IMG/VR virus record: IMGVR_UViG_3300032235_000647
Coordinates: 32,001-96,000 of that record
DNA: 64,000 nt
DNA from: a virus
Strand: one strand, 5' to 3'
Shown here: piece by piece, positions 1 to 64,000 of the stretch
Layout of the letters: the number at the start of each line of letters is the position of its first letter
How positions within the stretch are numbered: the first letter of the stretch is position 1
Position numbers and translations under genes: made by a program
Notes under the pieces: model-generated
Databases searched by the model: none
Told to the model about the DNA's origin: nothing
What the model saw: the letters and a program-made list of their open reading frames with translations, nothing else

Positions 1-562
1 AATCACCAGCCTCTACGATTGTACCATCAGCTAATGTAACAGGTGAATCAATAGTTAAACATAGTGCAGTAGAGTTTCCATCATAGGAATCTACCGAATA
101 AACGGTCTTGGTTCTTGCAACATTATAGTTAACAGCATGTTGATTATATCCATCAGCAAAAGTTGCAGAAACTGTATGTAAAAGTACTGGTTGTAAAACG
201 GTTTGAGTTGGTGCATTTGTCATATTACCAACTGCAATACTAGCACTAACACCATTGTTTGTAGAAACTGATAATCTATCGCCACCTGTAATTCCCCAAG
301 TTACATTTCCACCTCTACTACTAATTTGTGAAAAATTAGTACCTCCTCCAGCTGTTCCTAATGTATATACTTCGGAAGTGTTTTCAACTGCGTATGTAAA
401 CCCATTAACACTACCTATTGAATCTACTGCATATGAAGATAGAGCAGTTGAAACTGCAGAACCACGAATAGTACCAAGTGAAACATTGGAATTTTGTGTA
501 TTTCCAGTTGCACCTGCAAGTGCATTAAGTGATAAAGTATCTCCGGATGTTAATGTTGGCAT
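1..562 (-). CDS. Virion-associated protein with a Hint (intein/Hedgehog-like) domain, truncated by the window edge
   Basis: Not in the ORF track. ATG at 562-560 with AGGA upstream; the frame stays open to position 2. It reads MPTLTSGDTLSLNALAGATG... and, from Cys168 (nt 61-59), CLTIDSPVTLADGTIVEAGD, a typical Hint block A. Confidence 0.75.
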   Translation of the reverse strand, partial: MPTLTSGDTLSLNALAGATGNTQNSNVSLGTIRGSAVSTALSSYAVDSIGSVNGFTYAVENTSEVYTLGTAGGGTNFSQISSRGGNVTWGITGGDRLSVSTNNGVSASIAVGNMTNAPTQTVLQPVLLHTVSATFADGYNQHAVNYNVARTKTVYSVDSYDGNSTALCLTIDSPVTLADGTIVEAGD

Positions 563-571
563 ATCTGTTCC

Positions 572-1570
572 TTATGTATTATAAATATGAAGTAATTGGT
601 CTACCCACTTTTCTTTATTTGAAAAATTATCAATCATATATGATTTAATAATATTAAACCATTTATTTTTTATTTCGTGTGGAGTTACCAATAACTTATT
701 ATAAATATCATGAAACTCGGTTTTAGTTGAAACACGATATGGATACTCTAAATCTTTACACCAATTTTTATGTATTATTGGTAATTTACCTCTATCTACT
801 GCTTCAAATATAGAATATCCAAATGGTTCGGATGTAAACGCAGAATGAGAGATACCCCAATCCATATTATAGAATATATCCTTAAATGATGAATCGTAAT
901 GATATATTTTTGATTTAGATGTATCAACTTTTGCCCCATTTTTCCAAATGGAGTTAAATTCGTGTGAATTAGTAAAAATATACGATTTTAACCCATCTAA
1001 ATAGTGTGGGTTCTTTCTACCTTCACATCTTGCGGCAAATCCTAAGTTATTTGACTCTGAAAGTGGTAAATTCCATTTAAATTCGTAAAAATTACGAATA
1101 TTCGTGTTTGGAATCAATATATCGTATAATCCTACCCAAACTGAGTGAGTTGTCCATTCATTTACTTCCTTTTCCCAACTTGAATCTAAATATGGATGCC
1201 ATCCAAGTGATGCATCAGTACCAACTTGTGATTTTATGATGTGGTCTACTGAATTGTGGAGAATATTCGAGTGAATTTTGTGTTTATTCTCTTGGATTAC
1301 CCCCATTGGGGTATAATGTCCATGTAAAATGTTAATTCTTCTCGCATTTCTACACAATTCTTCTACTTTTTGTATATCGTCTCCATGCCAGTACGCTTCT
1401 ATTGGAAATTTGTAGTCTTCGTGTCCTTTTGGCCGATTTCGGTGTAAAATAAGTATAGGTTTTACGTCTAAATATGGAGCAACCAACTCCATCCATAGAT
1501 TTACCCAAGTATCAGTACCTGCATTTACCCAAGGACCTCCACCAGTAGTGTAATAAACATCGTAAACCAT
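572..1570 (-). CDS. Glycosyltransferase, GT-B fold (GT4-like)
   Basis: C-terminal SEPFGYSIFEAVDRGKLPII matches the E-x-F-G-x-x-x-x-E motif of retaining GT-B enzymes. GFAARCEGRKNPH resembles the GR...KG donor-binding loop. Confidence 0.7.
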   Translation of the reverse strand: MVYDVYYTTGGGPWVNAGTDTWVNLWMELVAPYLDVKPILILHRNRPKGHEDYKFPIEAYWHGDDIQKVEELCRNARRINILHGHYTPMGVIQENKHKIHSNILHNSVDHIIKSQVGTDASLGWHPYLDSSWEKEVNEWTTHSVWVGLYDILIPNTNIRNFYEFKWNLPLSESNNLGFAARCEGRKNPHYLDGLKSYIFTNSHEFNSIWKNGAKVDTSKSKIYHYDSSFKDIFYNMDWGISHSAFTSEPFGYSIFEAVDRGKLPIIHKNWCKDLEYPYRVSTKTEFHDIYNKLLVTPHEIKNKWFNIIKSYMIDNFSNKEKWVDQLLHIYNT

Positions 1571-1577
1571 TTATTTT

Positions 1578-2336
1578 TTATTTTTTAACTATAATTCTAC
1601 CCGAAAAGGTACCTGAAAAAGTTATATCAAGAGCATTTACCGAAGTTGATTCTATAATTGAAGGTAATTCTTGTCTTTTTGATGAAGTATTCCATGCTTG
1701 AACTATTGGATATTCTTCATTTAAATTATGAGTAATCGTGTATGTTGAATTACCACTAACATTTACAGCATAAGTAGTCAAATCAGTAATTTGAGATGAC
1801 CCAGAAATTAATCCTGATGGTTTATTTGCAATACTTGTCCATTCGGTCGAGCCACTAACTATATGTCCACCTTTTGCAACTACAACATATCCACTATGAT
1901 TTGCAGATAATCCAATTGTTGCAGTATTATTATTCGTAAGTGTAACCGAAGATGGTATAATCTGAGTATCATTATTTTCGTATACAGAAATTAATAGATT
2001 TTTGCTATTAAAATTATGTGTTACTGAAATTGTAGATTGATTATCAAACGATGCGGTTAATGTAGCAACTTGTGAAACATCAGCAGGTGGTAAATTTGTT
2101 AATTGTGAACCATTACCAATAAAATATGATGCAGTAACATTGCCATTTACATTTATGGAACCAGTAGTTTGTGAGTTGGTGGTAACAATTTGTTGAATAG
2201 ATGATACACCATTATCTCTTTCAAAAAATATTCGGCCATCAAAAGTATTAATTGCTAACTCACCTAATTCTAAATTAGAATTAGATGGGACTTTACCTTC
2301 AACCGCTGTTCTTTTTAACTTTACTACTTGTGCCAT
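1578..2336 (-). CDS. Tail fibre-associated virion protein
   Basis: N-terminal MAQVVKLKR...GELAINTFDGRIF attachment-type domain and two 'HN(F/L)N' beta repeats; paralog of 4460..5104. Confidence 0.65.
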   Translation of the reverse strand: MAQVVKLKRTAVEGKVPSNSNLELGELAINTFDGRIFFERDNGVSSIQQIVTTNSQTTGSINVNGNVTASYFIGNGSQLTNLPPADVSQVATLTASFDNQSTISVTHNFNSKNLLISVYENNDTQIIPSSVTLTNNNTATIGLSANHSGYVVVAKGGHIVSGSTEWTSIANKPSGLISGSSQITDLTTYAVNVSGNSTYTITHNLNEEYPIVQAWNTSSKRQELPSIIESTSVNALDITFSGTFSGRIIVKK

Positions 2337-2424
2337 ATTTATGTGTTACCGATTTCATTATATAATTACTTCGGTTAAAATATCCTTATATAAGGAAGTT
2401 TTTTTTACCTTTATTTATCTATAT

Positions 2425-4416
2425 TTAAACTAATTTTGACTTTAATTCATCAATTTGTTTTTGTTGTTCTTTAATTGCCTCGATTAATAAACCAGTCAAT
2501 TTAGCATAATCAACACCTTTGAATCCATTATCTCTATTATGAACTAATTGAGGAAGAACTTCTTCAACTTCTTGAGCAATAACCCCTACATTTGGTAAAG
2601 ATTGTTGTAATTCATCGGCATTGGAGTTCCAATCCCAAGTTACACCATTCAATTTCTGAACTTTTTGGATTGGGTTTTCAATGTTTTTGATATTATCTTT
2701 TAATCTCTTATCAGAAGAAGCGTATGCAACAACATCACCTCCCACATTCAAGGCTCCACTTACACCGACACCACCCGTTACTATAAGAGCACCAGTGGTT
2801 ATTGTAGTTGAGGCAGTTGAATTAGTGATATTAACTGCAGAGGAGAATGTTTTAGCCCCAGTAAATGTTTGAGTATCACTTAGGTGGGCGGTATCTGCAT
2901 CTAAATAAGCAGAAGCGATAACTGAACCTTGCCAAGTACCTGTCCCGATTGTTCCTAATGTAGTGATTGATGTCTGTCCAACATAAGTTGATGCAATATC
3001 AACTGCATCTGCAGATACTGAAATTCTATTAGTAGTACCAACTACATTAAAAGTTCTTGAATCGGCAATCGTACCACCACCAGTTAAACCATCACCGGCA
3101 GTTAAAGTTATTGATGTGTGGTCAATGTGTCTATTTGCTGAATATCCTGTTGTTGAATCGTGAGATATTTGTGAAGACCCAGATACTAAGGTAGTGCCCG
3201 ATGCTAAAATTGTACCAGTAATTACGGTATTAGAACCGAGTGTGATTAAAGTACCGGTATCGGTAATATTTGAATCATTTAAATGTTCTTTTCCTGACCC
3301 TTTTGGTAATCTATTGTTTGTAAGATATGTTTCGTTTCCTAAATTATCATATGTTTCAGGACCCATTAGTAATACAGATGATGTTGTATTTACTCCGTTT
3401 CCTCGATGGATAAATAATAATTCATCTTGTAAAGAATCGTATAAGAATGAACCTGACCCACCCGATGAACCACTATCTACAATTGATAATCCTGCAAATC
3501 TAGATGATGGTGAAAATGTGTTTAAAGTCACAAATGAAGAACCAATAACTAAATTTGAAGATGATATATTTTGAATAGATGAAGAACCTTGTACTACTAA
3601 ATCTTGTGAAACAAATAATGAACCTGTAATGGTTTGGCTACCATTAAATATATTTGAGGAATTCGTTCTTGCGAATGAACCACTCAATGAACCCAATGTA
3701 GACCATTTAGTATCGTTTGAGGCAGTGTATAATTCTAAATTAGCAGTTTCAACTTCTAATAAGTTCAAACGTGTAATTGCACTTCCACTTGCAGTTGATA
3801 ATTGGTCTAATCTACTATTTTGAGTAGTATTAGTTGTATCATTTGAACCAGTGTATGTATTAAGTGATGTTAATATATCTACAACTTGAGATGAACCACT
3901 AACTACTGTCTCAACATTTAATCTAGTCTTAATAGTTGTATTAATAGACGATGTAAATGTCTCTAAGTTAGCAGTTTCAACTTCTAAAAGATTTAATCTT
4001 GTAATAGCACTACCACTTGCAGTTTCTAAACTTGTTAATCTGCTATTTTGTGTTGTATTGGTTGTATCGTTTGAAGCAGTATATGTAGATAATTGATTTA
4101 ATCTTGTAATAGCACTTCCACTTGCAGTTGATAATTGGTCTAATCTACTATTTTGAGTAGTGTTAGTTGTATTATTTGAACCAGTGTATGTATTTAATGA
4201 ACTTAGAATACCAACAACTTGAGATGAACCCGAAACAATTCCAGTTCCACCAAATGTTAATCCACTACCATTACCGGTAAATGTACCACCACTAAATGAT
4301 GAACCTTGATATGATCCACTAAACGAACCACTATATATACCACCTGGTGGTAAAGTGAATGTTGCACCTGGAGCAAAAACTAATGAACCTGAAATTATTG
4401 GACTATGTATAATCAT
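2425..4416 (-). CDS. Tail fibre protein with C-terminal intramolecular chaperone (Peptidase S74-like)
   Basis: Coiled-coil repeats (SRLDQLSTASGSAITRL). The C-terminus SSDKRLKDNIKNIENPIQKVQKLNGVTWDW...GVIAQEVE...VDYAKL is the S74 chaperone signature. Confidence 0.85.
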   Translation of the reverse strand: MIIHSPIISGSLVFAPGATFTLPPGGIYSGSFSGSYQGSSFSGGTFTGNGSGLTFGGTGIVSGSSQVVGILSSLNTYTGSNNTTNTTQNSRLDQLSTASGSAITRLNQLSTYTASNDTTNTTQNSRLTSLETASGSAITRLNLLEVETANLETFTSSINTTIKTRLNVETVVSGSSQVVDILTSLNTYTGSNDTTNTTQNSRLDQLSTASGSAITRLNLLEVETANLELYTASNDTKWSTLGSLSGSFARTNSSNIFNGSQTITGSLFVSQDLVVQGSSSIQNISSSNLVIGSSFVTLNTFSPSSRFAGLSIVDSGSSGGSGSFLYDSLQDELLFIHRGNGVNTTSSVLLMGPETYDNLGNETYLTNNRLPKGSGKEHLNDSNITDTGTLITLGSNTVITGTILASGTTLVSGSSQISHDSTTGYSANRHIDHTSITLTAGDGLTGGGTIADSRTFNVVGTTNRISVSADAVDIASTYVGQTSITTLGTIGTGTWQGSVIASAYLDADTAHLSDTQTFTGAKTFSSAVNITNSTASTTITTGALIVTGGVGVSGALNVGGDVVAYASSDKRLKDNIKNIENPIQKVQKLNGVTWDWNSNADELQQSLPNVGVIAQEVEEVLPQLVHNRDNGFKGVDYAKLTGLLIEAIKEQQKQIDELKSKLV

Positions 4417-4459
4417 CTCTTTTTTTATCCCTTATTTATACTATATAAATATATCTTTT

Positions 4460-5104
4460 TTAAATTGAACCACCATCTATTGTTGAAATTATCGTGGCTG
4501 CAGCAGTACCTGTTACATCACCATTTAAAGTTATTTGGGCTGAACCACTAAATACTCCAAATGAATTTACTTCATTGAGTATTGCACCACCTAATCCATC
4601 TATGTTTTGTGCAGATACTGACCCACTAACTATATGACCACCCTTTGCTACTACTACATATCCACTTTGTTGCGAAGAAAATGTTACAGTAATTGTATTT
4701 GAATCAGTAACTCTTAAAGTTTCGGGTATTGTTTGGTAATCATTTGAATCATAAACTTGAGCAATAGGATTAATTGTGTTTAGATTATGATCAACTACCC
4801 ACGTGGATTGATTTGTAAAAATTCGTTTAATTGTTGCAGATTGGTCAACGGTAATACCAGTTAATTGAGAACCATCACCTACAAAGTTAGATGCAGTTAT
4901 TGACCCAGATAAATTAACATTCCCTACAACAGCAGTATGAGTATTTGTTGTTACAAATTCAACAACCTCATCAACACTACCGCTTTTTCGTATGAATGCC
5001 TTACCATCATAAACATTTATTGCCATTTCACCAGTTTGTAATGAACCAGTTGTAGGTTTAGTACCTGTACTCGTTGACCTTTTTAATCTGATGATTTGAG
5101 CCAT
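4460..5104 (-). CDS. Tail fibre-associated virion protein
   Basis: N-terminal MAQIIRLKRS...GEMAINVYDGK domain; shares YVVVAKGGHIVSGS with 1578..2336; ends IDGGSI. Confidence 0.65.
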   Translation of the reverse strand: MAQIIRLKRSTSTGTKPTTGSLQTGEMAINVYDGKAFIRKSGSVDEVVEFVTTNTHTAVVGNVNLSGSITASNFVGDGSQLTGITVDQSATIKRIFTNQSTWVVDHNLNTINPIAQVYDSNDYQTIPETLRVTDSNTITVTFSSQQSGYVVVAKGGHIVSGSVSAQNIDGLGGAILNEVNSFGVFSGSAQITLNGDVTGTAAATIISTIDGGSI

Positions 5105-5111
5105 GTTTATA

Positions 5112-8100
5112 TTATCCTCTATTTATTTTTTCATTCAATTCTTCTACTTTGGTTGATAATTCTTTAATGCCTTCGATTAAAATTGATACTAATTTATCAT
5201 ATTTAACTGCCTTGTACCCATTATCACGATTTTCTACTAATTCTGGTAAAATTTGTTCAATTTCTTGTGCAATTACACCATAATCTTTACCTCTATATGT
5301 ATCTTGAACTTCTTCATTCCATACGAAACTATAACCACCAATTTGATTAATTTTTTGTAAAGAATTTTGTATAGGTTGAATATCATTCTTTAATCTTCTA
5401 TCGGATGATGCATAAGCTACAACATCACCACCTGCAAATATATCTCCACTTGTTCCAATACCACCACTTACTATAAGTGCTCCAGAGGTTTTATTAGTTG
5501 AGGCCGTAATATTAGTTATTGAAATAGAATCAGATGTAGTATTTCCAGCAGTTGTAACTTCTTGTAAAGTTTTCGTAATTTGACCTGACCCTGAAACTAA
5601 ATTATTAGCAGATACATTACCATTTACAACCAAATTACCATTTACTTGTGAATTTGAATTCAAAGTAATTAGAGTTCCACTATCAGAAATATTCGAATCA
5701 TTTAAGTGATGATTATCAACTGCCTTTGGTATTCTATTGGATGTTAAGTAGGTTGGTGTTCCTTTTGTTGTATATTCAGGTCCAAATATAGTTACTGCGT
5801 AATCAATTCCTGCAGAAGAGGAGTATTCATATCCCCAATCATTAGTTTCACCATCATAATAGAATGATGCAGTTGAAAGATTAGACCCTGAATCATAAAC
5901 TGATAAACCTGCATATCTTGAAGTTGGTGTATCGGTATTCAATACTATAAAAGAGTCACCAATAATTTTTGCAGTACCACTAACTGAAGTTATATAGGCA
6001 AATGAACCAGTACCATTAACAACAATATCATTAAATGTTTTTGTACCATTAATTGTTTGGTCACCATCAAGGGTTACATATCTATTATCGTATGATGATG
6101 TTAGTTGAGATGAACCAGAAACTAATGTATGAGTTCCACTTGCCTTTTCCTCATATATGTTTTGTAAAGATGATGAATTTGATTCTAACAAATCTAATCT
6201 ATTATCTACTGATTGAGAAAAATCGGTAAAGTTTGTAACAGAAGATGATAATAGTCCACTTCCACCTAAAACTTGAGAAGACCCACTCAATACACCCTCT
6301 ACATTCAATTTAGTTTTAATTGTAGTATCAATAGACGAGGTAAATCCTTCTAAATTATCTAATCTACCATCTTGTGAACCAGTATCAGATTCTAAACTAT
6401 CTAATCGTGTATCAAATGATGCAGAATCTGATAAATAAGAACCAGTGTCAAGTTTAGTTGCAATTGAATCAATCAATGACCCAGTTGCAGAGGCTAATTC
6501 AGCCTGTGTCACAAAACCACCTTCTAATGAAGATGAGAATAGTTCTAGACTATCTAAACGAGAATCTACGGATGAACTAAATGATGATATAGATGATATT
6601 ACACCATTAGTAAAGTGTAAAGATGAAGTATCCAATGTAATAGTTACATCTCCTGTTAGTCCACCACCACTTATACCATCACCTGCATTTACGGAGTTTA
6701 TATCAGCTACATTAATGACATTATCCAACACATGAACAACAAATCGTTTAACTGCTCCTGCTGATAAAATTACATTATCATTAAGACTTGATGTACTTAA
6801 ATTAACATCTAATGATGTTGTCACGTTATACCATGCAGCCGAACCTAATGAACCAGATACTTGATATATACCAACTAATTCAGCAACTGAACCACTAACT
6901 TCGTATCTACCATCTAATGATTGGGTTACTTGGGATGAACCAGAAATGATTCCTCCAATTACATTACCAGTGATAACACCACTTGTTATTGTGAAATCAA
7001 TTGTAGATGAATCAGATGAAGAAGATACTACACCTTCAGCATTTAATTTATTTTTGATTGTACTATCAATAGAAGAAGTAAAACTTTCTAAATTATTTAC
7101 TCTGTTATCATTAGATTGTGTATATGAGTTATAAAACCCATTAATTGTTTGTTGGGAGGAAGTAAATTGTTCTAGACTTGAAATTCTACCACCTTGTGAA
7201 CCTGAATCAGATTCTAATTGAGAAATTCTATTATCATGTGATTCAGATGTTAGTTCTAAATTGAGTATACGAGAACTTTGTATATCATCAGTTGTTTTTA
7301 ATGAACCAGAAAAAGTTGAAAATCCAGTTGTATCAGTTATTGTAATTTGGGATGAACCAGACACAACATCATCACCTAAAATTTCCAAATATCTAAAATC
7401 TAATGATGAAGTTATTTGTGCAGAACCAGAAAGTATATTATCACCACCTTTCAGTAATACAACAGATTCAGACCCACTTGACCCAGCAATCCATCTATCA
7501 ATAGTAGAATCCCATAACATTGATCCAGATGTCAAATTACCAGTTGCATCTTTTACATAGATACCACCTTGTGTTATTGCACCACCGTAATTTAATTCTA
7601 AAATATTTTCACCAATATTAACTTGGGTTGAATCTATTTGTGTTGTTGTTCCTTGAACTGATAAATCACCTAATACAATTAAATTAGAACCATTTACTGA
7701 AATAGCAGTTTTTAATGATGATGTGTATTGATTCAATTGTGATATTGATATATCAACGGATGCAGATTTTTCTTCCAAATTATCTAATCTACCATCTTGT
7801 GATGGCAATGTACCAACAAATGAACCACTAAATACTGATGCAGTTACACTACCCGATACATTTACATTTCCACTAAAATAAGTGGTACTTGAACTTACTA
7901 TTAATTGATTTGTATCAGCAGATATTAAATGATTAGTTCCTCTTAATTCTAAATTATCGGCTAGTATATTACCATTTACATTTATACTACCAGTTTGAAT
8001 AGTTGAACCACTCACACGAGTAGAACCTGATAATATTGTTAAACCTATATTTGTAAATGTGGATGAACCACTTACTGTTAAAGACCCACTTAAAAATATA

Positions 8101-9029
8101 TTTCCAACTTGATGAGTTGAACCACTCATAAAAATTGAACCAGTTATGGTCTGGTCACCGATAAACGTGTTAGATTCGGTAGTTGCAAAACTTAAATTAT
8201 CAACTCTTCCTGATAATGATGATGAAAAAGTATCAAAATCTGTTGTTGATGATGATAGTAATCCACTCGGTAGAGTTATTTTATCTAAAATTAATAAACT
8301 ACTATCTCCTTCAAGTGTAACATCTCCATTTATATCAACCGGCCCAACTAACATTGCATTATGACCATCTGGAACTGTAAATCCATTTAAAGTTTTTGGA
8401 TTTATATAAACTTGTGATTTTAGTGTTTCAGTTACAGTTATTGAACCAGTAATAATTTGAGAACCACTAAAAACATTAGAACCAGTAGTTGCAAAAGTTT
8501 CGTTTAAGTTTTCCTGTGAAGAAGTGAATAATTGTAAATTATCTAATCGAGAATCTACTGATTGAGAAAAATTGTTAAAGTCTGTAGCAGAAGATGATAA
8601 AATTCCACTTCCTGGCAAAGAAATATTATCTATTGATGCAGAAACTACATGAAGTTTTCTAAATCTTTTAACAGGAGAACCTATATCATCAATTCCATCT
8701 TCTTGTGGAATTAATGAACCAGTAAATGGTGCATTTACAGTAATAATATCGTTTGACCCGGTACCTAATACAATATTCCCACCAATTTGAACATTACCAT
8801 CAATTTTAGCATTACCAGTAATATTGAGGGTTGACCCAGAAATACCACCATTAATACTTAAATTTCCAGTTAAGGTAATATTACCAGTATTTGAACCCAA
8901 CTTTACAAGAGTTATTGTACCACTTGTTCCACCTACATTTAATGTATTTGAAGTTGTGTTAAAAAAAAGTTCTGATTGAGATAAACTTGGTGTGGTTGTA
9001 CCTCTTCTTAATGTTAATATTGCAGCCAT
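5112..9029 (-). CDS. Long tail fibre protein with C-terminal S74-like chaperone
   Basis: 1305 aa, Ser/Gly/Thr-rich, with DSRLDxLE coiled repeats and a C-terminal SSDRRLKNDIQPI...GVIAQEIE...VKYDKL. Confidence 0.85.
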   Translation of the reverse strand: MAAILTLRRGTTTPSLSQSELFFNTTSNTLNVGGTSGTITLVKLGSNTGNITLTGNLSINGGISGSTLNITGNAKIDGNVQIGGNIVLGTGSNDIITVNAPFTGSLIPQEDGIDDIGSPVKRFRKLHVVSASIDNISLPGSGILSSSATDFNNFSQSVDSRLDNLQLFTSSQENLNETFATTGSNVFSGSQIITGSITVTETLKSQVYINPKTLNGFTVPDGHNAMLVGPVDINGDVTLEGDSSLLILDKITLPSGLLSSSTTDFDTFSSSLSGRVDNLSFATTESNTFIGDQTITGSIFMSGSTHQVGNIFLSGSLTVSGSSTFTNIGLTILSGSTRVSGSTIQTGSINVNGNILADNLELRGTNHLISADTNQLIVSSSTTYFSGNVNVSGSVTASVFSGSFVGTLPSQDGRLDNLEEKSASVDISISQLNQYTSSLKTAISVNGSNLIVLGDLSVQGTTTQIDSTQVNIGENILELNYGGAITQGGIYVKDATGNLTSGSMLWDSTIDRWIAGSSGSESVVLLKGGDNILSGSAQITSSLDFRYLEILGDDVVSGSSQITITDTTGFSTFSGSLKTTDDIQSSRILNLELTSESHDNRISQLESDSGSQGGRISSLEQFTSSQQTINGFYNSYTQSNDNRVNNLESFTSSIDSTIKNKLNAEGVVSSSSDSSTIDFTITSGVITGNVIGGIISGSSQVTQSLDGRYEVSGSVAELVGIYQVSGSLGSAAWYNVTTSLDVNLSTSSLNDNVILSAGAVKRFVVHVLDNVINVADINSVNAGDGISGGGLTGDVTITLDTSSLHFTNGVISSISSFSSSVDSRLDSLELFSSSLEGGFVTQAELASATGSLIDSIATKLDTGSYLSDSASFDTRLDSLESDTGSQDGRLDNLEGFTSSIDTTIKTKLNVEGVLSGSSQVLGGSGLLSSSVTNFTDFSQSVDNRLDLLESNSSSLQNIYEEKASGTHTLVSGSSQLTSSYDNRYVTLDGDQTINGTKTFNDIVVNGTGSFAYITSVSGTAKIIGDSFIVLNTDTPTSRYAGLSVYDSGSNLSTASFYYDGETNDWGYEYSSSAGIDYAVTIFGPEYTTKGTPTYLTSNRIPKAVDNHHLNDSNISDSGTLITLNSNSQVNGNLVVNGNVSANNLVSGSGQITKTLQEVTTAGNTTSDSISITNITASTNKTSGALIVSGGIGTSGDIFAGGDVVAYASSDRRLKNDIQPIQNSLQKINQIGGYSFVWNEEVQDTYRGKDYGVIAQEIEQILPELVENRDNGYKAVKYDKLVSILIEGIKELSTKVEELNEKINRG

Positions 9030-9136
9030 TTATTGGATTTCCATTAATTTTATCTATAAATATATGTTAATTTAATTATTTCTTTTGAGAAATGTATATA
9101 ACATCACTTATATAAGTATAAGAAAACAAAAAGTAT

Positions 9137-9170
9137 AAAAAAAATCCCCAGCCAAGAGGAAGGGGATTTT
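9137..9170 (-). terminator. Rho-independent terminator
   Basis: Minus strand AAAATCCCC-ttcctcttggct-GGGGATTTT continuing into a T-run, just after the stop of 9190..12672. Confidence 0.75.
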
Positions 9171-9189
9171 AAAATTTAATTATATTTAA

Positions 9190-12100
9190 TTAGAATGTAC
9201 CACCATCGATAGTGTTTGAAGCTACGAATGAAGAACCATTCCATTGAATCATATCACCAGTATTTACAGCAACTACCGAAGTAAGTTCCTTAGTACCATT
9301 TGCTACTATGAATGAATTAGCACTTAAACCACCAATTGTCAAATCACCAGTGATTGAGACATCAACACCATTATCAGCAATTGTAGAATTTACTAATAAT
9401 CCGTTTGCTCCGATTACTTGAACTGAAGCAGAAGTTGGAGTTGAATTAAATCTTGCAAATTGTTTTTCCGAACCTAGTGCACCACCCATCCAATGGTCAG
9501 CTGTTGAATTCCACAACAACGAACCAGAAACGGTATTAGGGTTAGTTGCATCTTTAACTAATAAACCACCATTTGCTGCAGATGAACCATTTAGTTCGAT
9601 GATATTATCACCTAACTGAATTGTGGTTGAGTCAATAGTAGTTGTTGAACCTTGAACAAATAGATTTCCAGTTATAGTAACACTACCACCAACACTCAAA
9701 TTATTTTGAATTGAAGCAGTTGGTATTGTTACGGAATTTGGTAATCCAATGGTAACAGTACCACCATTACCTAATGTAACTGAACCACCAGTAATTTCGA
9801 TTTCATTTGTTGTACCTTGAATGGTTAATGCAGTATTTCCTTCAACTGCGGTACCCGATGTGGAACCATAATCTACTTGTAAGGAGTTATCTACACCATT
9901 TAGTGAAAGACCTATTCCTGCTAAATCAGAGTTTAAGTTGACTGCTCTTACACCATTTGTTTTAATTGAAACATTACCAGTTGTTACTGAGAAATCATCA
10001 GCATCAAATGAGGCAACACCTCTTGTAGATGTAGTAGCATTTGCAGCTGTAATTGTAATTGTATTGTTAGTTACTGCAGCTGATAATGAATTTGAACCAG
10101 TTACCAATAAAGTATCTGACAATAATGAAAGAGTGTCATTTCCAGTAGAACCACTAAGTCTTAAATCAGTAACTAAACCTGTTAATTGTGAACCATTACC
10201 TACAAATGAACCAGTAAATGTAGTTGTTCCAGTAGAATTACCAATATTATCAGCAGAAACTCTACCAGTACCAAAATTAGTTGCTTGATTAGATAATAAA
10301 GTTACAATTTGGGCAGAAGAAGAAACAACTGCATCTGCATTTAACTTAGTTTTGATTGTAGTGTCAATAGACGATGTAAATGATTCAATTCTGTTTAATC
10401 TACCAGCTTGAGAACCCGAATCGGTAGATAATTGATTTAATCTACTATCAACAGATGCAGTGTAAGTTGCAAGAGTATTATCTTTAGTTTGTTGAGAACC
10501 AGAGAAACTTTCTAATGAAGTTAATCTAGCAGACTGGGCAGTATTTACGGTTTCTAATGCACCAGTTGCAGAGGCTAATTCAGCTTGAGTAACAAATCCT
10601 GCATCAAGTGATGATGAAAATGCCTCTAAAGCAGTTAATCTTGTAATAGCACTACCACTTGCAGTTGATAATTGGTTTAATCTACTATCAACTGATGCAG
10701 TGTAAGTTGCAAGAGTATTATCTTTAGTTTGTTGAGAACCAGAGAAATTTTCTAGTGAAGTTAATCTAGCGGCTTGAGAACCTGAATCGGTAGATAATTG
10801 ATTTAATCTAGTATCAACCGAAGCAGTATATGTTGCTAATGTTGAATTTTTAGTTTCTTGAGAAGAAGTAAATGCCTCTAATGCAGTAACACGGGTTCCA
10901 ATTGAACCACCTCCACCTAATGAAGCTTCTACTGAATCTAATCTACTATCTACTGATTGTGAGAATGCTGCAGCATTACCAATACCTACAATAGATGACG
11001 CACTTACAGCACCATTAACATCTAATGCACCAGCGATAGTAATTTTAGTTGAACCAACATTTTGGGTCATGATTGAATCACCAATGTGATTTTCACCCAA
11101 AGCAACTTGAATAGACCCAGAAGTTATTCCTGATTCATTTCCAATAGTTCCTGTATTTTTAGGACCTGCAATTAAGATTGCTGAATTATATTCTTCACCA
11201 CTTCCACTTGGTTGTACATATAACCAATGGTTATTGAATGAATCCCATAATAATGAACCACTAACTCCTTGTCCTGAACCAGAATCTTGTACACTTAGCC
11301 CACCAAATCTAACAGCTGGAGTTGCAGTGTTAAGTACTATGTTATTAGTTCCAATATTTACCGAACTTCCAGTAATGTTTACTAGTGAAGACGAACCTTG
11401 AACAACTAAGTTTTGAGTAATAAATAAAGAACCAGTAATTGTTTGACTTCCATAAAATATGTTAGAACCAGTAGTTGCAAAAGTTGTATTTAAGTTATTT
11501 TGTGAAGAAGTAAATGATTGTATATTACTCAATCGATTATCAACTGAAGCAGTATAAGTTGCTAAAGTAGAATCTTTACTTTCTTGAGAAGCCGAGAATG
11601 CTTCTAATGAAGATACTCGTGAACCAATTGAACCAGCTCCACCAAGTGAAGTTTCAATCGTATCTAATCTACCATCAACTGAAGATGAGAATGATGTAAA
11701 TCCAGTTACACTACCAATTTGTACTTGAGATGAACCAGAAATTACTGTTTCAACATTTAATCTTGTTTTGATAGTTGTATTGATAGAAGATGTAAATGCT
11801 TCTAAATTAGCCGTTTCAACTTCTAATGCTGATAATCTTGTTAACGCTGAACCACTAAATGTTTCCAAATTAGCTGTTTCAATTTCTAAAAGATTTAATC
11901 TTGTAATAGCACTACCACTTGCAGTTGATAATTGGTTTAATCTACTATCAACTGATGCAGTGTAAGTTGCAAGAGTATTATCTTTAGTTTGTTGAGAACC
12001 AGAGAATGTCTCAAGTGAAGTTAATCTAGCAGACTGCGCAGTATTTACGGTTTCTAAAGCACCAGTTGCAGAGGCCAGTTCAACTTGAGTAACAAATCCA

Positions 12101-12672
12101 GCATCAAGTGATGATGAAAATGATTCTAATGCAGTTAATCTAGTAATAGCACTACCACTTGCAGTTGATAATTGATTTAATCTACTATCAACTGAGGCAG
12201 TATATGTTGCTAATGTTGAATTTTTAGTTTCTTGAGAAGCACTAAATGTGTTTAGTGAAGTAAGAATTCCTACAACTTGAGAAGAACCTGAAACAGTTCC
12301 AGTTGGTAATAATTCAGTTACTTGAGCCGAAGAAGAAACAATTCCTGTTCCGCCGGTGTTAGCAGTTGCTTTAATTTCAACATTTCCACCTTTATTTAAG
12401 ATATATAATTTGTTAGCAGAGGTATCATAAAATGGAATACCATCTATCGAAGTATCATAAGAACCACCAGTTAAGTTTGGTACACTTGTTCCCTGGAGAA
12501 TTTTGTTAGCAGGTGTAGCGGTAGAACCATCTATACCAACGAATAGAATAGAATTTCCATTGGTGGCAGTGATTCCTGATGAACCTGTAACAACTAATAA
12601 TTCTCCAGCACGTTTAGTGGCTCCACTAATTGATTCTAACGAACCTCTTCTGTGTTTAATAATTTGTGCCAT
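9190..12672 (-). CDS. Long tail fibre protein with internal tandem repeats
   Basis: MAQIIKHRRG N-terminus, repeated 'TKDNTLATYTASVDSRLNQLST' units and an IDGGTF C-terminus. Confidence 0.8.
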   Translation of the reverse strand: MAQIIKHRRGSLESISGATKRAGELLVVTGSSGITATNGNSILFVGIDGSTATPANKILQGTSVPNLTGGSYDTSIDGIPFYDTSANKLYILNKGGNVEIKATANTGGTGIVSSSAQVTELLPTGTVSGSSQVVGILTSLNTFSASQETKNSTLATYTASVDSRLNQLSTASGSAITRLTALESFSSSLDAGFVTQVELASATGALETVNTAQSARLTSLETFSGSQQTKDNTLATYTASVDSRLNQLSTASGSAITRLNLLEIETANLETFSGSALTRLSALEVETANLEAFTSSINTTIKTRLNVETVISGSSQVQIGSVTGFTSFSSSVDGRLDTIETSLGGAGSIGSRVSSLEAFSASQESKDSTLATYTASVDNRLSNIQSFTSSQNNLNTTFATTGSNIFYGSQTITGSLFITQNLVVQGSSSLVNITGSSVNIGTNNIVLNTATPAVRFGGLSVQDSGSGQGVSGSLLWDSFNNHWLYVQPSGSGEEYNSAILIAGPKNTGTIGNESGITSGSIQVALGENHIGDSIMTQNVGSTKITIAGALDVNGAVSASSIVGIGNAAAFSQSVDSRLDSVEASLGGGGSIGTRVTALEAFTSSQETKNSTLATYTASVDTRLNQLSTDSGSQAARLTSLENFSGSQQTKDNTLATYTASVDSRLNQLSTASGSAITRLTALEAFSSSLDAGFVTQAELASATGALETVNTAQSARLTSLESFSGSQQTKDNTLATYTASVDSRLNQLSTDSGSQAGRLNRIESFTSSIDTTIKTKLNADAVVSSSAQIVTLLSNQATNFGTGRVSADNIGNSTGTTTFTGSFVGNGSQLTGLVTDLRLSGSTGNDTLSLLSDTLLVTGSNSLSAAVTNNTITITAANATTSTRGVASFDADDFSVTTGNVSIKTNGVRAVNLNSDLAGIGLSLNGVDNSLQVDYGSTSGTAVEGNTALTIQGTTNEIEITGGSVTLGNGGTVTIGLPNSVTIPTASIQNNLSVGGSVTITGNLFVQGSTTTIDSTTIQLGDNIIELNGSSAANGGLLVKDATNPNTVSGSLLWNSTADHWMGGALGSEKQFARFNSTPTSASVQVIGANGLLVNSTIADNGVDVSITGDLTIGGLSANSFIVANGTKELTSVVAVNTGDMIQWNGSSFVASNTIDGGTF
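10441..12006. repeat. Near-identical ~66-bp-plus intragenic direct repeats in the fibre gene
   Basis: tctactatcaac(a/t)gatgcagtgtaagttgcaagagtattatctttagtttgttgagaaccagagaa at 10441, 10681 and 11941. Confidence 0.9.
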
Positions 12673-12800
12673 GTGTTGTTTTTTTGTTTTTTTAGTTTGT
12701 TACAACGAAAACCTTTATTGTTTTACAGGACATTTGCCTAATTTGATAAATACTATATAGTACCTAAATTTATATATAAATATTAATCCTCTTTACAATA

Positions 12801-13472
12801 TTATATTAACCCCGAATCTATGATATATGAACCTGATGAGATTATATATTCCACAGCATCAGTAAAGTGCAAAGAAGAAGTATTTAATGTTAAAGTTGTT
12901 ATTCCAGATGATACTGATTTTGTTAAACCATTTCCAGCATTTACAGAAGAATCTCCTATTGAAAATGTATAAAGACCCCAACTTATTATATCAGTAAATG
13001 TGGTAATCATATCTGCATAAGTAATATCAGCTTGATATACCGAATTGGTATCTACAACATATACAAGTTGGCCATCAGAGAAATTTGTTATTGAAGATGA
13101 TAGTAATAAATTTAGTGTTGGATAAGTTCTAAATAAACCACTCTCTTCATATCCACTTGGTATAGTAATAGAAGCAGTATTGCTATTTATTGTATTGATT
13201 TTAACACCAGAACCCGAAAATTCGAATTGTGACGCAACTATATCAACAGACCCACTTAATACATTAATACCAGTACCTTCGGCTACAATTCCAGTTAAAC
13301 GAGAACCATCACCTTCTAAAAATACACCCCGAATTACTCCAGAGGCAGTAATATCTCCATCTACAAATAGAGAACCCGTAGTTACAAGCGAACCTGAAAC
13401 TACGAATTCTCCTTCAATTACTGAAGCGGTTACTACACCTTGTATTTGTTTACTTTGAATTAATGTTGCCAT
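12801..13472 (-). CDS. Fibre-associated virion protein
   Basis: GDGSRLTGI motif and an AGNGL...LNTSSLHFT segment shared with the neighbouring fibres; ends IDSGLI. Confidence 0.6.
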   Translation of the reverse strand: MATLIQSKQIQGVVTASVIEGEFVVSGSLVTTGSLFVDGDITASGVIRGVFLEGDGSRLTGIVAEGTGINVLSGSVDIVASQFEFSGSGVKINTINSNTASITIPSGYEESGLFRTYPTLNLLLSSSITNFSDGQLVYVVDTNSVYQADITYADMITTFTDIISWGLYTFSIGDSSVNAGNGLTKSVSSGITTLTLNTSSLHFTDAVEYIISSGSYIIDSGLI

Positions 13473-13519
13473 CTAATGTATTTTTACTTTTATATATATG
13501 GTTACTTATATTATATTTT

Positions 13520-16500
13520 TTACGCCAATCTAATTTTAATAGTACCAGATGTGTGATATAATCCACCCAATGGAACACCCCCGGTAGCAGCAGCTGCATC
13601 ATCTGCAAAGTTGTATGAGGATGATACTTGAGCTAAAATTGCTGTAGAAGCTCTAAGTGTACCTTTTAGGTATGTATCGGTGATATCATTATTACCGATT
13701 GTTACCGTATTGGTTCCATTACTTATTGCATTATATCCAATTACAATTTGATTATCTTGAGCATTTACATTAGATTTAGTATTTGTTCCAATAAATACAG
13801 AATTTGTATTTGATGTTACTTCGGTTACACCATTACTCAAATATCTACCTGCAGTATGTCCTAAGTATACACTATTACTACCAGTAACAACACCATACGC
13901 AGAACTATAACCTACTGCAGTAACATTGCTTGAAAGAGTATTTAACGCATTTGCATTAGAGCCCAAAAGTGTATTTTCTGAACCACTAATATTATTAGTT
14001 CCTGCTTGAAAACCAAAGAATGCGTTTGAACCACCAACACCAGTATTTAATCCAGCATTATGACCAATAAATGTATTATAATCAGCAGTTTTATGATTTG
14101 CTCCGGCAGATTGACCTACAAATGTATTAAAACTACCACTTGTATTAGTTTGTCCACTAAAATTTCCTAAGAATACGTTACCTTGTCCAACCGAGTTATC
14201 TCTACCCGAATTATATCCAAAGAATGAGTTATTATCTCCAGTTGTGTTAACACCACCAGCTATATAACCCACAAAAGTGTTATTACTACCACTTGTGTTT
14301 GCAAAACCAGCTTGAAAACCAACAAATGTATTGTTACTTACTTTAGTATTATATCCTGCTTGTTTTCCTATAAAAACATTACTATTTCCTGAAATATTTG
14401 AGAATCCTGCAGTCTCTCCTATGAAAACATTATCAGAATTTTTATTATTGTATCCAGCATAACCACCTATAAACACATTATTGTTTCCAATTTGATTTAA
14501 TAAGCCAGCACTTTTTCCTACAAATACGTTCAACGAACCATCGGTATTTAATACTCCAGCATCTTGTCCAATAATAACATTATATTCTGCATTTGTAGTT
14601 AAATTACCTAATGGTTCATCACCAATGACAATATTACCAACACCTCCGATTCCGTTTTGTGAAATTGAACCACTTACTCTTAAAGAACCAGAAATAATTT
14701 CGTTTCCAAAGAAAATATTACTTCCAGTTACTGCAAATGAGCCAGTCTCAATTGGTGTAACTCCTGGAATTCCAGTTAATCCACTACCATCACCTACGAA
14801 TGAACCAGAGAAGGAAGATGCGGTTACTGCACCAATGAGTATTGCGCTGCCACTTACTAAAAGTGAACCCGATACATCAACTGGTACTTTGATACTTACT
14901 TTATTTTCAGCAAATCTACCTTGTGATTGAAACTCCATCACTTGATAATAATTACTTGAACTATCTGCTGTAAATAAACTTGGTTCGGTTAGATTTGCAA
15001 GACCTGGCTGATTAAGATGTGTTGGGTCAGCAGAAAGTCCTATGATATTATGATTATCTGCAGATGAACTGTGTTCCAATTTTACCGAATTCGGTCCAAG
15101 TGATGTATTACTACTACCACTATGTACTATTACTGCACCAGCGAATGCAAAACCAGTTGCGTTTATAGAACCACTAATTGTTTGATTACCGTTAAATGTA
15201 TTTGAACCAGTAGTTGCAAATGAGCCAGTCTCAATTGGTGTAACTCCTGGAATTCCAGTTAATCCACTACCATCACCTATAAAGGAACCAGTGAATGAAG
15301 AACCAGATATTACACCTTTTAGATATGTGTTAGTAATACCATCATTACCCAATGTTACGGTGTTATTTCCATTACCTATAGCATCATGACCTATGATAAC
15401 TTGGTTAATTGGGTCATCATTATTTGGAGATGCACCATATCCTACAATAACAGATGCACTTAAAAATCTTAAATACTCACTAGCCGTAGAACCGGTTGCT
15501 GCGTATGCACCTACAACCACGTTTTCACTACCAGTAGAAAGAGATGTTACTGTTCGTGTACCAACAAAAGTATTATTGTTTCCATTTGAATAAAGTCCAG
15601 TATAAGTACCGATTATTGAATTTTGACTACCACTTACTGCTTCAGATCCAGCACCCACACCAACATAAGTATTTTCTCCCCCTGAAACATTGCGATAACC
15701 TGCAGTATTTCCGAGATATGTATTATTTTGTCCAGTTGTATTACTATATCCTGCTTGATGTCCAATAAAAGTATTAAATCCTACTTGGTTAACTCGGCCA
15801 GCTTGAACACCTATTTTTATTACATAACTACCACTTGTATTTGGTACATTTCCTTCACCGGAGATAGCAATATGTGAACCTTCATAAATAATTGATTTAG
15901 TATCAGCTACATTTACACTACCTGTAAACGAACCCGTAAATGAATTTGCTCTAACATTAGAACCAGTGATATTACCATAATAGTAATTAGTACCTCTATA
16001 TGTATTAAAAGAATCATTATTACCAATCTGAAGGCTCGTTACCTGATTAGTACCTACTAGCATTATTTTTCCATACATATTAACAACCGAATTTCCATCT
16101 TCATTATCGTATACTTGTACAACTCCAGTATTACCTGAGCCAGATGGTTTTAATACCATTGCAATTGATGTAGTACCTTGTGTAAATACCGAACCAGATT
16201 GGTCTACTCCAATACCATTTCGATAACTTGGAGAACGAAATTGAACACTACCAGTTGATGTCAATGAACCACTAAATAAGTTTGTTCCTACAAAAACATT
16301 AGAACCAGTTGTTGCAAATGTGGTATTTAATACTTCTTGTGATGCAGTAAATGAATTTAGAGCAGTGATATCACTTCCACCACCTCCAAATGAAGAAGTA
16401 GGGGCTAATGTAGATACATTACCACTACCACCTACCCATACATAACCTTGTTGTAGGGATGCTGTTAATGTTCCGTCTATTGTTAAATTTGTTATATTTA

Positions 16501-16564
16501 ACCCTTCAATTGCTACCGAACCTGATTGGTAGGGAGTAATTCTGTCTACTCTAATTGTGCTCAT
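13520..16564 (-). CDS. Fibre/adhesin with beta-roll repeats (YadA-head-like)
   Basis: Dozens of ~14-aa N-x-F-(I/V)-G-x-x-A-G repeats in two blocks; duplicated GDGSGLTGIPGVTPIETGSFA; C-terminal ADDAAAATGGVPLGGLYHTSG. Confidence 0.75.
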   Translation of the reverse strand: MSTIRVDRITPYQSGSVAIEGLNITNLTIDGTLTASLQQGYVWVGGSGNVSTLAPTSSFGGGGSDITALNSFTASQEVLNTTFATTGSNVFVGTNLFSGSLTSTGSVQFRSPSYRNGIGVDQSGSVFTQGTTSIAMVLKPSGSGNTGVVQVYDNEDGNSVVNMYGKIMLVGTNQVTSLQIGNNDSFNTYRGTNYYYGNITGSNVRANSFTGSFTGSVNVADTKSIIYEGSHIAISGEGNVPNTSGSYVIKIGVQAGRVNQVGFNTFIGHQAGYSNTTGQNNTYLGNTAGYRNVSGGENTYVGVGAGSEAVSGSQNSIIGTYTGLYSNGNNNTFVGTRTVTSLSTGSENVVVGAYAATGSTASEYLRFLSASVIVGYGASPNNDDPINQVIIGHDAIGNGNNTVTLGNDGITNTYLKGVISGSSFTGSFIGDGSGLTGIPGVTPIETGSFATTGSNTFNGNQTISGSINATGFAFAGAVIVHSGSSNTSLGPNSVKLEHSSSADNHNIIGLSADPTHLNQPGLANLTEPSLFTADSSSNYYQVMEFQSQGRFAENKVSIKVPVDVSGSLLVSGSAILIGAVTASSFSGSFVGDGSGLTGIPGVTPIETGSFAVTGSNIFFGNEIISGSLRVSGSISQNGIGGVGNIVIGDEPLGNLTTNAEYNVIIGQDAGVLNTDGSLNVFVGKSAGLLNQIGNNNVFIGGYAGYNNKNSDNVFIGETAGFSNISGNSNVFIGKQAGYNTKVSNNTFVGFQAGFANTSGSNNTFVGYIAGGVNTTGDNNSFFGYNSGRDNSVGQGNVFLGNFSGQTNTSGSFNTFVGQSAGANHKTADYNTFIGHNAGLNTGVGGSNAFFGFQAGTNNISGSENTLLGSNANALNTLSSNVTAVGYSSAYGVVTGSNSVYLGHTAGRYLSNGVTEVTSNTNSVFIGTNTKSNVNAQDNQIVIGYNAISNGTNTVTIGNNDITDTYLKGTLRASTAILAQVSSSYNFADDAAAATGGVPLGGLYHTSGTIKIRLA

Positions 16565-16599
16565 AATTTTTTTTCCTATGTTTTTTTATTTTTTTTTTG

Positions 16600-16965
16600 T
16601 TATCTACTTACTATTTTTCCTTTTACAAAGAAATCCGATGCTGTTATAAGATCTGGTCTAAATGTTATACTTTGATTAAATGTTATTACAATATTAGAAC
16701 CATTATCTATAACACTATATTGGTCAGCTGTTCTTTTCAATCCTTGTAAAAATACATCGACATAATCTGATAAGCTATCTACTTTAATATCTTCGAATAC
16801 AAATTTTTTGTCCAAGAAAGTTAAAGTAAAAAAATCACCATTTAAAGAAATTGAATCAGGAGTATATTGATATATCCATGAATCATTTATTACTTCCAAT
16901 ACAAGATTTTTTACTCTCAATTTATCATTAAAAGGAACTATTACATTTGGTTTAGGTTTAATCAT
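16600..16965 (-). CDS. Small putative virion protein (paralog of the gp15 C-terminal extension)
   Basis: VDVFLQG...ITFN...VKGKI pattern; overlaps the upstream gene (ATGA). Confidence 0.55.
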   Translation of the reverse strand: MIKPKPNVIVPFNDKLRVKNLVLEVINDSWIYQYTPDSISLNGDFFTLTFLDKKFVFEDIKVDSLSDYVDVFLQGLKRTADQYSVIDNGSNIVITFNQSITFRPDLITASDFFVKGKIVSR

Positions 16966-17288
16966 ATCGAATCTATATCTCCTTCTAATTTTATATCATC
17001 AGTATTTTCTAATTCGTATTGAAAATTTGCTTTAATGAAAGATACATGAAAATCATTATTAACCTGCTCAAATATATAATCTCTTTCTAAAATATATTGA
17101 CCATTAATAAATATATCAAAACGAGAGTGTTCCTTTCTAAATGGTCTTAAATTTATGTTTAAATCTTTCATTTTTACATTTGGTAATTTCCAAATCCAAT
17201 ACGAAGGATGTGAAAGGTTATGTGGAATCAGAGTATATTCATCTGGTTCGTGAACTTGTTTTAATATTTTATTTAATTCATTTATCAT
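16962..17288 (-). CDS. Small putative virion protein (paralog of the gp15 C-terminal extension)
   Basis: FDIFINGQ...ELENTDDIKLEG pattern; translationally coupled to its neighbours. Confidence 0.55.
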   Translation of the reverse strand: MINELNKILKQVHEPDEYTLIPHNLSHPSYWIWKLPNVKMKDLNINLRPFRKEHSRFDIFINGQYILERDYIFEQVNNDFHVSFIKANFQYELENTDDIKLEGDIDSI

Positions 17289-18424
17289 AATTCAATAAAC
17301 TTTCCAGTTATACCAATTTCATCAGAAGATTCTAAAATATAACCTAAATCACTTGTAGTAGGAATTAAATCATTTGGATAAGTTCCACCAACTTGAAGTG
17401 AACCAGTATTAAAATTAAAATAAATTTCATTAGTACCATACGAACCTGTATATGTGTAAGTCATTGGTGGAATTAATACACCATTTACATAAATTCTAAA
17501 CCATTGATCGGTATCAAACGAACCAAATAATTCAGGTGGTAATTTTGGTAATTCTACATTTGTTAATTTAACAGTATCTGCATCCACAAAAACTGCTTCT
17601 TGTGAACTACGAATAGACATAAAGTCAATAACATCGGAATATTCTGTATATAAACTTTGTTTACTTAAATTCAAATTTTTACCAGTTAAATCAGTTTCTC
17701 CTGCCCAGACAATCTTTTTTGGAGAAATTTCTTTTCGTGTAGTTGATTCATTATCAAATTTTTCAGGTAAAAGATATGCATCCACTACCATAGTAAAAGT
17801 TGTTCGAACAACTCTTTGTGTACCTTCACCAACTTCAGTAGTATTATCAAATGAATCAATTTTTACTCTAAATTTGAAGCCATTTTTATCTCCCCAATAC
17901 TCATCAGTTGCGTATTGAAATGCCTCCACGATTTTATTCATGTGTTCGGTAAAATCAGTCCAAACATTTACTTCATAAGTAATAGTAACATAATCAGGTA
18001 TAGTGACGTTATATAACTCTACTGGTCTTCTTGCAGAAGTCATCTGTGAAAACCTATCGTATTTGTGTTTTTTTGAGTATTGTGATACAGCGGTGTAAAA
18101 TAAATTACGATTCATAGAAATTGCACCCGTATCATCTCTTGCTACAGAATTTCTTTTGAATACACAAACTGGAATTTGAACTTGTCCATTTCTATCTCTT
18201 AAAAATCCATCCTTTTTTATGGCCTTCCATCTTTCAGGATTACCATATATGACAGGTACCTTCACCTTTTCTCCCATTACCTCAACCGTGGGCATGACAG
18301 TATCTATCATGTGTTCTGCAATTGCAGAATCAATATCATACAACTTAATACCTTTATGATTTTTCGGTTCGGTTTTAAGTTGTTCTTCTCTTTTGGGGAT
18401 TCTTTTTAACGGGTCTATACTCAT
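17285..18424 (-). CDS. Tail completion/sheath stabiliser, T4 gp15-like, with C-terminal extension
   Basis: KVPVIYGNPERW and PDYVTITYEVNVWT...MNKIVE motifs; lies directly after the gp13/gp14-like genes. Confidence 0.7.
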   Translation of the reverse strand: MSIDPLKRIPKREEQLKTEPKNHKGIKLYDIDSAIAEHMIDTVMPTVEVMGEKVKVPVIYGNPERWKAIKKDGFLRDRNGQVQIPVCVFKRNSVARDDTGAISMNRNLFYTAVSQYSKKHKYDRFSQMTSARRPVELYNVTIPDYVTITYEVNVWTDFTEHMNKIVEAFQYATDEYWGDKNGFKFRVKIDSFDNTTEVGEGTQRVVRTTFTMVVDAYLLPEKFDNESTTRKEISPKKIVWAGETDLTGKNLNLSKQSLYTEYSDVIDFMSIRSSQEAVFVDADTVKLTNVELPKLPPELFGSFDTDQWFRIYVNGVLIPPMTYTYTGSYGTNEIYFNFNTGSLQVGGTYPNDLIPTTSDLGYILESSDEIGITGKFIEL

Positions 18425-18981
18425 TAGTAAATTCTATCCTCTATTTGTACTTGTGATCTTCTTACCATGTGAGAAGTTGCAATTAAAAACATTCTTGCGT
18501 CTTCAAATTCGTTTGTACTCTTATTATACATTTTAGGCTGTCCACCAATTAAAGCATTTCTTCTTATATTATCTATTTCGTAATAAGTTTCATCAAATAA
18601 AATAATATCACCGATTTCAGGATATCCGTATTGTGAATTTTGAATTGCACCTACTGGAATCAGAGTTCCATTAATATCTCGTAATCTTGGAAGAGTCTCG
18701 GTCCGTAATCTCATTATATTAAATCTAAATTCGACCGATTGAGTTCTATCAGCACCAACTTCTCCATCATAACTAACATTAGGTGGTTCTCTATCTATGA
18801 TAGCCATCAAATTAGCAGGTGCATGCCAAACTTTACCTAAAGATTCACCATATAGATTAGTTTTAGTTTCACCAACTGATACTTTGAATAAAGTAATAGC
18901 TTGTTCAACTACATAATCTACAACTTCTTCGGCGATAGATTTTATAAAATTTAAATCGTTTGCATTATAAAACTTTGGCAT
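18424..18981 (-). CDS. Neck/head-closure protein, T4 gp14-like
   Basis: NLYGES and PEIGDIILFDETYYEI motifs; lies between the gp13-like and gp15-like genes. Confidence 0.65.
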   Translation of the reverse strand: MPKFYNANDLNFIKSIAEEVVDYVVEQAITLFKVSVGETKTNLYGESLGKVWHAPANLMAIIDREPPNVSYDGEVGADRTQSVEFRFNIMRLRTETLPRLRDINGTLIPVGAIQNSQYGYPEIGDIILFDETYYEIDNIRRNALIGGQPKMYNKSTNEFEDARMFLIATSHMVRRSQVQIEDRIY

Positions 18982-18985
18982 CGTA

Positions 18986-20134
18986 TTATCCTATATAAAT
19001 TGCAAGTGGCACTTTTCCTATAATCTTTTGTTGTTGGTCAACCATTTCTGCCTCATTGGACATTCTAGTTTTTCTACTTACTTCTTCCAAGTTTTCTCTT
19101 AATTGAGTAATCAAGTTGTCCTTTTCAGTTTGAGCTTCTGCTCTTAAAGCAGCACCATCAAGGGAAACTTCTGAACCAGGAATTGGCACTGTATTATATT
19201 TCTCTCTAATAGCACCCAACATTTCTTTTGCAAGTGCAAGAGTATATTTTCTAATCCATTGTTTACCCACATCATTAATTTGTGAGTAAGTTGCAAAATT
19301 ATACTCAATATTAGAATAATCAGACATTACATTTGGTCTAACAACAGTTGAATTTTCTCTAAATTCAGTATCTACATAGTACTCAAACCATAATTGATAA
19401 TCGGAAGTTGGTATTGGGAATATTTTTAATTTATTATTTACAATATTGAATGTATGAGCCGATTTACGGAACTGGTCATTAAATTCAATTGCTTGAATTC
19501 TCAACATATCCTCATAAAGAGGCATTAATATGAATTGTGCAGCTGGTGAAAATGAGCCAAATCCAAATTCATCAATTAAGTTTAATGTACCTTGACCTGA
19601 TACTGAATAAGGGTCAAAGAATCGATTGATTGCAGGAGTTGCCTCATAAAATACTCTAGTTACTGATATTCTTTCACCACCTTCGGCTACATCAGCAAAT
19701 TCTTGTAAATCATAATCTTGTACACCCTCAGTCATATTAATAGAACCAGATTTTATACTAGTTCTACCACCTACTCCTGCTTGACTTCCGTATGCTTGCG
19801 AAATTTCAATTACATTATTTAATTCTGAGCCATTTACTTGTTTTCCAGTATAATTTACACCAGTTGGTCTACCTTGTAATGCACCAAGATTATTTCGAAT
19901 ATTGAATTGATTTACTTGGGCAGAATATTCAGAAACAGCCTCTTCAAATACTGCAAAAAAGTTTTCACCTTCTAATTCTATATCAATTATAGGATACCCA
20001 AGGCGTTTAGCACACCAAGATGCAACTTTTGGTGCTTCTGTTCTAAATTCAGAATCAGAATCATAAATACCAAAAGGGGTTGATGAACCCGTTACAAATA
20101 CAGCTGAACCTGTCCAAATTCGTGCTTGAGACAT
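18986..20134 (-). CDS. Neck/head-tail adaptor protein, T4 gp13-like
   Basis: RLGYPIIDIEL and WIRKYTLALAKEMLGAIREKY...PGSEVSLDG are gp13-family motifs. Confidence 0.8.
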   Translation of the reverse strand: MSQARIWTGSAVFVTGSSTPFGIYDSDSEFRTEAPKVASWCAKRLGYPIIDIELEGENFFAVFEEAVSEYSAQVNQFNIRNNLGALQGRPTGVNYTGKQVNGSELNNVIEISQAYGSQAGVGGRTSIKSGSINMTEGVQDYDLQEFADVAEGGERISVTRVFYEATPAINRFFDPYSVSGQGTLNLIDEFGFGSFSPAAQFILMPLYEDMLRIQAIEFNDQFRKSAHTFNIVNNKLKIFPIPTSDYQLWFEYYVDTEFRENSTVVRPNVMSDYSNIEYNFATYSQINDVGKQWIRKYTLALAKEMLGAIREKYNTVPIPGSEVSLDGAALRAEAQTEKDNLITQLRENLEEVSRKTRMSNEAEMVDQQQKIIGKVPLAIYIG

Positions 20135-20182
20135 ATTAGTTTTCCTATTTTATACAATTATACACCTATAAATATAAACAAC

Positions 20183-20210
20183 AAAAAAAGGGAGTGAAAA
20201 TCACTCCCTT
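20183..20210 (-). terminator. Rho-independent terminator
   Basis: Minus strand AAGGGAGTGA-tt-TTCACTCCCTT followed by a T-run. Confidence 0.8.
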
Positions 20211-20238
20211 AATTAAAAACCAAGATAAAAAAATGGTA

Positions 20239-20592
20239 TTAATTTAAGTATTTTAATTTGTATAAAGTTTGATAAATTAACTTTTCTATTTCTTGTACTA
20301 TATTATCAATAAATGGGTCTTTGATTGGTCTTGCCTTTTCAATAAATTTTATGATTTTACCAAAATATTCAATTACTTGTTCTTTTGATTCGTATTGTTC
20401 GATTTTAGATACATTTTTATATTTTAGAATACCATATTTACCTTGATATGCCTCTGCAAGTTCATCGGTGATATCACCAACTGAATCATAATAAGAACCT
20501 AACGCTTTATGTTCTGCAAATGATTTCGTTTGTAGGTGAAAAATGTGAACTTGATTTACTGAATGCAGTAATACTGAAATTAAATCTTCCAT
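20239..20592 (-). CDS. Ferritin/Dps-like four-helix protein (DUF5856-like)
   Basis: HIFHLQTKSFAEHKALGSYYD...DELAEAYQGKYG, a His/Asp/Glu metal-ligand pattern. Confidence 0.7.
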   Translation of the reverse strand: MEDLISVLLHSVNQVHIFHLQTKSFAEHKALGSYYDSVGDITDELAEAYQGKYGILKYKNVSKIEQYESKEQVIEYFGKIIKFIEKARPIKDPFIDNIVQEIEKLIYQTLYKLKYLN

Positions 20593-20647
20593 TTAGTATA
20601 TTCCTATTAAATTTACTAATAAATATATACCAAAAAGTTTTTACGAA

Positions 20648-20911
20648 TTATTTAACCCATTCCATGTACCCGTATTCTATGGCATCTAGGTAATCTGTAA
20701 TAATTAGATTATCCCACCCACCCTTCTTATCAGCATCTATCTCTAAATGTAGGTATGAGAACTCCATTACTTCATACAATACATTATTTTCGAACGAATT
20801 ATTAACAATATAATCAAATGTTATTTGATATTCTGAAAATTCATCAACCATCTTGTGTTTAAATTCCCAAAACCACTTTTCTAAATTAGTTTGTGCAACT
20901 TCTTGTGTCAT
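20648..20911 (-). CDS. Hypothetical small (early) protein
   Basis: 87-aa acidic ORF tightly packed in the small-ORF island. Confidence 0.6.
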   Translation of the reverse strand: MTQEVAQTNLEKWFWEFKHKMVDEFSEYQITFDYIVNNSFENNVLYEVMEFSYLHLEIDADKKGGWDNLIITDYLDAIEYGYMEWVK

Positions 20912-20917
20912 TTTAGA

Positions 20918-21169
20918 TTAATTTAAATACGAATACTGATTTGCTGCTACAATTACTTTTAGATTATTATAGCATTCATTATCTGCCTTTGAAATTGCTC
21001 CGAACAAATCGTTATCTACTATCGATTGAACGAAACTACCACCTTGTAATCCTTTACCATCTCTAGTCATCATTACTGATGCAATAATTCTGATAATATG
21101 AGGATTGGTTACATCATATTGTAATGCAAATTCCTCTGCTGCTGTTTGATACTGATTTACTATGTCCAT
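20918..21169 (-). CDS. Hypothetical small (early) protein
   Basis: 83 aa; GGSFVQSIVDNDLFGAISKAD resembles a recurrent small phage protein motif. Confidence 0.65.
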   Translation of the reverse strand: MDIVNQYQTAAEEFALQYDVTNPHIIRIIASVMMTRDGKGLQGGSFVQSIVDNDLFGAISKADNECYNNLKVIVAANQYSYLN

Positions 21170-21182
21170 AATTTTTTATATT

Positions 21183-21467
21183 TTATTTTTTAAAAACTGA
21201 TTCTTTCCATGCTTCATTCAATTCCTCTTTACTAAATCCATGTTCTAAAAAGAAAGGGAATAGTTTGGTTTTTTTCCACTCCGTTAATTCTTTATTGTAA
21301 TTTGAATTATGTACAGTTACTTGTCCTGCTGGTGTGTAGGTGTTACCCATATTAGTACGATTCCTTCGTTTTGGTGCAGGACTGATAAGAGATGAATAAT
21401 ACATCATCGCTCTTCGTAATCCTTCTTCATTTACAACTGTCAAAACTTTGGAAACTAAATCGTTCAT
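21183..21467 (-). CDS. Hypothetical small (early) protein
   Basis: 94-aa ORF with AACTCCC upstream. Confidence 0.6.
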   Translation of the reverse strand: MNDLVSKVLTVVNEEGLRRAMMYYSSLISPAPKRRNRTNMGNTYTPAGQVTVHNSNYNKELTEWKKTKLFPFFLEHGFSKEELNEAWKESVFKK

Positions 21468-21480
21468 AGTATAGGGAGTT

Positions 21481-21702
21481 TTATTTCAATTTATAGGAGA
21501 ATAATGTACCACAATCATCATCATCCAAACTATCCTCCACAACGGTAATCGTATCACCAATTATGGATTGAAGTTTATTTACATCTACTCGTTTCCAATA
21601 TCCAAATCGGAGAAACATCCGAGTAGTACCAACTACATTATCTACTTTGTACTCACCGAATTCGGCTTGGATTTGTTCGTGGAGAAGGGAAGAAATATTC
21701 AT
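21481..21702 (-). CDS. Hypothetical small (early) protein
   Basis: 73-aa ORF directly downstream of promoter repeat 1. Confidence 0.65.
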   Translation of the reverse strand: MNISSLLHEQIQAEFGEYKVDNVVGTTRMFLRFGYWKRVDVNKLQSIIGDTITVVEDSLDDDDCGTLFSYKLK

Positions 21703-21739
21703 AATTTTAGAGGTTAGGGGTTTAATTTTTATTACTTAA

Positions 21740-21771
21740 CAAATATATAAAAAAGACCTGAATAATCCAAG
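21740..21771 (-). promoter_or_regulatory. Bacteroidetes-type sigma70 promoter, repeat 1
   Basis: CTTG-N20-TATATTTG on the minus strand (consensus TTTG-N19-21-TAnnTTTG), with an overlapping inverted repeat aaaagac/gtctttt. Confidence 0.8.
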
Positions 21772-21788
21772 TCTTTTCGAAAATATTT

Positions 21789-21998
21789 TTAATATTTTTT
21801 TGCTGATTCAAGGTGTAGTAGTATTGTTTTTAATCCACCTTTTAGATATCCCGCCTCAAATGCCAGTTGAGACATCAATTCAGGAGAATGTTCCTTAGAA
21901 GCAGGTTCGGCCTCAGTCAAGGTAGAGTGGATTGTAGATTCAATCGAATTAACTAATTCAATTAGTTGGGCTTTGGTGTAAGTTCGGTAATTATACAT
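21789..21998 (-). CDS. Hypothetical small (early) protein
   Basis: 69-aa ORF with AACCCC upstream. Confidence 0.6.
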   Translation of the reverse strand: MYNYRTYTKAQLIELVNSIESTIHSTLTEAEPASKEHSPELMSQLAFEAGYLKGGLKTILLHLESAKKY

Positions 21999-22018
21999 AT
22001 TGTTTAGGGGTTTAAAGG

Positions 22019-22258
22019 TTAAACATCAGCAGATGCCAACCAGAGGTCATAAATAACATTATATTCAGTAGTAGTAATTTCGGATAAGTTCCAAAATACT
22101 CGTTCTCTAATCAAACTATCACTTACTCCGATGTATTCGTACACATCTTCGTAGTTATTCAAAACCCTAACCAAACCATCAAAAGTGGCACTAGGGTTAA
22201 TTTCATTACCCAATTCATCTGTTGGGAAGTTTGCGAGGTAGTATTCTCTGATATTCAT
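22019..22258 (-). CDS. Hypothetical small (early) protein, 79 aa
   Basis: Start moved to the ATG at 22258 (MNIREYY), because the track's longer start lies inside promoter repeat 2. Confidence 0.65.
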   Translation of the reverse strand: MNIREYYLANFPTDELGNEINPSATFDGLVRVLNNYEDVYEYIGVSDSLIRERVFWNLSEITTTEYNVIYDLWLASADV

Positions 22259-22292
22259 ATTTTTAAGTTTTAGTGTCTCTCTCATTACAGAA

Positions 22293-22324
22293 CTAAAATA
22301 CAAAGAAAAGCCTAGAATTCCAAA
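22293..22324 (-). promoter_or_regulatory. Bacteroidetes-type promoter, repeat 2
   Basis: TTTG-N20-TATTTTAG with a conserved AT-rich upstream block. Confidence 0.75.
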
Positions 22325-22359
22325 TGTTTAGGAAAATATTTTTAAATTATTTTTAAAAT

Positions 22360-22452
22360 AAAAACCCACCACACTTGAGACCGAGAGAGAGAGAGTTAGT
22401 GTGTGGTGGGTGACCCAGGATGGATACTTTATATAGGAGAGAATGGTCTCAA
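22360..22452 (-). other. Structured RNA element: 11-bp stem plus possible 8-bp pseudoknot, ending in a T-run
   Basis: acccaccacac (22364-22374) pairs with gtgtggtgggt (22401-22411). The loop segment ttgagacc (22375-22382) is complementary to ggtctcaa (22445-22452). Confidence 0.45.
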
Positions 22453-22489
22453 AAAATAGGAGAACCTTGTATATCGCTAGAGTAGCATC

Positions 22490-22702
22490 TCAATCGCGAT
22501 AAGGGTTTTGTGGATGTGATTCCTTTGATGATTTTCCTATCATCATTACCAATACGAAACTGATAAGAGAACTCACCACCACTACTTCAAATGGGTGTCT
22601 TGCCCCTAACAAGACAATATCCCAGAAGAAGTAGGTGATGGGTTCAATGAAAAGGAGAAAACTAATAAATAAAACCAAGAAAACAAACATCAAATATTTC
22701 AT
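22490..22702 (-). CDS. Small membrane protein (two predicted TM helices)
   Basis: Two hydrophobic stretches; AACCCCC upstream. Confidence 0.6.
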   Translation of the reverse strand: MKYLMFVFLVLFISFLLFIEPITYFFWDIVLLGARHPFEVVVVSSLISFVLVMMIGKSSKESHPQNPYRD

Positions 22703-22715
22703 ATCGTATAGGGGG

Positions 22716-22889
22716 TTATTTTTTTCTATTTCTTAATTGCAGTATAAGTTGGTATCCATCAAACTCGGCCTCTTTAAGAGAGAATCCATTTTGTAAGTTC
22801 ATCAATCTAGTTGATTCGTAGATTTTTCGTTCTTCAGGAGTCAATGACGCGAAGAATTCAAAGTTGGGGGAGTTGTTGTTAGTACTCAT
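22716..22889 (-). CDS. Hypothetical 57-aa protein (not in the ORF track)
   Basis: MSTNNNSPNFEFFASLTPEERKIYESTRLMNLQNGFSLKEAEFDGYQLILQLRNRKK; tight packing and AACCCC upstream. Confidence 0.6.
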   Translation of the reverse strand: MSTNNNSPNFEFFASLTPEERKIYESTRLMNLQNGFSLKEAEFDGYQLILQLRNRKK

Positions 22890-22890
22890 G

Positions 22891-23010
22891 TTATGAGGGG
22901 TTGATTAGTTCGTATTCAGTATAGGGTTCTAGTATCCCTGATTCATTTAATCGGTTCTTGGTGATTTCTCTAACCCAGCCGAGTCCGTTGATGTAGAAGG
23001 TGTCTTTCAT
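22891..23010 (-). CDS. Hypothetical 39-aa protein (not in the ORF track)
   Basis: MKDTFYINGLGWVREITKNRLNESGILEPYTEYELINPS; first ORF after promoter repeat 3. Confidence 0.5.
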   Translation of the reverse strand: MKDTFYINGLGWVREITKNRLNESGILEPYTEYELINPS

Positions 23011-23032
23011 ATCTTTATCTCTTATTACAATA

Positions 23033-23064
23033 CTAATGTACGAAACTTTGCCGAGTATTCCAAA
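23033..23064 (-). promoter_or_regulatory. Bacteroidetes-type promoter, repeat 3
   Basis: TTTG-N20-TACATTAG followed by the conserved GTAATAAGAGATAA. Confidence 0.75.
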
Positions 23065-23086
23065 TGTTTTAGGAATTATTTTTAGA

Positions 23087-23236
23087 TTATTTACTTTCTT
23101 TTATTTTATCAATGAACTTTCTCATCGCTTCATGTATTCTTTGGACAGGGTACGGACCTTGTTCTGTCTCATCCCATAGTTGCCAGTCTTCATACGTGAT
23201 ATAATAAAATTCTTCAAGTTGCTCTATAATATTCAT
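23087..23236 (-). CDS. Hypothetical 49-aa protein (not in the ORF track)
   Basis: MNIIEQLEEFYYITYEDWQLWDETEQGPYPVQRIHEAMRKFIDKIKESK; starts 3 nt after the previous stop. Confidence 0.55.
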   Translation of the reverse strand: MNIIEQLEEFYYITYEDWQLWDETEQGPYPVQRIHEAMRKFIDKIKESK

Positions 23237-23239
23237 ATC

Positions 23240-23404
23240 TTATCCTTTTAAACTTATTGTTAAATCAAACTGCTTTTGAATAAAATAATCTAACTTGTGA
23301 TGGATATGGTCTATTTCTCTAATATCGCCACTCTTTACGGCATCCATTAATTTATAAGTCCAATATTCAATTTTACTCATATAACCATTTTCGTAAGTCT
23401 TCAT
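23240..23404 (-). CDS. Hypothetical 54-aa protein (not in the ORF track)
   Basis: MKTYENGYMSKIEYWTYKLMDAVKSGDIREIDHIHHKLDYFIQKQFDLTISLKG; starts 1 nt after the previous stop. Confidence 0.6.
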   Translation of the reverse strand: MKTYENGYMSKIEYWTYKLMDAVKSGDIREIDHIHHKLDYFIQKQFDLTISLKG

Positions 23405-23405
23405 A

Positions 23406-23555
23406 TTAATTCAATCCTAGTGTCCAAACTCCTTCTTCCATTTGATTGACGAAGTGTCTTCTCGTCATTACTCTTTCTACTCCATTAGGGAATAGAACCA
23501 AGACCATAGAGTGGCCGTTGTAGAGCCAGTGTCGGGTGATGTGTGGTTGTGTCAT
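23406..23555 (-). CDS. Hypothetical 49-aa protein (not in the ORF track)
   Basis: MTQPHITRHWLYNGHSMVLVLFPNGVERVMTRRHFVNQMEEGVWTLGLN; first ORF after promoter repeat 4, AACCCC upstream. Confidence 0.55.
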   Translation of the reverse strand: MTQPHITRHWLYNGHSMVLVLFPNGVERVMTRRHFVNQMEEGVWTLGLN

Positions 23556-23585
23556 ATCTTTTAGGGGTTATCTCTTATTACTTTA

Positions 23586-23617
23586 TAAATGTAGTAAAAA
23601 AACCTGAATAATCCTAG
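23586..23617 (-). promoter_or_regulatory. Bacteroidetes-type promoter, repeat 4 (degenerate)
   Basis: CTAG-N20-TACATTTA; spacer and flanks nearly identical to repeat 1 (aaaagactaggattattcagg). Confidence 0.6.
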
Positions 23618-23635
23618 TCTTTTACCAAATATTTT

Positions 23636-23914
23636 TTAATCTACTGGATAAAATTTTACACTCAATATTACTTCGGCCGGCTTGGTTGCCAATACTGTCT
23701 CCACATACTTATTAGCCCGTTCTCTTGCACCAAAGTGTCCAAACTCCATTACATCAAAAAATTTCAGATTTACTTTGTACAATTTTTTAGGAAATCTACC
23801 ATCACCATAGTATACTCTGGTCTCTATCTTCTCTCGTTTTACATTAGGAAGTTTCATTAGAGAAGTGATTTTATTAGAGGAAGCAGATACGGAGAAGAAA
23901 TCAAAATCGTTCAT
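23636..23914 (-). CDS. Hypothetical small (early) protein
   Basis: 92-aa ORF after promoter repeat 5, AACCC upstream. Confidence 0.65.
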   Translation of the reverse strand: MNDFDFFSVSASSNKITSLMKLPNVKREKIETRVYYGDGRFPKKLYKVNLKFFDVMEFGHFGARERANKYVETVLATKPAEVILSVKFYPVD

Positions 23915-23951
23915 ATTAGTAAGGGTTTAAGGTTTATCTCTTATTACAATA

Positions 23952-23983
23952 CTAATATAGGTAAAAAAACCCGTAATTCCAAG
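23952..23983 (-). promoter_or_regulatory. Bacteroidetes-type promoter, repeat 5
   Basis: CTTG-N20-TATATTAG followed by TATTGTAATAAGAGATAA. Confidence 0.75.
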
Positions 23984-24016
23984 TCTTTTTGAAAATATTT
24001 AAAAAAAAAAAGATAT

Positions 24017-24044
24017 AAAAAAAAGGGATGATTTCTCATCCCTT
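24017..24044 (-). terminator. Rho-independent terminator insulating the early island
   Basis: Minus strand AAGGGATGA-gaaa-TCATCCCTT followed by a T-run. Confidence 0.85.
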
Positions 24045-24064
24045 GATTAGTATTTTTTATTTTA

Positions 24065-24913
24065 TTATGGGCAACTACCAGTAGCTACAATTAATCCACT
24101 ACCACTTACTTGATAATAAACAGAACCTGTGGCATAAAAACCATCAACTGCAGGATTCCATGCATCTGAATTTTGATATAGTTTATTACCAACTTGTAGA
24201 TTTGAACCCGATATAATATAGTATGAACCAAAAGCATCACCATTACATATATTAGCTTCAAGTGCTTCGTATGCCATTGTAAACATAGTATGATTACCAT
24301 TGGTAACATCAAATGTCCAACCTCTTCCATTAAGAACAAAAAGTGATGCTCTTCCTACTTGTCCTGGTGCAGAGTTTGTTCCAGTAGTATTATTTTCAAG
24401 ACCAACATATCCATTTGAAACACTACCACTAGCTAATTCTAAAAGAATATTATCTACTGCGGTTTGTGAAAATCCACAATCATTTAATGTTACTTCATTT
24501 CCATTATCACCTATTGGTTGATTTCTTGATATTATTAATTCGGTTAATCCTAAATTACCACTAAAATCAATGTATTCTAATGAAGGTAAATTAGATATAT
24601 CTACCGAACCTACTAACCCACATTGGTCGAAATCTATATATGTTAAAGAAGTACAATCTGATAAATCAGGAAATCCTGCTGAAAGGTCGTTATCATCTAA
24701 ATAAAGTGTTTCTAATGATGTACATCCACTTAAATTAACCGATACGGGGGAATTAGTACTACTTCCTGGTAAATCATTATCACTCAAATCTACAATAGTA
24801 AGTGATGATAATCCAGATAAATCAACAGATGTTAAACTATTGTAATCTGCTCTAAATTGTTGTATATTTGTTAGGTTTTGAAGGCCTGTAAATGAAGTTA
24901 TTGTTGCTCCCAT
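24065..24913 (-). CDS. Leucine-rich-repeat protein, possible virion decoration
   Basis: LxxLxLxxN repeats (LSSLTIVDLSDN, LETLYLDDN, LEYIDFSGN). Confidence 0.75.
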   Translation of the reverse strand: MGATITSFTGLQNLTNIQQFRADYNSLTSVDLSGLSSLTIVDLSDNDLPGSSTNSPVSVNLSGCTSLETLYLDDNDLSAGFPDLSDCTSLTYIDFDQCGLVGSVDISNLPSLEYIDFSGNLGLTELIISRNQPIGDNGNEVTLNDCGFSQTAVDNILLELASGSVSNGYVGLENNTTGTNSAPGQVGRASLFVLNGRGWTFDVTNGNHTMFTMAYEALEANICNGDAFGSYYIISGSNLQVGNKLYQNSDAWNPAVDGFYATGSVYYQVSGSGLIVATGSCP

Positions 24914-24925
24914 AATATTTTATTT

Positions 24926-25384
24926 TTAATCGTCTCCGTTAAATTCTAATTGAGTTACCACACTTATATCATCAAAACATAATCTAACAGTATATTCCGT
25001 ATCAGAATCTGCGTAAGTATGATTTATTTCAAGTTGATTTACACCATCTACTTCACCAGTTTCAGTTTCACCATCACCCCATGTTATTGTGTAATTGGTT
25101 GGTGCAGATGTGTTAATCCAAAATCTACATTCAGTTCCATCGGTTGTGTTGTTTACGAATTCAATACATCCAGAAGGTAACCCTTGTTGGATAACTGTAG
25201 CAACTGCACTACCAGCAGAACTTGGTACAACTTGTTGTTGAACAAGTAATTGTTGTGTTAAATATACCTCGTGTATCAAATTTTGATTGTAAATTTCATA
25301 CTCAATTAATTGTCTACTAAGAGGTAATTGGGCGATATGTGGTAGGCTAGAAAACTGATGCCACGAAAGTCCATTTATTATCAT
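24926..25384 (-). CDS. PKD/Ig-like domain protein
   Basis: YTITWGDG...HTY...YTVRL, the PKD signature. Confidence 0.7.
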   Translation of the reverse strand: MIINGLSWHQFSSLPHIAQLPLSRQLIEYEIYNQNLIHEVYLTQQLLVQQQVVPSSAGSAVATVIQQGLPSGCIEFVNNTTDGTECRFWINTSAPTNYTITWGDGETETGEVDGVNQLEINHTYADSDTEYTVRLCFDDISVVTQLEFNGDD

Positions 25385-25436
25385 ATATTGTGTGTTTTAA
25401 AGATATAAGTATAAATATCATCCATACTAATTTAAC

Positions 25437-25467
25437 AAAAAAAAGGGAGAACTTTCGCTCTCCCTCT
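25437..25467 (-). terminator. Rho-independent terminator
   Basis: Minus strand AGGGAGAGC-gaaa-GTTCTCCCT followed by a T-run. Confidence 0.8.
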
Positions 25468-25485
25468 AATTTATTATTTCACTCT

Positions 25486-26019
25486 TTATATATTTGAAAT
25501 TATTTGATTTATTTTTTCAGAATACAGCGGATGGTTTTTATATTGAATAAGCAAATTATGATAAAATTCTAATTTATCTTCAATCCGTTGTCCATACGGT
25601 TGAGAAGTATCCCATAATTCTAAATTTTCTATTCTATTATCGGTTTTTATACCATTTCTGTGATGTATGTTCTGATTTTTAGTAAGTGTAACTCCATAAT
25701 ACTCTTCATACACAACTCTATGTTCTAGTTTACCTCTATTTTTACCATGTTTTATCACATTATAACCTCTACTACTGATACTACCATTACCACCTTTCCA
25801 TCCAAAGTTATTTGAACCACTCATGCGTTCTTTGGCAACCTCTTTATTATAACATCCACATGATTTTACAATACCTCGTGTTAAATCTGATGTTAGATGT
25901 GTTTTAATCGTACCACACTCACAAACACACTCCCATTTCTTTTGTTTTCTACCATTGTTGGTAATCCAAACTGGTTTGATAACCTTAAATCTATTAAATT
26001 GTTTGTTAGTTAAATCCAT
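25486..26019 (-). CDS. HNH homing endonuclease
   Basis: WECVCECG...SCGC zinc motif and EHRVV...IHHRNGIKTDNRIENLEL HNH motif. Confidence 0.9.
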   Translation of the reverse strand: MDLTNKQFNRFKVIKPVWITNNGRKQKKWECVCECGTIKTHLTSDLTRGIVKSCGCYNKEVAKERMSGSNNFGWKGGNGSISSRGYNVIKHGKNRGKLEHRVVYEEYYGVTLTKNQNIHHRNGIKTDNRIENLELWDTSQPYGQRIEDKLEFYHNLLIQYKNHPLYSEKINQIISNI

Positions 26020-26023
26020 ATAA

Positions 26024-26054
26024 CTAATATACGATTTTTTTAGCAGTTTTCAAA
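26024..26054 (-). promoter_or_regulatory. Bacteroidetes-type promoter giving a near-leaderless HNH transcript
   Basis: TTTG-N19-TATATTAG ending 4 nt before the ATG at 26019. Confidence 0.55.
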
Positions 26055-26059
26055 ATATT

Positions 26060-26701
26060 TCACCATTTTTTTCTATTTTCTTCCCAAGTAATCATTCGTA
26101 AGTTTTCCATCTTGCCTATTTCATCTGCAGGTATTCCTTTTTCCCAGCCATCATTTATAGAAACAACATGGTCTATTTGATATGCTCCTATTACACCATT
26201 CCTACCCCGTTTATCAAAGTTTGGTAATGTTGTTAAATCATTTCTATAAGTATATTTCCAAACTTCTCTCTTGTAAAATTGTTTTTTGGGATATTTTTCT
26301 ACATATTCATCCCACGATGAGAAACCTGCTTTAGTTGCTCTCATTTGTTTAATATGTTCTTCAGTTATATTATTGATAAATGTTTTACCATATTTAATTG
26401 TTGCACAAGATATGCATAATTTCTTACCTCGTATTCCATTATCTCTACTCTTTTCAGATATATGGTAAATTTTAGTATCACATGATGGGCAAAATCTGTG
26501 AAATGGTTTGTTTATTTCATTCAATTTATTTCGTAAATGAGGTTTCCATCCCAATTCCATTTTTTTGTGAACAATCTTGCTATTTTGTTCTGATTGACAC
26601 GATTTACATTTAGAATTTCTCTTTTTTGCATTATACCAACTTCTTTTATTGGTATATTCAATTTCACTATTACAAATAGGACAATTTCTTATATTTGTCA
26701 T
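26060..26701 (-). CDS. Putative HNH-type homing endonuclease with N-terminal zinc ribbons
   Basis: CPIC/CKSC and CPSC/CISC pairs; C-terminal IDHVVS...ENLRMITWEENRKK. Confidence 0.7.
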   Translation of the reverse strand: MTNIRNCPICNSEIEYTNKRSWYNAKKRNSKCKSCQSEQNSKIVHKKMELGWKPHLRNKLNEINKPFHRFCPSCDTKIYHISEKSRDNGIRGKKLCISCATIKYGKTFINNITEEHIKQMRATKAGFSSWDEYVEKYPKKQFYKREVWKYTYRNDLTTLPNFDKRGRNGVIGAYQIDHVVSINDGWEKGIPADEIGKMENLRMITWEENRKKW

Positions 26702-26735
26702 ACTACCTCTTTTCTATGTATTTACATATAAATAT

Positions 26736-26767
26736 AAAAAAAAAGAGGGAAACCGAAATTTCCCTCT
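26736..26767 (-). terminator. Rho-independent terminator of the major capsid gene
   Basis: Minus strand AGAGGGAAAT-ttcg-GTTTCCCTCT followed by a T-run. Confidence 0.85.
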
Positions 26768-26798
26768 AATTTTACTAAGAATATTTACTCTAAATAGA

Positions 26799-28415
26799 TT
26801 ATACTAAAGCTAAATCTTTAACATAAATCTTACCATAGAATTCAGGACGAACCATCTTCTTAGCGTAACGAGTCATTACCCCGCGTCTTGGAGTAAAGTT
26901 AGTTGGATCGTACACTAATGGAGTCATAATCAATGGAACGTAAGGAGCGTATACAGCACCAGTCTCAAGGAAGTTAGAACCTTTGAAACCTAACAAAATC
27001 TCGTTAGATGTCATGTAAGGGTTCTTGTAAACAGTATATCTGTTTGCCATTGAACCAACTTGAGAAACACCAGCAGCAAACTGCATAGCATCTTTATCAG
27101 CATTTACCATGAATCCTGGGATTGATTCCAAGATAGTAGCTACATCTGGAGATACTACAACGAAGTTAGCACCACCACGAAGAGTTAATTGGTGAATCTT
27201 GTTAGATACTTTGTTCAACTTAGCACCAAGAGTTTGGAACCAAGTGTTCTTAGTGTAAGCAGCAGCGTTAGTACCAGCTACCCAAGTAGAACCATTCCAC
27301 TCTTCACCCAATGTTGCTGACCAGTACTCAGTAGTCAAAGCGTTAGCCTTCAACATATCAAGGATTTCAAGGTCAATCTCCAAAGAGATGTACTCTGACA
27401 ACATTGAAGTTAATTCAGCTTCTGCATCGATTGAGTGGTAAGCGTTCAAATCTTGAGCAAGTTCAGGAGTCCAAACTGCCTTCAACTTACGAGTCTTGGC
27501 TACGATAGCCTCAGAACGAAGTTCCAAATCAACTTCAGGAATACCTAAATCAGTTGCTGGTTCAGTTGGGTTAGCATCTTCGAAATCACCTCTTGTGTTA
27601 GCAGTTGGCTGCTTAGCATAAGTAATAGCGATTGAAGAAGTTGCGTTAGTTAAAGAAGTAACTTTTGCATAGAATACTGCAGAAGTTCCAGATAAATCAG
27701 AGTGAGCTGGGTAGAAAGTATCAGCTGCAGAGAATGCAGATGAAGAGATGTAAAATGCCTTAACACCTTCTAAATCAGCAGAAGTAAAGTTACCAGCCTG
27801 AGGGATAGTAATTTTAGCCAAAGTAGAGTTAGCTACTGAAGATGACAAAGAAGCATCAAATCCAACTTCTAACCAAGATGCAGTTGCAACAGTATAAGAA
27901 CCAGAAGCAATAGTTGCAGCTGATTCGTTGATAGTGTATGCAAATCTACCATCACCATAAAGACCGTTTACAGCAGCCTTAGTTCTACCGAAGTCACCAT
28001 TGAATGCTGATGTACCATTACCACCGAAAAGTGATTTTCCAGAGAATGCAGGATTAGAGGCTACAGCAGTACCATACTTGAAATCAAGATAGAAAATAAG
28101 ACCAGATGGAAGGTTCATTGGTTGAACTGAAACGAATTCTTTCGCTGCAATTTCACCAAAGATTCTTCTTACCAATGGAAGGGCTACGCCAGACCATTCT
28201 TCAGAACCTGCAGAGGTTCCGGTAGCAGTAGCTTCGTCAAGCAATTGTTTTGCTTGGTTTTCCAAAAGAACTGCGATTTGAGATTGCTCTCTAGATTTTA
28301 AACCTTCAAGAAGTCCAGTTTTTGCCCACTTAGCTTGTAACTGACGAGTTTCAGCCAACATTACTTGTTGTGGGTTCTTTCCTTCCATTAGTTTAGATAA
28401 ATTAAAATTTGCCAT
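26799..28415 (-). CDS. gp23: Major capsid protein, T4 gp23-like
   Basis: KWAKTGLLEGL, VSVQPMNLPSGLIFYL, AKTRKLKAVWTPELAQDLNAYHSIDAEAEL, YAPYVPL and PRRGVMTRY; strong codon bias; AGGAG at 28429-28425. Confidence 0.97.
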   Translation of the reverse strand: MANFNLSKLMEGKNPQQVMLAETRQLQAKWAKTGLLEGLKSREQSQIAVLLENQAKQLLDEATATGTSAGSEEWSGVALPLVRRIFGEIAAKEFVSVQPMNLPSGLIFYLDFKYGTAVASNPAFSGKSLFGGNGTSAFNGDFGRTKAAVNGLYGDGRFAYTINESAATIASGSYTVATASWLEVGFDASLSSSVANSTLAKITIPQAGNFTSADLEGVKAFYISSSAFSAADTFYPAHSDLSGTSAVFYAKVTSLTNATSSIAITYAKQPTANTRGDFEDANPTEPATDLGIPEVDLELRSEAIVAKTRKLKAVWTPELAQDLNAYHSIDAEAELTSMLSEYISLEIDLEILDMLKANALTTEYWSATLGEEWNGSTWVAGTNAAAYTKNTWFQTLGAKLNKVSNKIHQLTLRGGANFVVVSPDVATILESIPGFMVNADKDAMQFAAGVSQVGSMANRYTVYKNPYMTSNEILLGFKGSNFLETGAVYAPYVPLIMTPLVYDPTNFTPRRGVMTRYAKKMVRPEFYGKIYVKDLALV

Positions 28416-28439
28416 TTTTATTGTCTCCTAATGTTTTGT

Positions 28440-29528
28440 TTATTTAATATTTGCTAATTGTTTGAATCTTTCAGCTAAAGCATTGCTTTCAGAAATAATC
28501 TCCTTCTTAGGAGCAGTTGAAGCAACTGGCTTAGATGCAAATGATTCGGTTAATTTGGTTTGTTTTACTTTTTTAGATGTACCACCCATTTTAAGTGATT
28601 CAGCTAAAGTAGAGAATACTAGTTTTACTTCTCTAACATTACCAGTTCTGTCTAATGTTTCAACAACTTTGTGCTTTTGCTCATTTGTCAAATCATAAGA
28701 ACGGAATAATTTGTTAGTGTAAAGTAATTTAGCGTTCAATAAGTTTACTTCATTAATGGTTTTCTTTAATGATTTGATTACTTTGTAAGCTTCTTCAAGT
28801 TCGGCTTCTTTTTCAGCCATTTCAGCTGCCATTTCTTCACCGTTTTCTTCTTCTTCAGAAACTTCTTCGTCATCACCATATCCCATTTCTCTCAAGATTT
28901 CGTCTAAATCGATTCCATCTGCTGCAGGCATTTCTTCTTCAGATTCTTCTTCATGCATTTCTTCGTCATCCTCTTCGTTCATTTCGTCTTCGGATTCTTC
29001 TTCGTGCATTTCTTCTTCCTCTTCTTCATGCATTTCTTCTTCACCTTCTTCTTCAAGTTCAGATTCCAATTCTCTGATGATTTCTGCTAAATCGAATTCA
29101 TCTTCGTCTTCTTCCTCTTCTTCAGGTAAATAAGATTGGGTTTCACCCGGTACTTCATCCTCGTCACCTTCAGATACAACATCATAGTCTTCTTCTTCTT
29201 TGCCTACTTCTGCTGTTTCTACTTCGGTATCAGGATTTCCTTTTGCTAATTCTGATGAGCTGTTAGCATCATCTGCTGGTTGCTTATTATCGCCAGTTCC
29301 AATATCAGATGCATCTTGATCTGGAGCTTCGCTTCCATCTGAATACTCTTCGTTTACTTCCTCTTCGTCATCCATATCTTCCATTTCTGCCTGGATTCTT
29401 CTGGATAAAGCGGCTTGTAATCTTGGAGCAAATGCTTCTTCTAGTGCGATTTTGGCGTTTGCAATTGCAGTTTCTCTAACGGCTTTGGCATCAGCAATAG
29501 CTTCTTTCAATAATTTTGAATTTGCCAT
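28440..29528 (-). CDS. gp22: Prohead core scaffold protein, T4 gp22-like
   Basis: Highly acidic coiled-coil protein immediately upstream of the capsid gene. Start placed at MANSKLLKEA (ATG 29528) after AGGAAGG. Confidence 0.8.
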   Translation of the reverse strand: MANSKLLKEAIADAKAVRETAIANAKIALEEAFAPRLQAALSRRIQAEMEDMDDEEEVNEEYSDGSEAPDQDASDIGTGDNKQPADDANSSSELAKGNPDTEVETAEVGKEEEDYDVVSEGDEDEVPGETQSYLPEEEEEDEDEFDLAEIIRELESELEEEGEEEMHEEEEEEMHEEESEDEMNEEDDEEMHEEESEEEMPAADGIDLDEILREMGYGDDEEVSEEEENGEEMAAEMAEKEAELEEAYKVIKSLKKTINEVNLLNAKLLYTNKLFRSYDLTNEQKHKVVETLDRTGNVREVKLVFSTLAESLKMGGTSKKVKQTKLTESFASKPVASTAPKKEIISESNALAERFKQLANIK

Positions 29529-29750
29529 TTTTTGACCTTCCTTTTGTTTTTTGTCCGTGAAATTATTAGGAGAATTCCAATGTGGGGTTGATTTAAGGTC
29601 GGTTGTTCGGTCACCACTTAATAAAGGGTATTCATTAACCAACTTTTTAATAAAAATTCACATTAATGGTGAATTAATTATAAATAAATATATAATATGA
29701 AAATTAAACCTATAATTTTCTATATAAAATATATATTTTTTGTAAAAAAA

Positions 29751-29999
29751 TTACTTTTTATTCTTTTTACCACTATTATACTCACCACTTGCCATTCGTT
29801 CCAACATAACTTTTCTTTGGTTTTCGCGAATAGCCTTTAATTTAGTAGTTCGTCTAACAGTTTTTGGTTTTGTAAATTCTTTTCTATCTCTCAATTCAAG
29901 AAGATGTCCTGAATCGTTTACTTTCTTTTTAAAAACCTTGAGTGCCTTTGCAATATCTCCGTTTTTAACTATAACCTTAATTAGTGCTGTTTTTGCCAT
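29751..29999 (-). CDS. rpsU: Phage-encoded 30S ribosomal protein bS21
   Basis: 82 aa, basic; VIVKNGDIAKALKVFKKKV..SG...ELRDRKEFTKPKTVRR matches the bS21 signature (ALxxFKK...ExRxRxxFxKP). Confidence 0.9.
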   Translation of the reverse strand: MAKTALIKVIVKNGDIAKALKVFKKKVNDSGHLLELRDRKEFTKPKTVRRTTKLKAIRENQRKVMLERMASGEYNSGKKNKK

Positions 30000-30042
30000 T
30001 TATATGAAAATTAATTTAATATAAGTATTCTTTTTTTATTTT

Positions 30043-30384
30043 TTAAGAACCTTTTCCTGTTCTAGATTTTTTACCACCAGTATGTGTAGATACATTTATT
30101 GGTTTTTTTCCTTGGCCTGGTGATTCGGAACCTCCTCTACCTGTCTTGTTTTGTGCTGCTCTTTTTCTACGAGTTGCAGATTCTTTTTCTTTTTTACTCA
30201 TAGTTTTTGCTTTTGCAGCAGGGACACACTTTGCATATCCACTCTTTTCTCCGCTCGTTCCACAAGGAGGATGTTTTCCACCAACTTTTTTACCAATATT
30301 AACCCACTTGGATTTGAACCAATTACGAAGGTCTTCATTGGTGGTTTGTTGAGATATTTCTTGTAGAATTTGATTGAGTTTCAT
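30043..30384 (-). CDS. Basic conserved phage protein, putative internal head protein
   Basis: MKLNQILQE leader; EDLRNWFKSKWVNI...PCG...YAKCVPAAKA motif recurrent in phages. Confidence 0.7.
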   Translation of the reverse strand: MKLNQILQEISQQTTNEDLRNWFKSKWVNIGKKVGGKHPPCGTSGEKSGYAKCVPAAKAKTMSKKEKESATRRKRAAQNKTGRGGSESPGQGKKPINVSTHTGGKKSRTGKGS

Positions 30385-30539
30385 TAGTCCTTACATTTTT
30401 TCCAACCACCACCCTTACCTTTGTAGTTTTTTGCAGCCCATCCATTTGCATAAGCAGAAGGATATACATCAAACTTCTTTTTTGCTGCTGCTTTGGATGC
30501 AGACCATTTTTCAGGGTCAGTTGGGCAATTCTTTTCCAT
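30384..30539 (-). CDS. 51-aa basic domain (KFDVYPSAYANGW), stand-alone or a -1 frameshift extension of the upstream gene
   Basis: MEKNCPTDPEKWSASKAAAKKKFDVYPSAYANGWAAKNYKGKGGGWKKCKD; its stop overlaps the next ATG (TAATG); the frame is open back to the A10 run. Confidence 0.7.
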   Translation of the reverse strand: MEKNCPTDPEKWSASKAAAKKKFDVYPSAYANGWAAKNYKGKGGGWKKCKD

Positions 30540-30568
30540 CAATTTTTGGACTTCTTCACCTAATCTAA

Positions 30569-31216
30569 TTAATTCAGATTTTTTTTTTCGTCTAGTTTAG
30601 ATTCTAACTTAGTTCTTATTTTATTAGTAACTCTATTCAATTCTTTTTTATCAATACCTAGTGCATCCAAAACTCTACCCATTACTTGTAATTTTTGTGG
30701 ATATGTTAGTTTCTTTGCATCAAGTATATCTAACGCCTTTTGTAATTTGAGTCTTACATCACCGGGAATTGGTGCCTTATTAACATCTTCACCTGCTTCG
30801 GATATGGATTCTCTGATTCCTAATCTTTTTTTCATTTCGTCTTCAGTAATTTCTCCCATCTTGTAATATCTATTAAGAATATGACCCATATCTTCATACA
30901 ATCCGTGTAATCTCTGGTCTAATGAATTAGCTTCAGTTGCACACTTATCAAACTCTTTACCTAACTTATCTAATTCATTCAAGTTTCGTTTGATAGTCAC
31001 TTTATCAAACCAGTCATCACTTTCACCTAACAATAAAGTTTTTGCAGCTTCGGTAATTCCACCTAAAACTTCTGCAACTTCGGTAATATCGGATTTTCTA
31101 TCCATCATTTCTTGATATTTGTTATATGTAGAAATGATTTCAAGGAAGTGTTTCTTCACTTGAGGTGATAATGTTCTAGGTTCTTCGTTTTCTTTTAGTA
31201 ATTTAGTTAATTTCAT
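30569..31216 (-). CDS. Putative internal head/core protein
   Basis: MKLTKLLKE leader and AGGAG SD; helical; ends just after an A10 run. Confidence 0.7.
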   Translation of the reverse strand: MKLTKLLKENEEPRTLSPQVKKHFLEIISTYNKYQEMMDRKSDITEVAEVLGGITEAAKTLLLGESDDWFDKVTIKRNLNELDKLGKEFDKCATEANSLDQRLHGLYEDMGHILNRYYKMGEITEDEMKKRLGIRESISEAGEDVNKAPIPGDVRLKLQKALDILDAKKLTYPQKLQVMGRVLDALGIDKKELNRVTNKIRTKLESKLDEKKNLN

Positions 31217-31235
31217 TAGTATATTCTCCTATATG

Positions 31236-31487
31236 TTAATAAATACCAGGTCGGTCACCTTTTTTCATGGTATCTGCCCAAGTTTGAAACATTTTTTTAA
31301 TATCTGCTGGTAATTGTTTATCTCTTATCGTTAAAACTCCATCTTTACTGATATGGGCAATTATTTTATAGTCACCATTTTTTTCTTCGGCTCTATTCCA
31401 AATAGTTAAACCATTACCCATCCATCCCGAACCGATATCGTATTTTTTTGTTTCTTTAAGAATTGAAGTTAAACGAGTTGATTTCAT
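31236..31487 (-). CDS. Small putative internal head protein
   Basis: MKSTRLTSILKE leader and AGGAG SD. Confidence 0.7.
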   Translation of the reverse strand: MKSTRLTSILKETKKYDIGSGWMGNGLTIWNRAEEKNGDYKIIAHISKDGVLTIRDKQLPADIKKMFQTWADTMKKGDRPGIY

Positions 31488-31499
31488 TAGTATAATCTC

Positions 31500-34289
31500 C
31501 TATCTAAATTTATTAATCAAGGATCTAAAACGAGATCCAAGTGAACCTTTTTTTGATTTATCAGCATCCGATTCTCTGTCACGATTTTGAGTAGGTGGCG
31601 GAGGAGGAGGCGGTGGCGGTGGAATTGAACCTGCTGGTCTTGGTTTCACACCTGGTGCACTTCCACTCTTTGGAATCGGTGGAGGTGGAGGTGGAGGAAG
31701 TTTACGAGCAGGTGCTGCAGCCTTTGGTGCTACCGTAGGTGGAACTTTAACCGAAGGTTTAGTATCCCACTTACTATTAGGTGCAACTGCTTTTGAAGAA
31801 TCCCATCCACTTGGTGCATTTTTTATCCAATCTGGCTCTTCCCATGCTCCTCCTTTTGAAGTTGTAGGTGGAGGAGTTTTCAAAGATGGTTTTCCACTAG
31901 GTGGTGGAGGTGGAGGTGGCGGTGGAACCGCACCTTTTGGTCTTACACCAGGAGGTGTTCCAACAGATTTTCCACTAGGTGGAGCAATAACTGGTGGTTT
32001 AGCCTTTACACCAGGAGGTGGACCGAGTGGTGCCTTTGGTGCAGAAGGTGGAGCAATAACTGGTGGTTTAGCCTTTACACCAGGAGGTGTTCCAACAGAT
32101 TTTCCACTAGGTGGTGGAGGTGGAGGTGGCGGTGGAACCGCACCTTTTGGTCTTACACCAGGAGGTGGTCCCATAACTTTAGTTCCAACAGGTGGTTGAG
32201 CATTTTTAGGAGGTGGACCCATTACTTTAGTTCCAACTGGTGGTTGAGCATTTCTAGGAGGGGCACTTGTCACCTTAGTTCCCATTGCTGGTTTAGCATT
32301 AGTTGGAGGTGGACCCATTACTTTAGTTCCCATTGCTGGTTTAGCATTAGTTGGTGCTTGTTGTTTTACATCCGGAGCGTGCTTAAACATATTCGAACCT
32401 TTTATTGCAGCACCTGCTGGTTTTTTTGGTTCATTTCCTGCACTTGATGACTTAGAATCAGTTGGTGTATATTTCCCACTATCATCTTTCTTAAATGTAG
32501 GTGCATTTGCATCCTTTTCCTTGCCCTTTTCCTTATATCTACCATATCCAATATGGGTATATTTATCATCCTCACTTGCTTCTTTAAGAATTGAAGTTAA
32601 ACGAGTTGATTTACTCTCTTTAATTACTGATTGAATTGTATCTGCTAATTTGTGAAAACCATTCATTCTTAGAGTATACGCGATACCATCAATTGCAGTA
32701 TCACCACTCCATTCTGCTTCTTGTGAAGCAGTTGTTCCTAAATTTCTAGCAAATCTATCAACATCATCGGTATACTTAGATGCATATTTTGCTCGAATTG
32801 CATTCATCTTTTCTTTATAATTAGGGTCATCCATTGATGGGTAATCTGGTTTTTCTGCCAACTCAGGTTTTCCTTCTAATTTAGCAACCAATTCTCTTGC
32901 TTCACCATGGAAGTTCGAATCAGTTAATGCTTCAACTGCTGCTTGAGCCATTTGTTTTTGATATTCTTCTTTACCTAATTTCTCAGGAGTAATACCATAC
33001 GAATCTGCTTTTGCTTTTACTGCTTTATTTACCTTTGGATTACCTTTTCTTTGTTGTTTAGGTTGTGATTTGGGTTCTTCCATTGAATCATCAAATGATT
33101 TTGCATCATTCCAATCATCAGGAACTATGAATGTATCACTACCATAGGTTTGAATACCTTTAACGGTTCCCATACCAACAAAGGTTGGTTTACCGTTAAT
33201 AACCAATGTTTGGTTTTTTGGATTCATTACTACTTCACCACTATATTCTTTATCACCATCCTTATAGACTACGGGTCTTCCTACTTCAAAGTCATCACCC
33301 CATCTATCTGGTTTTGATGATTTTGGTTCATCTTTTTTAGGACCCTCTTGATTTGCATCAGCCTTCTTAGCGGCAACTCCAATTTCTTCAGCAAATTTGT
33401 TTGCCATAGGAATTGCATCCTTGATATCCATATCAATTACAATAACTTTCATGTTAGCAGGTTTTCCATCTGCAATTGCGGCGGAAGTTACGGCTGCCCA
33501 TCTATGGTGACCATCAATTACATATCCATCTCTACTCACATAGATTGGGGCTGTTATTGCTGGATGGTTAGGGTCTTTTTCTAATGCCTTTGACATACCA
33601 GCTACTTTAGCACCAACCAATTCAGATTGAGTTGCTTTTAATCTATCGGATGGTATTTCAGTTTCTGCAGTTTTGATACCTTTTTCCTTCAACATTTTTT
33701 TGAACACTGGTTCAGTATCAACTTCACCACTAGCATCAACTGCCATTTTAGAAGCAGGAGAACCAGGAGTTGGTTTTCCTTTGAATTGTGGCATCTCTTC
33801 ACGAGGAATACCAGCATTACCTTCACAATATAAGTTAGTTCCAGGAACTGTTATTTTACACAAATTGAAGTTTGGTGCAGCTTCTCCTTTTTCTTTTGCT
33901 TGTTTTGCAAGTTCTGCTAACTTATCAATCTGCATTGAGATTTCTTTCTTCTGTGAATCAGGTATTTTATTTATGTCAGATTGTCCAGTAAAAGTTTCTT
34001 TATCTGCCTTCGGCATTAATGTTGTAAGTTTACTTGAAGAAACTTTTGGAGTATCTGATTTTTCTTTTTTATCCGAAGTCTTTGGTTTAGCAAAAATATT
34101 TACCTTTGGAGTATCTTTTTTAGAATCTTTACCACTTGTAGGCTCATCGGATTTAATAGGAACATATTTTCCTTGGTCAGTCTTTTTAAAAGTCTGAGCC
34201 TTAGGGTCTTTTTCCTTACCTTTTTCTTTATATTTACCATACCCAACGTGAGTATATTCGGCCTCTAAAAGTAAATTTTTTAATCTCAT
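31500..34289 (-). CDS. Multidomain putative internal head protein with a ParB/Srx-like domain and proline-rich tail
   Basis: Probable start MRLKNLLLE (GGAG upstream). Contains a LKATQSEL...PIYVSRDGYVIDGHHRWAA ParB-N motif, two YTHxGYG modules and P8 runs at the C-terminus. Confidence 0.75.
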   Translation of the reverse strand: MRLKNLLLEAEYTHVGYGKYKEKGKEKDPKAQTFKKTDQGKYVPIKSDEPTSGKDSKKDTPKVNIFAKPKTSDKKEKSDTPKVSSSKLTTLMPKADKETFTGQSDINKIPDSQKKEISMQIDKLAELAKQAKEKGEAAPNFNLCKITVPGTNLYCEGNAGIPREEMPQFKGKPTPGSPASKMAVDASGEVDTEPVFKKMLKEKGIKTAETEIPSDRLKATQSELVGAKVAGMSKALEKDPNHPAITAPIYVSRDGYVIDGHHRWAAVTSAAIADGKPANMKVIVIDMDIKDAIPMANKFAEEIGVAAKKADANQEGPKKDEPKSSKPDRWGDDFEVGRPVVYKDGDKEYSGEVVMNPKNQTLVINGKPTFVGMGTVKGIQTYGSDTFIVPDDWNDAKSFDDSMEEPKSQPKQQRKGNPKVNKAVKAKADSYGITPEKLGKEEYQKQMAQAAVEALTDSNFHGEARELVAKLEGKPELAEKPDYPSMDDPNYKEKMNAIRAKYASKYTDDVDRFARNLGTTASQEAEWSGDTAIDGIAYTLRMNGFHKLADTIQSVIKESKSTRLTSILKEASEDDKYTHIGYGRYKEKGKEKDANAPTFKKDDSGKYTPTDSKSSSAGNEPKKPAGAAIKGSNMFKHAPDVKQQAPTNAKPAMGTKVMGPPPTNAKPAMGTKVTSAPPRNAQPPVGTKVMGPPPKNAQPPVGTKVMGPPPGVRPKGAVPPPPPPPPPSGKSVGTPPGVKAKPPVIAPPSAPKAPLGPPPGVKAKPPVIAPPSGKSVGTPPGVRPKGAVPPPPPPPPPSGKPSLKTPPPTTSKGGAWEEPDWIKNAPSGWDSSKAVAPNSKWDTKPSVKVPPTVAPKAAAPARKLPPPPPPPIPKSGSAPGVKPRPAGSIPPPPPPPPPPTQNRDRESDADKSKKGSLGSRFRSLINKFR

Positions 34290-34291
34290 TC

Positions 34292-34489
34292 TTATCTCCA
34301 CTTATGGGTTGTTTCTACTTTTTTATTTGTATAAAGGTCTAATTTACCATCTTCGGTAAATTTAACTTCGTAATTTGTTTTTCTTATATCATTATGACCA
34401 CCTTTGTAGGGAGTATCGCCAACTTCTTTTTGGATTTTACCAACATTGATTGTATTCTTGGCCATATAATCTTTTATATCGAATGCCAT
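34292..34489 (-). CDS. Hypothetical head-module protein
   Basis: 65-aa ORF starting 4 nt after the protease stop. Confidence 0.6.
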   Translation of the reverse strand: MAFDIKDYMAKNTINVGKIQKEVGDTPYKGGHNDIRKTNYEVKFTEDGKLDLYTNKKVETTHKWR

Positions 34490-34493
34490 ATAA

Positions 34494-35084
34494 TTAGTGT
34501 AATTCTGTTATAATTTCTCTCATCAAGTCTTGTGCTTTGCAGTAATCACCACAAACAACACCCTCTTGAATGTTTTTATTTACTGATTCTTGTAATGGAG
34601 TCATGAACGCACCATGAGTAGATGGATTAGAAACGAAATCCCAACCAATCAATTCAAAGTCATCACCAACTTTTACCTTACCTTCACCTATATTCGTCAC
34701 CGAACCCATACCACGAGATGATATTCCTAATAGAATACCAGCTCTTAATAACTCTTTAAGTATATTTCCTGATGGAGTTGGAAGTATTTCAACGGTACCA
34801 ACCAAATCATCACCATCCCAATGAATTTCTCTTACATTGTGAGAAACATTCTTCAAGTTGATTACAGAAGAATCAGGATGGTCTAACTCGCCCAATGCTC
34901 TTCTTTCTTTAATAAGAGTTTCGTATTTCTTAGCCTCTCTCATTAAGATTTCTCTTGGATATATTCTACCATTTTGGTTTTCTGCACCTGCTCGTTGTAA
35001 AATACCCTTAACGAGAGTTCTTCCACTCGCGTCTTCGTTTATTCTACCTTCAAATAGGTTTGTTTCTATTAGTAATGATTTCAT
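34494..35084 (-). CDS. gp21: Prohead maturation protease, T4 gp21-like
   Basis: NQNGRIYP, ALGELDHP, VSH, GISSRGMGS and DFVSNPS catalytic motifs. Confidence 0.95.
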   Translation of the reverse strand: MKSLLIETNLFEGRINEDASGRTLVKGILQRAGAENQNGRIYPREILMREAKKYETLIKERRALGELDHPDSSVINLKNVSHNVREIHWDGDDLVGTVEILPTPSGNILKELLRAGILLGISSRGMGSVTNIGEGKVKVGDDFELIGWDFVSNPSTHGAFMTPLQESVNKNIQEGVVCGDYCKAQDLMREIITELH

Positions 35085-35092
35085 TTTAATCC

Positions 35093-36523
35093 TTATCTTT
35101 TTAATTTTACAACTTTAATAGTTGGTTTTACTGCTTCGTTTACTGACTCATCAGCTGGATACTTGATACCAAATTTTGCTAGCGCTTTTCTTTTGTATTC
35201 TAACGCCTTTGCAGCTCTACTTAGATATTTTTTAAAAAATGCAAGCATCTCCTCTTTTGTATCAAATGCCTGTGACCCCCTAAACTGTGTATCACTTAAA
35301 TCAGTAGTCCAAAATGCGGCAGAACCTCTATCATAGTCATAGTATCCTACAATTTTACCATTTAATAATATTTTACCATCTTTAGCAATTAGACTTTCGT
35401 TTACTGACTCTACTGCGTATTTGGTTTCCGATTCACCCAATTGTTTTCCAAATTCATCCCAAATCTGTAATGCTCTTTTTTGAACACCTTCTTTAGAATT
35501 ACTTGCACCAACTGGAATAACTTTCTGAAGTTTACCACGAACTACAAACCCACCATACATGGTCTCACCCTTTGTAGTTTTGACTACTACTATTTGAATA
35601 CCTTGTTCATTTTTAAGTTTACTTACAACTTTAATAGTTGGCTTTGATGCTTCGTTTACTGATTTACTTTCAGCCATACCATTATAAGTTAATAGTTTTT
35701 TATGTTTTTTAGCAAACATGGAAACTATTTTTAATACTTCGGCTTCACTCTTAATATATCTCTTTTCCTCAATGGTATCATTTTGTGTTCTTTGAACTAA
35801 CACATGATATGTTCCTTCAATTTTTTTATCGCCATCAACATATCCAGGTCCTCTTCTTACTTCTATAAGATTTGAATATAAAGGACTATCACCATGCATA
35901 GGATGGGGTAATATAAAGTAGTATTTTTCTTCTCCTATAAATCTACCACCTAATGGGGAATGGCCTACTTTAAGTTTATTAATACCCAATTCTTTTTTAA
36001 TAATTACTTCTATTTTTTTAGCAAGATTTGATGGGAAATGTTCGGTTGCTTCGTTTACACCCCCTACTTCGGATTTTCCTTCCGATACATCCCATTGTTT
36101 TTTAGTCATTATACTATGTCCACCAGGACTTTTCATGACCCATGCTTTTGCTTCACTACCTGATTTAAATGTTTTGACCAATTTTGGGCCTTTTGGAGTT
36201 TTTTCAATCCCAACCCATGCCCCAGATGCCATTGCTTCGTTTGTTTTACCAGCTCTTAATGCAGCTAAATCAGATGCCTCAATCTCACCATCACCATCAA
36301 CATCTAATTTGTGTTGATTGCCAGTCAATTCTTCGTTCTTTTCACCCTTAGCATCCCAAGCGGCATCAATTTTGTTAAAGAAAGCCTTTTTTTCTTCATC
36401 ACTCATATCAGGAATAGACTTTCCAGCCTTTTCTAATGCTCTTTTAAAGAACTCTTGATACTCTGATTCATCTATCATTACTTCTCTTACGATACCTTTG
36501 AATTGTTCTTTTGTTATTTTCAT
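35093..36523 (-). CDS. Modular putative internal head protein with an EF-hand-like motif
   Basis: QHKLDVDGDGEIEASDL; segments separated by repeated (S)VNE|A/S; AGGAG SD. Confidence 0.7.
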   Translation of the reverse strand: MKITKEQFKGIVREVMIDESEYQEFFKRALEKAGKSIPDMSDEEKKAFFNKIDAAWDAKGEKNEELTGNQHKLDVDGDGEIEASDLAALRAGKTNEAMASGAWVGIEKTPKGPKLVKTFKSGSEAKAWVMKSPGGHSIMTKKQWDVSEGKSEVGGVNEATEHFPSNLAKKIEVIIKKELGINKLKVGHSPLGGRFIGEEKYYFILPHPMHGDSPLYSNLIEVRRGPGYVDGDKKIEGTYHVLVQRTQNDTIEEKRYIKSEAEVLKIVSMFAKKHKKLLTYNGMAESKSVNEASKPTIKVVSKLKNEQGIQIVVVKTTKGETMYGGFVVRGKLQKVIPVGASNSKEGVQKRALQIWDEFGKQLGESETKYAVESVNESLIAKDGKILLNGKIVGYYDYDRGSAAFWTTDLSDTQFRGSQAFDTKEEMLAFFKKYLSRAAKALEYKRKALAKFGIKYPADESVNEAVKPTIKVVKLKR

Positions 36524-37173
36524 TTTTCTATCTCCTGAAGAGTTCTTGCTATGTTAATTAATCTTTCTTTTATTTTATAAATATGGGTGTTGGTTCTTTT
36601 CCAATAGTTATCGGAATCCAACTCATTGATGTTTTTAATCTTGTTATACCAAGAAAAAAACTTTTCAACTTCTGCCAATTGATATTTTAATTCTTTCAAT
36701 CCAGTTGCCAATTTTTTATTAGCATGCATTGATGTATCATTCTTTAATTCTAACCAACGATTTTCGGTTATAGATTCATCTATTTTAAAATCCTTGAAGT
36801 TTCCTATATGAGATGCAAGAGCAGCAGAATGATATAGTTTACCACTAATTTTATTTTTAAAACTATTTGCACCGATTTTAACAAAAGGTCCATATCCACC
36901 ACCTGAAACTTTAGCCCCATTTGGTAATCCCTTTAATTGTTTTTCTCTGTCTTGAAGATTTGTTTCAGTAATATTATCTACATCATTATCAACTACCGAA
37001 TACCCTAATTGAGTTGCAATTTTCTTTCTTCTTTGGGAATCGGATTTACGTGAAAAAGCATGAGGAGTCTGATATCCATCAGTATTACCTGTCACATTGG
37101 ATTCTTCTAACTCCTTTTCAACTTCGTGAATAAGTTCGTCTATGTATTTTTTAAGAGATTCTTTTTTTAACAT
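36520..37173 (-). CDS. Hypothetical head-module protein
   Basis: 217 aa; GYQTPHAF motif, several ITE| sites and a coiled-coil C-terminus. Confidence 0.65.
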   Translation of the reverse strand: MLKKESLKKYIDELIHEVEKELEESNVTGNTDGYQTPHAFSRKSDSQRRKKIATQLGYSVVDNDVDNITETNLQDREKQLKGLPNGAKVSGGGYGPFVKIGANSFKNKISGKLYHSAALASHIGNFKDFKIDESITENRWLELKNDTSMHANKKLATGLKELKYQLAEVEKFFSWYNKIKNINELDSDNYWKRTNTHIYKIKERLINIARTLQEIEK

Positions 37174-38020
37174 TTTTTATTTCCTTTACCAATTCATACG
37201 CCATCATTAAAGAAGAAACTTGTTCATCGGTAACTTTCTTACCAATTTTTTGTGTCTTTAATACATTAATAGTTTCTTTTAATTTGATTTTTGTAATTCT
37301 ATCTTCCATTTTTGTATAAATGGAATGTAGTTCAGTTATTACTAGTTTTAATTGATTAGAATAATATTCACCAAATTTAGATGTATTGGTAACATTGTTA
37401 ATATATTCTCTCAATAAATTTTTCTGAACATCATTGAGATTTGAATATTTCTTATTAAATGTTTCAAGAAGGATTTTATAAGTAAGTAAACGAAGATCCT
37501 TTTCTTGTTTTTTATAATCTTCAACCAGTCTATCTTCTTTTTGCTTTAATGTAGGACTTGATGTAGATATATGTTCTACCAATGTTAATTTTGAATCAAA
37601 TATATCTTTTATATCGGAAATATCAGATTTTTTAGCCTCAAATAGTTTATGAATCGAAGCCAATACTCTATAATTTGTTACAGGTGAAGTTAAGAAATTA
37701 TCAATTTCAAATGTTTCTTTAATTGCCTTTACAAGATTATATTTTTCTTTAATGAGTTTTTGTTCATCAAGTTTAGTTCTAGCCTCTAATATAGCATCAA
37801 TAAACTTTTCAGCTTTAGATTCTGTATTATACTTTTCATCTATTAAAAGTTTATATAGACGAAGTTCTTTAGATAATTCAGTCCCATTACCAAAGAATTC
37901 GGCTACAATTTTTTTAGCTTTCTCAGGAGAGTTGTTTAATATCTCTAAAGTTATTTGACGGGTTAATAGTTCAAATAGAAAACCCGTATTTTTAAATTTA
38001 GAATGTTTAATTTTTTTCAT
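37151..38020 (-). CDS. Conserved head-module protein between portal and protease (prohead core-like)
   Basis: 289 aa, helical; starts KHSKFKNTGFLFELL; occupies the position of T4 core genes 67/68. Confidence 0.6.
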   Translation of the reverse strand: MKKIKHSKFKNTGFLFELLTRQITLEILNNSPEKAKKIVAEFFGNGTELSKELRLYKLLIDEKYNTESKAEKFIDAILEARTKLDEQKLIKEKYNLVKAIKETFEIDNFLTSPVTNYRVLASIHKLFEAKKSDISDIKDIFDSKLTLVEHISTSSPTLKQKEDRLVEDYKKQEKDLRLLTYKILLETFNKKYSNLNDVQKNLLREYINNVTNTSKFGEYYSNQLKLVITELHSIYTKMEDRITKIKLKETINVLKTQKIGKKVTDEQVSSLMMAYELVKEIKNVKKRIS

Positions 38021-38094
38021 ATTTACTCAATTATTTATTTTGATATACTCAAAAACTCTTATATAAATATAAATATTTTTTTGATTTGTTATTT

Positions 38095-39831
38095 TTATTG
38101 ATTATCTAGTATATTTGATTCGTCTAACATACCTTTTGTTTCATGTAGATATTTTCTCTTCGAAGAAATACCATTAATATATTTCAAGGCTTTTTGTTCG
38201 GATGTTCGATGTTTTAACACATTATTATTTTCCTTATCACCAAGAGGGTCTCTACCAAATGGTGATTTATCTTTACCATAGGTATTACCCTCTCGTGGTC
38301 TTCCACCTTTATCTTTAGTTGCTTCTAATTCAGTTTTAAGTTGATTGAGAGATTCTTCAACATCTTCAGGTTCATTCTGCATAGCAGGATCATTACCTTG
38401 GTCTTCAATAGAACGATATCTGAATCTATCTTTAATATCATTAATAATTTTAACTCGTTGAACCTCTTGTTCACCATCTGCTAACTTAAAGATATTCTCA
38501 TAAACCCAATCTTTAGATAACATATTTAGACCAGCTATATCGGTTGCTAATCTTACCTTTTCAGACCATAGGTTTACTCGTTCTTGTTCGTAAATAGTAG
38601 ATGGGTTAATCAAATTCAATTCAAAGTTTGTCATTTCAACATCTTGAATTCCCTGAGAATATAAGTGAATGATTGCAATCTTTGATAATTCTGATATGAT
38701 TGTTCGTTGGATTCTTTCAATAGTTCTAGCAAAACGAACATCTTCTGCAGCAAGAGTAGCCTTACCATTTACATTCTCATCATATCCCAAATATGCCTTA
38801 GGAATTTTAAGAGCAGCAAAAAGTTTATTTTTTAGATATTGAATATCTTCAGTTGCTGCATAATCCAAACCTGAAATATTTTCGATAGAAGTTCCACTAT
38901 CGCCACCACGAACTGGTAAGAAGAAATCTTCTGTTAGGTTTTGCATATTATACTTCAAGTTATACTCACCACTATTTCTATCAATAAAAGGAACTTTCTT
39001 CATCTTATTGATAATTCGTTGCATGTAGTTATCAACTTCTTGTGGTGGGATATTACCGATATCAATTTTGAACACTCTTTTCTCAGGTGCTCTCATGATT
39101 CGGTGAATCAACATGGCATCTTCCATAAGAGATAATTGTTTCCACAATCTTCTACCATTTTCAATCATAGATTTACCGTATGGAAGCCAGTTTGTATCTG
39201 ATAATAATCTAAAGTGTGCAATTTCAAAGTTATCATATTCCATTTTACCCATAGGGTCTTCGGTAATTTTAAACTTTACTGCGTTTGGATTATTTGGGTC
39301 TATAAGTTCTAATCTTTCAGTATTATAAACTGAATGTGGGGTTGCGTTTACGATACCCTTTCCTTCTGCAATTTCCAACCCAAGAAAAAAGTCACCATAC
39401 TTACACATATTTCGTGTCCATGGCCATAGGTTGAATTCAACATTTAGAATATCATAGAATAAATTCTCTAGGGATTCTTGAACTCTATTATTATCCGAAC
39501 GAATTGAAAGGATTGTTCCAAATTCGTTTTTAAGTGTAGATTCATCTGCATAAATATCTAATGCAGAAGCAATGATTGGGTCTTGGTCCATTGCATCATA
39601 ATCACGAAAAACCTCTCTACGAACTTGCTGATATGCCATTGATTGGGCACCACCAGCCTGCTCGTAAAAGGATTTCTGCAACTTAGTGTATCTGTCCCTT
39701 AACGATGATAAGTTCGTTTGTTGTCTTTCATCAGTATCAACTACCCTTCTCTTACCATCTTTATCAACCGTAACAATTGCCTTTGATGAAAAGAGTTTGG
39801 ATAATCTACCGAAAAATGAAGTATCTGCCAT
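38095..39831 (-). CDS. gp20: Portal protein, T4 gp20-like
   Basis: QLSLMEDAMLIHRIMRAPEKRVFKIDIGN, EDFFLPVRG and DIQYLKNKLFAALKIP. Confidence 0.95.
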   Translation of the reverse strand: MADTSFFGRLSKLFSSKAIVTVDKDGKRRVVDTDERQQTNLSSLRDRYTKLQKSFYEQAGGAQSMAYQQVRREVFRDYDAMDQDPIIASALDIYADESTLKNEFGTILSIRSDNNRVQESLENLFYDILNVEFNLWPWTRNMCKYGDFFLGLEIAEGKGIVNATPHSVYNTERLELIDPNNPNAVKFKITEDPMGKMEYDNFEIAHFRLLSDTNWLPYGKSMIENGRRLWKQLSLMEDAMLIHRIMRAPEKRVFKIDIGNIPPQEVDNYMQRIINKMKKVPFIDRNSGEYNLKYNMQNLTEDFFLPVRGGDSGTSIENISGLDYAATEDIQYLKNKLFAALKIPKAYLGYDENVNGKATLAAEDVRFARTIERIQRTIISELSKIAIIHLYSQGIQDVEMTNFELNLINPSTIYEQERVNLWSEKVRLATDIAGLNMLSKDWVYENIFKLADGEQEVQRVKIINDIKDRFRYRSIEDQGNDPAMQNEPEDVEESLNQLKTELEATKDKGGRPREGNTYGKDKSPFGRDPLGDKENNNVLKHRTSEQKALKYINGISSKRKYLHETKGMLDESNILDNQ

Positions 39832-39872
39832 TTGTTTTCCTAATTTATATTATAACCTTTATTATTTTTATT

Positions 39873-40322
39873 TTACCACTTTCTACAACTCCAATATCTT
39901 GCTTTATGTCTTGGTCCTGGTGATTCACAATTATGTCTTGCTCTAAAAGATTTTCTTCTTTCAGGATTGTTCTTTTTAATTTTTACACCCTTTTGTCCGA
40001 AGTTAACTTTTACAACATTTCCTTGTGGATTTTTTACATATACCTTAAATTTCTTAACATCACCTGCCATTGGTTTTCCCAACTTCACTTCTCTACCTGG
40101 ATATTCTGCTTCATAAACACAATTACAATTTGCTTCCGTAAGTTCGGTTGTGTATGATTTTAAGAAATTTAGAAAATCCTCTTCATCTTCTTCTTCAACA
40201 TCAAGTTCGTCATAATCTAAAAAATTATGTTCTGCTGCATCAAATGGATAATCTTGAACATAACCATCAGTATTTTCTTTGATGGATTGTTTTTTATTTA
40301 AAATATTTTTTAACTTTATCAT
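39873..40322 (-). CDS. Conserved basic phage protein, putative internal head protein
   Basis: MIKLKNIL leader, an acidic linker, then KKFKVYVK...VNFG...RRKSFRARHNC...ARYWSCRKW; AGGAG SD. Confidence 0.75.
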   Translation of the reverse strand: MIKLKNILNKKQSIKENTDGYVQDYPFDAAEHNFLDYDELDVEEEDEEDFLNFLKSYTTELTEANCNCVYEAEYPGREVKLGKPMAGDVKKFKVYVKNPQGNVVKVNFGQKGVKIKKNNPERRKSFRARHNCESPGPRHKARYWSCRKW

Positions 40323-40374
40323 AATAGGGTCTCCTTATACTATAAATATATACTTCTAATAATAACCTATTATT

Positions 40375-41952
40375 TTAAATTAACCAAGTTAGGTCTTCAT
40401 CTTGATTACCAACTTTCATTGACCACGGATTTGTATCAACCGATGAATTGCCACCAAACCCATCTAATGTAAATGAGTGTTGCTGTATACCACCAAGCGT
40501 TCGTTTAGTTAAATCAACACCTTCTTGTCTCAAACGAAGTGCTGTATCTCTAACCCAAAGAGCAATTCCTAATGCCATTACAAGGTCATCATTGTATCCT
40601 CTCATTGCTTCTGCACGATTTCCCGTCCATATAAAAGTAAATAATTCATCTATCAAACGAGTAGAACGAATTGTCACGTCTTTTTCTCTAATGTATTGTT
40701 CTAACTTGGAAACAATAAGTGGACGAGTTTTCATTGTAGTTGAAAATCCAGCAACCATACCTCTTTCTTCTGCTCTGAATTTATTATGTAGTTGATGTTG
40801 GACATCTACATATTTTAAATCCTTACTCATGTAGAATAGATTTGAATAACCCCTATCGATTACTTGTTGAATTACTGCCCAACCAATGTTTGCGTTTTCA
40901 ATTACTAATAGGGCCTCATTATAATCAGTAGAAAGGGATACTAAGAAATTTCCAAAATCCTTTGTATCCATTTTTCCTTTGTATTCAGCCACTTGTGTTG
41001 CAGTTTCCACATCAAATACATGACACGCAGAGTAATCCGCACCATCACCCCTAGCAACGTCAGCTACAACCATGTATCCTTTGTTGTAATCAGGGTATTC
41101 CCATCTCCATAGATTATGGTCTATCCAAGTTTTTTCAATAGGGTCTTGGCAATATGATTCTTTGTAGAATTGTAATAATTGTGGGTCAATAACCGTGTCA
41201 CCAGAAGAAACGAAGTCACAATCACATTCTTGTGCTGCACCTTTCGGTCCTAATAATCGTTCTTGTTCATCTCTCCATGCTTGTCCTCGTTCTGGGTGAA
41301 CTGACCAATGTAGTCGGATTGTATTAAATCCGTTTGTTTCATCTTCTGCACCTACCCATGTTTTATGGAAAAAATTACCTACACCATTTGGAGTAGAAAG
41401 TATAATTGCATTACCACCCGTTGAAAGGGTAGATTGTGCAGATATCCAAATCTCTTCAATTTTATCAATGAAAGCAGCCTCATCAAATACCAATAGGGAT
41501 AGTGCTTCGGAACGGCCGGCGTCTCCTGCAGCAGAAGTTGCTTTGATTTGAGAACCATTCGAATATCGTAGAGATAATTTATTGTCTTCTACGGTAGTTT
41601 GTTTTAACCAACTCGGTAGGTATTGATTCATAACTCGAACCTTCGTTACAAGGTTCTTTGCCACCTCTTGCTTGGTTGCAATTACCAACACATTAAAGTC
41701 TTGGTTGAATAACATCTTCCAAAGTGAAAATCCTGCTACAAGAGTAGATATACCAGTCTGACGGGATTTTAGAACGATATTATATCTATGGTCTTTAAAT
41801 TCGGTGAGAGTTCGTTCTTGGAACGGGTATAAGTGAAAAGGAATTTTGCCACGAACAGGATGTTGAATCATACAATACTTCTTCATAAAGTAAATTGGAT
41901 CCGAAGCACATTTTTGATACTCTAACTTTATTATTTCCTTTAAACTCGGCAT
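40375..41952 (-). CDS. gp17: Terminase large subunit, T4 gp17-like
   Basis: LYPFQ, Walker A KSRQTGIST, Walker B LLVFDEAAF, STPNG, and nuclease motifs ADVARGDGADYS and DDLVMA. Confidence 0.97.
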   Translation of the reverse strand: MPSLKEIIKLEYQKCASDPIYFMKKYCMIQHPVRGKIPFHLYPFQERTLTEFKDHRYNIVLKSRQTGISTLVAGFSLWKMLFNQDFNVLVIATKQEVAKNLVTKVRVMNQYLPSWLKQTTVEDNKLSLRYSNGSQIKATSAAGDAGRSEALSLLVFDEAAFIDKIEEIWISAQSTLSTGGNAIILSTPNGVGNFFHKTWVGAEDETNGFNTIRLHWSVHPERGQAWRDEQERLLGPKGAAQECDCDFVSSGDTVIDPQLLQFYKESYCQDPIEKTWIDHNLWRWEYPDYNKGYMVVADVARGDGADYSACHVFDVETATQVAEYKGKMDTKDFGNFLVSLSTDYNEALLVIENANIGWAVIQQVIDRGYSNLFYMSKDLKYVDVQHQLHNKFRAEERGMVAGFSTTMKTRPLIVSKLEQYIREKDVTIRSTRLIDELFTFIWTGNRAEAMRGYNDDLVMALGIALWVRDTALRLRQEGVDLTKRTLGGIQQHSFTLDGFGGNSSVDTNPWSMKVGNQDEDLTWLI

Positions 41953-41957
41953 TATTT

Positions 41958-42377
41958 TTAGTTTACAAGTAATACACCAACTGCTATAACACCAACAATT
42001 GTTCCCACCTTATATAAAAAAGTTTTTCTCTTTTCTGATTTCAATTCCTTTAATAGGGATTCGGATTTTTCTCGTTCTAACTTAAATTGCTCATCTTTCT
42101 GTGTGATGATATAATCCAAATTAGTAATTTTAGAATTGAGAGTCAAAATTATTTCATCTTTAAGTACTAATTTTTGATTTGTTAATGAAAGAACTTTTTT
42201 AGTTTCTTCTAACTCAATGAGTGCACCATCCCCTTTAATTAAATCTTTGATGATTAATTTTGCAGTAGGAATTTTTAGTGCTACAATAGTATCAGTTTGA
42301 GTCTGATTCGTAACGGTCTGTGAAAAACTTGTTAAGGTCACTAAAATTAAACTTATTAACAGAATTAACTTTTTCAT
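41958..42377 (-). CDS. Signal peptide + coiled coil + C-terminal TM protein (spanin-like candidate)
   Basis: MKKLILLISLILVTLTSFS|Q, a heptad-rich middle and a hydrophobic C-terminus; overlaps the upstream gene by 86 nt. Confidence 0.55.
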   Translation of the reverse strand: MKKLILLISLILVTLTSFSQTVTNQTQTDTIVALKIPTAKLIIKDLIKGDGALIELEETKKVLSLTNQKLVLKDEIILTLNSKITNLDYIITQKDEQFKLEREKSESLLKELKSEKRKTFLYKVGTIVGVIAVGVLLVN

Positions 42378-42639
42378 TTGTATTTACCTTTATATTTCTT
42401 ATGTTTGTATTAACTGATGTAATATCAGTATCTAATAACCCAATTTCGGAAGATATGCTATCTATTTTTAAATCTAAATTTTTATTTACAAGTACAACCG
42501 AATCTATATTGTGTTGAATACTATCGATTTTTTGGTTATACATTTCTATATCCGTTTTTAGTTGTTTAGTAGAATAAATACTATATGCCAATAAACATAT
42601 TAAAACCAATAATAGAAACGATACATTTCCATTTTTCAT
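42292..42639 (-). CDS. N-terminal TM + coiled-coil protein (i-spanin-like candidate)
   Basis: Single N-terminal TM followed by heptads; AGGAG SD and late motif upstream. Confidence 0.55.
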   Translation of the reverse strand: MKNGNVSFLLLVLICLLAYSIYSTKQLKTDIEMYNQKIDSIQHNIDSVVLVNKNLDLKIDSISSEIGLLDTDITSVNTNIRNIKVNTNEKVNSVNKFNFSDLNKFFTDRYESDSN

Positions 42640-42654
42640 AAAAAAACTCCTTTA

Positions 42655-43311
42655 CTATAAATAGTGTTCTAATTTGTGTTCTTTTATAACCTCGAAAGCT
42701 TCATTTCGTTTTTCTACAACTTCTTTTAATTCAATTTCACCATTATCAATAATTTCTTGAATTTCAATCTTTACTTCATCGATTGGTTTTGGTAAACTCC
42801 ATTTTTCAACCGTTCCATCTTCATTAATAAATTCATAATAAGGTTTTAATTCAGTTAATGAGTGTTTTAATTCTTCTAATTTCATTTTACCTTCTACAAT
42901 CATACGAGTGTAAATTCGAAAATCTTCATATTCTTTCCAAATTCCAGCCCCTCTGAAATTATGTTCGATATCTGCCAAACAATTAATACAATATCCAGTT
43001 TTTTGTATTAATTTTTCATCATTTTTAGTTTTTTTAATCTTTTTACAACTTGGATTACTACATTCCTTTTTAAGATTTAAATAATTACGAATTTCTTGTA
43101 AGGCTTCGTGATTTTTTCCAGTTTTAATGGTATAACCTTCCTTTTTTTCGTATCTGTAAAATTCATCCTCCCAAATATCACCAACATTTCGTTGTTCTTC
43201 GGTTTTTGTCCAACCAATTTGAGTATTATTATCATACTCACCAGTTTGAATCATATCTACCAACTTTCTACGAGTTGGGTGCATATATTTTCGTTGAAAT
43301 TCTTTACTCAT
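42655..43311 (-). CDS. Hypothetical protein with Cys motifs
   Basis: CSNPSC and CINC pairs; late motif upstream; function unknown. Confidence 0.6.
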   Translation of the reverse strand: MSKEFQRKYMHPTRRKLVDMIQTGEYDNNTQIGWTKTEEQRNVGDIWEDEFYRYEKKEGYTIKTGKNHEALQEIRNYLNLKKECSNPSCKKIKKTKNDEKLIQKTGYCINCLADIEHNFRGAGIWKEYEDFRIYTRMIVEGKMKLEELKHSLTELKPYYEFINEDGTVEKWSLPKPIDEVKIEIQEIIDNGEIELKEVVEKRNEAFEVIKEHKLEHYL

Positions 43312-43369
43312 TGTTATACATTAGGTTATACATTATATATAAATATATAAAAATGAATAAAGTGATATT

Positions 43370-46300
43370 TTAAGCGTAAAATATACCTAAAATCTGATTT
43401 AATGAGGCAAATGCACCAGTTAATTTGAAAGTTTTACCTTGATATGTAAAAACTATACCTTCGTTTGGAACAATTTTATCAGCCCCACCGATTGCTTGTA
43501 ATCTTCTCAACTCTAATTTCAATTTTTCAATCTTTTTAGGGTCTCCTGATTTCTCAACTTCCTTAATTGTTTGGTCTAATCTCTTTTTCATGTCTCGAAT
43601 TGCTGCATCAGGGTTTACAGTCAATACTGATGATGTGAATTGTAGAACTTCTGCTCCAACTCCCAAGAAAATATCCTCAAATTTCATTAGGTTTTGTTTT
43701 GTGATTTTAGCTTGGTCTTCTTTATCAGTTGTTAATGCCCAATTTAACACTTTTTCATCAGTTATGTTCTTACTATCAATTCGAAACCCTTTGTCACCAA
43801 ATGCCCATCTCTTGACCAATCCCATTTTGGTTTTATTATCCAACATTGATGGTGATTTTTTGTTAATATAATCATTCCACCATGCTTGATGATACTCAGC
43901 AACACCATCAGTATCTTTCAAACCGAATTCTTTTTGTAATTTTGAGATTTTAGCAGTATATTTTCCTTTTTTAGATGAAAGGTCTTGTGATTTTGGTAAA
44001 AAAAGAACAGGAGGTCCTTGAATTGTGTAATTATCTTGAACATCTTTGTTTATTTGTTTAATCATACCCGCAAGGATTTTTGCTGCTCCTTGATTTTCAC
44101 CTATTGCATTACCTTCATCATCATATTCCATCGTTCCATGGAACACTAATAGTGGTTGTCCGTAAGGAATTACATTGACTGATGTTGGATATATCACTTC
44201 AAGATTCATAAAACAAGCACCATCCTTAAAAATTTTAAATCGTTGGGCTTCTGAAAGTGATTTTATAGCATCGGTGAGGTCTTTCATTGCAAAATTATAC
44301 GCTTTTTCCAATTCACCTCTGCCAGTAAACTTATCTGCCACACCTTTTATGTCTAAAGCACCAGCACCTTTGTTTTTCAAGTGTCCTTTATTACGAGCGG
44401 CAACTAATCTTCCACCTACCCATGAGATTGCAAGGGCTTGACCATCAGTTTTTTCTCGTGCAAGTTCTAAATTTCCATCCAATGCACGATTAACAATATC
44501 TTTTAGTTGTCCAAAAGTTAAATTGATTTCGGTATCAAATGGATGATTCATGTGTCCATACGCACCACCTTCTTTTAAAAGGGATTCTTTAACGGATTGG
44601 TATTTTTTATTCCATACATATTGGAATAACTCACCCCATATAGGTCCATCAATTTTACCATCCCACTCGTAATTATATATAGGTTTACTATTAAATGATT
44701 TGCCAGTTTTATTAAGAGCAGTTCTTCCCAACCCTTTTACATTAGTAGATTTTGGTTTTACTAATTTTTTACCACCCCAAGTTTTTTCGAGTCGTTTCTC
44801 ATCTTTGTAATGTAAAAATAACTGATAACCTCTATTTACATCTTTAACCTTATCCACAATTTTCTGCATGAAATCTTCTACTTTTGGATATTTTTTTAAA
44901 AATGCTTCAACTCTTCTTGGGTCTATATATCTAGCAACTTCTTCTTTTAATTCATAAGTTTTTTTATGAATAGTATCAAGTTGTTTTCTCAACTTTTTCA
45001 TTTCCTTCTCATGATTATCCATCCACGCTTGGTCAGGATATCCATGAGGTGCTAATTCATCTATTTTTTTATTTATTTTTCTGAATTTATCCAATTCTAT
45101 TTCACGAAGTTGTTTTAATGCTTCCTCATAAGTTTCATGGGTACCTAATTTTTCACCACCAGTTTTACGATATACCACCCACTTATTATCTACTTTTTGA
45201 ATTGTTTCTTCTATCTTTTTAAGTTTCGTATAATATTTTGGGTCTTCAAATAGGTGGTCCATTGCTATTTCTTTTGCAATATCAGTATCAGTAGTATGTT
45301 CCCTTTCTACTTTATACCCCTTTTTGAATTCATCCATCAATTCTGAAACTGGGATATTGTGTTTTTTAGCAATATCAGATAAACTCATACCTTGTGATAA
45401 TCCACCTGGTATTTTAGATTCCTTTTTAATTGATTTCGTACTATTCATAAATTCTTGTGGTGATTTAAAATGAGCTTTTAATATACGATTGTATTTAGAT
45501 GTTTTGTTTCCATCACCATGTACCATTAGAGGTATTCCTTGGTCTACTGCTCTTCCTAATTCAAATTTTGATGGAACTTCGTGAACTAATTCAAAACCAG
45601 GTAGGCTTCCTAAATAATATTCTTGGGTATCGTACTCTTCCCAAGAATGATTGTACATATAGCCAGTAGCTCCTGCAGCATCGTTAGGAGTCATTGAACC
45701 CCTGACCCCATCATAAAAACCACTATTGACTTCATCTATTAAATTTTCCGATTCAAAGGATAGAATAGGATCAGATGATTTAAAATCATCCTTTCGCATC
45801 ACCGTTTTTGCAATGGCCTGATTTGCTTGTTTAACAAAAGGAATGTTTATATCATATCTTTTATCTCTAACAACTATTTCTTTATATTTCTCTAAAAATT
45901 CTTTAAATTTATTTTTTATTCTTGATAATCTTTTAAAGAATCCTGTTAATTCAGCATCAGAAATCGGTTTACCATTTCTTGGATCATTTACTCTATCAAA
46001 GAAATGTTGAGTAAACTCAATATCTTGTGGTGATAATTGTTTTTCTGCATATCTCTCAACACCTCTTAATTGAGACATACTCATTTCATTTGTTGGAGTA
46101 TCAAAAGTTAAATTACTTGGATATTGGTTAACCGATTTGAATCTATCTGCTTCCTTTTGCTTTAATGCAGGAAGGAATCTAAATTTGGCAAGTTTAACAA
46201 TTTTTCTTTTCTTTTTTTGAACCATTTGAGATACTCTAGTCTTTTGTGGTAAAGAGAGTTCATTATAAGGAGTCATTCCAAATAATCGTTGAGTCCATTC

Positions 46301-48859
46301 TTTCCTTACATACAAGTAAGCAAGTTTGTATGCTCTTTTATATAAAACTGAATATGGTTTTTTACGAATTTGTGTTCGTTGTTTTTTAATGTTGATTAGT
46401 TTTTTATTTTTTGCAAAACTCCATCTCCTTGCAGCTCTTTGTGCTTGAGTTAAAGCCTCATCCAAACTTTCTTCATCTTCCCACTCTTCTAATTCTGCAA
46501 AATCATACTCTTGTTGCTGAGAATCCCAACCACAAGTGTGACATAAATATGGATGTTCATCTTTTACTTCAAGTTCCCATTCATGTTCACATATTTCACA
46601 TTTAATAGAAGTTCCAGCAATGGATTCCATCATAATTGGATCAGAACCCATCCACTCATTTTTCATCATATTGTCTACTAACTCAACATGAGATTCACCA
46701 GCTAATACAATAGGAATTTTACCTTGTGAAGATAATTCTTTTGTTTTTCTTAACAAATTTACATCTCTGAATTTATTAAAAGATTCTTGTGCAGCATGTA
46801 TTTTTGTTTTCTTATCACCATAATCATCTGCAAAAGATAATCTATATAGAGTATCAACATCTTCTTCAGTTGGATTTGAATCCCATGTATTCGATAAAGG
46901 TAGATTTGCTTCTTGTGCTGATTGTTTTAAAAGTTCTTTACCTTTATCGGTTAAGTAATCTTCAGGTGACATATCTTCTACACTATCACCTTGTCCTATC
47001 ATACTTGCCCAATTGGCAGCCATGACTTCTTCATTACTTAATCCAGTTTCTTGTTCTTGGTATTTGTATAGTGGAGATTCATTATCAAATACACTTGTCT
47101 CGTCACCATCCCATGTATCAATTCCTGCACCAATTTTTTGGAATTTCTTTGCAGCATAATCCATTTCGCCACCAAATTCCAACTCACCCTCATCATTACC
47201 CATTCCACCTTCACCTACAAACACAACGTCTTTCCATCTATCTTGTGGTATAGTTGATTTTACTTTATCAAGTATATCATCAACCATTTTTTTATTTCCA
47301 TGAACGGTTCCAAATACTTGCCCACCACCTTCAAGTTCGGTTGTTTGAATTTCCTTACCTGATTTAGCTCCTTGAAATGTATTTACACCTGATTTAGGTT
47401 GTTGTTTTTTAGCAGGATCACTTGATGGTAGTGAATCCTTATATCCACTATCTTTTGAAAAAATATTTTGTTTTGGTTTATTTTCAGGTGTAGAATCACC
47501 ACTCTCTATTGGAGTGTATTTACCACTATCATCTTTTTTAAAAATAGGAGCAGAAGAATCTTTTTCTTTACCTTTTTCCTTATATCTACCATACCCAATA
47601 TGGGTATATTTTTCATCTTCTTTATCGGCCTCAAAGAAAACTTGCTTTCCTTCCTTAACCAATCTGAATGTGACAACTTTTTTGCCATTTATAGTTGGCA
47701 TCCCGTGTTCGTCTTTACCGATTGTTTTTACAACTACTTTTTTATTTTTGAATTTACCCATCAATAGAGTATCTCCAATTTCAACTGGTAACGTGATTGA
47801 TTCCTTAACAACCTTTTTATCAGATTCTTTTGAAAGTTCTCTAGCACCTTTAGCAAGTTGTGTTGAAAGTTTATCATCAACATTTAATGCTTTATCAACT
47901 ACTGAATAACCAACTAATGATGCAGTACGAGTCACGTGTTTATACCACTTATCATAAGCACCATTTACCATTACATCAAATTCACCCATTGGGTCTTTTT
48001 TACCAATAGCACCTCTTGGAAAAAATGTAACTCTACCACTTGGTCCTTCTGGGTATGTAATATAATCATCCATTGAATCATCCATAACCATATTGATTAT
48101 TTCCCATCCAATTTGTTGAGCTCTTTCGCCGTTGATGACTTTAAACGAATTATAGTCCGGTAAGAAAATAACAGGACCATCATCAACCATATCTTGGCCA
48201 AATCCAGATGATACTTCTATGAGTAAATCTTCAAGTTGTGTTTTAGATAATCTGATACAAGATTCTTGTAACTTATTTGTAATAAGGTTGAATATTGTTT
48301 TGTTGAATTTAGAATATGCTCTATCTACAAAAAAGTTCTTTTTTTGTTCTTCACTTCCACTTCCCAATCCAATTCTTACTTCGGTTCCACTTACTCCTCC
48401 GCCACCCTCAGGTGCCACATAAATATATCCCTTATCTTTATATCCTTCGGTTGGGTTACCATCCCACTTTGCAAAATATTTACCACCCAATCTACTTGCA
48501 TCTTTTTGGCCAACTACGGTTACAAAAGCAGTAGTTTTTTCATCAAACTTTTTTAGGATTTCGGTAGGTGCATAAGGATTCTTGACCTCGTATATTTTGT
48601 TTGATGGAACACCAAACATCGTGGTCATAATTTGTTTTTTCTCCTTAAAATTAAATGGAGATTTTGGTTTTTCTACTTTATCAGAAGTTCCTATAAATAC
48701 ATTATCTTTTCCGAACTTACTAACTAAATGTGAATAAGTTGCATAATGACCTTTATGAAAAGGTTGAAATCTACCTGCATAAATGACTACTGTCTTTTTT
48801 ATGGGGGTAGATTCCTCTAATAATATTTGTTCTACTAAATATCTTGAAAGTTCGTTCAT
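43370..48859 (-). CDS. Giant multidomain protein: N-terminal HxGH nucleotidyltransferase, many small inserted domains, C-terminal ligase-like (KxDG) domain
   Basis: YAGRFQPFHKGHY; CEICEH/CHTCG zinc finger; EREHTTDTDIAKEIAMDHL module; GGAYGHMNHPFD...EKTDGQAL...EGIVF...KLTG. Confidence 0.75.
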   Translation of the reverse strand: MNELSRYLVEQILLEESTPIKKTVVIYAGRFQPFHKGHYATYSHLVSKFGKDNVFIGTSDKVEKPKSPFNFKEKKQIMTTMFGVPSNKIYEVKNPYAPTEILKKFDEKTTAFVTVVGQKDASRLGGKYFAKWDGNPTEGYKDKGYIYVAPEGGGGVSGTEVRIGLGSGSEEQKKNFFVDRAYSKFNKTIFNLITNKLQESCIRLSKTQLEDLLIEVSSGFGQDMVDDGPVIFLPDYNSFKVINGERAQQIGWEIINMVMDDSMDDYITYPEGPSGRVTFFPRGAIGKKDPMGEFDVMVNGAYDKWYKHVTRTASLVGYSVVDKALNVDDKLSTQLAKGARELSKESDKKVVKESITLPVEIGDTLLMGKFKNKKVVVKTIGKDEHGMPTINGKKVVTFRLVKEGKQVFFEADKEDEKYTHIGYGRYKEKGKEKDSSAPIFKKDDSGKYTPIESGDSTPENKPKQNIFSKDSGYKDSLPSSDPAKKQQPKSGVNTFQGAKSGKEIQTTELEGGGQVFGTVHGNKKMVDDILDKVKSTIPQDRWKDVVFVGEGGMGNDEGELEFGGEMDYAAKKFQKIGAGIDTWDGDETSVFDNESPLYKYQEQETGLSNEEVMAANWASMIGQGDSVEDMSPEDYLTDKGKELLKQSAQEANLPLSNTWDSNPTEEDVDTLYRLSFADDYGDKKTKIHAAQESFNKFRDVNLLRKTKELSSQGKIPIVLAGESHVELVDNMMKNEWMGSDPIMMESIAGTSIKCEICEHEWELEVKDEHPYLCHTCGWDSQQQEYDFAELEEWEDEESLDEALTQAQRAARRWSFAKNKKLINIKKQRTQIRKKPYSVLYKRAYKLAYLYVRKEWTQRLFGMTPYNELSLPQKTRVSQMVQKKKRKIVKLAKFRFLPALKQKEADRFKSVNQYPSNLTFDTPTNEMSMSQLRGVERYAEKQLSPQDIEFTQHFFDRVNDPRNGKPISDAELTGFFKRLSRIKNKFKEFLEKYKEIVVRDKRYDINIPFVKQANQAIAKTVMRKDDFKSSDPILSFESENLIDEVNSGFYDGVRGSMTPNDAAGATGYMYNHSWEEYDTQEYYLGSLPGFELVHEVPSKFELGRAVDQGIPLMVHGDGNKTSKYNRILKAHFKSPQEFMNSTKSIKKESKIPGGLSQGMSLSDIAKKHNIPVSELMDEFKKGYKVEREHTTDTDIAKEIAMDHLFEDPKYYTKLKKIEETIQKVDNKWVVYRKTGGEKLGTHETYEEALKQLREIELDKFRKINKKIDELAPHGYPDQAWMDNHEKEMKKLRKQLDTIHKKTYELKEEVARYIDPRRVEAFLKKYPKVEDFMQKIVDKVKDVNRGYQLFLHYKDEKRLEKTWGGKKLVKPKSTNVKGLGRTALNKTGKSFNSKPIYNYEWDGKIDGPIWGELFQYVWNKKYQSVKESLLKEGGAYGHMNHPFDTEINLTFGQLKDIVNRALDGNLELAREKTDGQALAISWVGGRLVAARNKGHLKNKGAGALDIKGVADKFTGRGELEKAYNFAMKDLTDAIKSLSEAQRFKIFKDGACFMNLEVIYPTSVNVIPYGQPLLVFHGTMEYDDEGNAIGENQGAAKILAGMIKQINKDVQDNYTIQGPPVLFLPKSQDLSSKKGKYTAKISKLQKEFGLKDTDGVAEYHQAWWNDYINKKSPSMLDNKTKMGLVKRWAFGDKGFRIDSKNITDEKVLNWALTTDKEDQAKITKQNLMKFEDIFLGVGAEVLQFTSSVLTVNPDAAIRDMKKRLDQTIKEVEKSGDPKKIEKLKLELRRLQAIGGADKIVPNEGIVFTYQGKTFKLTGAFASLNQILGIFYA

Positions 48860-48904
48860 AATATGATATACTTCATCAGTATATAAATATGAAGTATATA
48901 AAGT

Positions 48905-49033
48905 TTAGTGATTTTTATATACAAACGGATCTCGTTTACGAAGTTCTTCTAATTTTTTCTTGTAGATTTCTTGTCTTTTTTTCTCTTCTCGCTTATTTTT
49001 AAAATAAGCTATAATTTTCTTGATTGGGTTCAT
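48905..49033 (-). CDS. 42-aa basic protein (not in the ORF track)
   Basis: MNPIKKIIAYFKNKREEKKRQEIYKKKLEELRKRDPFVYKNH; fills the gap at the end of the glycan operon. Confidence 0.6.
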   Translation of the reverse strand: MNPIKKIIAYFKNKREEKKRQEIYKKKLEELRKRDPFVYKNH

Positions 49034-50465
49034 TTTCTAATAATTTATTAAGGTTATTAACATAAGTATCTGAAATATATTCTTCACTCATTGAAAGTAA
49101 ATGATTTCTATTGTATTCTAATATCGGATATAATTTTTCATATAATTCATCCCATTCTTCATTTGTTTTTTCTACTAATGATTTTACTACTTCATATACT
49201 TTTATAATCCTTTCAGAATTATTTTGTATAGTATCATAAGATTCATCCCAAAACTCTGAAAAAGTTTTGAATCCCCATTTTTGTAGTTGATTTATTATAC
49301 CTGGCTTACCCAATATTACAAATGGATGTAAGTGAGCAATTCCTTTAAATGTTTTTTCCGAAATATAATGTCCATGTTCGTAAAATAAAGTTTCGGTTAT
49401 TAAACTAAAATATGTGTTTAAGTATGGTTCTTTCTGTTCAAATCCAAATCCCCAAACTTTTCCAATATTATCATAATCAATTATATTCTTTGGATTTTTA
49501 CTTAATTTAAAATACCCACCAATCATTTTAGATTTATATTGTTTATTTTGAATATATGAAACACCATCATAATCGGTACCATTTGCCAATTCTAATCCCA
49601 TATCGTCAAGACCATAATCCCATAATGTCAAATCAATCGAGTACTCACATTCTTTTAACAAACCATCAGTTTGAAGTAAACTTAAAATAATTACTCTATG
49701 TGGTGCAACTCTTCTATTATATATTAAACATTTTTTTGGTTTATTTTTTGTATTCTTTAATTCATTTAGATTCATTAAAGAACATTCATTTGCATTTCCA
49801 TTAAATTCAAATACTGAATCTGTACTTAACAAATGTTCGGTCTCTTTTTTCTTAGCAGTTACTGACCAGCAATAATACGCAGTATAAAATTGTTCTGATT
49901 CTAAATTATTTTTTAAATACTCTTCGTAAATATCACGAGTATTCATTGATGAAGATATTACAATAACTTTTTTTGGTGGTATATCTAATTCTTTACATTT
50001 TTTATGCAAATTTTCAAATAAAGAGTTTCTTATATCACCTTCACTACTATAATCCACAACTAAATAAAAATTAGTAGCATTTCTTAAATATTTTTTAGCA
50101 ATTTCAGATATAAAATCAAATGAATGTGTATGTTCATGATAATTTGTATTTTTACCAGTACAAGTATCAATACTACCATACGGATGAACTGTCATTAAAA
50201 ATAATGATTTATCCATTGAGTTTTCAAGAATTTTTTCATTCTCATCATATCTTACATCTGATATGTGTAAATCATTTAAACTCAATGGTAAATTCAAATT
50301 ACATTCATATACAGGTACTTGAACGTATTTTGAATTAAAAGTTTCTATAAAATTGTGATTAATCACAAAATTATTATTCCAAATATCATCAGTAAAATTC
50401 CAATTCCACCCAGTAGGAACAAATCCAGCAGGTCCCACTACATCAAATAATCTTTTAATTTTCAT
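48999..50465 (-). CDS. Putative glycosyltransferase-like protein (paralog 1)
   Basis: YNRR...HR and FSLITET...ISEKTFK...HPFVILG...GFKTFSEFWDESYD, reminiscent of the GT10-like 'xTEK' motif. Confidence 0.5.
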   Translation of the reverse strand: MKIKRLFDVVGPAGFVPTGWNWNFTDDIWNNNFVINHNFIETFNSKYVQVPVYECNLNLPLSLNDLHISDVRYDENEKILENSMDKSLFLMTVHPYGSIDTCTGKNTNYHEHTHSFDFISEIAKKYLRNATNFYLVVDYSSEGDIRNSLFENLHKKCKELDIPPKKVIVISSSMNTRDIYEEYLKNNLESEQFYTAYYCWSVTAKKKETEHLLSTDSVFEFNGNANECSLMNLNELKNTKNKPKKCLIYNRRVAPHRVIILSLLQTDGLLKECEYSIDLTLWDYGLDDMGLELANGTDYDGVSYIQNKQYKSKMIGGYFKLSKNPKNIIDYDNIGKVWGFGFEQKEPYLNTYFSLITETLFYEHGHYISEKTFKGIAHLHPFVILGKPGIINQLQKWGFKTFSEFWDESYDTIQNNSERIIKVYEVVKSLVEKTNEEWDELYEKLYPILEYNRNHLLSMSEEYISDTYVNNLNKLLENEPNQENYSLF

Positions 50466-51003
50466 AATATAATTCAGGATATTCTACTAAAATAATTGGT
50501 CCATTTGATGATAATGCTTTTTTATATGCAGGAAGAATTTTATCAGCTGAATCCAATTTTATAATGGGAATATGTTTTAACATTGAAGAAAATTCATCAG
50601 AATAATCTGCCTTATGTTGATGGCCAGGATCCAATGGTTTATCAGAACCCTTTCCTACTCTAATGATTACATTTGGAATAAATTGACCATCTGACATTGA
50701 TTCAAGTTTATCCAAATGATTTATTAATTGGTTTGATGCACAAATAAGAAAATCCCATCTTGGATAAAATGATACTACACGATGACCTGTCATGGCCAAC
50801 CCAATACTCATACCCATCTGAGTTTCCTCCATTACTGGAGTTTCAATCATTCGTTCTTTTGGTAACCCTTCAATAGTTTTACTCATTGGGTTTCCATAAT
50901 ATACAATTTGTTGGCCAATAAAAATTGTGGAAGGGTCTTCCATGCACAATTTCATTGATTCTGTCAATGCATCTAAATACGGTGTATATTGTGGTGAACT
51001 CAT
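50455..51003 (-). CDS. TPP-dependent enzyme beta subunit (transketolase/E1-beta pyrimidine-binding domain)
   Basis: FIGQ, IETPVMEETQMGMSIGLAMTG and NQLINH. Confidence 0.85.
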   Translation of the reverse strand: MSSPQYTPYLDALTESMKLCMEDPSTIFIGQQIVYYGNPMSKTIEGLPKERMIETPVMEETQMGMSIGLAMTGHRVVSFYPRWDFLICASNQLINHLDKLESMSDGQFIPNVIIRVGKGSDKPLDPGHQHKADYSDEFSSMLKHIPIIKLDSADKILPAYKKALSSNGPIILVEYPELYYEN

Positions 51004-51995
51004 TATGGTCTTGAATTTGGATTATACTGATGTTTGTTTTCTTTATACCACTCAAGTGTTTCTTTAAGTGCCTGTTTCAAATCTCTTTTAGGTTTCCAAC
51101 CTGCTGTATTTATTTTCTTTGATGATAATAAACGAATCGGAATCATTGGTGCCTTATTATTTACATAAGAAATAGGATTATCATTTCCTTCTATTTCTTT
51201 AATCCATCCCAACACTTCATTTACACTAAATCCTTCACCATACGCAACATTAAAGATATTATATGTATCGTTGTTTTCGGCAACCCAAATGAACCCATCT
51301 GCCATATCTTCAACATGAAGTAAATCTCTAACTTCAGAGCCATCACCCCATACTGGAATTGGATTTAATCCATCAGCAACTTTACGAATATTTGCAGGAG
51401 TAACATGACATTTTTCGAAATCAAATTTATCGTTTGGTCCAAATGCATTTGAAGGTCTAACAATCAAACACTGCATTGGATTGTGAATTTGGTGTGAAAA
51501 ATAATCACAAAGTAATTCACCATATCGTTTCATATTACCAACTGCTCCATAAATTGGAAAAGTTGGAGTTGCGTGAATGTTTATATCTTCGGTACAAAAC
51601 TCATCCTTCATATCAGGATAAACGGTATTAGATGAAATGAATAGAAATTTCTTTACTCCATTTCTCCAACTTTGTTCCATAAGATTTACATTCATTTCAA
51701 CATTAGGTGTTACATGAAGTAATGGATTTTCTTTTGTATCTAATGCGTTAGATGTATTTGCTGCACAATGAAATACAACATCTACATCCTTTGTAACATT
51801 TTCACAAAAAAACTTTGTCTGCAAATCACCTTGAAAATGGTGTACTGATTCCCATCCATCAAAATCACCTCTTAAATCTCTTGAAAAAGAAGTTGATCTT
51901 AAATTTCTATAACCTTTTTCCCAAAGTAATCGCAGTAAATGTGAACCAATGAATCCACTTGCACCCGTAACTAAAATAGTATCTGTTTTTTTCAT
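51003..51995 (-). CDS. NAD-dependent NDP-sugar epimerase/reductase (GDP-fucose synthase-like)
   Basis: VTGASGFIGSH, RPSNAFGPND and VWGDGSEVRDLLHVED. Confidence 0.85.
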   Translation of the reverse strand: MKKTDTILVTGASGFIGSHLLRLLWEKGYRNLRSTSFSRDLRGDFDGWESVHHFQGDLQTKFFCENVTKDVDVVFHCAANTSNALDTKENPLLHVTPNVEMNVNLMEQSWRNGVKKFLFISSNTVYPDMKDEFCTEDINIHATPTFPIYGAVGNMKRYGELLCDYFSHQIHNPMQCLIVRPSNAFGPNDKFDFEKCHVTPANIRKVADGLNPIPVWGDGSEVRDLLHVEDMADGFIWVAENNDTYNIFNVAYGEGFSVNEVLGWIKEIEGNDNPISYVNNKAPMIPIRLLSSKKINTAGWKPKRDLKQALKETLEWYKENKHQYNPNSRP

Positions 51996-51998
51996 AAC

Positions 51999-52964
51999 TT
52001 ATTTTTTATACTCATTTAAATAATAATCAATTGTTTGTTTTAATCCTTCTTTAAGGGATACTTGTTGAATAATACCAAATGATTCTGCTCTTTCGGTACT
52101 CATCAATCTTTTTGTATCGCCGTTTGGTTTTGTTGGGTCCCACTCAATATCCACTTTAACTCCATACATTTCTTCGTAGATTTCTACAAGAGTTTCTGCA
52201 AGTTCTTTGATTGTTACACCAGTTCCACTACCCAAATTAATTGGTTGTGTTAATTTTTGTTCGTACGCCTTAATAATTCCATCGGCAATATCACCTGCAT
52301 AGATAAAATCTCTAATAGGTGAACCATCTCCCCAACATACCAATGGATGTTCTTTTTCACCAAACAATCTTTTAATAAGTGATGCAATTACGGTTGATTC
52401 AGGTCCAAAATTATCGTGTCTACCATAAATGTTAGCAGGTCTTACAATTGACGCCTTATTCCAGTCATAAGATACTGAATAAACTTCTGCTTGTAATTCA
52501 CCTAGTCTCTTTGCCCATCCAGCATATTTATCTTTTTCCGATGGGAAAGTTTTCCAAACATCATCTTCATAAAATACTTCTGCTGGTTGATAAACTCCAA
52601 CCGTTGAAGTGTATACATACCATTCAACATCTTCCAATCTTGCTGCTTCCATCATATTGGTGTTGAATTGTAACATTGGTACAAAATAATCTGCAGGTTG
52701 CTCCATTGCTCTTTTCGGAGAACCCTTTACACCTGCAATATGAAAAATTATTTCTTGTCCTTTTACAACTTGTTTACACGAATCAAATTCTCTCAAATCT
52801 GCCTTGATAAACTGATAATTACCATCTTTATACTTTTCAACTTGATTCATTGGTTCGTGGATATCCACTGCTGTTACAAGTGCACCTTTATCGATACACT
52901 TTTGAACCATATAATTACCAACTAATCCATTGGCACCTGTTATTAAAACCTTTTTACCTTCCAT
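51999..52964 (-). CDS. NAD-dependent NDP-sugar epimerase/reductase
   Basis: ITGANGLVG, RPANIYGRHDNF and WGDGSPIRDFIY. Confidence 0.85.
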   Translation of the reverse strand: MEGKKVLITGANGLVGNYMVQKCIDKGALVTAVDIHEPMNQVEKYKDGNYQFIKADLREFDSCKQVVKGQEIIFHIAGVKGSPKRAMEQPADYFVPMLQFNTNMMEAARLEDVEWYVYTSTVGVYQPAEVFYEDDVWKTFPSEKDKYAGWAKRLGELQAEVYSVSYDWNKASIVRPANIYGRHDNFGPESTVIASLIKRLFGEKEHPLVCWGDGSPIRDFIYAGDIADGIIKAYEQKLTQPINLGSGTGVTIKELAETLVEIYEEMYGVKVDIEWDPTKPNGDTKRLMSTERAESFGIIQQVSLKEGLKQTIDYYLNEYKK

Positions 52965-52999
52965 TTTCTTATTTTATATATACATATATGTTTTTATTT

Positions 53000-54124
53000 T
53001 TATATTGGTTTCCTACCATCGTTTTTAATTAAATCAGTAAAATTTGATTGAATATAAATTTTATTAAATTTATATAAACGATTTACTTCATCAACAAAAT
53101 TATGATATTCATTATGCTCCTCCATCCAAACTGCTTTACGTGTAAATGATTCATAATCCATGTGAGTCCATTGATATATTTTACCAAAATAAACAAGAGT
53201 TGCTTCGGAGTATTGTTGTTTCTGAATTCTATTTTCAAATTTTTTGTAAATCAATTCAGCAAACTCCCTCATTTCTTTGTAATTATCTAATTGAGTAACA
53301 AATGAACATCTTAAATTTTGTATAGTCGGTATAGTACTAATAAAATCTAAATTCTCCATTAAAACTTCCCAATTACCACCAATTCTTGTTTTATTTTCGT
53401 AGGTATCTTTTGTAGCAGCATCTATTGATATTTCTACTGATTTAACATACGGATGTGCCTTTTCTATCCTCTTCCAATTCTTTTCATTAAATAAATTGGC
53501 ATTAGTTGTCAAATAAATATCATCCAAATTTGGCCATAATTTTGGGTCAAATTCAAATAAAAATTTTCTAAATGATTTTGATGCCCAAGGGTCACCACTA
53601 CCTGTTATTGCTAATTTTCTTGCTTCTTTTGAATAGTTATTTTTTATAAAATCAGTTATATTATCAATTTTTATAATTTCATTTGGTTTTGCCATTATAA
53701 CGTGTAATCTACATGATGGACATTTTAAATTACAACTATCATCATAAGTAAAATTAATTGAACCAGGTCCTGAACTTATATTTTTGTCATCTACTACAAA
53801 TCCATCATGCATTTTAAATGGTAATTTTTCTTTTTCTACAAAAAATCCACTTGCTTTTTGAGTGTTTATCAATGTACTTAAATGAGGACAGGCAGTTTTA
53901 TGACAATGTGAATACGAACCATCTAAAACAGATTCTCTGATTTTATTTGCAGTTTCAGATTTCCAAACATCGTAATTTAATGTACCATCTTCATTTTTAC
54001 CATACCATAATTTTGTTTCCAACCAAGTTGGACAACATAATGTTGCATGGTCTTCAAAAAATTCTATATGTTTGAATGGTTGAATACAAATATATTTTTT
54101 AAGAATGTCTTCTTTATTTTTCAT
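53000..54124 (-). CDS. Radical SAM protein with N-terminal SPASM/twitch-like Cys cluster
   Basis: CNLKCPSC and ITGSGDP; N-terminal CIQPF...LCC...C. Confidence 0.85.
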   Translation of the reverse strand: MKNKEDILKKYICIQPFKHIEFFEDHATLCCPTWLETKLWYGKNEDGTLNYDVWKSETANKIRESVLDGSYSHCHKTACPHLSTLINTQKASGFFVEKEKLPFKMHDGFVVDDKNISSGPGSINFTYDDSCNLKCPSCRLHVIMAKPNEIIKIDNITDFIKNNYSKEARKLAITGSGDPWASKSFRKFLFEFDPKLWPNLDDIYLTTNANLFNEKNWKRIEKAHPYVKSVEISIDAATKDTYENKTRIGGNWEVLMENLDFISTIPTIQNLRCSFVTQLDNYKEMREFAELIYKKFENRIQKQQYSEATLVYFGKIYQWTHMDYESFTRKAVWMEEHNEYHNFVDEVNRLYKFNKIYIQSNFTDLIKNDGRKPI

Positions 54125-54125
54125 G

Positions 54126-55247
54126 TTACAGATTTTTAAAAAACAAACTTATACCATCCATTTTCATTTGATTAAAATGATTTTTATTATATATACAAAT
54201 TTCTTTTGTTTGCTGGTATAGTTCATTTAGTTTATTTATATCATATGAATTTAATTTTAAAACCACTTCAGAAATTTTAAAATATCTTTCTCTAGGCTCA
54301 AATATTGTATCATATGATTCATCCCAAAATTTTGAAAAGGTTTTAAATCCCAATCTTTTTAACTCTTTAAGATAGTTACAAGGCCCAAAAACTATAAATG
54401 GTTGATAATTTAAAATCGGTTTTAAAATCTTTTCTGATATAAACAATTCGTTATTTACATACGATGATTCAGTTACCAAATGAATACACGAATTTAAAAA
54501 TAAATCTTTCCGCATAGTATTGTTAACAGTAAAATTAAAATTTTTATTTGTATCCAACTCTATCGGAATATGTTTTATATATTCTTCTACTTGTAATTTC
54601 TGTTCTTGAAAAGGAAAACAATGTATTCCTTCAAATGTTAAAAAACTAAAATACGAATCACTAAAATCATTTGTTAAATAATCATGTAATAATGAATATC
54701 TGTGTTCTTTATCTACCGTTCTATTAAACGATAAAAATTTTTTACTTCTAAATTTATTTAGTTCATCTAATGATATCTCTTCACTTTTGTATCCCAAATC
54801 AGTTTTAACATTAAAAAATGAATTTTTATGATTGATTGCATCTTCAAGAAAAAAATGATAAGAATATACATTTCTTTCTTGCAAATTTACATTACTAGTT
54901 AAGAATATACATCTATGTAAAATTCCATGCTTTTTTAATTTTAAAGCTAATTTTCTATATCTTTCAAACGGTGGTGCGTCTGCAATAGAACATAATATTA
55001 TTTTTAAATCATGTTCTTCTATAAATTTTTTAATATCTACTTTTCGTAAAATAGCATCAATTCTCTTTTCAAGAGCATGATACATTTCAGTAGGCTCTAT
55101 CAATATGTAATTTTTATAATCTGTTTTAATATTTGGAAATTGTGTACACGAATATTCATTTATGACCTTTTGAGTCATAGGTCCTTCGAAACACCACTTT
55201 CCATAATTTGATTCAGGTGGTAAAATAAAATTTAAAAAACTACCCAT
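54126..55247 (-). CDS. Putative glycosyltransferase-like protein (paralog 2)
   Basis: FLSFNR...HR and LVTES...ISEKILKPI...PFIVFG...GFKTFSKFWDESYD. Confidence 0.5.
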   Translation of the reverse strand: MGSFLNFILPPESNYGKWCFEGPMTQKVINEYSCTQFPNIKTDYKNYILIEPTEMYHALEKRIDAILRKVDIKKFIEEHDLKIILCSIADAPPFERYRKLALKLKKHGILHRCIFLTSNVNLQERNVYSYHFFLEDAINHKNSFFNVKTDLGYKSEEISLDELNKFRSKKFLSFNRTVDKEHRYSLLHDYLTNDFSDSYFSFLTFEGIHCFPFQEQKLQVEEYIKHIPIELDTNKNFNFTVNNTMRKDLFLNSCIHLVTESSYVNNELFISEKILKPILNYQPFIVFGPCNYLKELKRLGFKTFSKFWDESYDTIFEPRERYFKISEVVLKLNSYDINKLNELYQQTKEICIYNKNHFNQMKMDGISLFFKNL

Positions 55248-55870
55248 TTTCCCGTCCCATAATGTGGGTATTTAGATTTATATTTATAATAAATTACATC
55301 ACTTGGTATTTCTCTCTGAATGCCACCCCATGTATATGATGTTGGTGTATTGGTTGAAACTTCGTTATCTTCTACTACAAAATATAGTGGTAAATTGAAA
55401 TTTCTTGCGTATTTATGAACTTCATAAAAGAATCCAGTTTCAAAAGTCATGTCACCAATAAAACACCAAACTTTTTCATCACTACCTTTTAGTTTTATTG
55501 ATTTTGCAACTCCAAGTGCAATAGGTAATGTACCTGTTACAATTGCAGACGAATAAAAATTAGATTCTTTATCTACGATAGTTATTGATTTTCCATCAAG
55601 AATTTTTTCTTTTAATGTAGATGGTTTAACTCCGTGAAGAAGTGCATGATAATGAGATCTCCAAGTTGAAAATACCCAATCGGTTGGCGATATTTTTTTG
55701 AATACTTCAATAAGTTGTTCTTCATTTCCATTTGATAAATGAATAGGTCCTTTTATTTCTCCTTTTTCCCAATGAGAAATAATATCATCTTCAAAATGAA
55801 TAAGTTCTTCCTTATTCCAGTTACCATCCAACCATCGGTCTTCATGATAATTTAAATTTTTAATTTCCAT
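55232..55870 (-). CDS. TPP-dependent enzyme alpha subunit (E1-alpha-like)
   Basis: GPIHLSNGNE, STWRSHYHAL and the TPP-binding GDMTFETG...VVEDN. Confidence 0.85.
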   Translation of the reverse strand: MEIKNLNYHEDRWLDGNWNKEELIHFEDDIISHWEKGEIKGPIHLSNGNEEQLIEVFKKISPTDWVFSTWRSHYHALLHGVKPSTLKEKILDGKSITIVDKESNFYSSAIVTGTLPIALGVAKSIKLKGSDEKVWCFIGDMTFETGFFYEVHKYARNFNLPLYFVVEDNEVSTNTPTSYTWGGIQREIPSDVIYYKYKSKYPHYGTGKWVVF

Positions 55871-56444
55871 TTTTATCTCTTTTTGACAAGATTGGGTTTT
55901 CGGTTGGCCAATCTATATTAAATCTTGAATCGTTCCATACAATAGTATGTTGTTTATTTTCATCATTATATTCACCCTCGTATGCCATTTTATATGAGAA
56001 AATGGAATCATCTTCCATTACAAAATGTCCATTTGCAAAATAAGGCGGAACAAGAACTTGAGTTCCAGTTTCAGGTGAGAGAATAAATGATTCCCATTTA
56101 CCAAAATCAGGTGTTTTTTCTCTTACATCTAAAACTACTAAATAAATTCTACCGTGTGGACACGAAACTAATTTCCAAGTTTTTTCATCCCAATGTAAAC
56201 CTCTAAGAACACCTTTTTTAGATTTAGAATATCTATCATGTTTAAATGCTAACCCATCATTTCTATCGGCTGCTGGTAGTAATCTATCGTAATAGTCTGA
56301 ATGATAGGTTGTTGATATTGAACCACGAATTTCGTGATAAATTGATGGTTGTACAATTTTTACTTGTGGTAAAACCGACCCATTATAAAAATGAAAATCG
56401 TTCCAACTTCTTTCTTTATAAAATATACTACGTCCTTGTGCCAT
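55860..56444 (-). CDS. rmlC: dTDP-4-dehydrorhamnose 3,5-epimerase family protein
   Basis: SKSKKGVLRGLH, KLVSC, VLVPPYFANGH and WP...PILSKRD. Confidence 0.9.
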   Translation of the reverse strand: MAQGRSIFYKERSWNDFHFYNGSVLPQVKIVQPSIYHEIRGSISTTYHSDYYDRLLPAADRNDGLAFKHDRYSKSKKGVLRGLHWDEKTWKLVSCPHGRIYLVVLDVREKTPDFGKWESFILSPETGTQVLVPPYFANGHFVMEDDSIFSYKMAYEGEYNDENKQHTIVWNDSRFNIDWPTENPILSKRDKNGN

Positions 56445-57396
56445 AACCTAATGGAAATCCATTTCTATATTTTGATGATAAATCTTGTATTAAAATTGTG
56501 TAAGTTTTTATAAGTTCGTCAATACCATCATCTAAACTCCAATCAGGATTCCATCCAGTAGATTCTAGTTTGGCATTTGAAACTAAATAATCTCGTTTAT
56601 CAGGGTCTTGGTAAAAATCAGAATAAGTGATTGCAAAATCAGGAACAAATTCTTTAATTTTTTCTACCAATTGAGCTTTTGTTAAATTTGCAGATGTCAA
56701 CCCTACATTAAATACTTCACCTTGAAATTTTTCGTAATTTTCTATCATATATTCAAATGTTTTTGCAACATCTCGGATATGAATGTAATTTCTTTGAAAA
56801 TTTTTCTCAAAAATAGTGATGTATTTATCAGTTAATGCTTTGTAAACAAATTCGTTTACCAACAAATCCATTCTCATTCTTGGAGATGAACCAAATACGG
56901 TGGCAAGTCTTATTGAAATGCCACCGATATTAAGAACCTCTCTCTCGGCTTTAACTTTGGTCACTCCATAGTGTGATATAGGGTTAAGTGGACTTTCTTC
57001 AGTACACTCACCATTCTCGCCTATCCCATACCCACTATTTGTATTTGGATATATTACTTTTATATCAGTACCTCTAACTAAATCACAAATGGTTTTTACA
57101 TGAGTATAATTTACTGCAGTTGCTAAATCTCTATCTCTATCACATGCAGGAAATCCTACAATTGCAGCTAATGGAATTATAACATTAAAAGTTGGTACTA
57201 GTTTTTCTAATAAACTAGTATCTCTAACATCACCATAAATAAAATGGAATCTTTTATTATAAGAGTAATGAATTAGGGATGTTTGATTATACATCAAATT
57301 ATCTAATACGGTAACTTCGTGACCACTATCAAGTAGTCTATCTACCAACACCGAACCGAGGTATCCTGCCCCTCCTGTAATTAGTACTTGTTTCAT
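56428..57396 (-). CDS. NAD-dependent epimerase/dehydratase
   Basis: ITGGAGYLGS, YGVTK (YxxxK) and RLATVFGSSPRMRMDLLVN. Confidence 0.9.
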   Translation of the reverse strand: MKQVLITGGAGYLGSVLVDRLLDSGHEVTVLDNLMYNQTSLIHYSYNKRFHFIYGDVRDTSLLEKLVPTFNVIIPLAAIVGFPACDRDRDLATAVNYTHVKTICDLVRGTDIKVIYPNTNSGYGIGENGECTEESPLNPISHYGVTKVKAEREVLNIGGISIRLATVFGSSPRMRMDLLVNEFVYKALTDKYITIFEKNFQRNYIHIRDVAKTFEYMIENYEKFQGEVFNVGLTSANLTKAQLVEKIKEFVPDFAITYSDFYQDPDKRDYLVSNAKLESTGWNPDWSLDDGIDELIKTYTILIQDLSSKYRNGFPLGYGTRT

Positions 57397-58829
57397 AATA
57401 TATGGGTTTCGTGTAATATATTTTCAAAGAAATTTTTAATTTCTCTTTTTTCGGTGGATAATTTATGTAATAACTTTTGATTATGTATTAATATTTCTTG
57501 CATCTCTTCTAATAATACAATCCATTCATCATCGGTTTTATTACACAAACTAATTACTAAATTTAATAGTAAATCTGTTCTAGTTTTAAAATCTTTGATG
57601 TTATCATACGATTCATCCCACCATTTATCAAAAGTTTTAAATCCATGTGATTTTAAAACATCTAATGTATTTGGATTACCCAACACTACAAATGGATGAA
57701 GATTCATTATTGGTTTAATTGTTTTTTCAGTTAAAAATGAATACGGAGATTCTGCATTAGTTTCTGAAATTATTGTAAAATATGAATTTTCATATTCATC
57801 TTTTCTACTAAGAAAATTATGATATTCTGCTACTCTGTCTGGATTATCATCATCGATTACTAAAGGATAATAATTTTTGTAATTCTTTTTTATATCTAAT
57901 GTGTCCTCTTGTGTTAAACCCAATGGTGGATATTCCTTTTCTTCATTTAAAAATTTTACAAAATGTGAATTTTCTAAAAAAGAGATAAATCCTTTATCCA
58001 ATAAATTATTTTTATATAGTAAATTTAGAAAATAAGCTCTATGCATCCTTTCCGAATTTCTATTATACATTAAGAACTTTTTTTGTTTTTTATTAAATTT
58101 TAATTCAGTTTGAAATGAATAATCATAGCCATCTTGCTGTATTAAGTGAGTTGACCCACTTCGTAGTATACTCATAAATCTACCAGCAGATGTTATCAAA
58201 TAATTATTTGGAAATACACTAATTTGATTTTTAAATTTTGGAAATTTTTTAGAATGTTTTAACTTTATAATATTATTGTTGTTGGTAGAAATATAAACTT
58301 TATCCGTATGATTTATATCATTTCTTTCTAAAAATTTATGTATTTTTTCTAAAAAACTTATATTATGCATATACGCCCCTTCACCAGAATCTACAAAAAC
58401 TATTTTAAAATTTGTATTATTTTTTATTAGATTTAATAAATCTGGTGAAATCATATCTTCTATTACTATCTTATCGGAAGAATAGTATTCAAACATATTA
58501 TTAACATTCAGGCTTTCAAAAACTACCAAATATAAATTATTAGATTTTATATTATCTTTAATATCTTTTGTTAAAACAAATTCAGTATTTTTTGTATATT
58601 GTGTAACATAATTTGAAAATTCAGAACTTGTATTATAAAAAAAATGAGTAGGGTCATGAACCGATGCGTAATAACCAGTAAATTGTTTATCATTTGGATT
58701 TTGCAATTTGTATTGCATCATAATTGGTAGTGTATATTTTGTATACCCTAATGGTATGTATCCACCTGGCCCTTTAAAATCTAAAACAAAATAAGTTTTT
58801 GGAATTTTATTTAAATTGAATCCATCCAT
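57393..58829 (-). CDS. Putative glycosyltransferase-like protein (paralog 3)
   Basis: FLMYNR...HR and IISET...LTEKTIKPI...HPFVVLG...GFKTFDKWWDESYD. Confidence 0.5.
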   Translation of the reverse strand: MDGFNLNKIPKTYFVLDFKGPGGYIPLGYTKYTLPIMMQYKLQNPNDKQFTGYYASVHDPTHFFYNTSSEFSNYVTQYTKNTEFVLTKDIKDNIKSNNLYLVVFESLNVNNMFEYYSSDKIVIEDMISPDLLNLIKNNTNFKIVFVDSGEGAYMHNISFLEKIHKFLERNDINHTDKVYISTNNNNIIKLKHSKKFPKFKNQISVFPNNYLITSAGRFMSILRSGSTHLIQQDGYDYSFQTELKFNKKQKKFLMYNRNSERMHRAYFLNLLYKNNLLDKGFISFLENSHFVKFLNEEKEYPPLGLTQEDTLDIKKNYKNYYPLVIDDDNPDRVAEYHNFLSRKDEYENSYFTIISETNAESPYSFLTEKTIKPIMNLHPFVVLGNPNTLDVLKSHGFKTFDKWWDESYDNIKDFKTRTDLLLNLVISLCNKTDDEWIVLLEEMQEILIHNQKLLHKLSTEKREIKNFFENILHETHIL

Positions 58830-59578
58830 GATTTATCAAACTTAATTAAATTATTACCTACGTGTGTTATATCTAATATTTTATATGGAGTTTGTTTTTG
58901 AAAATTAAAAGCGGCAGCTGGTTTTAATCTTTTTGAAATTGTATCAGGGTTATTATACACTTCATCAATTTCTTCTCTATTTAAAAACTTAGAACATATT
59001 GCCGCATAAAACATTTCTCCGTTAAAAAATTGTCTAAAATCAGTTGGACAACTATCTAATGGGTTAGATGCACCAAACCACATCCATGCATTAGAATAAT
59101 CAATCAATGAACCTTCAAATTTTTTACTATGCCATGTTCCATTACAATAAATGGAAAATTCTTTCTCATTTTTTTTAAATGAAAATCCTATTTTATATTT
59201 TTTTAATTCGTCTCCTGGTTCCCAATTTACTTTTACCAAAATATCAAAATTTTTAAGATTTGAAGTTGAGTAAGTTTCCCATAGGTTTGTTGTATCAGTA
59301 GTTGGTATTATATCAGATGTCCAAATTGTTCCTTTTATATAACAATGGTCTTCGTTTGGTTTTACAACACTTAATCCCATGTGTAATCCATTTTTAATTA
59401 TAATACCACCTTCACGAGTTAAATCATTAGGATTCATTTTATCCCAATTAACAGTTATTTCAGTTAAAAATGAAAAATCATTTTCAGTAATATTTTTCAT
59501 TGCATAGGTTGATAATCCATATTTGTTATCAGGAGTTACAAACCAAGCAGATCTTCCATCAAATTTTAAACTATTCAT
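58811..59578 (-). CDS. Stand-alone LamG/concanavalin-like domain protein
   Basis: SLKFDG N-terminus, FSIYCNG and FFNGEM pattern, as in the inserts of the two GT7 genes. Confidence 0.6.
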   Translation of the reverse strand: MNSLKFDGRSAWFVTPDNKYGLSTYAMKNITENDFSFLTEITVNWDKMNPNDLTREGGIIIKNGLHMGLSVVKPNEDHCYIKGTIWTSDIIPTTDTTNLWETYSTSNLKNFDILVKVNWEPGDELKKYKIGFSFKKNEKEFSIYCNGTWHSKKFEGSLIDYSNAWMWFGASNPLDSCPTDFRQFFNGEMFYAAICSKFLNREEIDEVYNNPDTISKRLKPAAAFNFQKQTPYKILDITHVGNNLIKFDKSWMDSI

Positions 59579-61032
59579 ATTTTAATTGTTTTTGTCCATT
59601 CAAAAAATTCTTCTAATTCAGGAAATACTTTTTTGAAGTTGGTTCCTCGTCTATCATCATGTGCTTGAAAATACTTACCAAAGTTGTATTGTTTTCTAAG
59701 TAATTCTTCATCTTGTTTTACCGATTTCATCCAATCATACGTTCTTTTGATTTTTTGAATTTCTATATCCGAATACCCTATGTATTTGTTTTCAAAAAGA
59801 GGAACTGCTAAGAAATCGGAAAGTTGTGCTTGTTTGTAAATATTTTCTGCCCATTGTTGTGGTAATACTTGAACTGTTTGATGGGTCGGGTATCTCAAAT
59901 AAGAAGTATCCAAAAATGCTGCAGATGCCCAATATCTATCGGTTGAACCATATTCCTTTTTAAGTTGATAAACACCTTCTATAAGTTTATCATAATTTGG
60001 AACTGATAATGCATTATATGTAGACATAAAAGTTAGATTGACTCTTGGACAACTTCTCATTAATTTATTTACATTGTCCCAAAATTGATTAAATACCAAT
60101 CCATTTCTAATATATTCTGCTTGATCTCCCCATGTATCACACGAGGTAAATACTATAAATTCATTTACTCTATTTTCTTCAGTTATTCGTTTTATTTTTT
60201 CAATAAATTTATCAACTAATTTATCAGGAACGCCAAGATTTGAATTGATTGCAAGATTCAATCCTCTATTTGGATTTGGATTATCAATAATATAATCCAA
60301 TACATCCCATGTATCCTTTGACATTAGTGGTTCACCACCTGTAATTCTGAATGTATGTAAATCATTATATAAATCTGGCCACCATTTCCAAAATGCCTCT
60401 ACATAAGGATTATATTCGGTTTGTCTGAATGGTTTTTTATTTTCCTCTTCTAAATAACGAGTATCATTGAATCTATCAGTAGTAGGATATGCTCCATGCT
60501 TTTCTATCTCTTCCATCCATTTTGATGAAAAAGCAGGTCCACAATAAGAACATTTAAAATTACAAGCATTTGAAAAAGCAACCTCTACATATTTTGGGTT
60601 GTAATCAGCTCTCCAATTTAATTCAGTAATTTCTTTATAATGAGGTAAAGACCATGATTCTGATGATTTGAATGTTCTATCCGAAAATCTATCTGAATTA
60701 TCTTCAACATTCCAACAATAATCACATTCTTCAGGTCTACTACCTTCCAACATTTCTTTTCTTCTTCGTTTTTTATACGCAGTGTTATGTAATGCCGAAG
60801 GATTTCTTTTTATTTCAGATTGAGATATTGGATGTGTTCGTGGGTGGTGACAGGAATGAGTATGACCGAGTTGTAAATGCATGGTGACTTGTGTCCATTT
60901 TGCTAGACACATACCTGGACCTATTTTATTCAAATCATCTCTTACACCGAGATAAAATGGATTATCGCCTGCAAATGTTTTTTTAAGTTTTTTATTTTCT
61001 TCTTTTTGAAATTCTATATTTTCCTCAGCCAT
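59575..61032 (-). CDS. Radical SAM protein with N-terminal twitch-like domain
   Basis: CNFKCSYC and RITGGEPL; N-terminal CLAKW...SCHH...CDYCW. Confidence 0.9.
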   Translation of the reverse strand: MAEENIEFQKEENKKLKKTFAGDNPFYLGVRDDLNKIGPGMCLAKWTQVTMHLQLGHTHSCHHPRTHPISQSEIKRNPSALHNTAYKKRRRKEMLEGSRPEECDYCWNVEDNSDRFSDRTFKSSESWSLPHYKEITELNWRADYNPKYVEVAFSNACNFKCSYCGPAFSSKWMEEIEKHGAYPTTDRFNDTRYLEEENKKPFRQTEYNPYVEAFWKWWPDLYNDLHTFRITGGEPLMSKDTWDVLDYIIDNPNPNRGLNLAINSNLGVPDKLVDKFIEKIKRITEENRVNEFIVFTSCDTWGDQAEYIRNGLVFNQFWDNVNKLMRSCPRVNLTFMSTYNALSVPNYDKLIEGVYQLKKEYGSTDRYWASAAFLDTSYLRYPTHQTVQVLPQQWAENIYKQAQLSDFLAVPLFENKYIGYSDIEIQKIKRTYDWMKSVKQDEELLRKQYNFGKYFQAHDDRRGTNFKKVFPELEEFFEWTKTIKI

Positions 61033-61055
61033 AACTTCTTATTTATTAATATATA

Positions 61056-62522
61056 TTAGAGTTTTACATTTATCATTTTTGCCCTAGATGTCAATTCATC
61101 AATACTAACTAATTCATATTTTAACGAATTAATACCATCTGTTTTATAGTCCCAATTACCTTGTTGCATTTGTAAAACATATCGTCTTTCGTTTCGTGCA
61201 GTAGTTTCACCCTTTGCCCACTTATCAACACCCCCAACTTTGATTAACCCTTCATCTTGATGTGGTAGACATCTCAATCTACCCAGTCTTCTATGTGGAA
61301 TTATTGTATACGGAATTCTAATTTTTTCTTTTTGTTCTTCACAACAATGGATTGCCCCATGGGTTTCATTTCCACTTAAATCAATTGCTGTATATGAAGA
61401 ATTTTGTTGCCGGGGATTATTAAAATCATAATGTAATTTCAATCCTTCATTTGGTAGTTCTTTATGTAGATTTTGGATTTCATCAGATGAAAGAGAACGA
61501 TTCCAAATCATAACCTTTGATATATCTCCCTTAAACCACCGATTTACTTCTTTCTTACCTACCGAAGTTGTTGTTCCGATATACCAATCATCTAACCCAT
61601 AACTCTTCAGTCTACCTTCATAATGAAGTGGTGAGGGTGTCCCAGTTCCCCAGCGAGAATCCGATTCTTTTCCATTTAAATAGAAGTGAATGTTTTGGTT
61701 TGATGTATCAACTGAAAGAGTTACCCAAGACCATTGATTCTCATATCGTTTCATCCACTGGTATAAATGGGTTTGTTCCGAGTCCCATAATTGTGCGGTA
61801 TACGCACGAGAGTTATTATACGATATTCCATAATCATATCCAGGTCTTCGTATAATTGGATACTCACAAAATCTTCTTTCAGTATCACCAACTAACCAAA
61901 TTGGAACTTTTTCTTCTTGTTGATTTGCACGAACTAAAACTGAAATTGTATGAGAACGAGATGTTACATTTCGTAATTCTGAATGTTTATCAATTTTTAT
62001 ATGTGAATTGTGGCCATCAAAGTGTAAGTAGGTTTCTTCATGTGTTGGATAATCCATATAAGAATTATTTACATATCCTTCTAAATTACATCTCCAAAAA
62101 AGATCATCATCTTCCATGCCCCAATCCCAATAGTCATTTGAATACCCATTAGTTTTTTGGACGTGTTCTTTTGAAAAAATAACAGCACCACCAAAGTATT
62201 CTTCATACTTCAGTTCGTAGTTCATTTGCGAGATATTAGTTGCAATATGAACAGGATTTTCATTAGGAAATGAATAATCACATCCTTCTTCAGGTATCAT
62301 ATCAATATCATGCCAAACTATATAATCACAGCCATCTTCAAATGCATGTTTTGCAGCAATATTTTTCATTGCACCACGATTAAAAAGTTTATCATCTACT
62401 TGATGACCAAAATACATTTGATAATCTATACCTCTGTCTTCAAGATATTTTCCAACAAGAGGTATGAATTCTTTTAAATGAGCCTCTCTATTTCTATATG
62501 GTATACAAACTCCTAATTTCAT
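61056..62522 (-). CDS. GT7-like (beta-1,4-galactosyltransferase-like) glycosyltransferase with inserted LamG domain
   Basis: IPYRNR, FNRGAMKN, HDIDMIP, YFGG and NGYSNDYWDWGMEDDDL; a ~270-aa LamG-like insert precedes the DGINSLKY GT7 tail. Confidence 0.85.
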   Translation of the reverse strand: MKLGVCIPYRNREAHLKEFIPLVGKYLEDRGIDYQMYFGHQVDDKLFNRGAMKNIAAKHAFEDGCDYIVWHDIDMIPEEGCDYSFPNENPVHIATNISQMNYELKYEEYFGGAVIFSKEHVQKTNGYSNDYWDWGMEDDDLFWRCNLEGYVNNSYMDYPTHEETYLHFDGHNSHIKIDKHSELRNVTSRSHTISVLVRANQQEEKVPIWLVGDTERRFCEYPIIRRPGYDYGISYNNSRAYTAQLWDSEQTHLYQWMKRYENQWSWVTLSVDTSNQNIHFYLNGKESDSRWGTGTPSPLHYEGRLKSYGLDDWYIGTTTSVGKKEVNRWFKGDISKVMIWNRSLSSDEIQNLHKELPNEGLKLHYDFNNPRQQNSSYTAIDLSGNETHGAIHCCEEQKEKIRIPYTIIPHRRLGRLRCLPHQDEGLIKVGGVDKWAKGETTARNERRYVLQMQQGNWDYKTDGINSLKYELVSIDELTSRAKMINVKL

Positions 62523-63814
62523 ATTCCAACATTTAAATGTATTATATTTTTTTCTTTAATTTTGCCATATAAAGTATAATCTAAACAAGTTGATAATCCA
62601 TCTTCAATATTATCTCTATATCCATTCTGTACTTCGTTATTGTATCTCAACTGGTTCCATCTACTATTATCATCTTTCCATCTACCATTATTAAAACCAC
62701 AATCATCATGATTTAATTTTAATAATTTACTATTTCTTCTAAATGGAATATATGAATAATAATTTGTAAATGGTTTAAAATTATCTAAATATACATTGAA
62801 TAATTCACCATGATTTTTATTACCAGAAATATCTTTTAGTCGATATTCTTCTATATTGTGATTTTTGTAATGTATTTTTACTTCACCATTTTGTTCTATT
62901 AAAAATTCATTTATACTTCCTTTGAAAAAATTTTCTAATTCATTATCTGAACCAAGTATTATATTATTATGGGAATAGTTGTATATGTAATTTGAAATAT
63001 TAATATTACTCAATTTATCATTTACTGAAAAATTTATTATTTTATTATTTTTATTGTATTCAATTTTTATTTTATTATGAGATGTTGTTACGATATCAGA
63101 ATGTACATCGTAATATGCACCAGTCTTATCAAAAACTTGTAAATAAAATCTATTAAATGAATTATAAAATAATTTAAAATCGAATCCGTGTATTGTTAAT
63201 ATAGGAAATATATCAAATTGTTTATTTACATCATATACAACTCTATCCAAATTAATATCAAGTTCTATATTAAAATTTCTATTGTAGTTTATTACATTCG
63301 GAATTTTTGCATATGCATCAACTCCGTTAAAAATAGGTAACACATCTTGACTAATATATTCTGTTATGTGATTTGAAAATGGTATATTATTTTTTACACA
63401 CCTATATCGTAAATCATCATCTTCAAATCCCCAGCCCCAGTATAAATTAGAAAATCCATTTATTTCTTTAAAAATGGTTGATGGAAATAATGTCATTCCA
63501 CCAAAATAAGATTCAAATGGAATATTATCTGTTGCTAAATGAATTGGTGTATTTGAGTAAGAATAATCAACATCCACAGGAATCATATCCACATCGTGGA
63601 TTACTACATAATCACATTTGTTTTTATGTGATTCTATAAATCCAATGTTACATAACATCCCACGATTAAATAATTTTGCATCATCTTGCTCAACAATTAT
63701 AACTACATAGTTTTGATATGAATTTGAATCAAGATATTCAATTATTGATTTTTTGAATTTTTCAAGATGTTCGTAACGATTTCGGTAAGGAACAATAATT
63801 CCTAACTTTTCCAT
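62519..63814 (-). CDS. GT7-like glycosyltransferase with inserted LamG domain
   Basis: VPYRNR, FNRGMLCN, HDVDMIP and NGFSNLYWGWGFEDDDL; LamG-like insert; DGLS tail. Confidence 0.85.
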   Translation of the reverse strand: MEKLGIIVPYRNRYEHLEKFKKSIIEYLDSNSYQNYVVIIVEQDDAKLFNRGMLCNIGFIESHKNKCDYVVIHDVDMIPVDVDYSYSNTPIHLATDNIPFESYFGGMTLFPSTIFKEINGFSNLYWGWGFEDDDLRYRCVKNNIPFSNHITEYISQDVLPIFNGVDAYAKIPNVINYNRNFNIELDINLDRVVYDVNKQFDIFPILTIHGFDFKLFYNSFNRFYLQVFDKTGAYYDVHSDIVTTSHNKIKIEYNKNNKIINFSVNDKLSNINISNYIYNYSHNNIILGSDNELENFFKGSINEFLIEQNGEVKIHYKNHNIEEYRLKDISGNKNHGELFNVYLDNFKPFTNYYSYIPFRRNSKLLKLNHDDCGFNNGRWKDDNSRWNQLRYNNEVQNGYRDNIEDGLSTCLDYTLYGKIKEKNIIHLNVGI

Positions 63815-63818
63815 CTAT

Positions 63819-64000
63819 TTATTTTTTATCACCTTCATCGATGTATTTTTCTTTCCAAAGGGATAAATACCATTCAATTCTTGGTCCCCATGTATCCTTA
63901 TCAATCTCTTCAAACCAAATGGTTAATGCGTCAAGAGAGTTGGCAATTTTTTCTAATGCCTTAACTTTTCTCTCTTCAAGAATTTGTTGATTTTCGTTTG
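63819..64000 (-). CDS. Hypothetical protein, 3' part only
   Basis: Open frame from the window edge, ...ILEERKVKALEKIANSLDALTIWFEEIDKDTWGPRIEWYLSLWKEKYIDEGDKK*, ending 4 nt before the next ATG. Confidence 0.65.
   Translation of the reverse strand, partial: NENQQILEERKVKALEKIANSLDALTIWFEEIDKDTWGPRIEWYLSLWKEKYIDEGDKK

Follow-up and report, generated by a model that had tools for sequence, protein, structure and literature searches.

The question raised by this locus is why a group of small genes in a phage lineage that is probably one of Bacteroidota carries a run of cytosines at the place of a Shine-Dalgarno (SD) sequence, and what might read it. Ribosomes of Bacteroidia ignore the SD, and the known tuning of their start sites consists of adenines and low structure only. 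In a preliminary description of the window (the whole stretch of 64,000 nucleotides analysed here, taken from a viral record of 130,194 nt), this C-run, AACCCC, had been proposed to be a class-specific leader signal that acts as an enhancer for ribosomes with an occluded anti-SD, as an element that is excluded once the anti-SD is freed, or as a tag for a phage repressor or RNase. We find that the signal is real, class-specific and conserved beyond third codon positions, while no one of the three mechanisms is settled. The C-run matches no known start signal, and a literature search returned no publication describing it.

C-runs and promoter cassettes in the window

All seven C-run sites named previously are present on the minus strand, and none of the ORFs has a start codon 5' of the ATG listed (Table 1). 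The cytosines occupy positions -8 to -12, in close agreement with the range of -8 to -13 given before. The copy upstream of ATG 21467 is regarded as the weakest because a close relative (L029) has AACTCCTT at the same place. Tandem copies as found upstream of ATG 21702 were seen in 8 distinct leaders, with periods of 6-9 nt.

Table 1. C-run copies, promoter units and hairpins of the island (window coordinates)
Feature	Sequence	Position	Strand	Last C to ATG	Remarks
C-run	AACCCT	23922..23927	(-)	8 nt	ATG 23914; 92-aa ORFan, 23636-23914
C-run	AACCCCT	23563..23569	(-)	8 nt	ATG 23555; 49-aa ORF, 23406-23555
C-run	AACCCCT	22896..22902	(-)	7 nt	ATG 22889; 57-aa ORF
C-run	AACCCCCT	22710..22717	(-)	8 nt	ATG 22702; 70-aa ORF
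C-run	AACCCCT	22006..22012	(-)	8 nt	ATG 21998; 69-aa ORF; internal, without promoter unit
Tandem C-run	AACCCCT + AACCTCT	21709..21722	(-)	14 nt (CCCC), 7 nt (CCTC, proximal)	ATG 21702; 73-aa ORF
Degenerate C-run	AACTCCCT	21473..21480	(-)	6 nt	ATG 21467; 94-aa ORF; internal
Promoter unit U1	TTGGAAT-N16-TATATTAG, then conserved GTAATAAGAGATAA box	23952..23982	(-)		unit alignment
Promoter unit U2	TAGGATT-N16-TACATTTA	23586..23616	(-)		unit alignment
Promoter unit U3		23033..23063	(-)		ATG 23010
Promoter unit U4		22293..22323	(-)		leader without C-run; ATG 22258
Promoter unit U5		21740..21770	(-)		overlaps terminator-like hairpin 21750-21778; composite promoter-terminator
Terminator-like hairpin + T-run		24023..24044	(-)		closely 5' of U1
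Hairpin + T-run	CCCACCACAC...GTGTGGTGGG	22355..22410	(-)		5' of U4; read by eye, missed by hairpin scan

The islands contain repeated promoter-terminator cassettes. Eight units could be aligned, and the five that lie in the window have an identical 31-nt promoter geometry. Their -10 region reads TAnnTT(A/T)(G/A), which we take to be nearer the Bacteroidota -7 box. This promoter assignment is based on the alignment of the repeated units and not on a simple sigma-70 scan, which gave no overall enrichment (9 sites versus 17 expected). Rfam contained no family match for the island or for the G-rich element discussed below.

Positional enrichment and spacing

Whether the C-run is enriched at a particular position had been left to be checked, and it proved to be. 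With a strict definition (at least three Cs followed by T, last C 5-9 nt 5' of ATG), the motif is present in 8 of the 18 island genes and in 0 of the 111 other genes of the 130,194-nt record (Fisher p=2.9e-8). Displaced copies are found in 2 more island genes, and the remaining 8 have none. Across the window AACCCC is not in overall excess (12 observed versus 19.6 expected). On the gene strand of the record it occurs 13 times; 5 of these copies end 1-12 nt before a called ATG, where 0.16 would be expected (p=2.9e-7), and 8 start 13-21 nt before the ATG of an island gene. CCCC as such was counted 45 times on the coding strand and 116 times on the other strand. Three further copies belong to a second island at 16.7-17.5 kb of the record, outside the window.

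The spacing was determined for the record and its relatives in 465 distinct initiation regions, a set partly chosen by the motif. Within 3-16 nt 5' of an ATG these contain 55 C-runs, and for 41 of them the distance to the ATG is 6-8 nt, which is a sharp maximum. A smaller maximum at 14-16 nt corresponds to second tandem copies. Free of such selection by motif are the Fisher test given above and the conservation among orthologues of the 92-aa protein given below. The C-run stands upstream of at least 12 unrelated protein families.

The distance between C-run and promoter varies (18-27 nt), whereas that between C-run and ATG is constant at 6-8 nt. Furthermore, four copies in the window have no upstream promoter unit; one of these lies within the final codons of the preceding 39-aa ORF (22896..22902) and another adjoins the stop codon of the ORF before it (22710..22717). 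Thus, the element is tied to the ATG and not to the promoter. These data bear on the possibility of a signal at the DNA level, i.e. the operator of a DNA-binding regulator or a promoter-proximal pause site. A G/C run in DNA of 32% G+C would be an easy target for a protein, and some copies are indeed placed 18-27 bp 3' of promoters. However, the promoterless copies and the distance fixed to the ATG argue against such a signal, as does the orientation, which is always that of the coding strand and goes with the genes even in a relative (G001) whose island is inverted onto the strand opposite to most genes. We therefore consider a DNA signal highly improbable.

Conservation and predicted accessibility

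Among orthologues of the 92-aa protein (ATG 23914), the C-run is kept in 16 of 18 distinct upstream sequences. In orthologues of this family collected by protein alone, the pairwise identity is 1.00 for the three final Cs, for the T after them and for the AU preceding the AUG, compared to 0.36-0.60 for the other leader columns and 0.69 for codon position 3, and there are 11 distinct spacers among 16 sequences. On the evidence of these alignments, the C-run is held in place by selection. It is optional, being gained and lost among orthologues.

Promoter-early stem-loops (PeSLs) are mobile regulatory cassettes of T4-type phages. The C-run could be a functionless conserved 3' edge or microhomology of PeSL-like cassettes that is homogenised by recombination. 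Unrelated genes of different contigs share the same leader ends (CCCCTATACGATATG, CCCCTTTAATATG, CCCCTAAAAATATG), the CCCCTATACGATATG of the ATG 22702 leader, for example, recurring 5' of an unrelated gene in L132. A 22-mer from the leader of the ATG 23555 gene is found in 18 other IMG/VR contigs, promoterless truncated leader remnants are seen in L145 and L158, and shuffling of this kind is known for PeSLs (excerpt of PMC4122927). Yet homogenisation would keep the flanks, and here the flanks are more variable than third codon positions, in contrast to the C-run. The spacers differ as well, and 7 nt are presumably too short for homologous exchange, so that a functionless origin appears quite unlikely to us. 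Duplication of leader DNA alone, which had been named as a possible explanation, likewise does not account for the motif in view of the four promoterless copies, the variable promoter distance and the fixed ATG distance. Moreover, the C-run is retained by orthologues whose upstream contexts differ clearly, as seen for the ATG 21998 gene in L024 and L020. One leader was found upstream of four different genes, and orthologues occurred in differing contexts.

The C-run is predicted to be single-stranded. Its predicted unpaired probability is 0.90 versus 0.57 at the same positions of 264 other initiation regions, and the mean MFE is -2.5 for the initiation regions with the motif versus -5.3 kcal/mol for the others. 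The motif leaders, with the consensus A-A-C-C-C-C-U, have A at -13 (93%), -12 (63%), -6 (46%) and -3 (73%) and no G from -14 to -4 (0%). A at -2 (88%) and U at -1 (90%) are likewise frequent, compared to 52% and 47% in the other initiation regions.

Gene class, phage and relatives

The C-run is found only on small ORFan genes of the cassettes, which have host-type promoters. No gene combines it with the late-promoter-like ATATTTATA or with an SD-like site, so that two gene classes without overlap can be distinguished; the late genes of the same phage have ordinary AGGAG-like sites. The host-type promoters suggest that the island genes are expressed early. Small shares of the stretch are contained in two metatranscriptome runs, as contigs without strand, 5' ends or level.

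The phage is uncultured and T4-like (Gp23, T4-type portal and terminase are present), and the island neighbours encode a head-tail adaptor, HNH endonucleases and the major capsid protein. The island proteins have no match to a Pfam or PHROG family of known function, and the predicted structure of the 92-aa protein (mean pLDDT 58) was too poor for a fold search. The phage encodes a bS21 that has no close bacterial relative and in which Arg stands in the alignment position of the masking Tyr54. A contig from a MAG labelled Pelagibacterales was considered as a host clue, as its epimerase is 84% identical to that of the phage, but this contig is itself a syntenic phage fragment and thus does not identify the host. 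A family search for T9SS tails gave no match anywhere and so carries no information on this point.

The complete relative G004 (252 kb) has only 3-4 such sites, and the Flavobacterium phage immuto has no such motif, as judged from the ORFs of its first 50 kb and from a search for the pattern throughout its record. The motif is thus not a general requirement, and bS21 type does not track its abundance. In the gp23 flanks of 80 relatives the motif was present at 1 of 80 loci, a number that is not informative, as these flanks are late regions.

What may read the C-run

The explanation that we tentatively put first is that AACCCCU at -8 to -12 would be a single-stranded RNA element of the translation initiation region, 6-8 nt 5' of the AUG, carried by small ORFans in PeSL-like promoter and terminator cassettes among the late genes of T4-like phages that encode bS21. 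Its reading would take place on the 30S platform or beside it, with the AUG placed in the P site. The element would then set, in a positive or negative direction, the start-site use and efficiency of the cassette genes on SD-blind host ribosomes, and thereby set this class apart from the SD-led late genes. In favour of this proposal are the tight SD-like spacing in the SD slot, the predicted accessibility, the selection, the independence of the downstream gene and the separation from the late class. The C-run also travels with known positive features of start sites (A -13, A -3, U -1, no G); upstream adenines are known determinants of Bacteroidia starts (excerpts of PMC6847099 and PMC9976891).

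Several observations count against it. In the Flavobacterium johnsoniae tuf leader, UCCC at -14 to -11 cut GFP by 90% and UUUU by 60%, although the UCCC mutant also lost A-12 and A-13 and overlaps the motif at -11/-12 only (excerpt of PMC6847099). This suggests that C-runs around this place can inhibit; it weakens the idea of an enhancer without settling it. The element is also optional: eight island genes have no copy, orthologues gain and lose it, and the U3 cassette is without it, as the U3 leader equals the U2 leader minus CCCCTAAA. A ribosomal contact of fixed geometry would have no obvious gain from tandem copies, and the few sites in G004, their absence from immuto and the lack of correspondence between bS21 type and motif abundance also speak against the proposal.

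The 10-fold lower output of the UCCC mutant (same excerpt) could also point to an attenuator in cis without a specific reader, in which the C-run replaces favourable adenines and lowers initiation by host ribosomes, so that potentially toxic take-over proteins are made at a low dose. The optional occurrence among orthologues would agree with this. Many sequences could weaken a start, however, and an exact CCC(C)U at one spacing before at least 12 families points to specific recognition; the same leaders are otherwise optimal (A -13, A -3, U -1, little structure). We regard an attenuator as unlikely.

A close rival of the platform-read element, though in itself also rather doubtful, is an operator for a trans-acting RNA-binding protein or endoribonuclease of phage or host, which would bring about class-wide shut-off or decay of the cassette mRNAs in the manner of T4 RegA and RegB. 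A constant spacing would follow here from the need of the site to overlap the ribosome footprint and the AUG. Conservation from -14 up to the AUG, with A -2 and U -1 invariant in the 92-aa family, is consistent with an operator, as are the class-restricted, optional and modular occurrence (gain and loss among orthologues), the predicted single-strandedness and the inhibitory effect of a nearby C-run in F. johnsoniae (PMC6847099, excerpt); tandem copies with periods of 6-9 nt would raise avidity. On the other hand, RegA (PF01818) gave 0 hits in G000, G004 and G005 (T4 control E=2e-75) and also 0 in G000-G004, and RegB (PF10715) gave 0 in G000-G005 including the complete G004 (T4 control E=1e-69). 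KH_KhpA-B and S1 domains were not found, and the island proteins, as stated, could be assigned to no Pfam or PHROG family with a known function. For the repressor or RNase proposed in the preliminary description, no candidate protein thus emerged. The tolerance of +/-1 nt in the spacing also resembles tethering to the P site more than a rigid two-part protein site. One sub-threshold, antisense CSD hit was disregarded.

As a complementary partner RNA we considered the one intergenic G-rich AAAGGGGGGTAGGGGGGTAG of the record, which contains UAGGGG and follows a late-promoter-like site. G004 and the syntenic MAG contig do not have it, nor was it found in G001, of which 139 of 145 kb were examined. 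Its 17-mer is matched exactly in 108 unrelated viral contigs, of which those of low GC have no C-run peak before starts. It was rejected as a partner for these reasons.

In a further, very unlikely reading, the C-run (A-CC[C/U]C-U) would reproduce on the mRNA the anti-SD tail of the rRNA and dock in, or compete for, the bS21-bS18-bS6 platform pocket, which in Bacteroidia holds the 16S 3' tail. Cassette mRNAs would be anchored independently of the SD, by protein contacts at an SD-like geometry, and the phage bS21 (Arg at the Tyr54-aligned residue) would later abolish or re-tune this anchoring. If true, this would be a new mode of mRNA-ribosome recognition. The earlier suggestion of an element excluded upon release of the anti-SD is a candidate that fits the context, since the Arg of the phage bS21 and the SD-like late genes agree with it.

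The C-run provides a concrete sequence for mutation in the existing Flavobacterium reporter and in-vitro initiation systems, and it bears on the open question why aquatic phages encode bS21.

Comparison with known systems

The motif leaders resemble the SD-independent initiation regions of Bacteroidia in having A at -3, -6 and -12/-13, no G and little structure. They differ from the determinants described for these (excerpt of PMC6847099) in the conserved C-run at -8 to -12, the sole C-run tested there, UCCC at -14 to -11, being inhibitory.

With the SD the element shares the slot at the 3' end of the cassette, the spacing tolerance (6-8 nt from its final base to the AUG, within the SD range of about 5-9 nt 5' of the start) and the predicted single-stranded state. 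Unlike the purine-rich SD, it is a pyrimidine-rich C-run restricted to one gene class. As noted previously, it resembles the anti-SD rather than the SD; it has anti-SD polarity (CCUCC-like) and therefore cannot pair with the 16S 3' tail. If the ribosome reads it, it would be a new start signal.

The cassettes are built like PeSLs, with an A/T-rich stretch, a stem-loop or terminator, a sigma-70-like promoter at fixed spacing, a slot for the ribosome site and the ATG. As with PeSLs, the genes next to them are small ORFans, and the region is a variable part of a T4-like genome with core late genes on either side; the same units stand 5' of different genes in relatives. PeSLs of T4-type phages end in an SD and a start codon (excerpt of PMC4122927), whereas the slot here holds AACCCCU or nothing, and the C-run is also found on internal genes without a PeSL.

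The target of T4 RegB is the SD itself, GGAG in early mRNAs. The C-run differs from the RegA operators and RegB targets in its unrelated sequence without G, and no homologue of either protein was found in G000-G005. Like them, it is a short class-wide signal in the initiation regions of presumably early messages of a T4-like phage. RegA operators overlap the start codon of early mRNAs; in the motif leaders conservation reaches -1 and -2. If a phage factor reads the C-run, it would represent a new class-wide control of messages that fills the role of RegA and RegB without their homologues.

Results

The C-run motif precedes start codons of island genes

The preliminary description had placed a C-run at the Shine-Dalgarno (SD) position of seven ORFs within a cluster of small ORFan genes, the island. 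All seven copies of this motif, AACCCCT or a near form, were found on the minus strand, each upstream of the earliest start codon of its ORF and with the last C 6-8 nt from the ATG; the motif is doubled before the ORF at w21702, with runs at 14 and 7 nt. The observation is stronger than originally stated. There is no overall excess of AACCCC in the window (12 copies versus 19.6 expected). On the gene strand of the whole record, 5 of 13 copies end 1-12 nt upstream of an ATG called as a start, versus 0.16 expected (p=2.9e-7), so that the positional enrichment is confirmed within this record, and 8 of the 13 lie within island leaders. Three further motif copies are present in a second island beyond the window. 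Under a strict motif definition, the motif is carried by 8 of 18 island genes and by none of the 111 other genes of the record (p=2.9e-8).

On one side, the window island borders on HNH endonucleases and the capsid gene; on the other, it borders on a head-tail adaptor. The island ORFs gave no match to any family of known function. Two endonuclease-like genes (HNH_3; zinc-ribbon, Lar-like protein) lie between island and capsid gene, and a Dps-like protein with a late-promoter-like site is encoded immediately downstream of the island. Behind a 70-aa ORF, a non-coding stretch of ~135 nt contains a (CT)n tract as well as a strong hairpin, CCCACCACAC...GTGTGGTGGG, that leads into a T-run. It could represent a 3' UTR or a small RNA; an Rfam search of this stretch gave no match.

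Coordinates of features (w, window coordinate)
Feature	Position	Strand	Remarks
Motif before ATG	w23914	-	start of 92-aa ORFan
Motif before ATG	w23555	-	served by leader of promoter unit U2
ATG served by leader of promoter unit U3	w23010		
Motif before ATG	w22889	-	without promoter unit
Motif before ATG	w22702	-	without promoter unit
Motif before ATG	w21998	-	without promoter unit
Motif before ATG	w21702	-	
Motif before ATG	w21467	-	without promoter unit
Second island	record 16.7-17.5 kb		
Non-coding stretch	w22355-22490	-	
Endonuclease-like genes	w25489-26701	-	
Dps-like protein	w20242-20592	-	phrog_858, E=9e-25
ATATTTATA examples	upstream of w26701, w20592, w20134		record-wide pattern count
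bS21	w29754-29999	-	PF01165, E=1.4e-12
DUF5872 ORF pair	w30046-30539	-	
Secreted protein with post-cleavage Gln	w41961-42377	-	predicted
Secreted protein with post-cleavage Gln	record 11279	-	predicted
Secreted protein with post-cleavage Gln	G004 (252-kb relative) 28729	+	predicted
Intergenic AAAGGGGGGTAGGGGGGTAG	record 97,765 (~window 65,765; L008 ~3750)	-	1.7 kb past window end

Spacing and base composition

Among 465 distinct start regions from the record and fetched relatives, the C-run ends 6, 7 or 8 nt before the ATG in 15, 15 and 11 cases, respectively, and each remaining spacing between 0 and 13 nt accounts for at most 3 cases; this set is biased, as it was partly fetched by a motif-containing pattern, whereas the strict island count and the orthologue test described below are unbiased. 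A minor second peak at 14-16 nt is due to tandem motif copies, which recur with a period of 6-9 nt in 8 distinct leaders. Base frequencies were tabulated for 41 distinct start regions bearing the motif and for 403 start regions without a C-run. In the motif-bearing regions, position -13 is A in 93%, and C is present at -11, -10, -9 and -8 in 73%, 98%, 100% and 76%, respectively, followed by U and an A/U spacer that leads to A at -3 (73%), A at -2 (88%) and U at -1 (90%). G was never seen at -14 to -4. The regions without a C-run have ~45-55% A, 10-20% G and 47% U at -1. A U at -1 can pair with A37 of the initiator tRNA. The C-run has a predicted unpaired probability of 0.90 versus 0.57 for the equivalent positions of 264 other start regions, with mean MFE values of -2.5 and -5.3 kcal/mol, respectively.

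Independence from the promoter and conservation

An aligned unit of ~90 nt lies upstream of five window genes (U1-U5) and three genes of the second island. It consists of an A/T-rich stretch, the sequence T(T/A)GGAAT-N16-TAnnTT(A/T)(G/A), a conserved GTAATAAGAGATAA box and then either a C-run or nothing. The promoter part has the same 31-nt geometry throughout, its TAnnTT(A/T)(G/A) element comes closer to the -7 box of the Bacteroidota promoter consensus, and terminator-like hairpins overlap or precede the promoters. The U3 leader equals the U2 leader minus exactly CCCCTAAA and is thus a natural leader lacking this sequence. A DNA-level signal is disfavoured as an explanation of the motif, since the C-run keeps a fixed distance to the ATG but not to the promoter (18-27 nt), and since four window copies have no promoter unit at all. 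In the related phage record G001, the strand of the island is opposite to that of most genes, and the orientation of the motif follows that of the island genes.

The exact 22-mer leader was found in 18 other viral contigs upstream of four unrelated genes, and the C-run precedes members of at least 12 protein families. Furthermore, 38 loci identified solely by homology to the 92-aa protein yielded 18 distinct upstream sequences, some near a promoter and others behind differing upstream genes. The C-run is located 5-8 nt before the ATG in 16 of these 18 and at 14 nt in one; the remaining sequence has only CCTC. The last three Cs, the next T and the AU preceding the AUG have a pairwise identity of 1.00, compared with 0.36-0.60 in the remaining leader columns and 0.69 at codon position 3. 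Plain hitchhiking of a motif without a function of its own is therefore disfavoured, as the C-run is invariant in these orthologues while the leader flanks vary. Together with the four copies without promoter unit and the fixed ATG distance, this conservation identifies the motif as more than duplicated leader DNA. In other families the motif has been gained and lost, and it is thus an optional module.

The motif is found mainly in this record, along with related island fragments. Of the relatives, the complete one of 252 kb has 3-4 sites; in the records G003 and G005, as in phage T4 and Flavobacterium phage immuto, the motif is at the level of the control. The 16-mer AACCCCTAAAAATATG was detected in 46 viral contigs, versus 21 for the reversed control, and in 41 of 47 matches an ORF of 40 aa or more lies downstream.

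Gene classes and bS21

In the whole record, ATATTTATA is present in 28 copies on the gene strand versus 3 on the other strand, and 23 copies are found no further than 60 nt ahead of a called ATG, versus 1.7 expected; from this placement we read it as a putative late promoter. It is often followed by a TAGGAGA-type SD-like site ~10 nt before the ATG, and AGGAG-type sites are enriched ahead of start codons (9/100, p=3.6e-6). The C-run class shares no genes with the ATATTTATA class or the AGGAG-type class; two genes in the late/C-run overlap cell carry GGAGACCC, which differs from the motif. This lack of overlap and the restriction to island genes support the earlier proposal of a class-specific leader signal.

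Just past a late-promoter-like site, an intergenic AAAGGGGGGTAGGGGGGTAG element is found. Its 17-mer AAAGGGGGGTAGGGGGG was matched exactly in 108 IMG/VR contigs, whose G+C contents range from 0.21 to 0.72 and whose flanks are unrelated; often CCCCCCTTT stands ahead of it to give a hairpin. An Rfam search of the element gave no match.

The bS21 gene, located among genes of the capsid region, lacks both an SD-like site and a C-run. Each of the five related records tested, namely this phage and four relatives, encodes a bS21, and in the alignment all five proteins have Arg or Lys opposite the masking Tyr54 of Bacteroidetes; the 61 phage bS21 proteins of PMC9723584 are all reported as aromatic there. 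Two neighbouring small ORFs of 51 and 113 aa match positions 1-39 and 47-107 of the DUF5872 profile and may represent one gene that has been split or frameshifted.

Phage and host

The window spans bases 32,001-96,000 of a 130,194-nt IMG/VR virus record with an estimated completeness of 65%. It has a G+C content of 32%, and only two of its called genes are off the minus strand. Its products include a major capsid protein of the Gp23 type as well as portal and large terminase proteins of the T4 type. The cultured phages closest in capsid protein are Flavobacterium phage immuto (53.5%), Microcystis phage Mel-JY01 (54.4%) and Rhodothermus phage RM378 (39.9%). The host is likely a member of the Bacteroidota, because the best match of the phage bS21 among solved structures is a Bacteroidetes-type bS21 and because freshwater myoviruses with bS21 beside virion genes were assigned to Bacteroidetes hosts (PMC9723584). 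A 23-kb contig (C6, stretches L196-L199; G+C 27%) of the MAG G006, labelled Pelagibacterales, is collinear with the record at ~98-80 kb and is therefore a phage fragment within a bacterial bin; the label is taken as a binning effect and does not identify a host. As a rule, Bacteroidetes signal peptides are cleaved just ahead of a glutamine. This residue also stands directly past the likely cleavage point in three phage proteins predicted to be secreted (...FSQ, ...YSQ, ...YGQ), which lends weak support to a Bacteroidetes host.

Discussion

The tight yet slightly flexible spacing to the ATG, the independence from the promoter, the coding-strand polarity, the accessibility and the association with positive start features point to an RNA element, AACCCCU, that would be read during initiation. 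We tentatively favour a possible reader located on, or adjacent to, the 30S platform. The main rival, in which the motif would be an operator bound by a repressor or cut by a nuclease, is only slightly less probable in our view. It agrees with conservation that extends to the AUG, with the optional occurrence of the motif and with its tandem copies. But the records G000-G005 contain no RegA or RegB, although the T4 positive control gave matches, and a search for a KH, S1 or CSD protein found none. S1 prefers poly(C), and some KH domains also bind it.

No account of this motif was found in literature searches on C-rich leaders, phage early genes and Flavobacterium ribosome binding, and the words 'motif' and 'UTR' are absent from the available text of PMC9723584. 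In F. johnsoniae, UCCC at -14 to -11 lowered reporter output by 90%, versus 60% for UUUU, in a mutant that had lost A-12 and A-13 as well (PMC6847099). This hints that C-runs near this position may inhibit host ribosomes. Given the loss of A-12 and A-13 in the mutant, the effect of the motif may be positive or negative.

PeSL cassettes are reportedly known for T4-type phages from an earlier study. According to PMC4122927, these cassettes end in a Shine-Dalgarno sequence and start codon and lie in variable regions around small ORFans. The island units share this cassette architecture of promoter, hairpin and small ORFans but differ in that the SD slot is filled by AACCCCU.

Follow-up and report, generated by a model that had tools for sequence, protein, structure and literature searches.

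In this freshwater lake phage, Shine–Dalgarno (SD) motifs are largely confined to the late virion genes. Its probable hosts, bacteria of Flavobacteria type, have ribosomes that do not ordinarily respond to such motifs, and the pattern hints at a retuning of these ribosomes. The phage also encodes its own copy of ribosomal protein bS21, and our analysis makes it plausible that this protein lets ribosomes with a masked anti-SD read the SD-led late mRNAs. The window analysed here (64,000 nucleotides, positions 32,001 to 96,000 of IMG/VR record IMGVR_UViG_3300032235_000647) is the late half of the genome of a T4-like myovirus; the source record is a 130-kb fragment, and the complete genome is roughly 250–290 kb long.

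Late genes and their Shine–Dalgarno motifs

The window carries a T4-like set of genes, comprising a Gp23-type capsid, a Gp20-type portal, a T4-type terminase and a prohead protease (PF07068, PF07230, PF03237 and PF03420), and sheath, tube and baseplate wedge proteins were also matched (phrog_23, phrog_4542 and phrog_219). The features are listed in Table 1. The head module runs in the order large terminase (TerL), portal, protease, bS21, scaffold and major capsid protein (MCP). Family searches against phrog and Pfam gave no match for the scaffold-like protein, which was assigned by synteny with relatives and with Flavobacterium phage vB_FspM_immuto (NC_055915.1). Its longest open reading frame begins at TTG 29642; this start was rejected in favour of ATG 29527, which is preceded by AGGAAGG and is supported by an N-terminus, MANSKLLKEAIA, common to the relatives.

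Table 1. Genes, regions and SD motifs of the window
Feature	Position	Strand	Evidence or remarks
Neck, tail-fibre and virion genes	1..20592	-	Many with AGGA or AGGAG leader
Island of small early-type genes	20648..23990	-	Without SD
Major capsid protein (T4 Gp23 family)	26799..28415	-	PF07068, E 2.9e-76; phrog_138
AGGAG of MCP gene	28425..28429	-	9 nt before ATG; duplex -7.3 kcal/mol
Prohead scaffold-like acidic protein	28440..29527	-	Synteny with relatives and immuto
AGGAAGG of scaffold gene	29535..29541	-	Before ATG 29527
Phage bS21, 82 aa	29751..29999	-	PF01165; phrog_21469
AGGAG of 215-aa head-module gene	31226..31230	-	9 nt before start 31216
AGGAG of 83-aa gene	31497..31501	-	9 nt before start 31487
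Prohead protease	34494..35084	-	PF03420; phrog_207; TAAGGA 5 nt before ATG
AGGAG of 476-aa gene	36532..36536	-	8 nt before start 36523
Portal protein (T4 Gp20 family)	38095..39831	-	PF07230; AGGA leader
AGGAG of 149-aa gene	40331..40335	-	8 nt before start 40322
Large terminase (TerL)	40375..41952	-	PF03237; without SD
AGGAG of 115-aa gene	42647..42651	-	7 nt before start 42639
1829-aa protein and sugar/glycan operon	42655..63814	-	SD at background level

We defined an SD core as AGGA, GGAG or GAGG lying 4–14 nt before a start. Such a 4-mer is present at 29 of the 126 starts in the window, whereas the background rate is 7.1% for randomly chosen positions, 7.1% for ATGs elsewhere (n = 2903) and 5.3% once leaders are shuffled. 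The original prediction had proposed comparing SD frequency between gene classes, and the difference is sharp: 13/19 annotated virion genes carry an SD, compared with 2/24 annotated non-virion genes (Fisher p 6e-5), and 14/83 among unannotated reading frames. Over the 126 starts, AGGA beginning at positions −18 to −8 was observed 26 times (5.4 expected). TAGG was counted 15 times (3.1 expected), so that T rather than A often precedes the motif. With complementarity to the CCUCC core, a location 5–10 nt before the start and a frequency above chance, these qualify by sequence as Shine–Dalgarno motifs. They are of moderate strength, 4–7 nt and about −4 to −9 kcal/mol (duplex fold), as computed against a generic 16S tail, from which that of the host may differ.

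The individual motifs named in the original prediction were found where it had placed them: AGGAG 7–9 nt from the starts of the MCP gene and of the genes at 31216, 31487, 36523, 40322 and 42639, AGGAAGG ahead of the scaffold, and AGGA or GAGG before the portal and protease genes and the starts at 37173, 30384, 26701, 20592, 16564, 5104 and 562. The last four of these stand beside further SD-led starts within the region 1..20592, at 16965, 18424, 18981 and 20134. The absences that it described also hold, since there is no motif upstream of TerL or bS21, none in the early island, and none on the 11 annotated genes of the region 42655..63814.

Every early-island gene is preceded by a promoter-like TTGGA/TAGGA-N18-TAyATTAGTA together with the conserved leader sequence GTAATAAGAGATAAC(C)CCTAAA, a type that recurs many times in G089, a complete 288-kb relative whose MCP is 82% identical. 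The SD restriction is repeated in G089: 37/90 reading frames in the late regions (70–100, 130–170 and 220–240 kb, the third of which contains an endolysin-like gene) have an SD, compared with 19/313 elsewhere. The pattern TTTG-N17-21-TAHHTTTG occurs at 34 coding-strand sites in G089 against 5.2 in Markov simulations, and 24 of the 34 lie 28–135 nt before a start; the 18 sites on the opposite strand indicate that the Markov expectation is too low and that the true excess is nearer 2-fold. No TTGAC-N17-19-TATAAT was found in G089, and a relaxed form of the TTTG pattern is not enriched in the window's own contig (20 sites, 12.9 expected). The early promoters of G089 fit the Bacteroidia consensus TTTG/TAnnTTTG, which is given as the Bacteroidetes sigma-A consensus in the available text of PMC6847099 and PMC9723704.

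The host is most likely a member of the Bacteroidia, of Flavobacteria type, judging from these promoters and from the nearest cultured relative lacking bS21, immuto, which infects Flavobacterium; this tentatively agrees with the Bacteroidetes host presupposed by the original prediction. The T4-like head and tail genes of immuto are syntenic with those of this phage, its MCP is 53.5% identical, its late promoter (CTATTTATAAATA) is similar, and its early promoters are of the type GTTG-N~20-TATATTTAG. No bS21 was found in immuto by search or in its annotation (1–150,000 of 160,410 bp), and only 2/44 annotated starts in its late 50 kb have an SD. A search for CRISPR links between phage and host found none. 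Contigs of related phages were binned in a Flavobacterium MAG and others in a Pelagibacterales MAG, a weak and conflicting host signal. The MCP is present in freshwater metatranscriptome contigs from three studies.

The phage bS21 protein

The phage protein matches PF01165 with 47.5 bits (cut-off 27; E 1.4e-12), residues 8–60 aligning with profile positions 1–54 of 55, and a PF01165 search of the phage's own genome gave the identical bS21 result. A PDB search gave 26 matches, of which the best 24 (E 5e-6 to 0.17) are to bS21 chains and the remaining two, both weak, to IMP dehydrogenase. The sequence upstream of the gene is ttaaattaattttcatataaATG, which contains no SD. Phage bS18 or bS6 was searched for in five records and not found.

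HMMER aligned the 30S ribosomal protein S21 chain 7jil_z, from what we take to be the F. johnsoniae ribosome, up to residue 53, which places Y54 on phage R58. It also set the ‘KAIY’ of 9i5v_9 on phage ‘KAIR’, and MAFFT agrees that Arg58 occupies the F. johnsoniae Tyr54 column, as originally predicted. Glu59 occupies the Ile55 column. Past the Tyr54 column the phage tail is 25 residues long with a net charge of +5, whereas four cellular sequences of Tyr type have 10–12 residues there and a net charge of −1 to 0. The signature of a masking Bacteroidia-type bS21 (Tyr54; Ile55 and a short, weakly basic C-terminus; Jha 2021) is therefore absent. Arg is found at this column in 107/111 database relatives, and Arg or Lys is the common bacterial state. 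The best cellular scores were to Arg-type bS21, up to 43 bits (Bacteroidota sample), the related cellular set being mostly Ignavibacteria/Melioribacteraceae; Flavobacterium-type and Pelagibacterales bS21 score about 25 bits.

The functional precedent is the specialised ribosome of F. johnsoniae, in which, according to the available text of Jha et al. 2021 (PMC7797042) and McNutt et al. 2023 (PMC9976891), bS21, bS18 and bS6 mask the 16S 3′ tail, and removing bS21, its C-terminal part or Tyr54 increases translation from SD-led mRNAs alone. With Y54A or deltaC bS21, strong-SD reporters rose 1.7- to 5-fold and SD-less ones were unchanged (PMC9976891). The authors speculate that phage bS21 replaces host bS21; the same portions of text do not raise SD-led phage genes. 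The bS21-encoding myoviruses of freshwater Bacteroidetes described by Chen et al. 2022 (ISME Commun 2:31; PMC9723584) resemble this phage: they are large lake phages with a coding-strand bS21 inside the TerL–portal–protease–MCP block, and the proposed role is likewise substitution into host ribosomes, favouring phage late mRNAs. They differ at position 54, which is Tyr in 54/61 and another aromatic in 7/61, and these phage proteins are concluded to mask the anti-SD like the host protein; SD motifs on late genes are not mentioned in the part of the main text available. Pelagibacter phage HTVC008M, an aquatic T4-like myovirus, likewise encodes a bS21, which is reported to enter E. coli 70S ribosomes (Mizuno et al. 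2019, as cited in the available text of PMC9723584 and PMC9976891). Its host, in contrast, is SAR11, and its MCP is absent among the best matches to the window's MCP. Our literature search returned no paper proposing that a phage bS21 opens SD-led late mRNAs to ribosomes with a masked anti-SD.

Association of bS21 with SD-led genes among related phages

The comparison of relatives with and without bS21, also proposed originally, gave a sharp difference: the MCP is SD-led in 96/99 loci with bS21 and in 0/28 without. On the MCP tree, however, there is a single switch between presence and absence of bS21; the association thus amounts to one event, inseparable from an effect of lineage or host, and with one independent pair a sign test has no power. 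The bS21 gene itself has a properly spaced SD in 2/99 loci, against about 55% of neighbouring genes, as a translational switch needs; GGAG abuts its start codon in 25/99.

The original prediction held further that Arg in place of Tyr54 frees the anti-SD, and this does not explain the comparative pattern. Head-region reading frames have an SD in 559/1011 cases in Arg-type loci and 37/68 in Tyr-type loci, compared with 18/285 without bS21, and the MCP is SD-led in 90/91 Arg-type loci and in 5/6 loci with Tyr. In a wider set of nine loci with Tyr/Phe bS21 and short non-basic tails, 72/154 reading frames have an SD, and Tyr-type bS21 with short acidic tails is found within the same SD-rich clade. 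Conversely, SDs are few in L411 (Arg type, 1/14), LR756508.1 (Met type, 0/8) and G088 (Arg type; 28/361 overall and 5/13 structural orthologues, with MCP and portal SD-less), a further point against Tyr54 loss as the determinant. Phage bS21 is not sufficient for SD-led head genes.

Alternative explanations and a proposed translational switch

A rather unlikely explanation is ordinary SD use, the whole bS21-bearing clade infecting SD-competent hosts (non-Bacteroidia or cyanobacteria) and keeping SDs on its highest-expressed genes, with a phage bS21 that mirrors the host type and serves, for example, ribosome supply or stability. The single split on the MCP tree to which both bS21 and SD-led MCPs map resembles a host shift, the phage protein scores best against Arg-type cellular bS21, and its Arg is the common bacterial state. 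Mel-JY01, a cultured member of the clade whose recorded host is Microcystis, has SD-like motifs in both classes (17/31, and 20/50 for non-structural genes); its own early promoters, however, look like TTGCA-N19-GTAAnTTTGTA. An SD-competent host also sits poorly with early and middle genes at background SD level here and in G089, unlike HTVC008M, whose host uses SDs and whose first 50 kb have SD-like motifs in both classes (9/21 and 9/25). Furthermore, the G089 promoters fit TAHHTTTG, whereas the Chlorobi −7 box lacks TTTG in the available part of bioRxiv 10.1101/172254, and the short acidic tails of Tyr-type bS21 in the same clade are a Bacteroidia hallmark.

It is improbable that ribosomes free of bS21 are responsible. 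Host shut-off would then deplete host bS21, 30S subunits with a free anti-SD would prefer SD-led late mRNAs, and the phage protein, rather than freeing the anti-SD, would have another task, for example maintaining enough bS21-replete ribosomes for those phage genes that lack an SD, or damping the rpsU feedback of the host. F. johnsoniae ribosomes without bS21 do initiate faster on strong-SD and slower on SD-less mRNA (available text of PMC9976891), Tyr-bearing, host-like phage bS21 beside SD-led late genes fits masking better than unmasking, and the abutting GGAG could be a feedback site. However, relatives without bS21 could then use SDs too, yet none has an SD-led MCP; the bS21 of this phage has neither Tyr54 nor Ile55 and has a basic tail; and our analysis identified neither a phage protease acting on bS21 nor any other factor for shut-off. 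We consider it very improbable that AGGAG/AGGA is read other than through the anti-SD, as a site bound or cut by some late phage factor, such as a translational activator or an RNase resembling T4 RegB, or as part of a late transcription start region. The TAGG excess departs from a perfect complement of the 16S tail, and the motif lies near a late promoter in several genes, such as the late-promoter-like TATTTATA at 40341–40348 upstream of the 149-aa gene. Against this, its core is the canonical CCUCC complement 6–10 nt from the ATG, its distance from the ATG is constant while that from the promoter varies, and some copies stand within operons where no promoter precedes them (31216, 31487 and 36523).

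We tentatively favour, as possible though short of probable, a retuning of masked host ribosomes by phage bS21 toward SD-led late mRNAs, the determinant being not simply the loss of Tyr54. The originally predicted switch is thus retained for the late-gene SDs, the SD-less bS21 gene and their co-occurrence, and abandoned for Tyr-to-Arg as its determinant. Retuning is supported by the restriction of SDs to late genes in this phage and G089, the co-occurrence of bS21 with SD-led MCPs, the fixed SD–ATG spacing, the Bacteroidia-type promoters, the SD-less bS21 gene, the Y54A/deltaC precedent, the failure to find phage bS18 or bS6, and the HTVC008M comparison. It is weakened by the SD-rich Tyr/Phe-type loci, the single change on the tree, the insufficiency of bS21, the non-structural SDs of Mel-JY01, the moderate SD strength, the reduced promoter excess in G089 and the lack of promoter enrichment in the window's own contig.

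On this retuning model, the SD-less bS21 gene would be translated by ordinary host ribosomes with a masked anti-SD, and its product would occupy the bS21 site of 30S subunits and bind the 16S 3′ tail more weakly than the host protein does. The freed anti-SD could then pair with the AGGAG/AGGA leaders carried only by late virion and lysis mRNAs. In F. johnsoniae, as far as the available text describes it, a host autoregulatory loop acts on one gene, rpsU, with an SD of 9–13 bp (below −13 kcal/mol; PMC9976891); here, in contrast, the regulator would be a phage paralogue and its targets dozens of late genes with SDs of 4–7 nt, whose mRNAs would gain an initiation advantage, presumably late in infection, over the mRNAs of the host and of early phage genes, which lack SDs.

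Gene content and SD motifs

Family scans placed the phage among the T4-like myoviruses, and the minus strand carries all but 4 of the 130 ORF calls made for the 130,194-bp contig, of which the window covers positions 32001–96000. The head genes and other features located are listed in the table; further virion genes identified by family scan comprise tail fibres, neck, sheath, tube and baseplate. IMG/VR rates the record as 65% complete, and no tRNA genes were found in the 130-kb contig. The head module and the glycan operon are separated by the gene of a large protein with an N-terminal cytidylyltransferase-like domain, a DUF5661 domain and a weak, sub-threshold match to IF2_N (E 1.6e-4). The relative G089 is complete, with terminal repeats, at 288,673 bp, and its major capsid protein (MCP) is 82% identical to that of the window. 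By MCP, the window's nearest relatives in culture are Microcystis phage Mel-JY01, at 54%, and Flavobacterium phage immuto, at 53.5%.

Features located in the window (positions are those of the window unless marked)
Feature	Positions	Strand	Basis or content
Small early-type genes with a common leader	21700-23990		also at 16391-17096 of the genome, outside the window
Gp23-type capsid	26799-28415	minus	family scan
Scaffold gene, start codon	29527		ATG, AGGAAGG upstream
Scaffold leader	29528-29700		about 100 nt conserved, common to G089
Ends of RNA contigs	29662-29664		two runs of one study, adapter sequence
bS21	29751-29999		82 aa
Prohead protease	34494-35084	minus	family scan
Gp20-type portal	38095-39831	minus	family scan
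T4-type terminase	40375-41952	minus	family scan
Cytidylyltransferase-like/DUF5661 protein	43370-48859		1829 aa
Large sugar-modification operon	48999-63814		3 NAD-dependent epimerase/dehydratase-family genes, RmlC, 2 radical-SAM proteins, split TPP-enzyme parts, 2 family-7 (animal-type) galactosyltransferase-like proteins (one fused to a laminin-G/ConA domain)
Epimerase	51003-51995		one 84%-identical copy found

A Shine-Dalgarno (SD) core, defined as AGGA, GGAG or GAGG within -18 to -4 of the start codon, was found at 29/126 genes, against a background of 7.1% both at random positions and at 2903 other ATGs, and of 5.3% when leaders were shuffled. AGGA starting at -18 to -8 was seen 26 times at the 126 starts, where 5.4 were expected. 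The excess above chance is real, and it resides in the gene classes rather than in the duplex energy of all genes, for which the overall signal is weak (12.4% at or below -6 kcal/mol vs 6–7%). The original prediction had SD motifs concentrated on late genes, and each motif that it listed is present (an alternative start at 34289 fell outside the comparison). With classes assigned by family hits alone, 13/19 virion genes have an SD core vs 2/24 non-virion genes (Fisher p 6e-5), the latter two being a nuclease and a DUF5856 gene adjoining the neck genes; the figure for unannotated ORFs is 14/83. The terminase and several fibre genes have no SD, as had been noted, and nor does one baseplate gene.

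A similar distribution is seen in G089, where 56/403 ORFs have an SD core. These cluster at 70–100 kb (baseplate), 130–170 kb (head, neck and tail) and 220–240 kb (an endolysin-like gene and lectin-like proteins), with cores at 37/90 ORFs in the three regions vs 19/313 elsewhere; outside the three lie the genes of nucleotide metabolism and replication, the glycan operon, the tRNAs and numerous small genes. SDs are kept in the G089 orthologues of MCP, scaffold, protease, sheath and tube.

Two leaders have features of their own. The ORF caller's choice of TTG as the scaffold start was rejected in favour of the ATG preceded by AGGAAGG. The conserved leader of this gene contains an anti-SD-like CTCCT some 40 nt before the AAGGAAGG SD, and could form a hairpin that sequesters the SD. 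The small early-type genes have a conserved leader, GTAATAAGAGATAAC(C)CCTAAA, in common downstream of their promoters. A CCCCT starting at -18 to -8 precedes 6 starts, where 0.2 were expected, and the whole coding strand holds just 22 CCCCT.

Freshwater metatranscriptome contigs from 4 RNA runs in three studies cover the MCP and scaffold genes; there is no coverage of bS21 among the RNA pieces listed, and such contigs show neither expression level nor transcript starts. The contigs that end in adapter sequence do so some 12 nt beyond TATTTATTTATAAT in the downstream direction, which weakly hints that a late transcript for the scaffold and MCP genes, excluding bS21, may start here.

The bS21 protein and its tyrosine column

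The phage bS21 exceeds the Pfam S21 cut-off. HMMER aligned it to the solved chain 7jil_z as far as residue 53, and Tyr54 therefore falls on phage Arg58; the search result gives this chain only the name 30S ribosomal protein S21, and we take it to be that of F. johnsoniae. The 'KAIY' of another solved bS21 chain was aligned on the phage 'KAIR', and three MAFFT alignments matched the HMMER placement, bearing out the Arg originally assigned to this position. The Ile55 column is Glu in the phage protein, and the tail past the Tyr54 column has 25 residues with a net charge of +5, vs 10–12 residues and a net charge of -1 to 0 in Tyr-type cellular proteins. Arg occupies the column in 107/111 database relatives. 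Arg or Lys is the usual bacterial state at this column: Arg is found in 80/80 retrieved related proteins, mostly from Ignavibacteria- and Melioribacteraceae-named MAGs, and the 15 Pelagibacterales proteins have Arg (11) or Lys (4).

The proposal that replacement of Tyr by Arg frees the anti-SD does not hold up as a general rule. In nine loci of the bS21-carrying clade the column is Tyr (or Phe) and the tail is short and non-basic, a Bacteroidia hallmark; the flanks of these loci have SDs at 72/154 ORFs. An SD is found at only 1/14 ORFs of one Arg-type locus, L411. The complete Arg-type relative G088 (270 kb, MCP 73% identical) has SD cores at 28/361 ORFs overall and at 5/13 structural orthologues, its MCP and portal being SD-less, while LR756508.1, with a Met-type bS21 adjoining the MCP, has 0/8. 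Tyr-type bS21 genes in other phage lineages (L184/L246, L198/L219 and L251) go with SDs at background (23/220), and LR756504.1, a Tyr-type of another lineage, has 0/32. Since Tyr/Phe loci can be SD-rich and Arg/Met loci SD-poor, the residue does not predict SD use, and these sequence comparisons do not support the Tyr-to-Arg step as the determinant, which must therefore be sought elsewhere in bS21. No phage bS18 or bS6 was found in 5 records, so bS21 is the sole component of the pocket that they could replace.

The bS21 leader, ttaaattaattttcatataaATG, is without an SD, as had been reported. Across 99 related loci, a properly spaced SD precedes bS21 in 2, none in 72, and GGAG abuts the start codon in 25. 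This GGAG lies within 8 nt of the start (for example in L137, L155, L160, L164 and L001; in one example, AAAGGAGA directly precedes the ATG), too close for normal SD use, and is absent from the window's own bS21. It might be a site at which bS21 is shut off once the anti-SD is free. A scan for sigma-70 promoters and terminators around bS21 gave counts no higher than the shuffle expectation.

Related phages and the host

Loci were sampled around bS21 and around MCPs related to that of immuto. Of the 154 with a full MCP, 127 were kept, namely those in which bS21 was present or in which 6 kb or more upstream could be inspected. The expected difference between relatives with and without bS21 was found, though as one evolutionary event on the MCP tree: the MCP is SD-led in 96/99 loci with bS21 and in 0/28 without. 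SD cores precede 559/1011 head-region ORFs in Arg-type loci (91 loci, 49 distinct MCPs), 37/68 in Tyr-type loci (6 loci) and 18/285 where bS21 is absent; in the late 50 kb of immuto they precede 2/44 annotated starts. The presence of bS21 changes only once on the tree, leaving a single independent pair and no power, and the raw Fisher p of 4e-25 therefore describes that one event. An effect of lineage or host may lie behind the association.

In contrast to the late-only SDs here, SD-like cores occur in both gene classes (9/21 and 9/25) of HTVC008M, a T4-like phage whose host uses SDs. Mel-JY01 (PP395634.1; L318/L320), whose recorded host is Microcystis, carries an Arg-type bS21 at the same head-module position as the window, with SD-like cores before 17/31 late and 20/50 non-late genes. 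Its early genes have ACAGGAA 6–8 nt before the ATG. Its early promoters resemble TTGCA-N19-GTAAnTTTGTA, nearer to the Bacteroidetes -7 box than to the cyanobacterial TATAAT, and its recorded host may be worth a second look; a full-text search found no literature on this phage.

A Bacteroidia host is probable for the present phage. The coding strand of G089 has 34 TTTG-N17-21-TAHHTTTG sites vs 5.2 in Markov simulations (maximum 10), of which 24 lie 28–135 nt upstream of a start codon, all in non-late regions; TTGAC-N17-19-TATAAT sites are absent from G089. The opposite strand has 18 of the former sites, and the real excess is therefore smaller than the simulations suggest. The excerpted texts of PMC6847099 and PMC9723704 give TTTG/TANNTTTG as the consensus for the primary sigma factor of Bacteroidetes, and an excerpt on Chlorobaculum gives a -7 box without TTTG (bioRxiv 10.1101/172254). 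Further caveats are that the window's own contig has only about six early promoters, of the variant form TTGGA-N18-TAyATTAGTA and with the same leader as in G089, and that the early promoter of immuto, which grows on Flavobacterium, is GTTG-N~20-TATATTTAG.

Binning evidence on the host is contradictory. The copy of the epimerase (L202) comes from a contig of 23 kb assigned to a Pelagibacterales MAG, and the one copy found with the bS21 profile, beside a scaffold gene, from a contig of 2.4 kb assigned to a Flavobacterium MAG; both contigs are probably phage and are therefore of little worth as host evidence. When 18 kb of the head module was compared by BLAST with 401 genomes from the family to which the uncultured Flavobacterium MAG G001 belongs, the only matches were the phage contigs that had been misbinned and short AT-rich stretches. 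Eight near-exact matches of 26–32 nt had no flanking repeats, and no CRISPR link was found. Three short contigs of G001 (C196, C197 and C207; L004–L006) carry phage-type bS21 genes, and its own Tyr-type rpsU, on C79, carries the extended SD GAGAGGAGGTG.

A possible role for bS21 in late translation

In Bacteroidia, where the anti-SD is masked and mRNAs are without SDs, the phage bS21 would turn ribosomes into SD readers, and SD-led late mRNAs would then meet little competition for translation. The bS21 gene would stand outside this private channel because it is SD-less, and in some relatives the GGAG abutting its start could switch it off after the ribosomes are converted. That bS21 is the switch of such a natural private channel we consider possible but less likely than not. 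The broader reading, in which phage bS21 is linked to the reading of SD-led late mRNAs, is plausible, testable and unproven, and we place it a little short of even. In its favour, SDs within the genome are confined to late genes and the early genes seem adapted to ribosomes that do not read SDs, unlike HTVC008M with its cores in both classes; the bS21 gene itself is kept out, having a properly spaced SD in just 2/99 loci; and there is published experimental work on F. johnsoniae bS21 mutants. As excerpted, that study reports that Y54A raises a strong-SD reporter by 70% and rpsU'-gfp 3-fold, that deltaC raises them more than 2-fold and more than 4-fold, and that SD-less reporters are unchanged, purified mutant ribosomes behaving likewise (PMC9976891). 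Against the link stand the tyrosine data, the fact that bS21 presence arises only once on the MCP tree, and the SDs of Mel-JY01 in both classes; the phage SDs are also modest in strength compared with the extended SD of the host rpsU.

The passages seen of Chen et al. (2022; PMC9723584) report lake phages with bS21 in their head block, propose its substitution into ribosomes, and give Tyr or another aromatic residue in 61/61 phage bS21 proteins; those of McNutt et al. (2023; PMC9976891) speculate that phage bS21 redirects ribosomes. A full-text search of main articles found none that ties phage bS21 to SD-led late genes. Phage-encoded bS21 is widespread, and the published proposal that phage mRNAs are favoured names no mRNA feature that a ribosome could select. 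Late-only SDs in phages of SD-blind hosts would supply that feature and would open the proposal to simple experiments. If true, this would be a natural instance in which a virus re-specifies ribosomes via one exchangeable protein, and a ready-made orthogonal ribosome–mRNA pair for Bacteroidia genetics; a private channel would also account for phages carrying bS21 more often than any other ribosomal protein.

Follow-up and report, generated by a model that had tools for sequence, protein, structure and literature searches.

A single gene in the window (the whole 64,000-nucleotide stretch of viral DNA that was analysed) probably encodes a head-cargo polyprotein of a distant T4-like myovirus, its packaging, cleavage and activities being read from sequence. 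The 1829-amino-acid frame itself is real, open and single, running from 43370 to 48859 on the minus strand (translation table 11); that its length stems from an intein or from recoding was considered and discarded, the frame being open under table 11 and devoid of a Hint domain. BLAST alignment ends and the coverage of relatives divide the chain into about 13 modules. As in polyvalent proteins, many unrelated domains share one chain in a late-gene context, and sequence comparison finds the modules shuffled, missing or encoded as separate genes among relatives.

The proposed sequence of events is this: a leader would bring the chain into the prohead core in the way that IPI-III and Alt are brought in by the capsid-targeting sequence of T4; the head protease (Peptidase_S77) probably cuts after Glu at the module seams; the freed modules would remain in the head, then enter the host along with the DNA and act ahead of any phage gene expression. 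Once there, the ligase-like enzyme would seal broken RNA (tRNA) ends, the NMNAT-like enzyme would make NAD or a related dinucleotide, and the TIKI-like module would hydrolyse a host or phage target.

The features, in gene order and followed by the protease (a slash marks the bond after a seam Glu), are:

48882..48889, minus strand: promoter-like motif, gene-strand reading TATTTATA, 30 nt before the ATG; function putative
48815..48859, minus strand: residues 1-15, leader MNELSRYLVE/QILLE/, candidate capsid-targeting sequence with two L-x-E sites
48263..48814, minus strand: residues 16-199, NMNAT-type HxGH nucleotidyltransferase (Pfam CTP_transf_like), ending LQE/S
47801..48262, minus strand: residues 200-353, domain 2, ending VKE/S (125 sequences, conserved DDGP motif)
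47651..47800, minus strand: residues 354-403, small module, "KOW-like" in the earlier note, ending VKE/G (in ~119 relatives)
47378..47650, minus strand: residues 404-494, Lys-rich "YTHIGYGRYKEKGKEKD" (YTHIGYG) module plus linker, following FFE/A
46625..47377, minus strand: residues 495-745, putative TIKI/ChaN-superfamily hydrolase (fold and invariant residues), ending MME/S
46457..46624, minus strand: residues 746-801, Cys4 zinc-ribbon module (CxxC-x17-CxxC), ending LDE/A
46085..46456, minus strand: residues 802-925, basic helical module (relatives' coverage, alignment ends), ending TNE/M
45731..46084, minus strand: residues 926-1043, "IEFTQHFFDRVNDPRN" module (phrog_23027 / phrog_14518; 106 sequences)
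45419..45730, minus strand: residues 1044-1147, module (33 sequences)
45206..45418, minus strand: residues 1148-1218, DUF5661 (PF18905) module (Pfam E 3e-15), ending IEE/T
44570..45205, minus strand: two modules, residues 1219-1306 (phrog_3684) and 1307-1430, ending in tandem VKE/S, LKE/G
43373..44569, minus strand: residues 1431-1829, RNA-ligase-like covalent nucleotidyltransferase domain (fold and motifs)
34494..35084, minus strand: prohead protease, Peptidase_S77 (T4 gp21 family; Pfam E 2.6e-27, phrog_207 E 1.3e-50)

Genome setting

The polyprotein gene lies between sugar-modification genes and terminase, in the late head and packaging module, with the terminase, portal and protease genes downstream; Peptidase_S77, Gp23 and Portal_T4 are all found in the window by Pfam. 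The late setting proposed in the earlier note agrees with a head module beside terminase. The same note placed a late motif upstream, and there is indeed a recurrent one: 11 other minus-strand genes of the window, most of them structural, have the octamer 24-60 nt ahead of them. On the gene strand, though, it reads TATTTATA rather than T4's TATAAATA. The T4 late promoter was accordingly set aside as an identification: overall, TATAAATA occurs 20 times in the window against 15.2 expected, which is not above chance. All that is striking about the upstream motif is its strand and its position.

The ligase-like C-terminal domain

The chain's C-terminal domain carries the motifs K1470-x-D-G, E1554, F1573/H1574, E1800-G and K1812. 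Three segments singled out from the letters alone, EKTDG (residues 1469-1473, exactly 44441-44455), EGIVF (1800-1804) and KLTG (1812-1815), are all there, and every one of the 26 aligned C-domain sequences, 38-93% identical to the window's, keeps the K, D, G, E, H, E-G and K. The K1470, D1472 and G1473 of motif I are kept in Microcystis phage Mel-JY01 as well; in one relative, P0330, an intein is inserted exactly at K/TDG. The remaining residues (E1554, F1573/H1574, E1800-G1801, K1812) follow in order on predicted beta-strands, and we take them to be motifs III, IIIa, IV and V, respectively, of the covalent nucleotidyltransferases; in motif V one Lys is invariant, in place of K-x-K. The family also conserves a segment, GGAYGHMxHPFD, ahead of motif I, and a helical insert of ~200 amino acids separates IIIa from IV in the AF2 model (mean pLDDT 88).

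When this model is compared with 48,161 chains by VIA, the top 8 are all RNA ligases (Z 7.5-8.1, 175-202 residues aligned, rmsd 3.9-4.9); these are middling scores, a Z of ~8 being, by the tool's own note, typical of best matches in general. The check suggested in the earlier note, AlphaFold followed by Foldseek, yielded confident models of this domain and of residues 495-745 but no Foldseek match at E<=0.001 to either; for the C domain Foldseek, too, ranks RNA ligases highest, with E values from 1e-2 to 5e-2. An hhalign comparison pairs EKTDG with the KEDG of T4 Rnl1 and NLEV with its NFEF, at a probability of 0.9% and E 0.058. Pfam's RNA-ligase families match 0 of the 26 members at E<=10, the adenylation domain of NAD-dependent DNA ligases (DNA_ligase_aden) matches 2 of 26 (best E 0.034, a weak hint), and a PDB profile search with the domain returned no ligase; a match of its profile to ribosomal protein eS6 is of low complexity and was discarded. 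Predicted fold, structural matches and invariant residues together support a nucleotidyltransferase fold of the RNA-ligase kind with invariant ligase motifs, as the earlier note had proposed. The domain fits no Pfam family and may be a new kind of RNA-ligase-like enzyme.

What does it join? The strongest competing answer, to which we give perhaps a minority share of belief, is that the domain is some other covalent nucleotidyltransferase: a DNA ligase, an NMNAT-coupled NAD+ ligase, a capping-type enzyme, or an AMPylase of protein or nucleic acid. DNA ligases (ASFV, Pmar-Lig, archaeal) also match it by VIA, at Z 5-6.7; DNA_ligase_aden is the sole Pfam family to match more than one member; and the NMNAT domain is the C domain's most common partner. 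End-healing enzymes are likewise missing from the phage's own record: neither an AAA_33 kinase nor a PolyA_pol (CCA-adding) gene was found in its 130 kb, which leaves a tRNA-repair role lacking its end-healing partner there, and NAPRTase/Nampt was not found either. The record is estimated to be ~65% complete, too little to establish that the phage lacks them. An RNA ligase is nonetheless favoured by the eight best structural matches, by an hhalign register that fits T4 Rnl1, and by the company that the domain keeps elsewhere. Relative P0266 joins to it a CTP_transf, AAA_33 kinase, HD and PolyA_pol (CCA) head, and another relative fuses a Zeta/AAA_33 kinase to it; such kinase, HD and CCA-adding modules are RNA-end enzymes and point to RNA-end repair. 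From the functions listed in the earlier note (RNA repair, NAD or nucleotide handling, protein nucleotidylation), the relatives' modules favour the first, with the reservation that the partner enzymes were not found in this phage's record.

The N-terminal domain

The sequence GRFQPFHKGH (residues 29-38) falls within a Pfam CTP_transf_like match (PF01467, residues 26-118, 26.5 bits against a cut-off of 21), and its HKGH (35-38) is the HxGH motif of the class I family; VSGTEVR, at 156-162, is a second motif of the class. The closest PDB sequence is the NMNAT 2qjt (E 4e-4), a NadM/NadR-type NMN adenylyltransferase with the same GRFQPFHKGH motif region. NCBIfam's NMNAT models also match, below their cut-offs (best NF003787, 29.6 bits against 449), so that the domain fails at the equivalog level of NMN adenylyltransferase; unlike the NadM/NadR-type enzymes it has no Nudix partner, and it scores far under the equivalog cut-offs. 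Pfam, the closest PDB sequence and the NCBIfam matches nevertheless agree on the class I HxGH nucleotidyltransferase recognized at the outset. The domain aligns to residues 26-211 of the Mel-JY01 homologue, in which the first His of HxGH is lost. The "cytidylyltransferase" of one cyanophage paper is actually an unrelated TagD.

Between the two ends

The two ends are the fixed part of the chain, while the cargo between them varies greatly, and the "two-enzyme system" of the earlier note is too narrow a description: both end enzymes stand, and a probable third lies between them. This is residues 495-745, tentatively a TIKI/ChaN-type hydrolase. Its AF2 model (mean pLDDT 91.4) has the parallel beta-sheet core and flanking helices of the TIKI/ChaN/erythromycin-esterase superfamily (membership as given in PMC6254334), and VIA aligns it with ChaN (2g5g, Z 7.4, 165 residues) and HopBA1 (5t09, Z 6.1), both of them among its longest structural alignments. 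H520, E550, E565, E722 and H724 are invariant among the module's relatives; two of these residues are His and at least two Glu, which recalls, at the level of sequence, the TIKI 2His/2Glu motif. The likeness to the superfamily is tempered by Z scores of just 6-7.4, with FolC ranked above; the FolC C-terminal domain, first by VIA (Z 8.8), aligns over only 97 residues and was rejected as a generic alpha/beta (Rossmann-like) match. Pfam has no match to the segment, Foldseek (no match at E<=0.001) ranks a Tetrahymena complex IV subunit first and histidine-acid phosphatases next, and the ESM Atlas offers, for residues 505-745, only unnamed viral clusters of 245-276 amino acids. Within the length range searched (132-422 amino acids), 109 proteins match the module, many of them module-sized; in one stand-alone form, P0480, there is an HExxH stretch, and the module could be a peptidase.

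The smaller modules can be dealt with more briefly. Domain 2 comes after the NMNAT domain in most relatives, and the KOW-like label put on the module that follows it finds no backing in Pfam at E<=1. Two more copies of the Lys-rich "YTHIGYGRYKEKGKEKD" module reside in a neighbouring 929-amino-acid head-module ORF, each directly after a leader-like L-x-E. The Cys4 zinc finger of the earlier note is visible at residues 753-776, and the "EREH...DHL" module turns out to be DUF5661 (residues 1162-1218, 56.8 bits against a cut-off of 27). The "IEFTQHFFDRVNDPRN" module is a separate gene in many phages, for example gene 190 of Flavobacterium phage immuto. The segment 1219-1430, where modelled, has a pLDDT below 50.

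Leader, head protease and seams

The leader MNELSRYLVE places L at position 8 and E at position 10, a layout matching the T4 capsid-targeting sequence (CTS) as given in PMC8442874 and the residue roles given in PMC9026906; according to these sources gp21 cleaves after L/I-x-E and the CTS is ~10 amino acids long. The window contains both marks of T4-type head cargo, a gp21-family protease and an L/I-x-E leader. Relatives keep the L-at-8/E-at-10 leader in 137 of 148 unique N-termini. In the window, a leader-like [LI]xE at residues 7-17 is found in 11 of 18 head-module ORFs and in 1 of 20 others (Fisher p 2.4e-4), and the capsid protein's propeptide contains five leader-type sites and ends at LDE/A. 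From the T4-CTS-like leader, the window's Peptidase_S77 and the motif in the capsid propeptide we infer delivery with the virion; the presumed processing enzyme, acting in trans, is the Peptidase_S77 product.

What of the cuts themselves? The nine boundaries drawn in the earlier note (E353/S, E410/A, E745/S, E801/A, E925/M, E1043/V, E1147/S, E1218/T and E1430/G) each fall where the ends of at least 5 BLAST alignments to relatives cluster; alignment ends add further seams near residues 199, 403, 494, 1036 and 1303-1306. The motif h-x-E (hydrophobic-x-Glu) is found no more than 4 residues from a homology breakpoint in 32-38% of cases, compared with 13% for random positions. The seam LKE/G at E1430 is kept in 221 of 254 contexts of relatives (related contexts, not independent ones), its tandem companion VKE/S in 110 of 239, VKE/S at E353 in 103 of 128, and the seam upstream of the Cys4 module (E745), within 3 residues, in 41 of 44; at control positions (n=60) h-x-E is found exactly in 1.1% and nearby in 13%. 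Conservation is weak at 1147 (15 of 59) and 1306 (7 of 22), TNE/M and KKE/S lack a hydrophobic P3, the 494/495 seam has no h-x-E site, and E1036 (0 exact and 6 near in 44 contexts) was dropped as a candidate. Seam conservation holds even where the flanking modules differ; homology breakpoints and seam conservation together uphold the modular build with Glu-ending seams. Both seams that were modelled are of low confidence in the AF2 models and are for that reason probably flexible. Fused relatives retain the stand-alone gene's leader in-frame (MIRLKK..LKE/GG).

Might the chain instead stay whole? One can picture a giant multidomain enzyme of the cytoplasm, made late, neither processed nor packaged, its Glu seams serving as acidic flexible fusion linkers. 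The motif is short and common in a Glu- and Lys-rich protein (36 h-x-E sites in the polyprotein), some seams are without it, and stand-alone TIKI-like forms are often leaderless (20 of the 35 counted). We regard this as unlikely: relatives keep an N-terminal leader with the spacing of the T4 CTS, h-x-E is concentrated in head-module ORFs and the capsid propeptide, the conservation of seams far exceeds that of control positions, and the gene lies between sugar-modification genes and terminase behind a late-type motif.

A second possibility grants loading and cleavage and denies any role in the next host: the polyprotein would be an accessory of the assembly core or scaffold, its pieces degraded or expelled. 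Precedents exist, since T4 gp22, gp67 and gp68 are, according to PMC9026906, core proteins cut at the same motif that leave the head, and the recurrence of the Lys-rich YTHIGYG module in the neighbouring head-module protein fits such a part. Yet the catalytic residues of the ligase-like and TIKI-like domains are invariant across sequences 38-95% identical, an intein sits in motif I of one relative, and relatives carry kinase, HD, CCA and GNAT enzymes, all of which argues for enzymes kept for their activity, like T4 Alt, and makes the scaffold alternative quite improbable.

Fusion and fission among relatives

In Mel-JY01 the N and C domains are joined directly in a protein of 639 amino acids, also upstream of terminase. 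In a 95%-identical relative the C domain is a separate 414-amino-acid protein; a 1155-amino-acid N-terminal part is read as lying on the same 15,689-base contig. The C-domain family comprises 1789 representative clusters at 50% identity, and in 148 of the 150 clusters listed the domain is at or near the C terminus of proteins of 206-1930 amino acids. That the C domain is a separate gene in close relatives might suggest an assembly or sequencing artefact fusing separate genes, an idea with next to nothing left to it when at least 4 other proteins (P0223, P0239 and P0217 among them) have the exact junction ..WGELFQYVWNKKY..ES..EGGAYG, the ESM Atlas contains the full polyprotein letter for letter, and hundreds of relatives of 1000-2130 amino acids are built alike.

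Comparison with known systems

The head-cargo reading is modelled on T4's internal proteins. IPI, IPII, IPIII and Alt belong with the same protease, capsid and portal families as the window's, and have a ~10-amino-acid leader, hydrophobic at 8 and Glu at 10, with L/I-x-E as the cleavage motif; among T4's cargo are the NAD-linked enzyme Alt and proteins that counter defence (PMC9026906). T4, on the other hand, encodes its cargo in separate genes, each product cut once or twice, whereas here ~12 modules are encoded in a single frame, most seams have a site, and the module set varies by phage. Pfam and PHROGs searches detected no homology of the modules to IPI-III or Alt.

Polyvalent proteins, known from phages and conjugative elements (Iyer et al. 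2017, PMC5512222), string 2-15 unrelated domains into one chain and are encoded next to late, portal or terminase genes. Their proposed fate is packaging, delivery along with the DNA and division into units, which embedded peptidases (MPTase, in some cases assemblin-like) release; the authors of that paper saw their 2H domains in no association with RNA ligases. Release here would be different, in trans by the head protease, and the constant parts are different too, NMNAT-like and RNA-ligase-like enzymes; neither MPTase nor the signature domains (ART, MuF and DarB-like among them) were found in the polyprotein by Pfam or PHROGs.

The tRNA heal-and-seal ligases T4 Rnl1 (gp63, with Pnkp) and fungal Trl1, and also Rnl2/REL1 and NgrRnl, share with the C domain the fold and the motif order I, III, IIIa, IV, V. 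Trl1 joins a ligase to a kinase (the "Trl1-LIG-KIN" entry), as C-domain relatives are fused to P-loop kinase and HD phosphoesterase; unlike in T4 Rnl1 and Trl1, the ~200-amino-acid helical insert replaces a C-terminal accessory domain, and the motif V Lys is single. No published description of such a head-cargo polyprotein was found among the papers listed, as judged from titles and abstract openings.

A connector for injected cargo?

A more speculative extension, possible but clearly the lesser prospect when its parts are taken together, is that the h-x-Glu linkers are universal in-frame connectors for a hypervariable, ready-made counter-defence payload that is injected, and that the constant enzymes maybe form an NAD+ loop. 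Any small gene could then be plugged in, swapped or split off between the NMNAT-like head and the ligase-like tail, throughout a lineage of aquatic T4-like phages, and every insert would be loaded, freed and injected. As to the loop, an NAD+-using ligase would release NMN, from which the NMNAT domain would remake NAD+, keeping repair running in a host that had destroyed its NAD+.

If the head-cargo reading is true, several things would follow: 1) T4's smuggling of a few proteins would have been scaled up in aquatic phages into modular delivery of an enzyme kit. 2) The system would be very common, the ligase-like domain alone accounting for its 1789 clusters. 3) RNA-ligase-like enzymes would gain a new family, one marked by an unusual helical insertion. 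4) The modules, each between two protease sites, would form a natural inventory of proteins that may be injected to counter defence. 5) A leader plus h-x-E joints would be a design rule for loading multiple proteins into T4-type capsids. Cultured relatives exist in Microcystis phage Mel-JY01 and Flavobacterium phage immuto; in the latter the genes at the corresponding position before TerL are separate, and most of them have leader-like N-termini.

Architecture and closest relatives

The open frame of 1829 codons at 43370..48859 (-) lies in a window of 32% G+C, nearly all of whose genes are on the minus strand; the window is part of a 130-kb virus record of ~65% estimated completeness. The earlier note described a modular polyprotein, and that description is borne out, both in the open frame and in the two domains at its ends: an NMNAT-type N domain (residues 16-199) and a ligase-like C domain (residues 1431-1829). 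We infer, as the best-supported and fairly probable reading, though a wholly inferential one, that this is cargo that would be loaded, cleaved and injected. The genes downstream of it are, in order:

three small ORFs
large terminase
T4-type portal protein (Portal_T4)
34494-35084, T4 gp21-type prohead protease (Peptidase_S77)
acidic scaffold-like ORF
Gp23-type major capsid protein
tail-fibre genes

By sequence identity the major capsid protein has its nearest counterparts, at 53-55%, in Flavobacterium phage immuto, Microcystis phage Mel-JY01 and an uncultured 484-kb phage; next comes that of Rhodothermus phage RM378 (40%). The closest known kinds of protein are the T4 internal proteins bearing a capsid-targeting sequence, together with Alt, and the "polyvalent proteins" of Iyer et al. 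2017 (PMC5512222); the latter differ in using embedded peptidases and in not being seen with RNA ligases. No published description of this polyprotein architecture was found within the limited literature searched.

The enzymes at the two ends

Fold- and family-level evidence bears out the enzyme assignments proposed earlier for the two ends. Residues 26-118 score above the Pfam CTP_transf_like cut-off and GRFQPFHKGH can be aligned to the 2qjt NMNAT (PDB), but the NCBIfam NMNAT models match the N domain far under their equivalog cut-offs; it is therefore called an HxGH nucleotidyltransferase of NMNAT type, and nothing firmer, with a putative substrate. In the Mel-JY01 homologue (L001, 5926-7845) GIHH replaces HKGH, so that this N domain may be inactive; the KxDG and EG..K motifs are intact.

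The C domain is ligase-fold and RNA-ligase-like. Its AlphaFold2 model (mean pLDDT 88), compared all-against-all with 48,161 chains, has RNA ligases in places 1-8 (REL1, T4 Rnl2, NgrRnl, Trl1 and T4 Rnl1; Z 7.5-8.1, 175-202 residues aligned); the top Foldseek rows are likewise RNA ligases, only at E ~1e-2. When 25 homologues, sharing 38-93% identity with the window's sequence, are aligned to the C-terminal 416 residues, K1470-x-D-G, E1554, H1574, E1800-G1801 and K1812 are invariant, and the model places these on strands, ordered as ligase motifs I, III, IIIa, IV and V. The statistically weak hhalign match to T4 Rnl1 (probability 0.9%, E 0.058) sets EKTDG on KEDG and NLEV on NFEF. In a 1245-aa relative (P0330) an intein (Intein_splicing/Hint, residues ~740-878) sits exactly between the motif I Lys and TDG, which can be taken as a sign that motif I is a conserved working site. 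Because no Pfam model or PDB sequence profile recognises the C domain, and because a helical insert of ~200 residues is predicted between motifs IIIa and IV, we do not place it in a described RNA-ligase family.

Leaders and seams

Gp21 cleaves after L/I-x-Glu, and T4 internal proteins load by way of a leader of ~10 residues, whose positions 4 and 7 act in targeting and whose positions 8 and 10 act in processing (PMC9026906); the leader sequence is printed in PMC8442874. The polyprotein begins MNELSRYLVE/QILLE/, and of 148 unique N-termini among its relatives, 137 have leader sites ahead of the GRFQP motif (counting only proteins that begin with Met and have GRFQP within the first 80 residues). 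Across the head module, [LI]xE ends at residues 7-17 in 11/18 ORFs, compared with 1/20 other ORFs of the window (Fisher p 2.4e-4, with the scaffold ORF read from an internal Met, a post hoc choice). The capsid propeptide has five sites of this type, the last being LDE/A at residue 61.

What looks like a second chain of leader-led units lies in the same window:

31500-34301 (-), 929 aa from an internal Met; begins (from Met5) MRLKNLLLE/A, followed by the Lys-rich YTHIGYG module of polyprotein residues 411-470
31236-31487 (-), adjoining small ORF with N-terminus KSTRLTSILKE

The argument for it is the leader-like start and a second YTHIGYG copy in the longer ORF, which follows an internal ..KSTRLTSILKE/ identical to the start of the smaller one. 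In immuto the genes ahead of TerL are separate, and 9 of the 14 listed have leader-like N-termini; gene 190 there carries DUF5661 and the IEFT module in reversed order relative to the polyprotein, behind MKKSQLRQIIKE/, and a 907-aa "NadR" gene is close by.

The nine module boundaries ("seams") that had been read from the sequence all fall in clusters of alignment ends (9/9). In all-against-all comparison of 259 long relatives, Glu is enriched three times at alignment ends, and 32-38% of breakpoints have hydrophobic-x-Glu (h-x-E), the candidate gp21-type site, no more than 4 residues away, vs 13% of random positions.

Table. h-x-E at seams, named by the Glu residue: unique upstream contexts in relatives with the motif in register (exact) or at most 3 residues off (near). 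The relatives are not independent, so the figures are descriptive and not probabilities.
Seam 1430: exact 221/254
Seam 353: exact 103/128
Seam 925: exact 52/89
Seam 410: exact 38/54; near 49/54
Seam 745: near 41/44
Seam 199: near 88/110
Seam 801: near 36/48
Seam 1043: near 21/38
Seam 1218: near 10/19
Seam 1147: near 15/59
Seam 1306: near 7/22
Seam 1036: near 6/44
60 control positions: exact 1.1%; near 13%

As h-x-E sites, seams 1147, 1306 and 1036 are weak or absent, and seam 494/495 is without one. The two seams modelled are both low-confidence segments of predicted structures. Some fused relatives hold a stand-alone gene's own leader in frame (..ESIE-MIRLKKILKEVLLKE/GG), which shows that fusion and fission occur at leader boundaries. 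Against the protease-site reading, no leader is present in 20 of the 35 stand-alone TIKI-like modules (polyprotein residues 495-745) that were counted; the count left out a further GVxH group, which does carry MIKL..LKE leaders.

Shuffled modules, a possible RNA-repair role and a probable third enzyme

The middle of the polyprotein is a shuffled, presumed cargo: its long relatives (n=682) carry differing module sets, with GNAT, HD, PolyA_pol, DUF5661 and zinc fingers of ROS/MucR type among them. In Mel-JY01 nothing separates the N domain from the C domain, and the two make up a 639-aa protein encoded a few genes upstream of its terminase. In a 95%-identical relative the C domain is a separate protein of 414 aa; an N-terminal part of 1155 aa is listed with a longest contig of equal length, 15,689 bases, and we take the two to share that contig. 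Clustering at 50% identity gives 1789 representative clusters for the C domain family. Among the 150 listed, 148 have the domain extending to, or close to, the C terminus; their proteins are 206 to 1930 aa long. When 38 representatives were scanned with Pfam, one (P0266) was seen to combine CTP_transf, DUF5661, an AAA_33 P-loop kinase, HD, a CCA-enzyme head domain and the C domain, and in another the C domain is fused to a Zeta/AAA_33 kinase. Since kinase, HD and CCA modules are activities of RNA-end healing and sealing, this company favours RNA repair as the putative job of the C domain. No kinase, CCA enzyme or Nampt was found in the phage's own 130-kb, ~65% complete record.

Residues 495-745 are probably a third enzyme, tentatively a hydrolase. 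A search limited to proteins of 132-422 aa returned 109 that match this stretch, many of them close in length to the module by itself. Structural matches covering most of the predicted fold (mean pLDDT 91) include ChaN (Z 7.4 over 165 aligned residues) and HopBA1 (Z 6.1), both listed in PMC6254334 as belonging to the TIKI superfamily and as having a 2His/2Glu site; H520, E550, E565, E722 and H724 are invariant. One stand-alone homologue (P0480, 365 aa) has an N-terminal extension with an HExxH-like AHELCHH, possibly a zincin peptidase.

Neighbouring genes and a candidate late promoter

Other features of the surroundings are:

25486-26019 (-), HNH endonuclease gene (phrog_20891, E 4.5e-21) close to the capsid gene region, on its downstream side
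29751-29999 (-), bS21 ribosomal protein homologue within the head module (Pfam Ribosomal_S21, E 1.4e-12)
41958-42377 (-) and 42292-42639 (-), overlapping small ORFs just upstream of the terminase, with hydrophobic signal- or membrane-like N-termini (MKKLILLISLILVTL.. and MKNGNVSFLLLVLICLL..); family searches gave no match for either
50455-63814 (-), sugar-/cofactor-type block adjoining the polyprotein gene on its upstream side: three NAD-sugar epimerases, a dTDP-dehydrorhamnose epimerase-like gene, two radical-SAM proteins and two glycosyltransferase family 7 proteins, one with a laminin-G domain

The octamer TATTTATA (gene strand) precedes 12 minus-strand genes at a distance of 24-60 nt, in most cases at the head of a structural gene group (43338-43345, 40341-40348, 26727-26734 and 9055-9062 are examples among the 12 intergenic sites). 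It is a candidate late promoter, unlike T4's TATAAATA, of whose 20 matches in the window 17 are on the plus strand.
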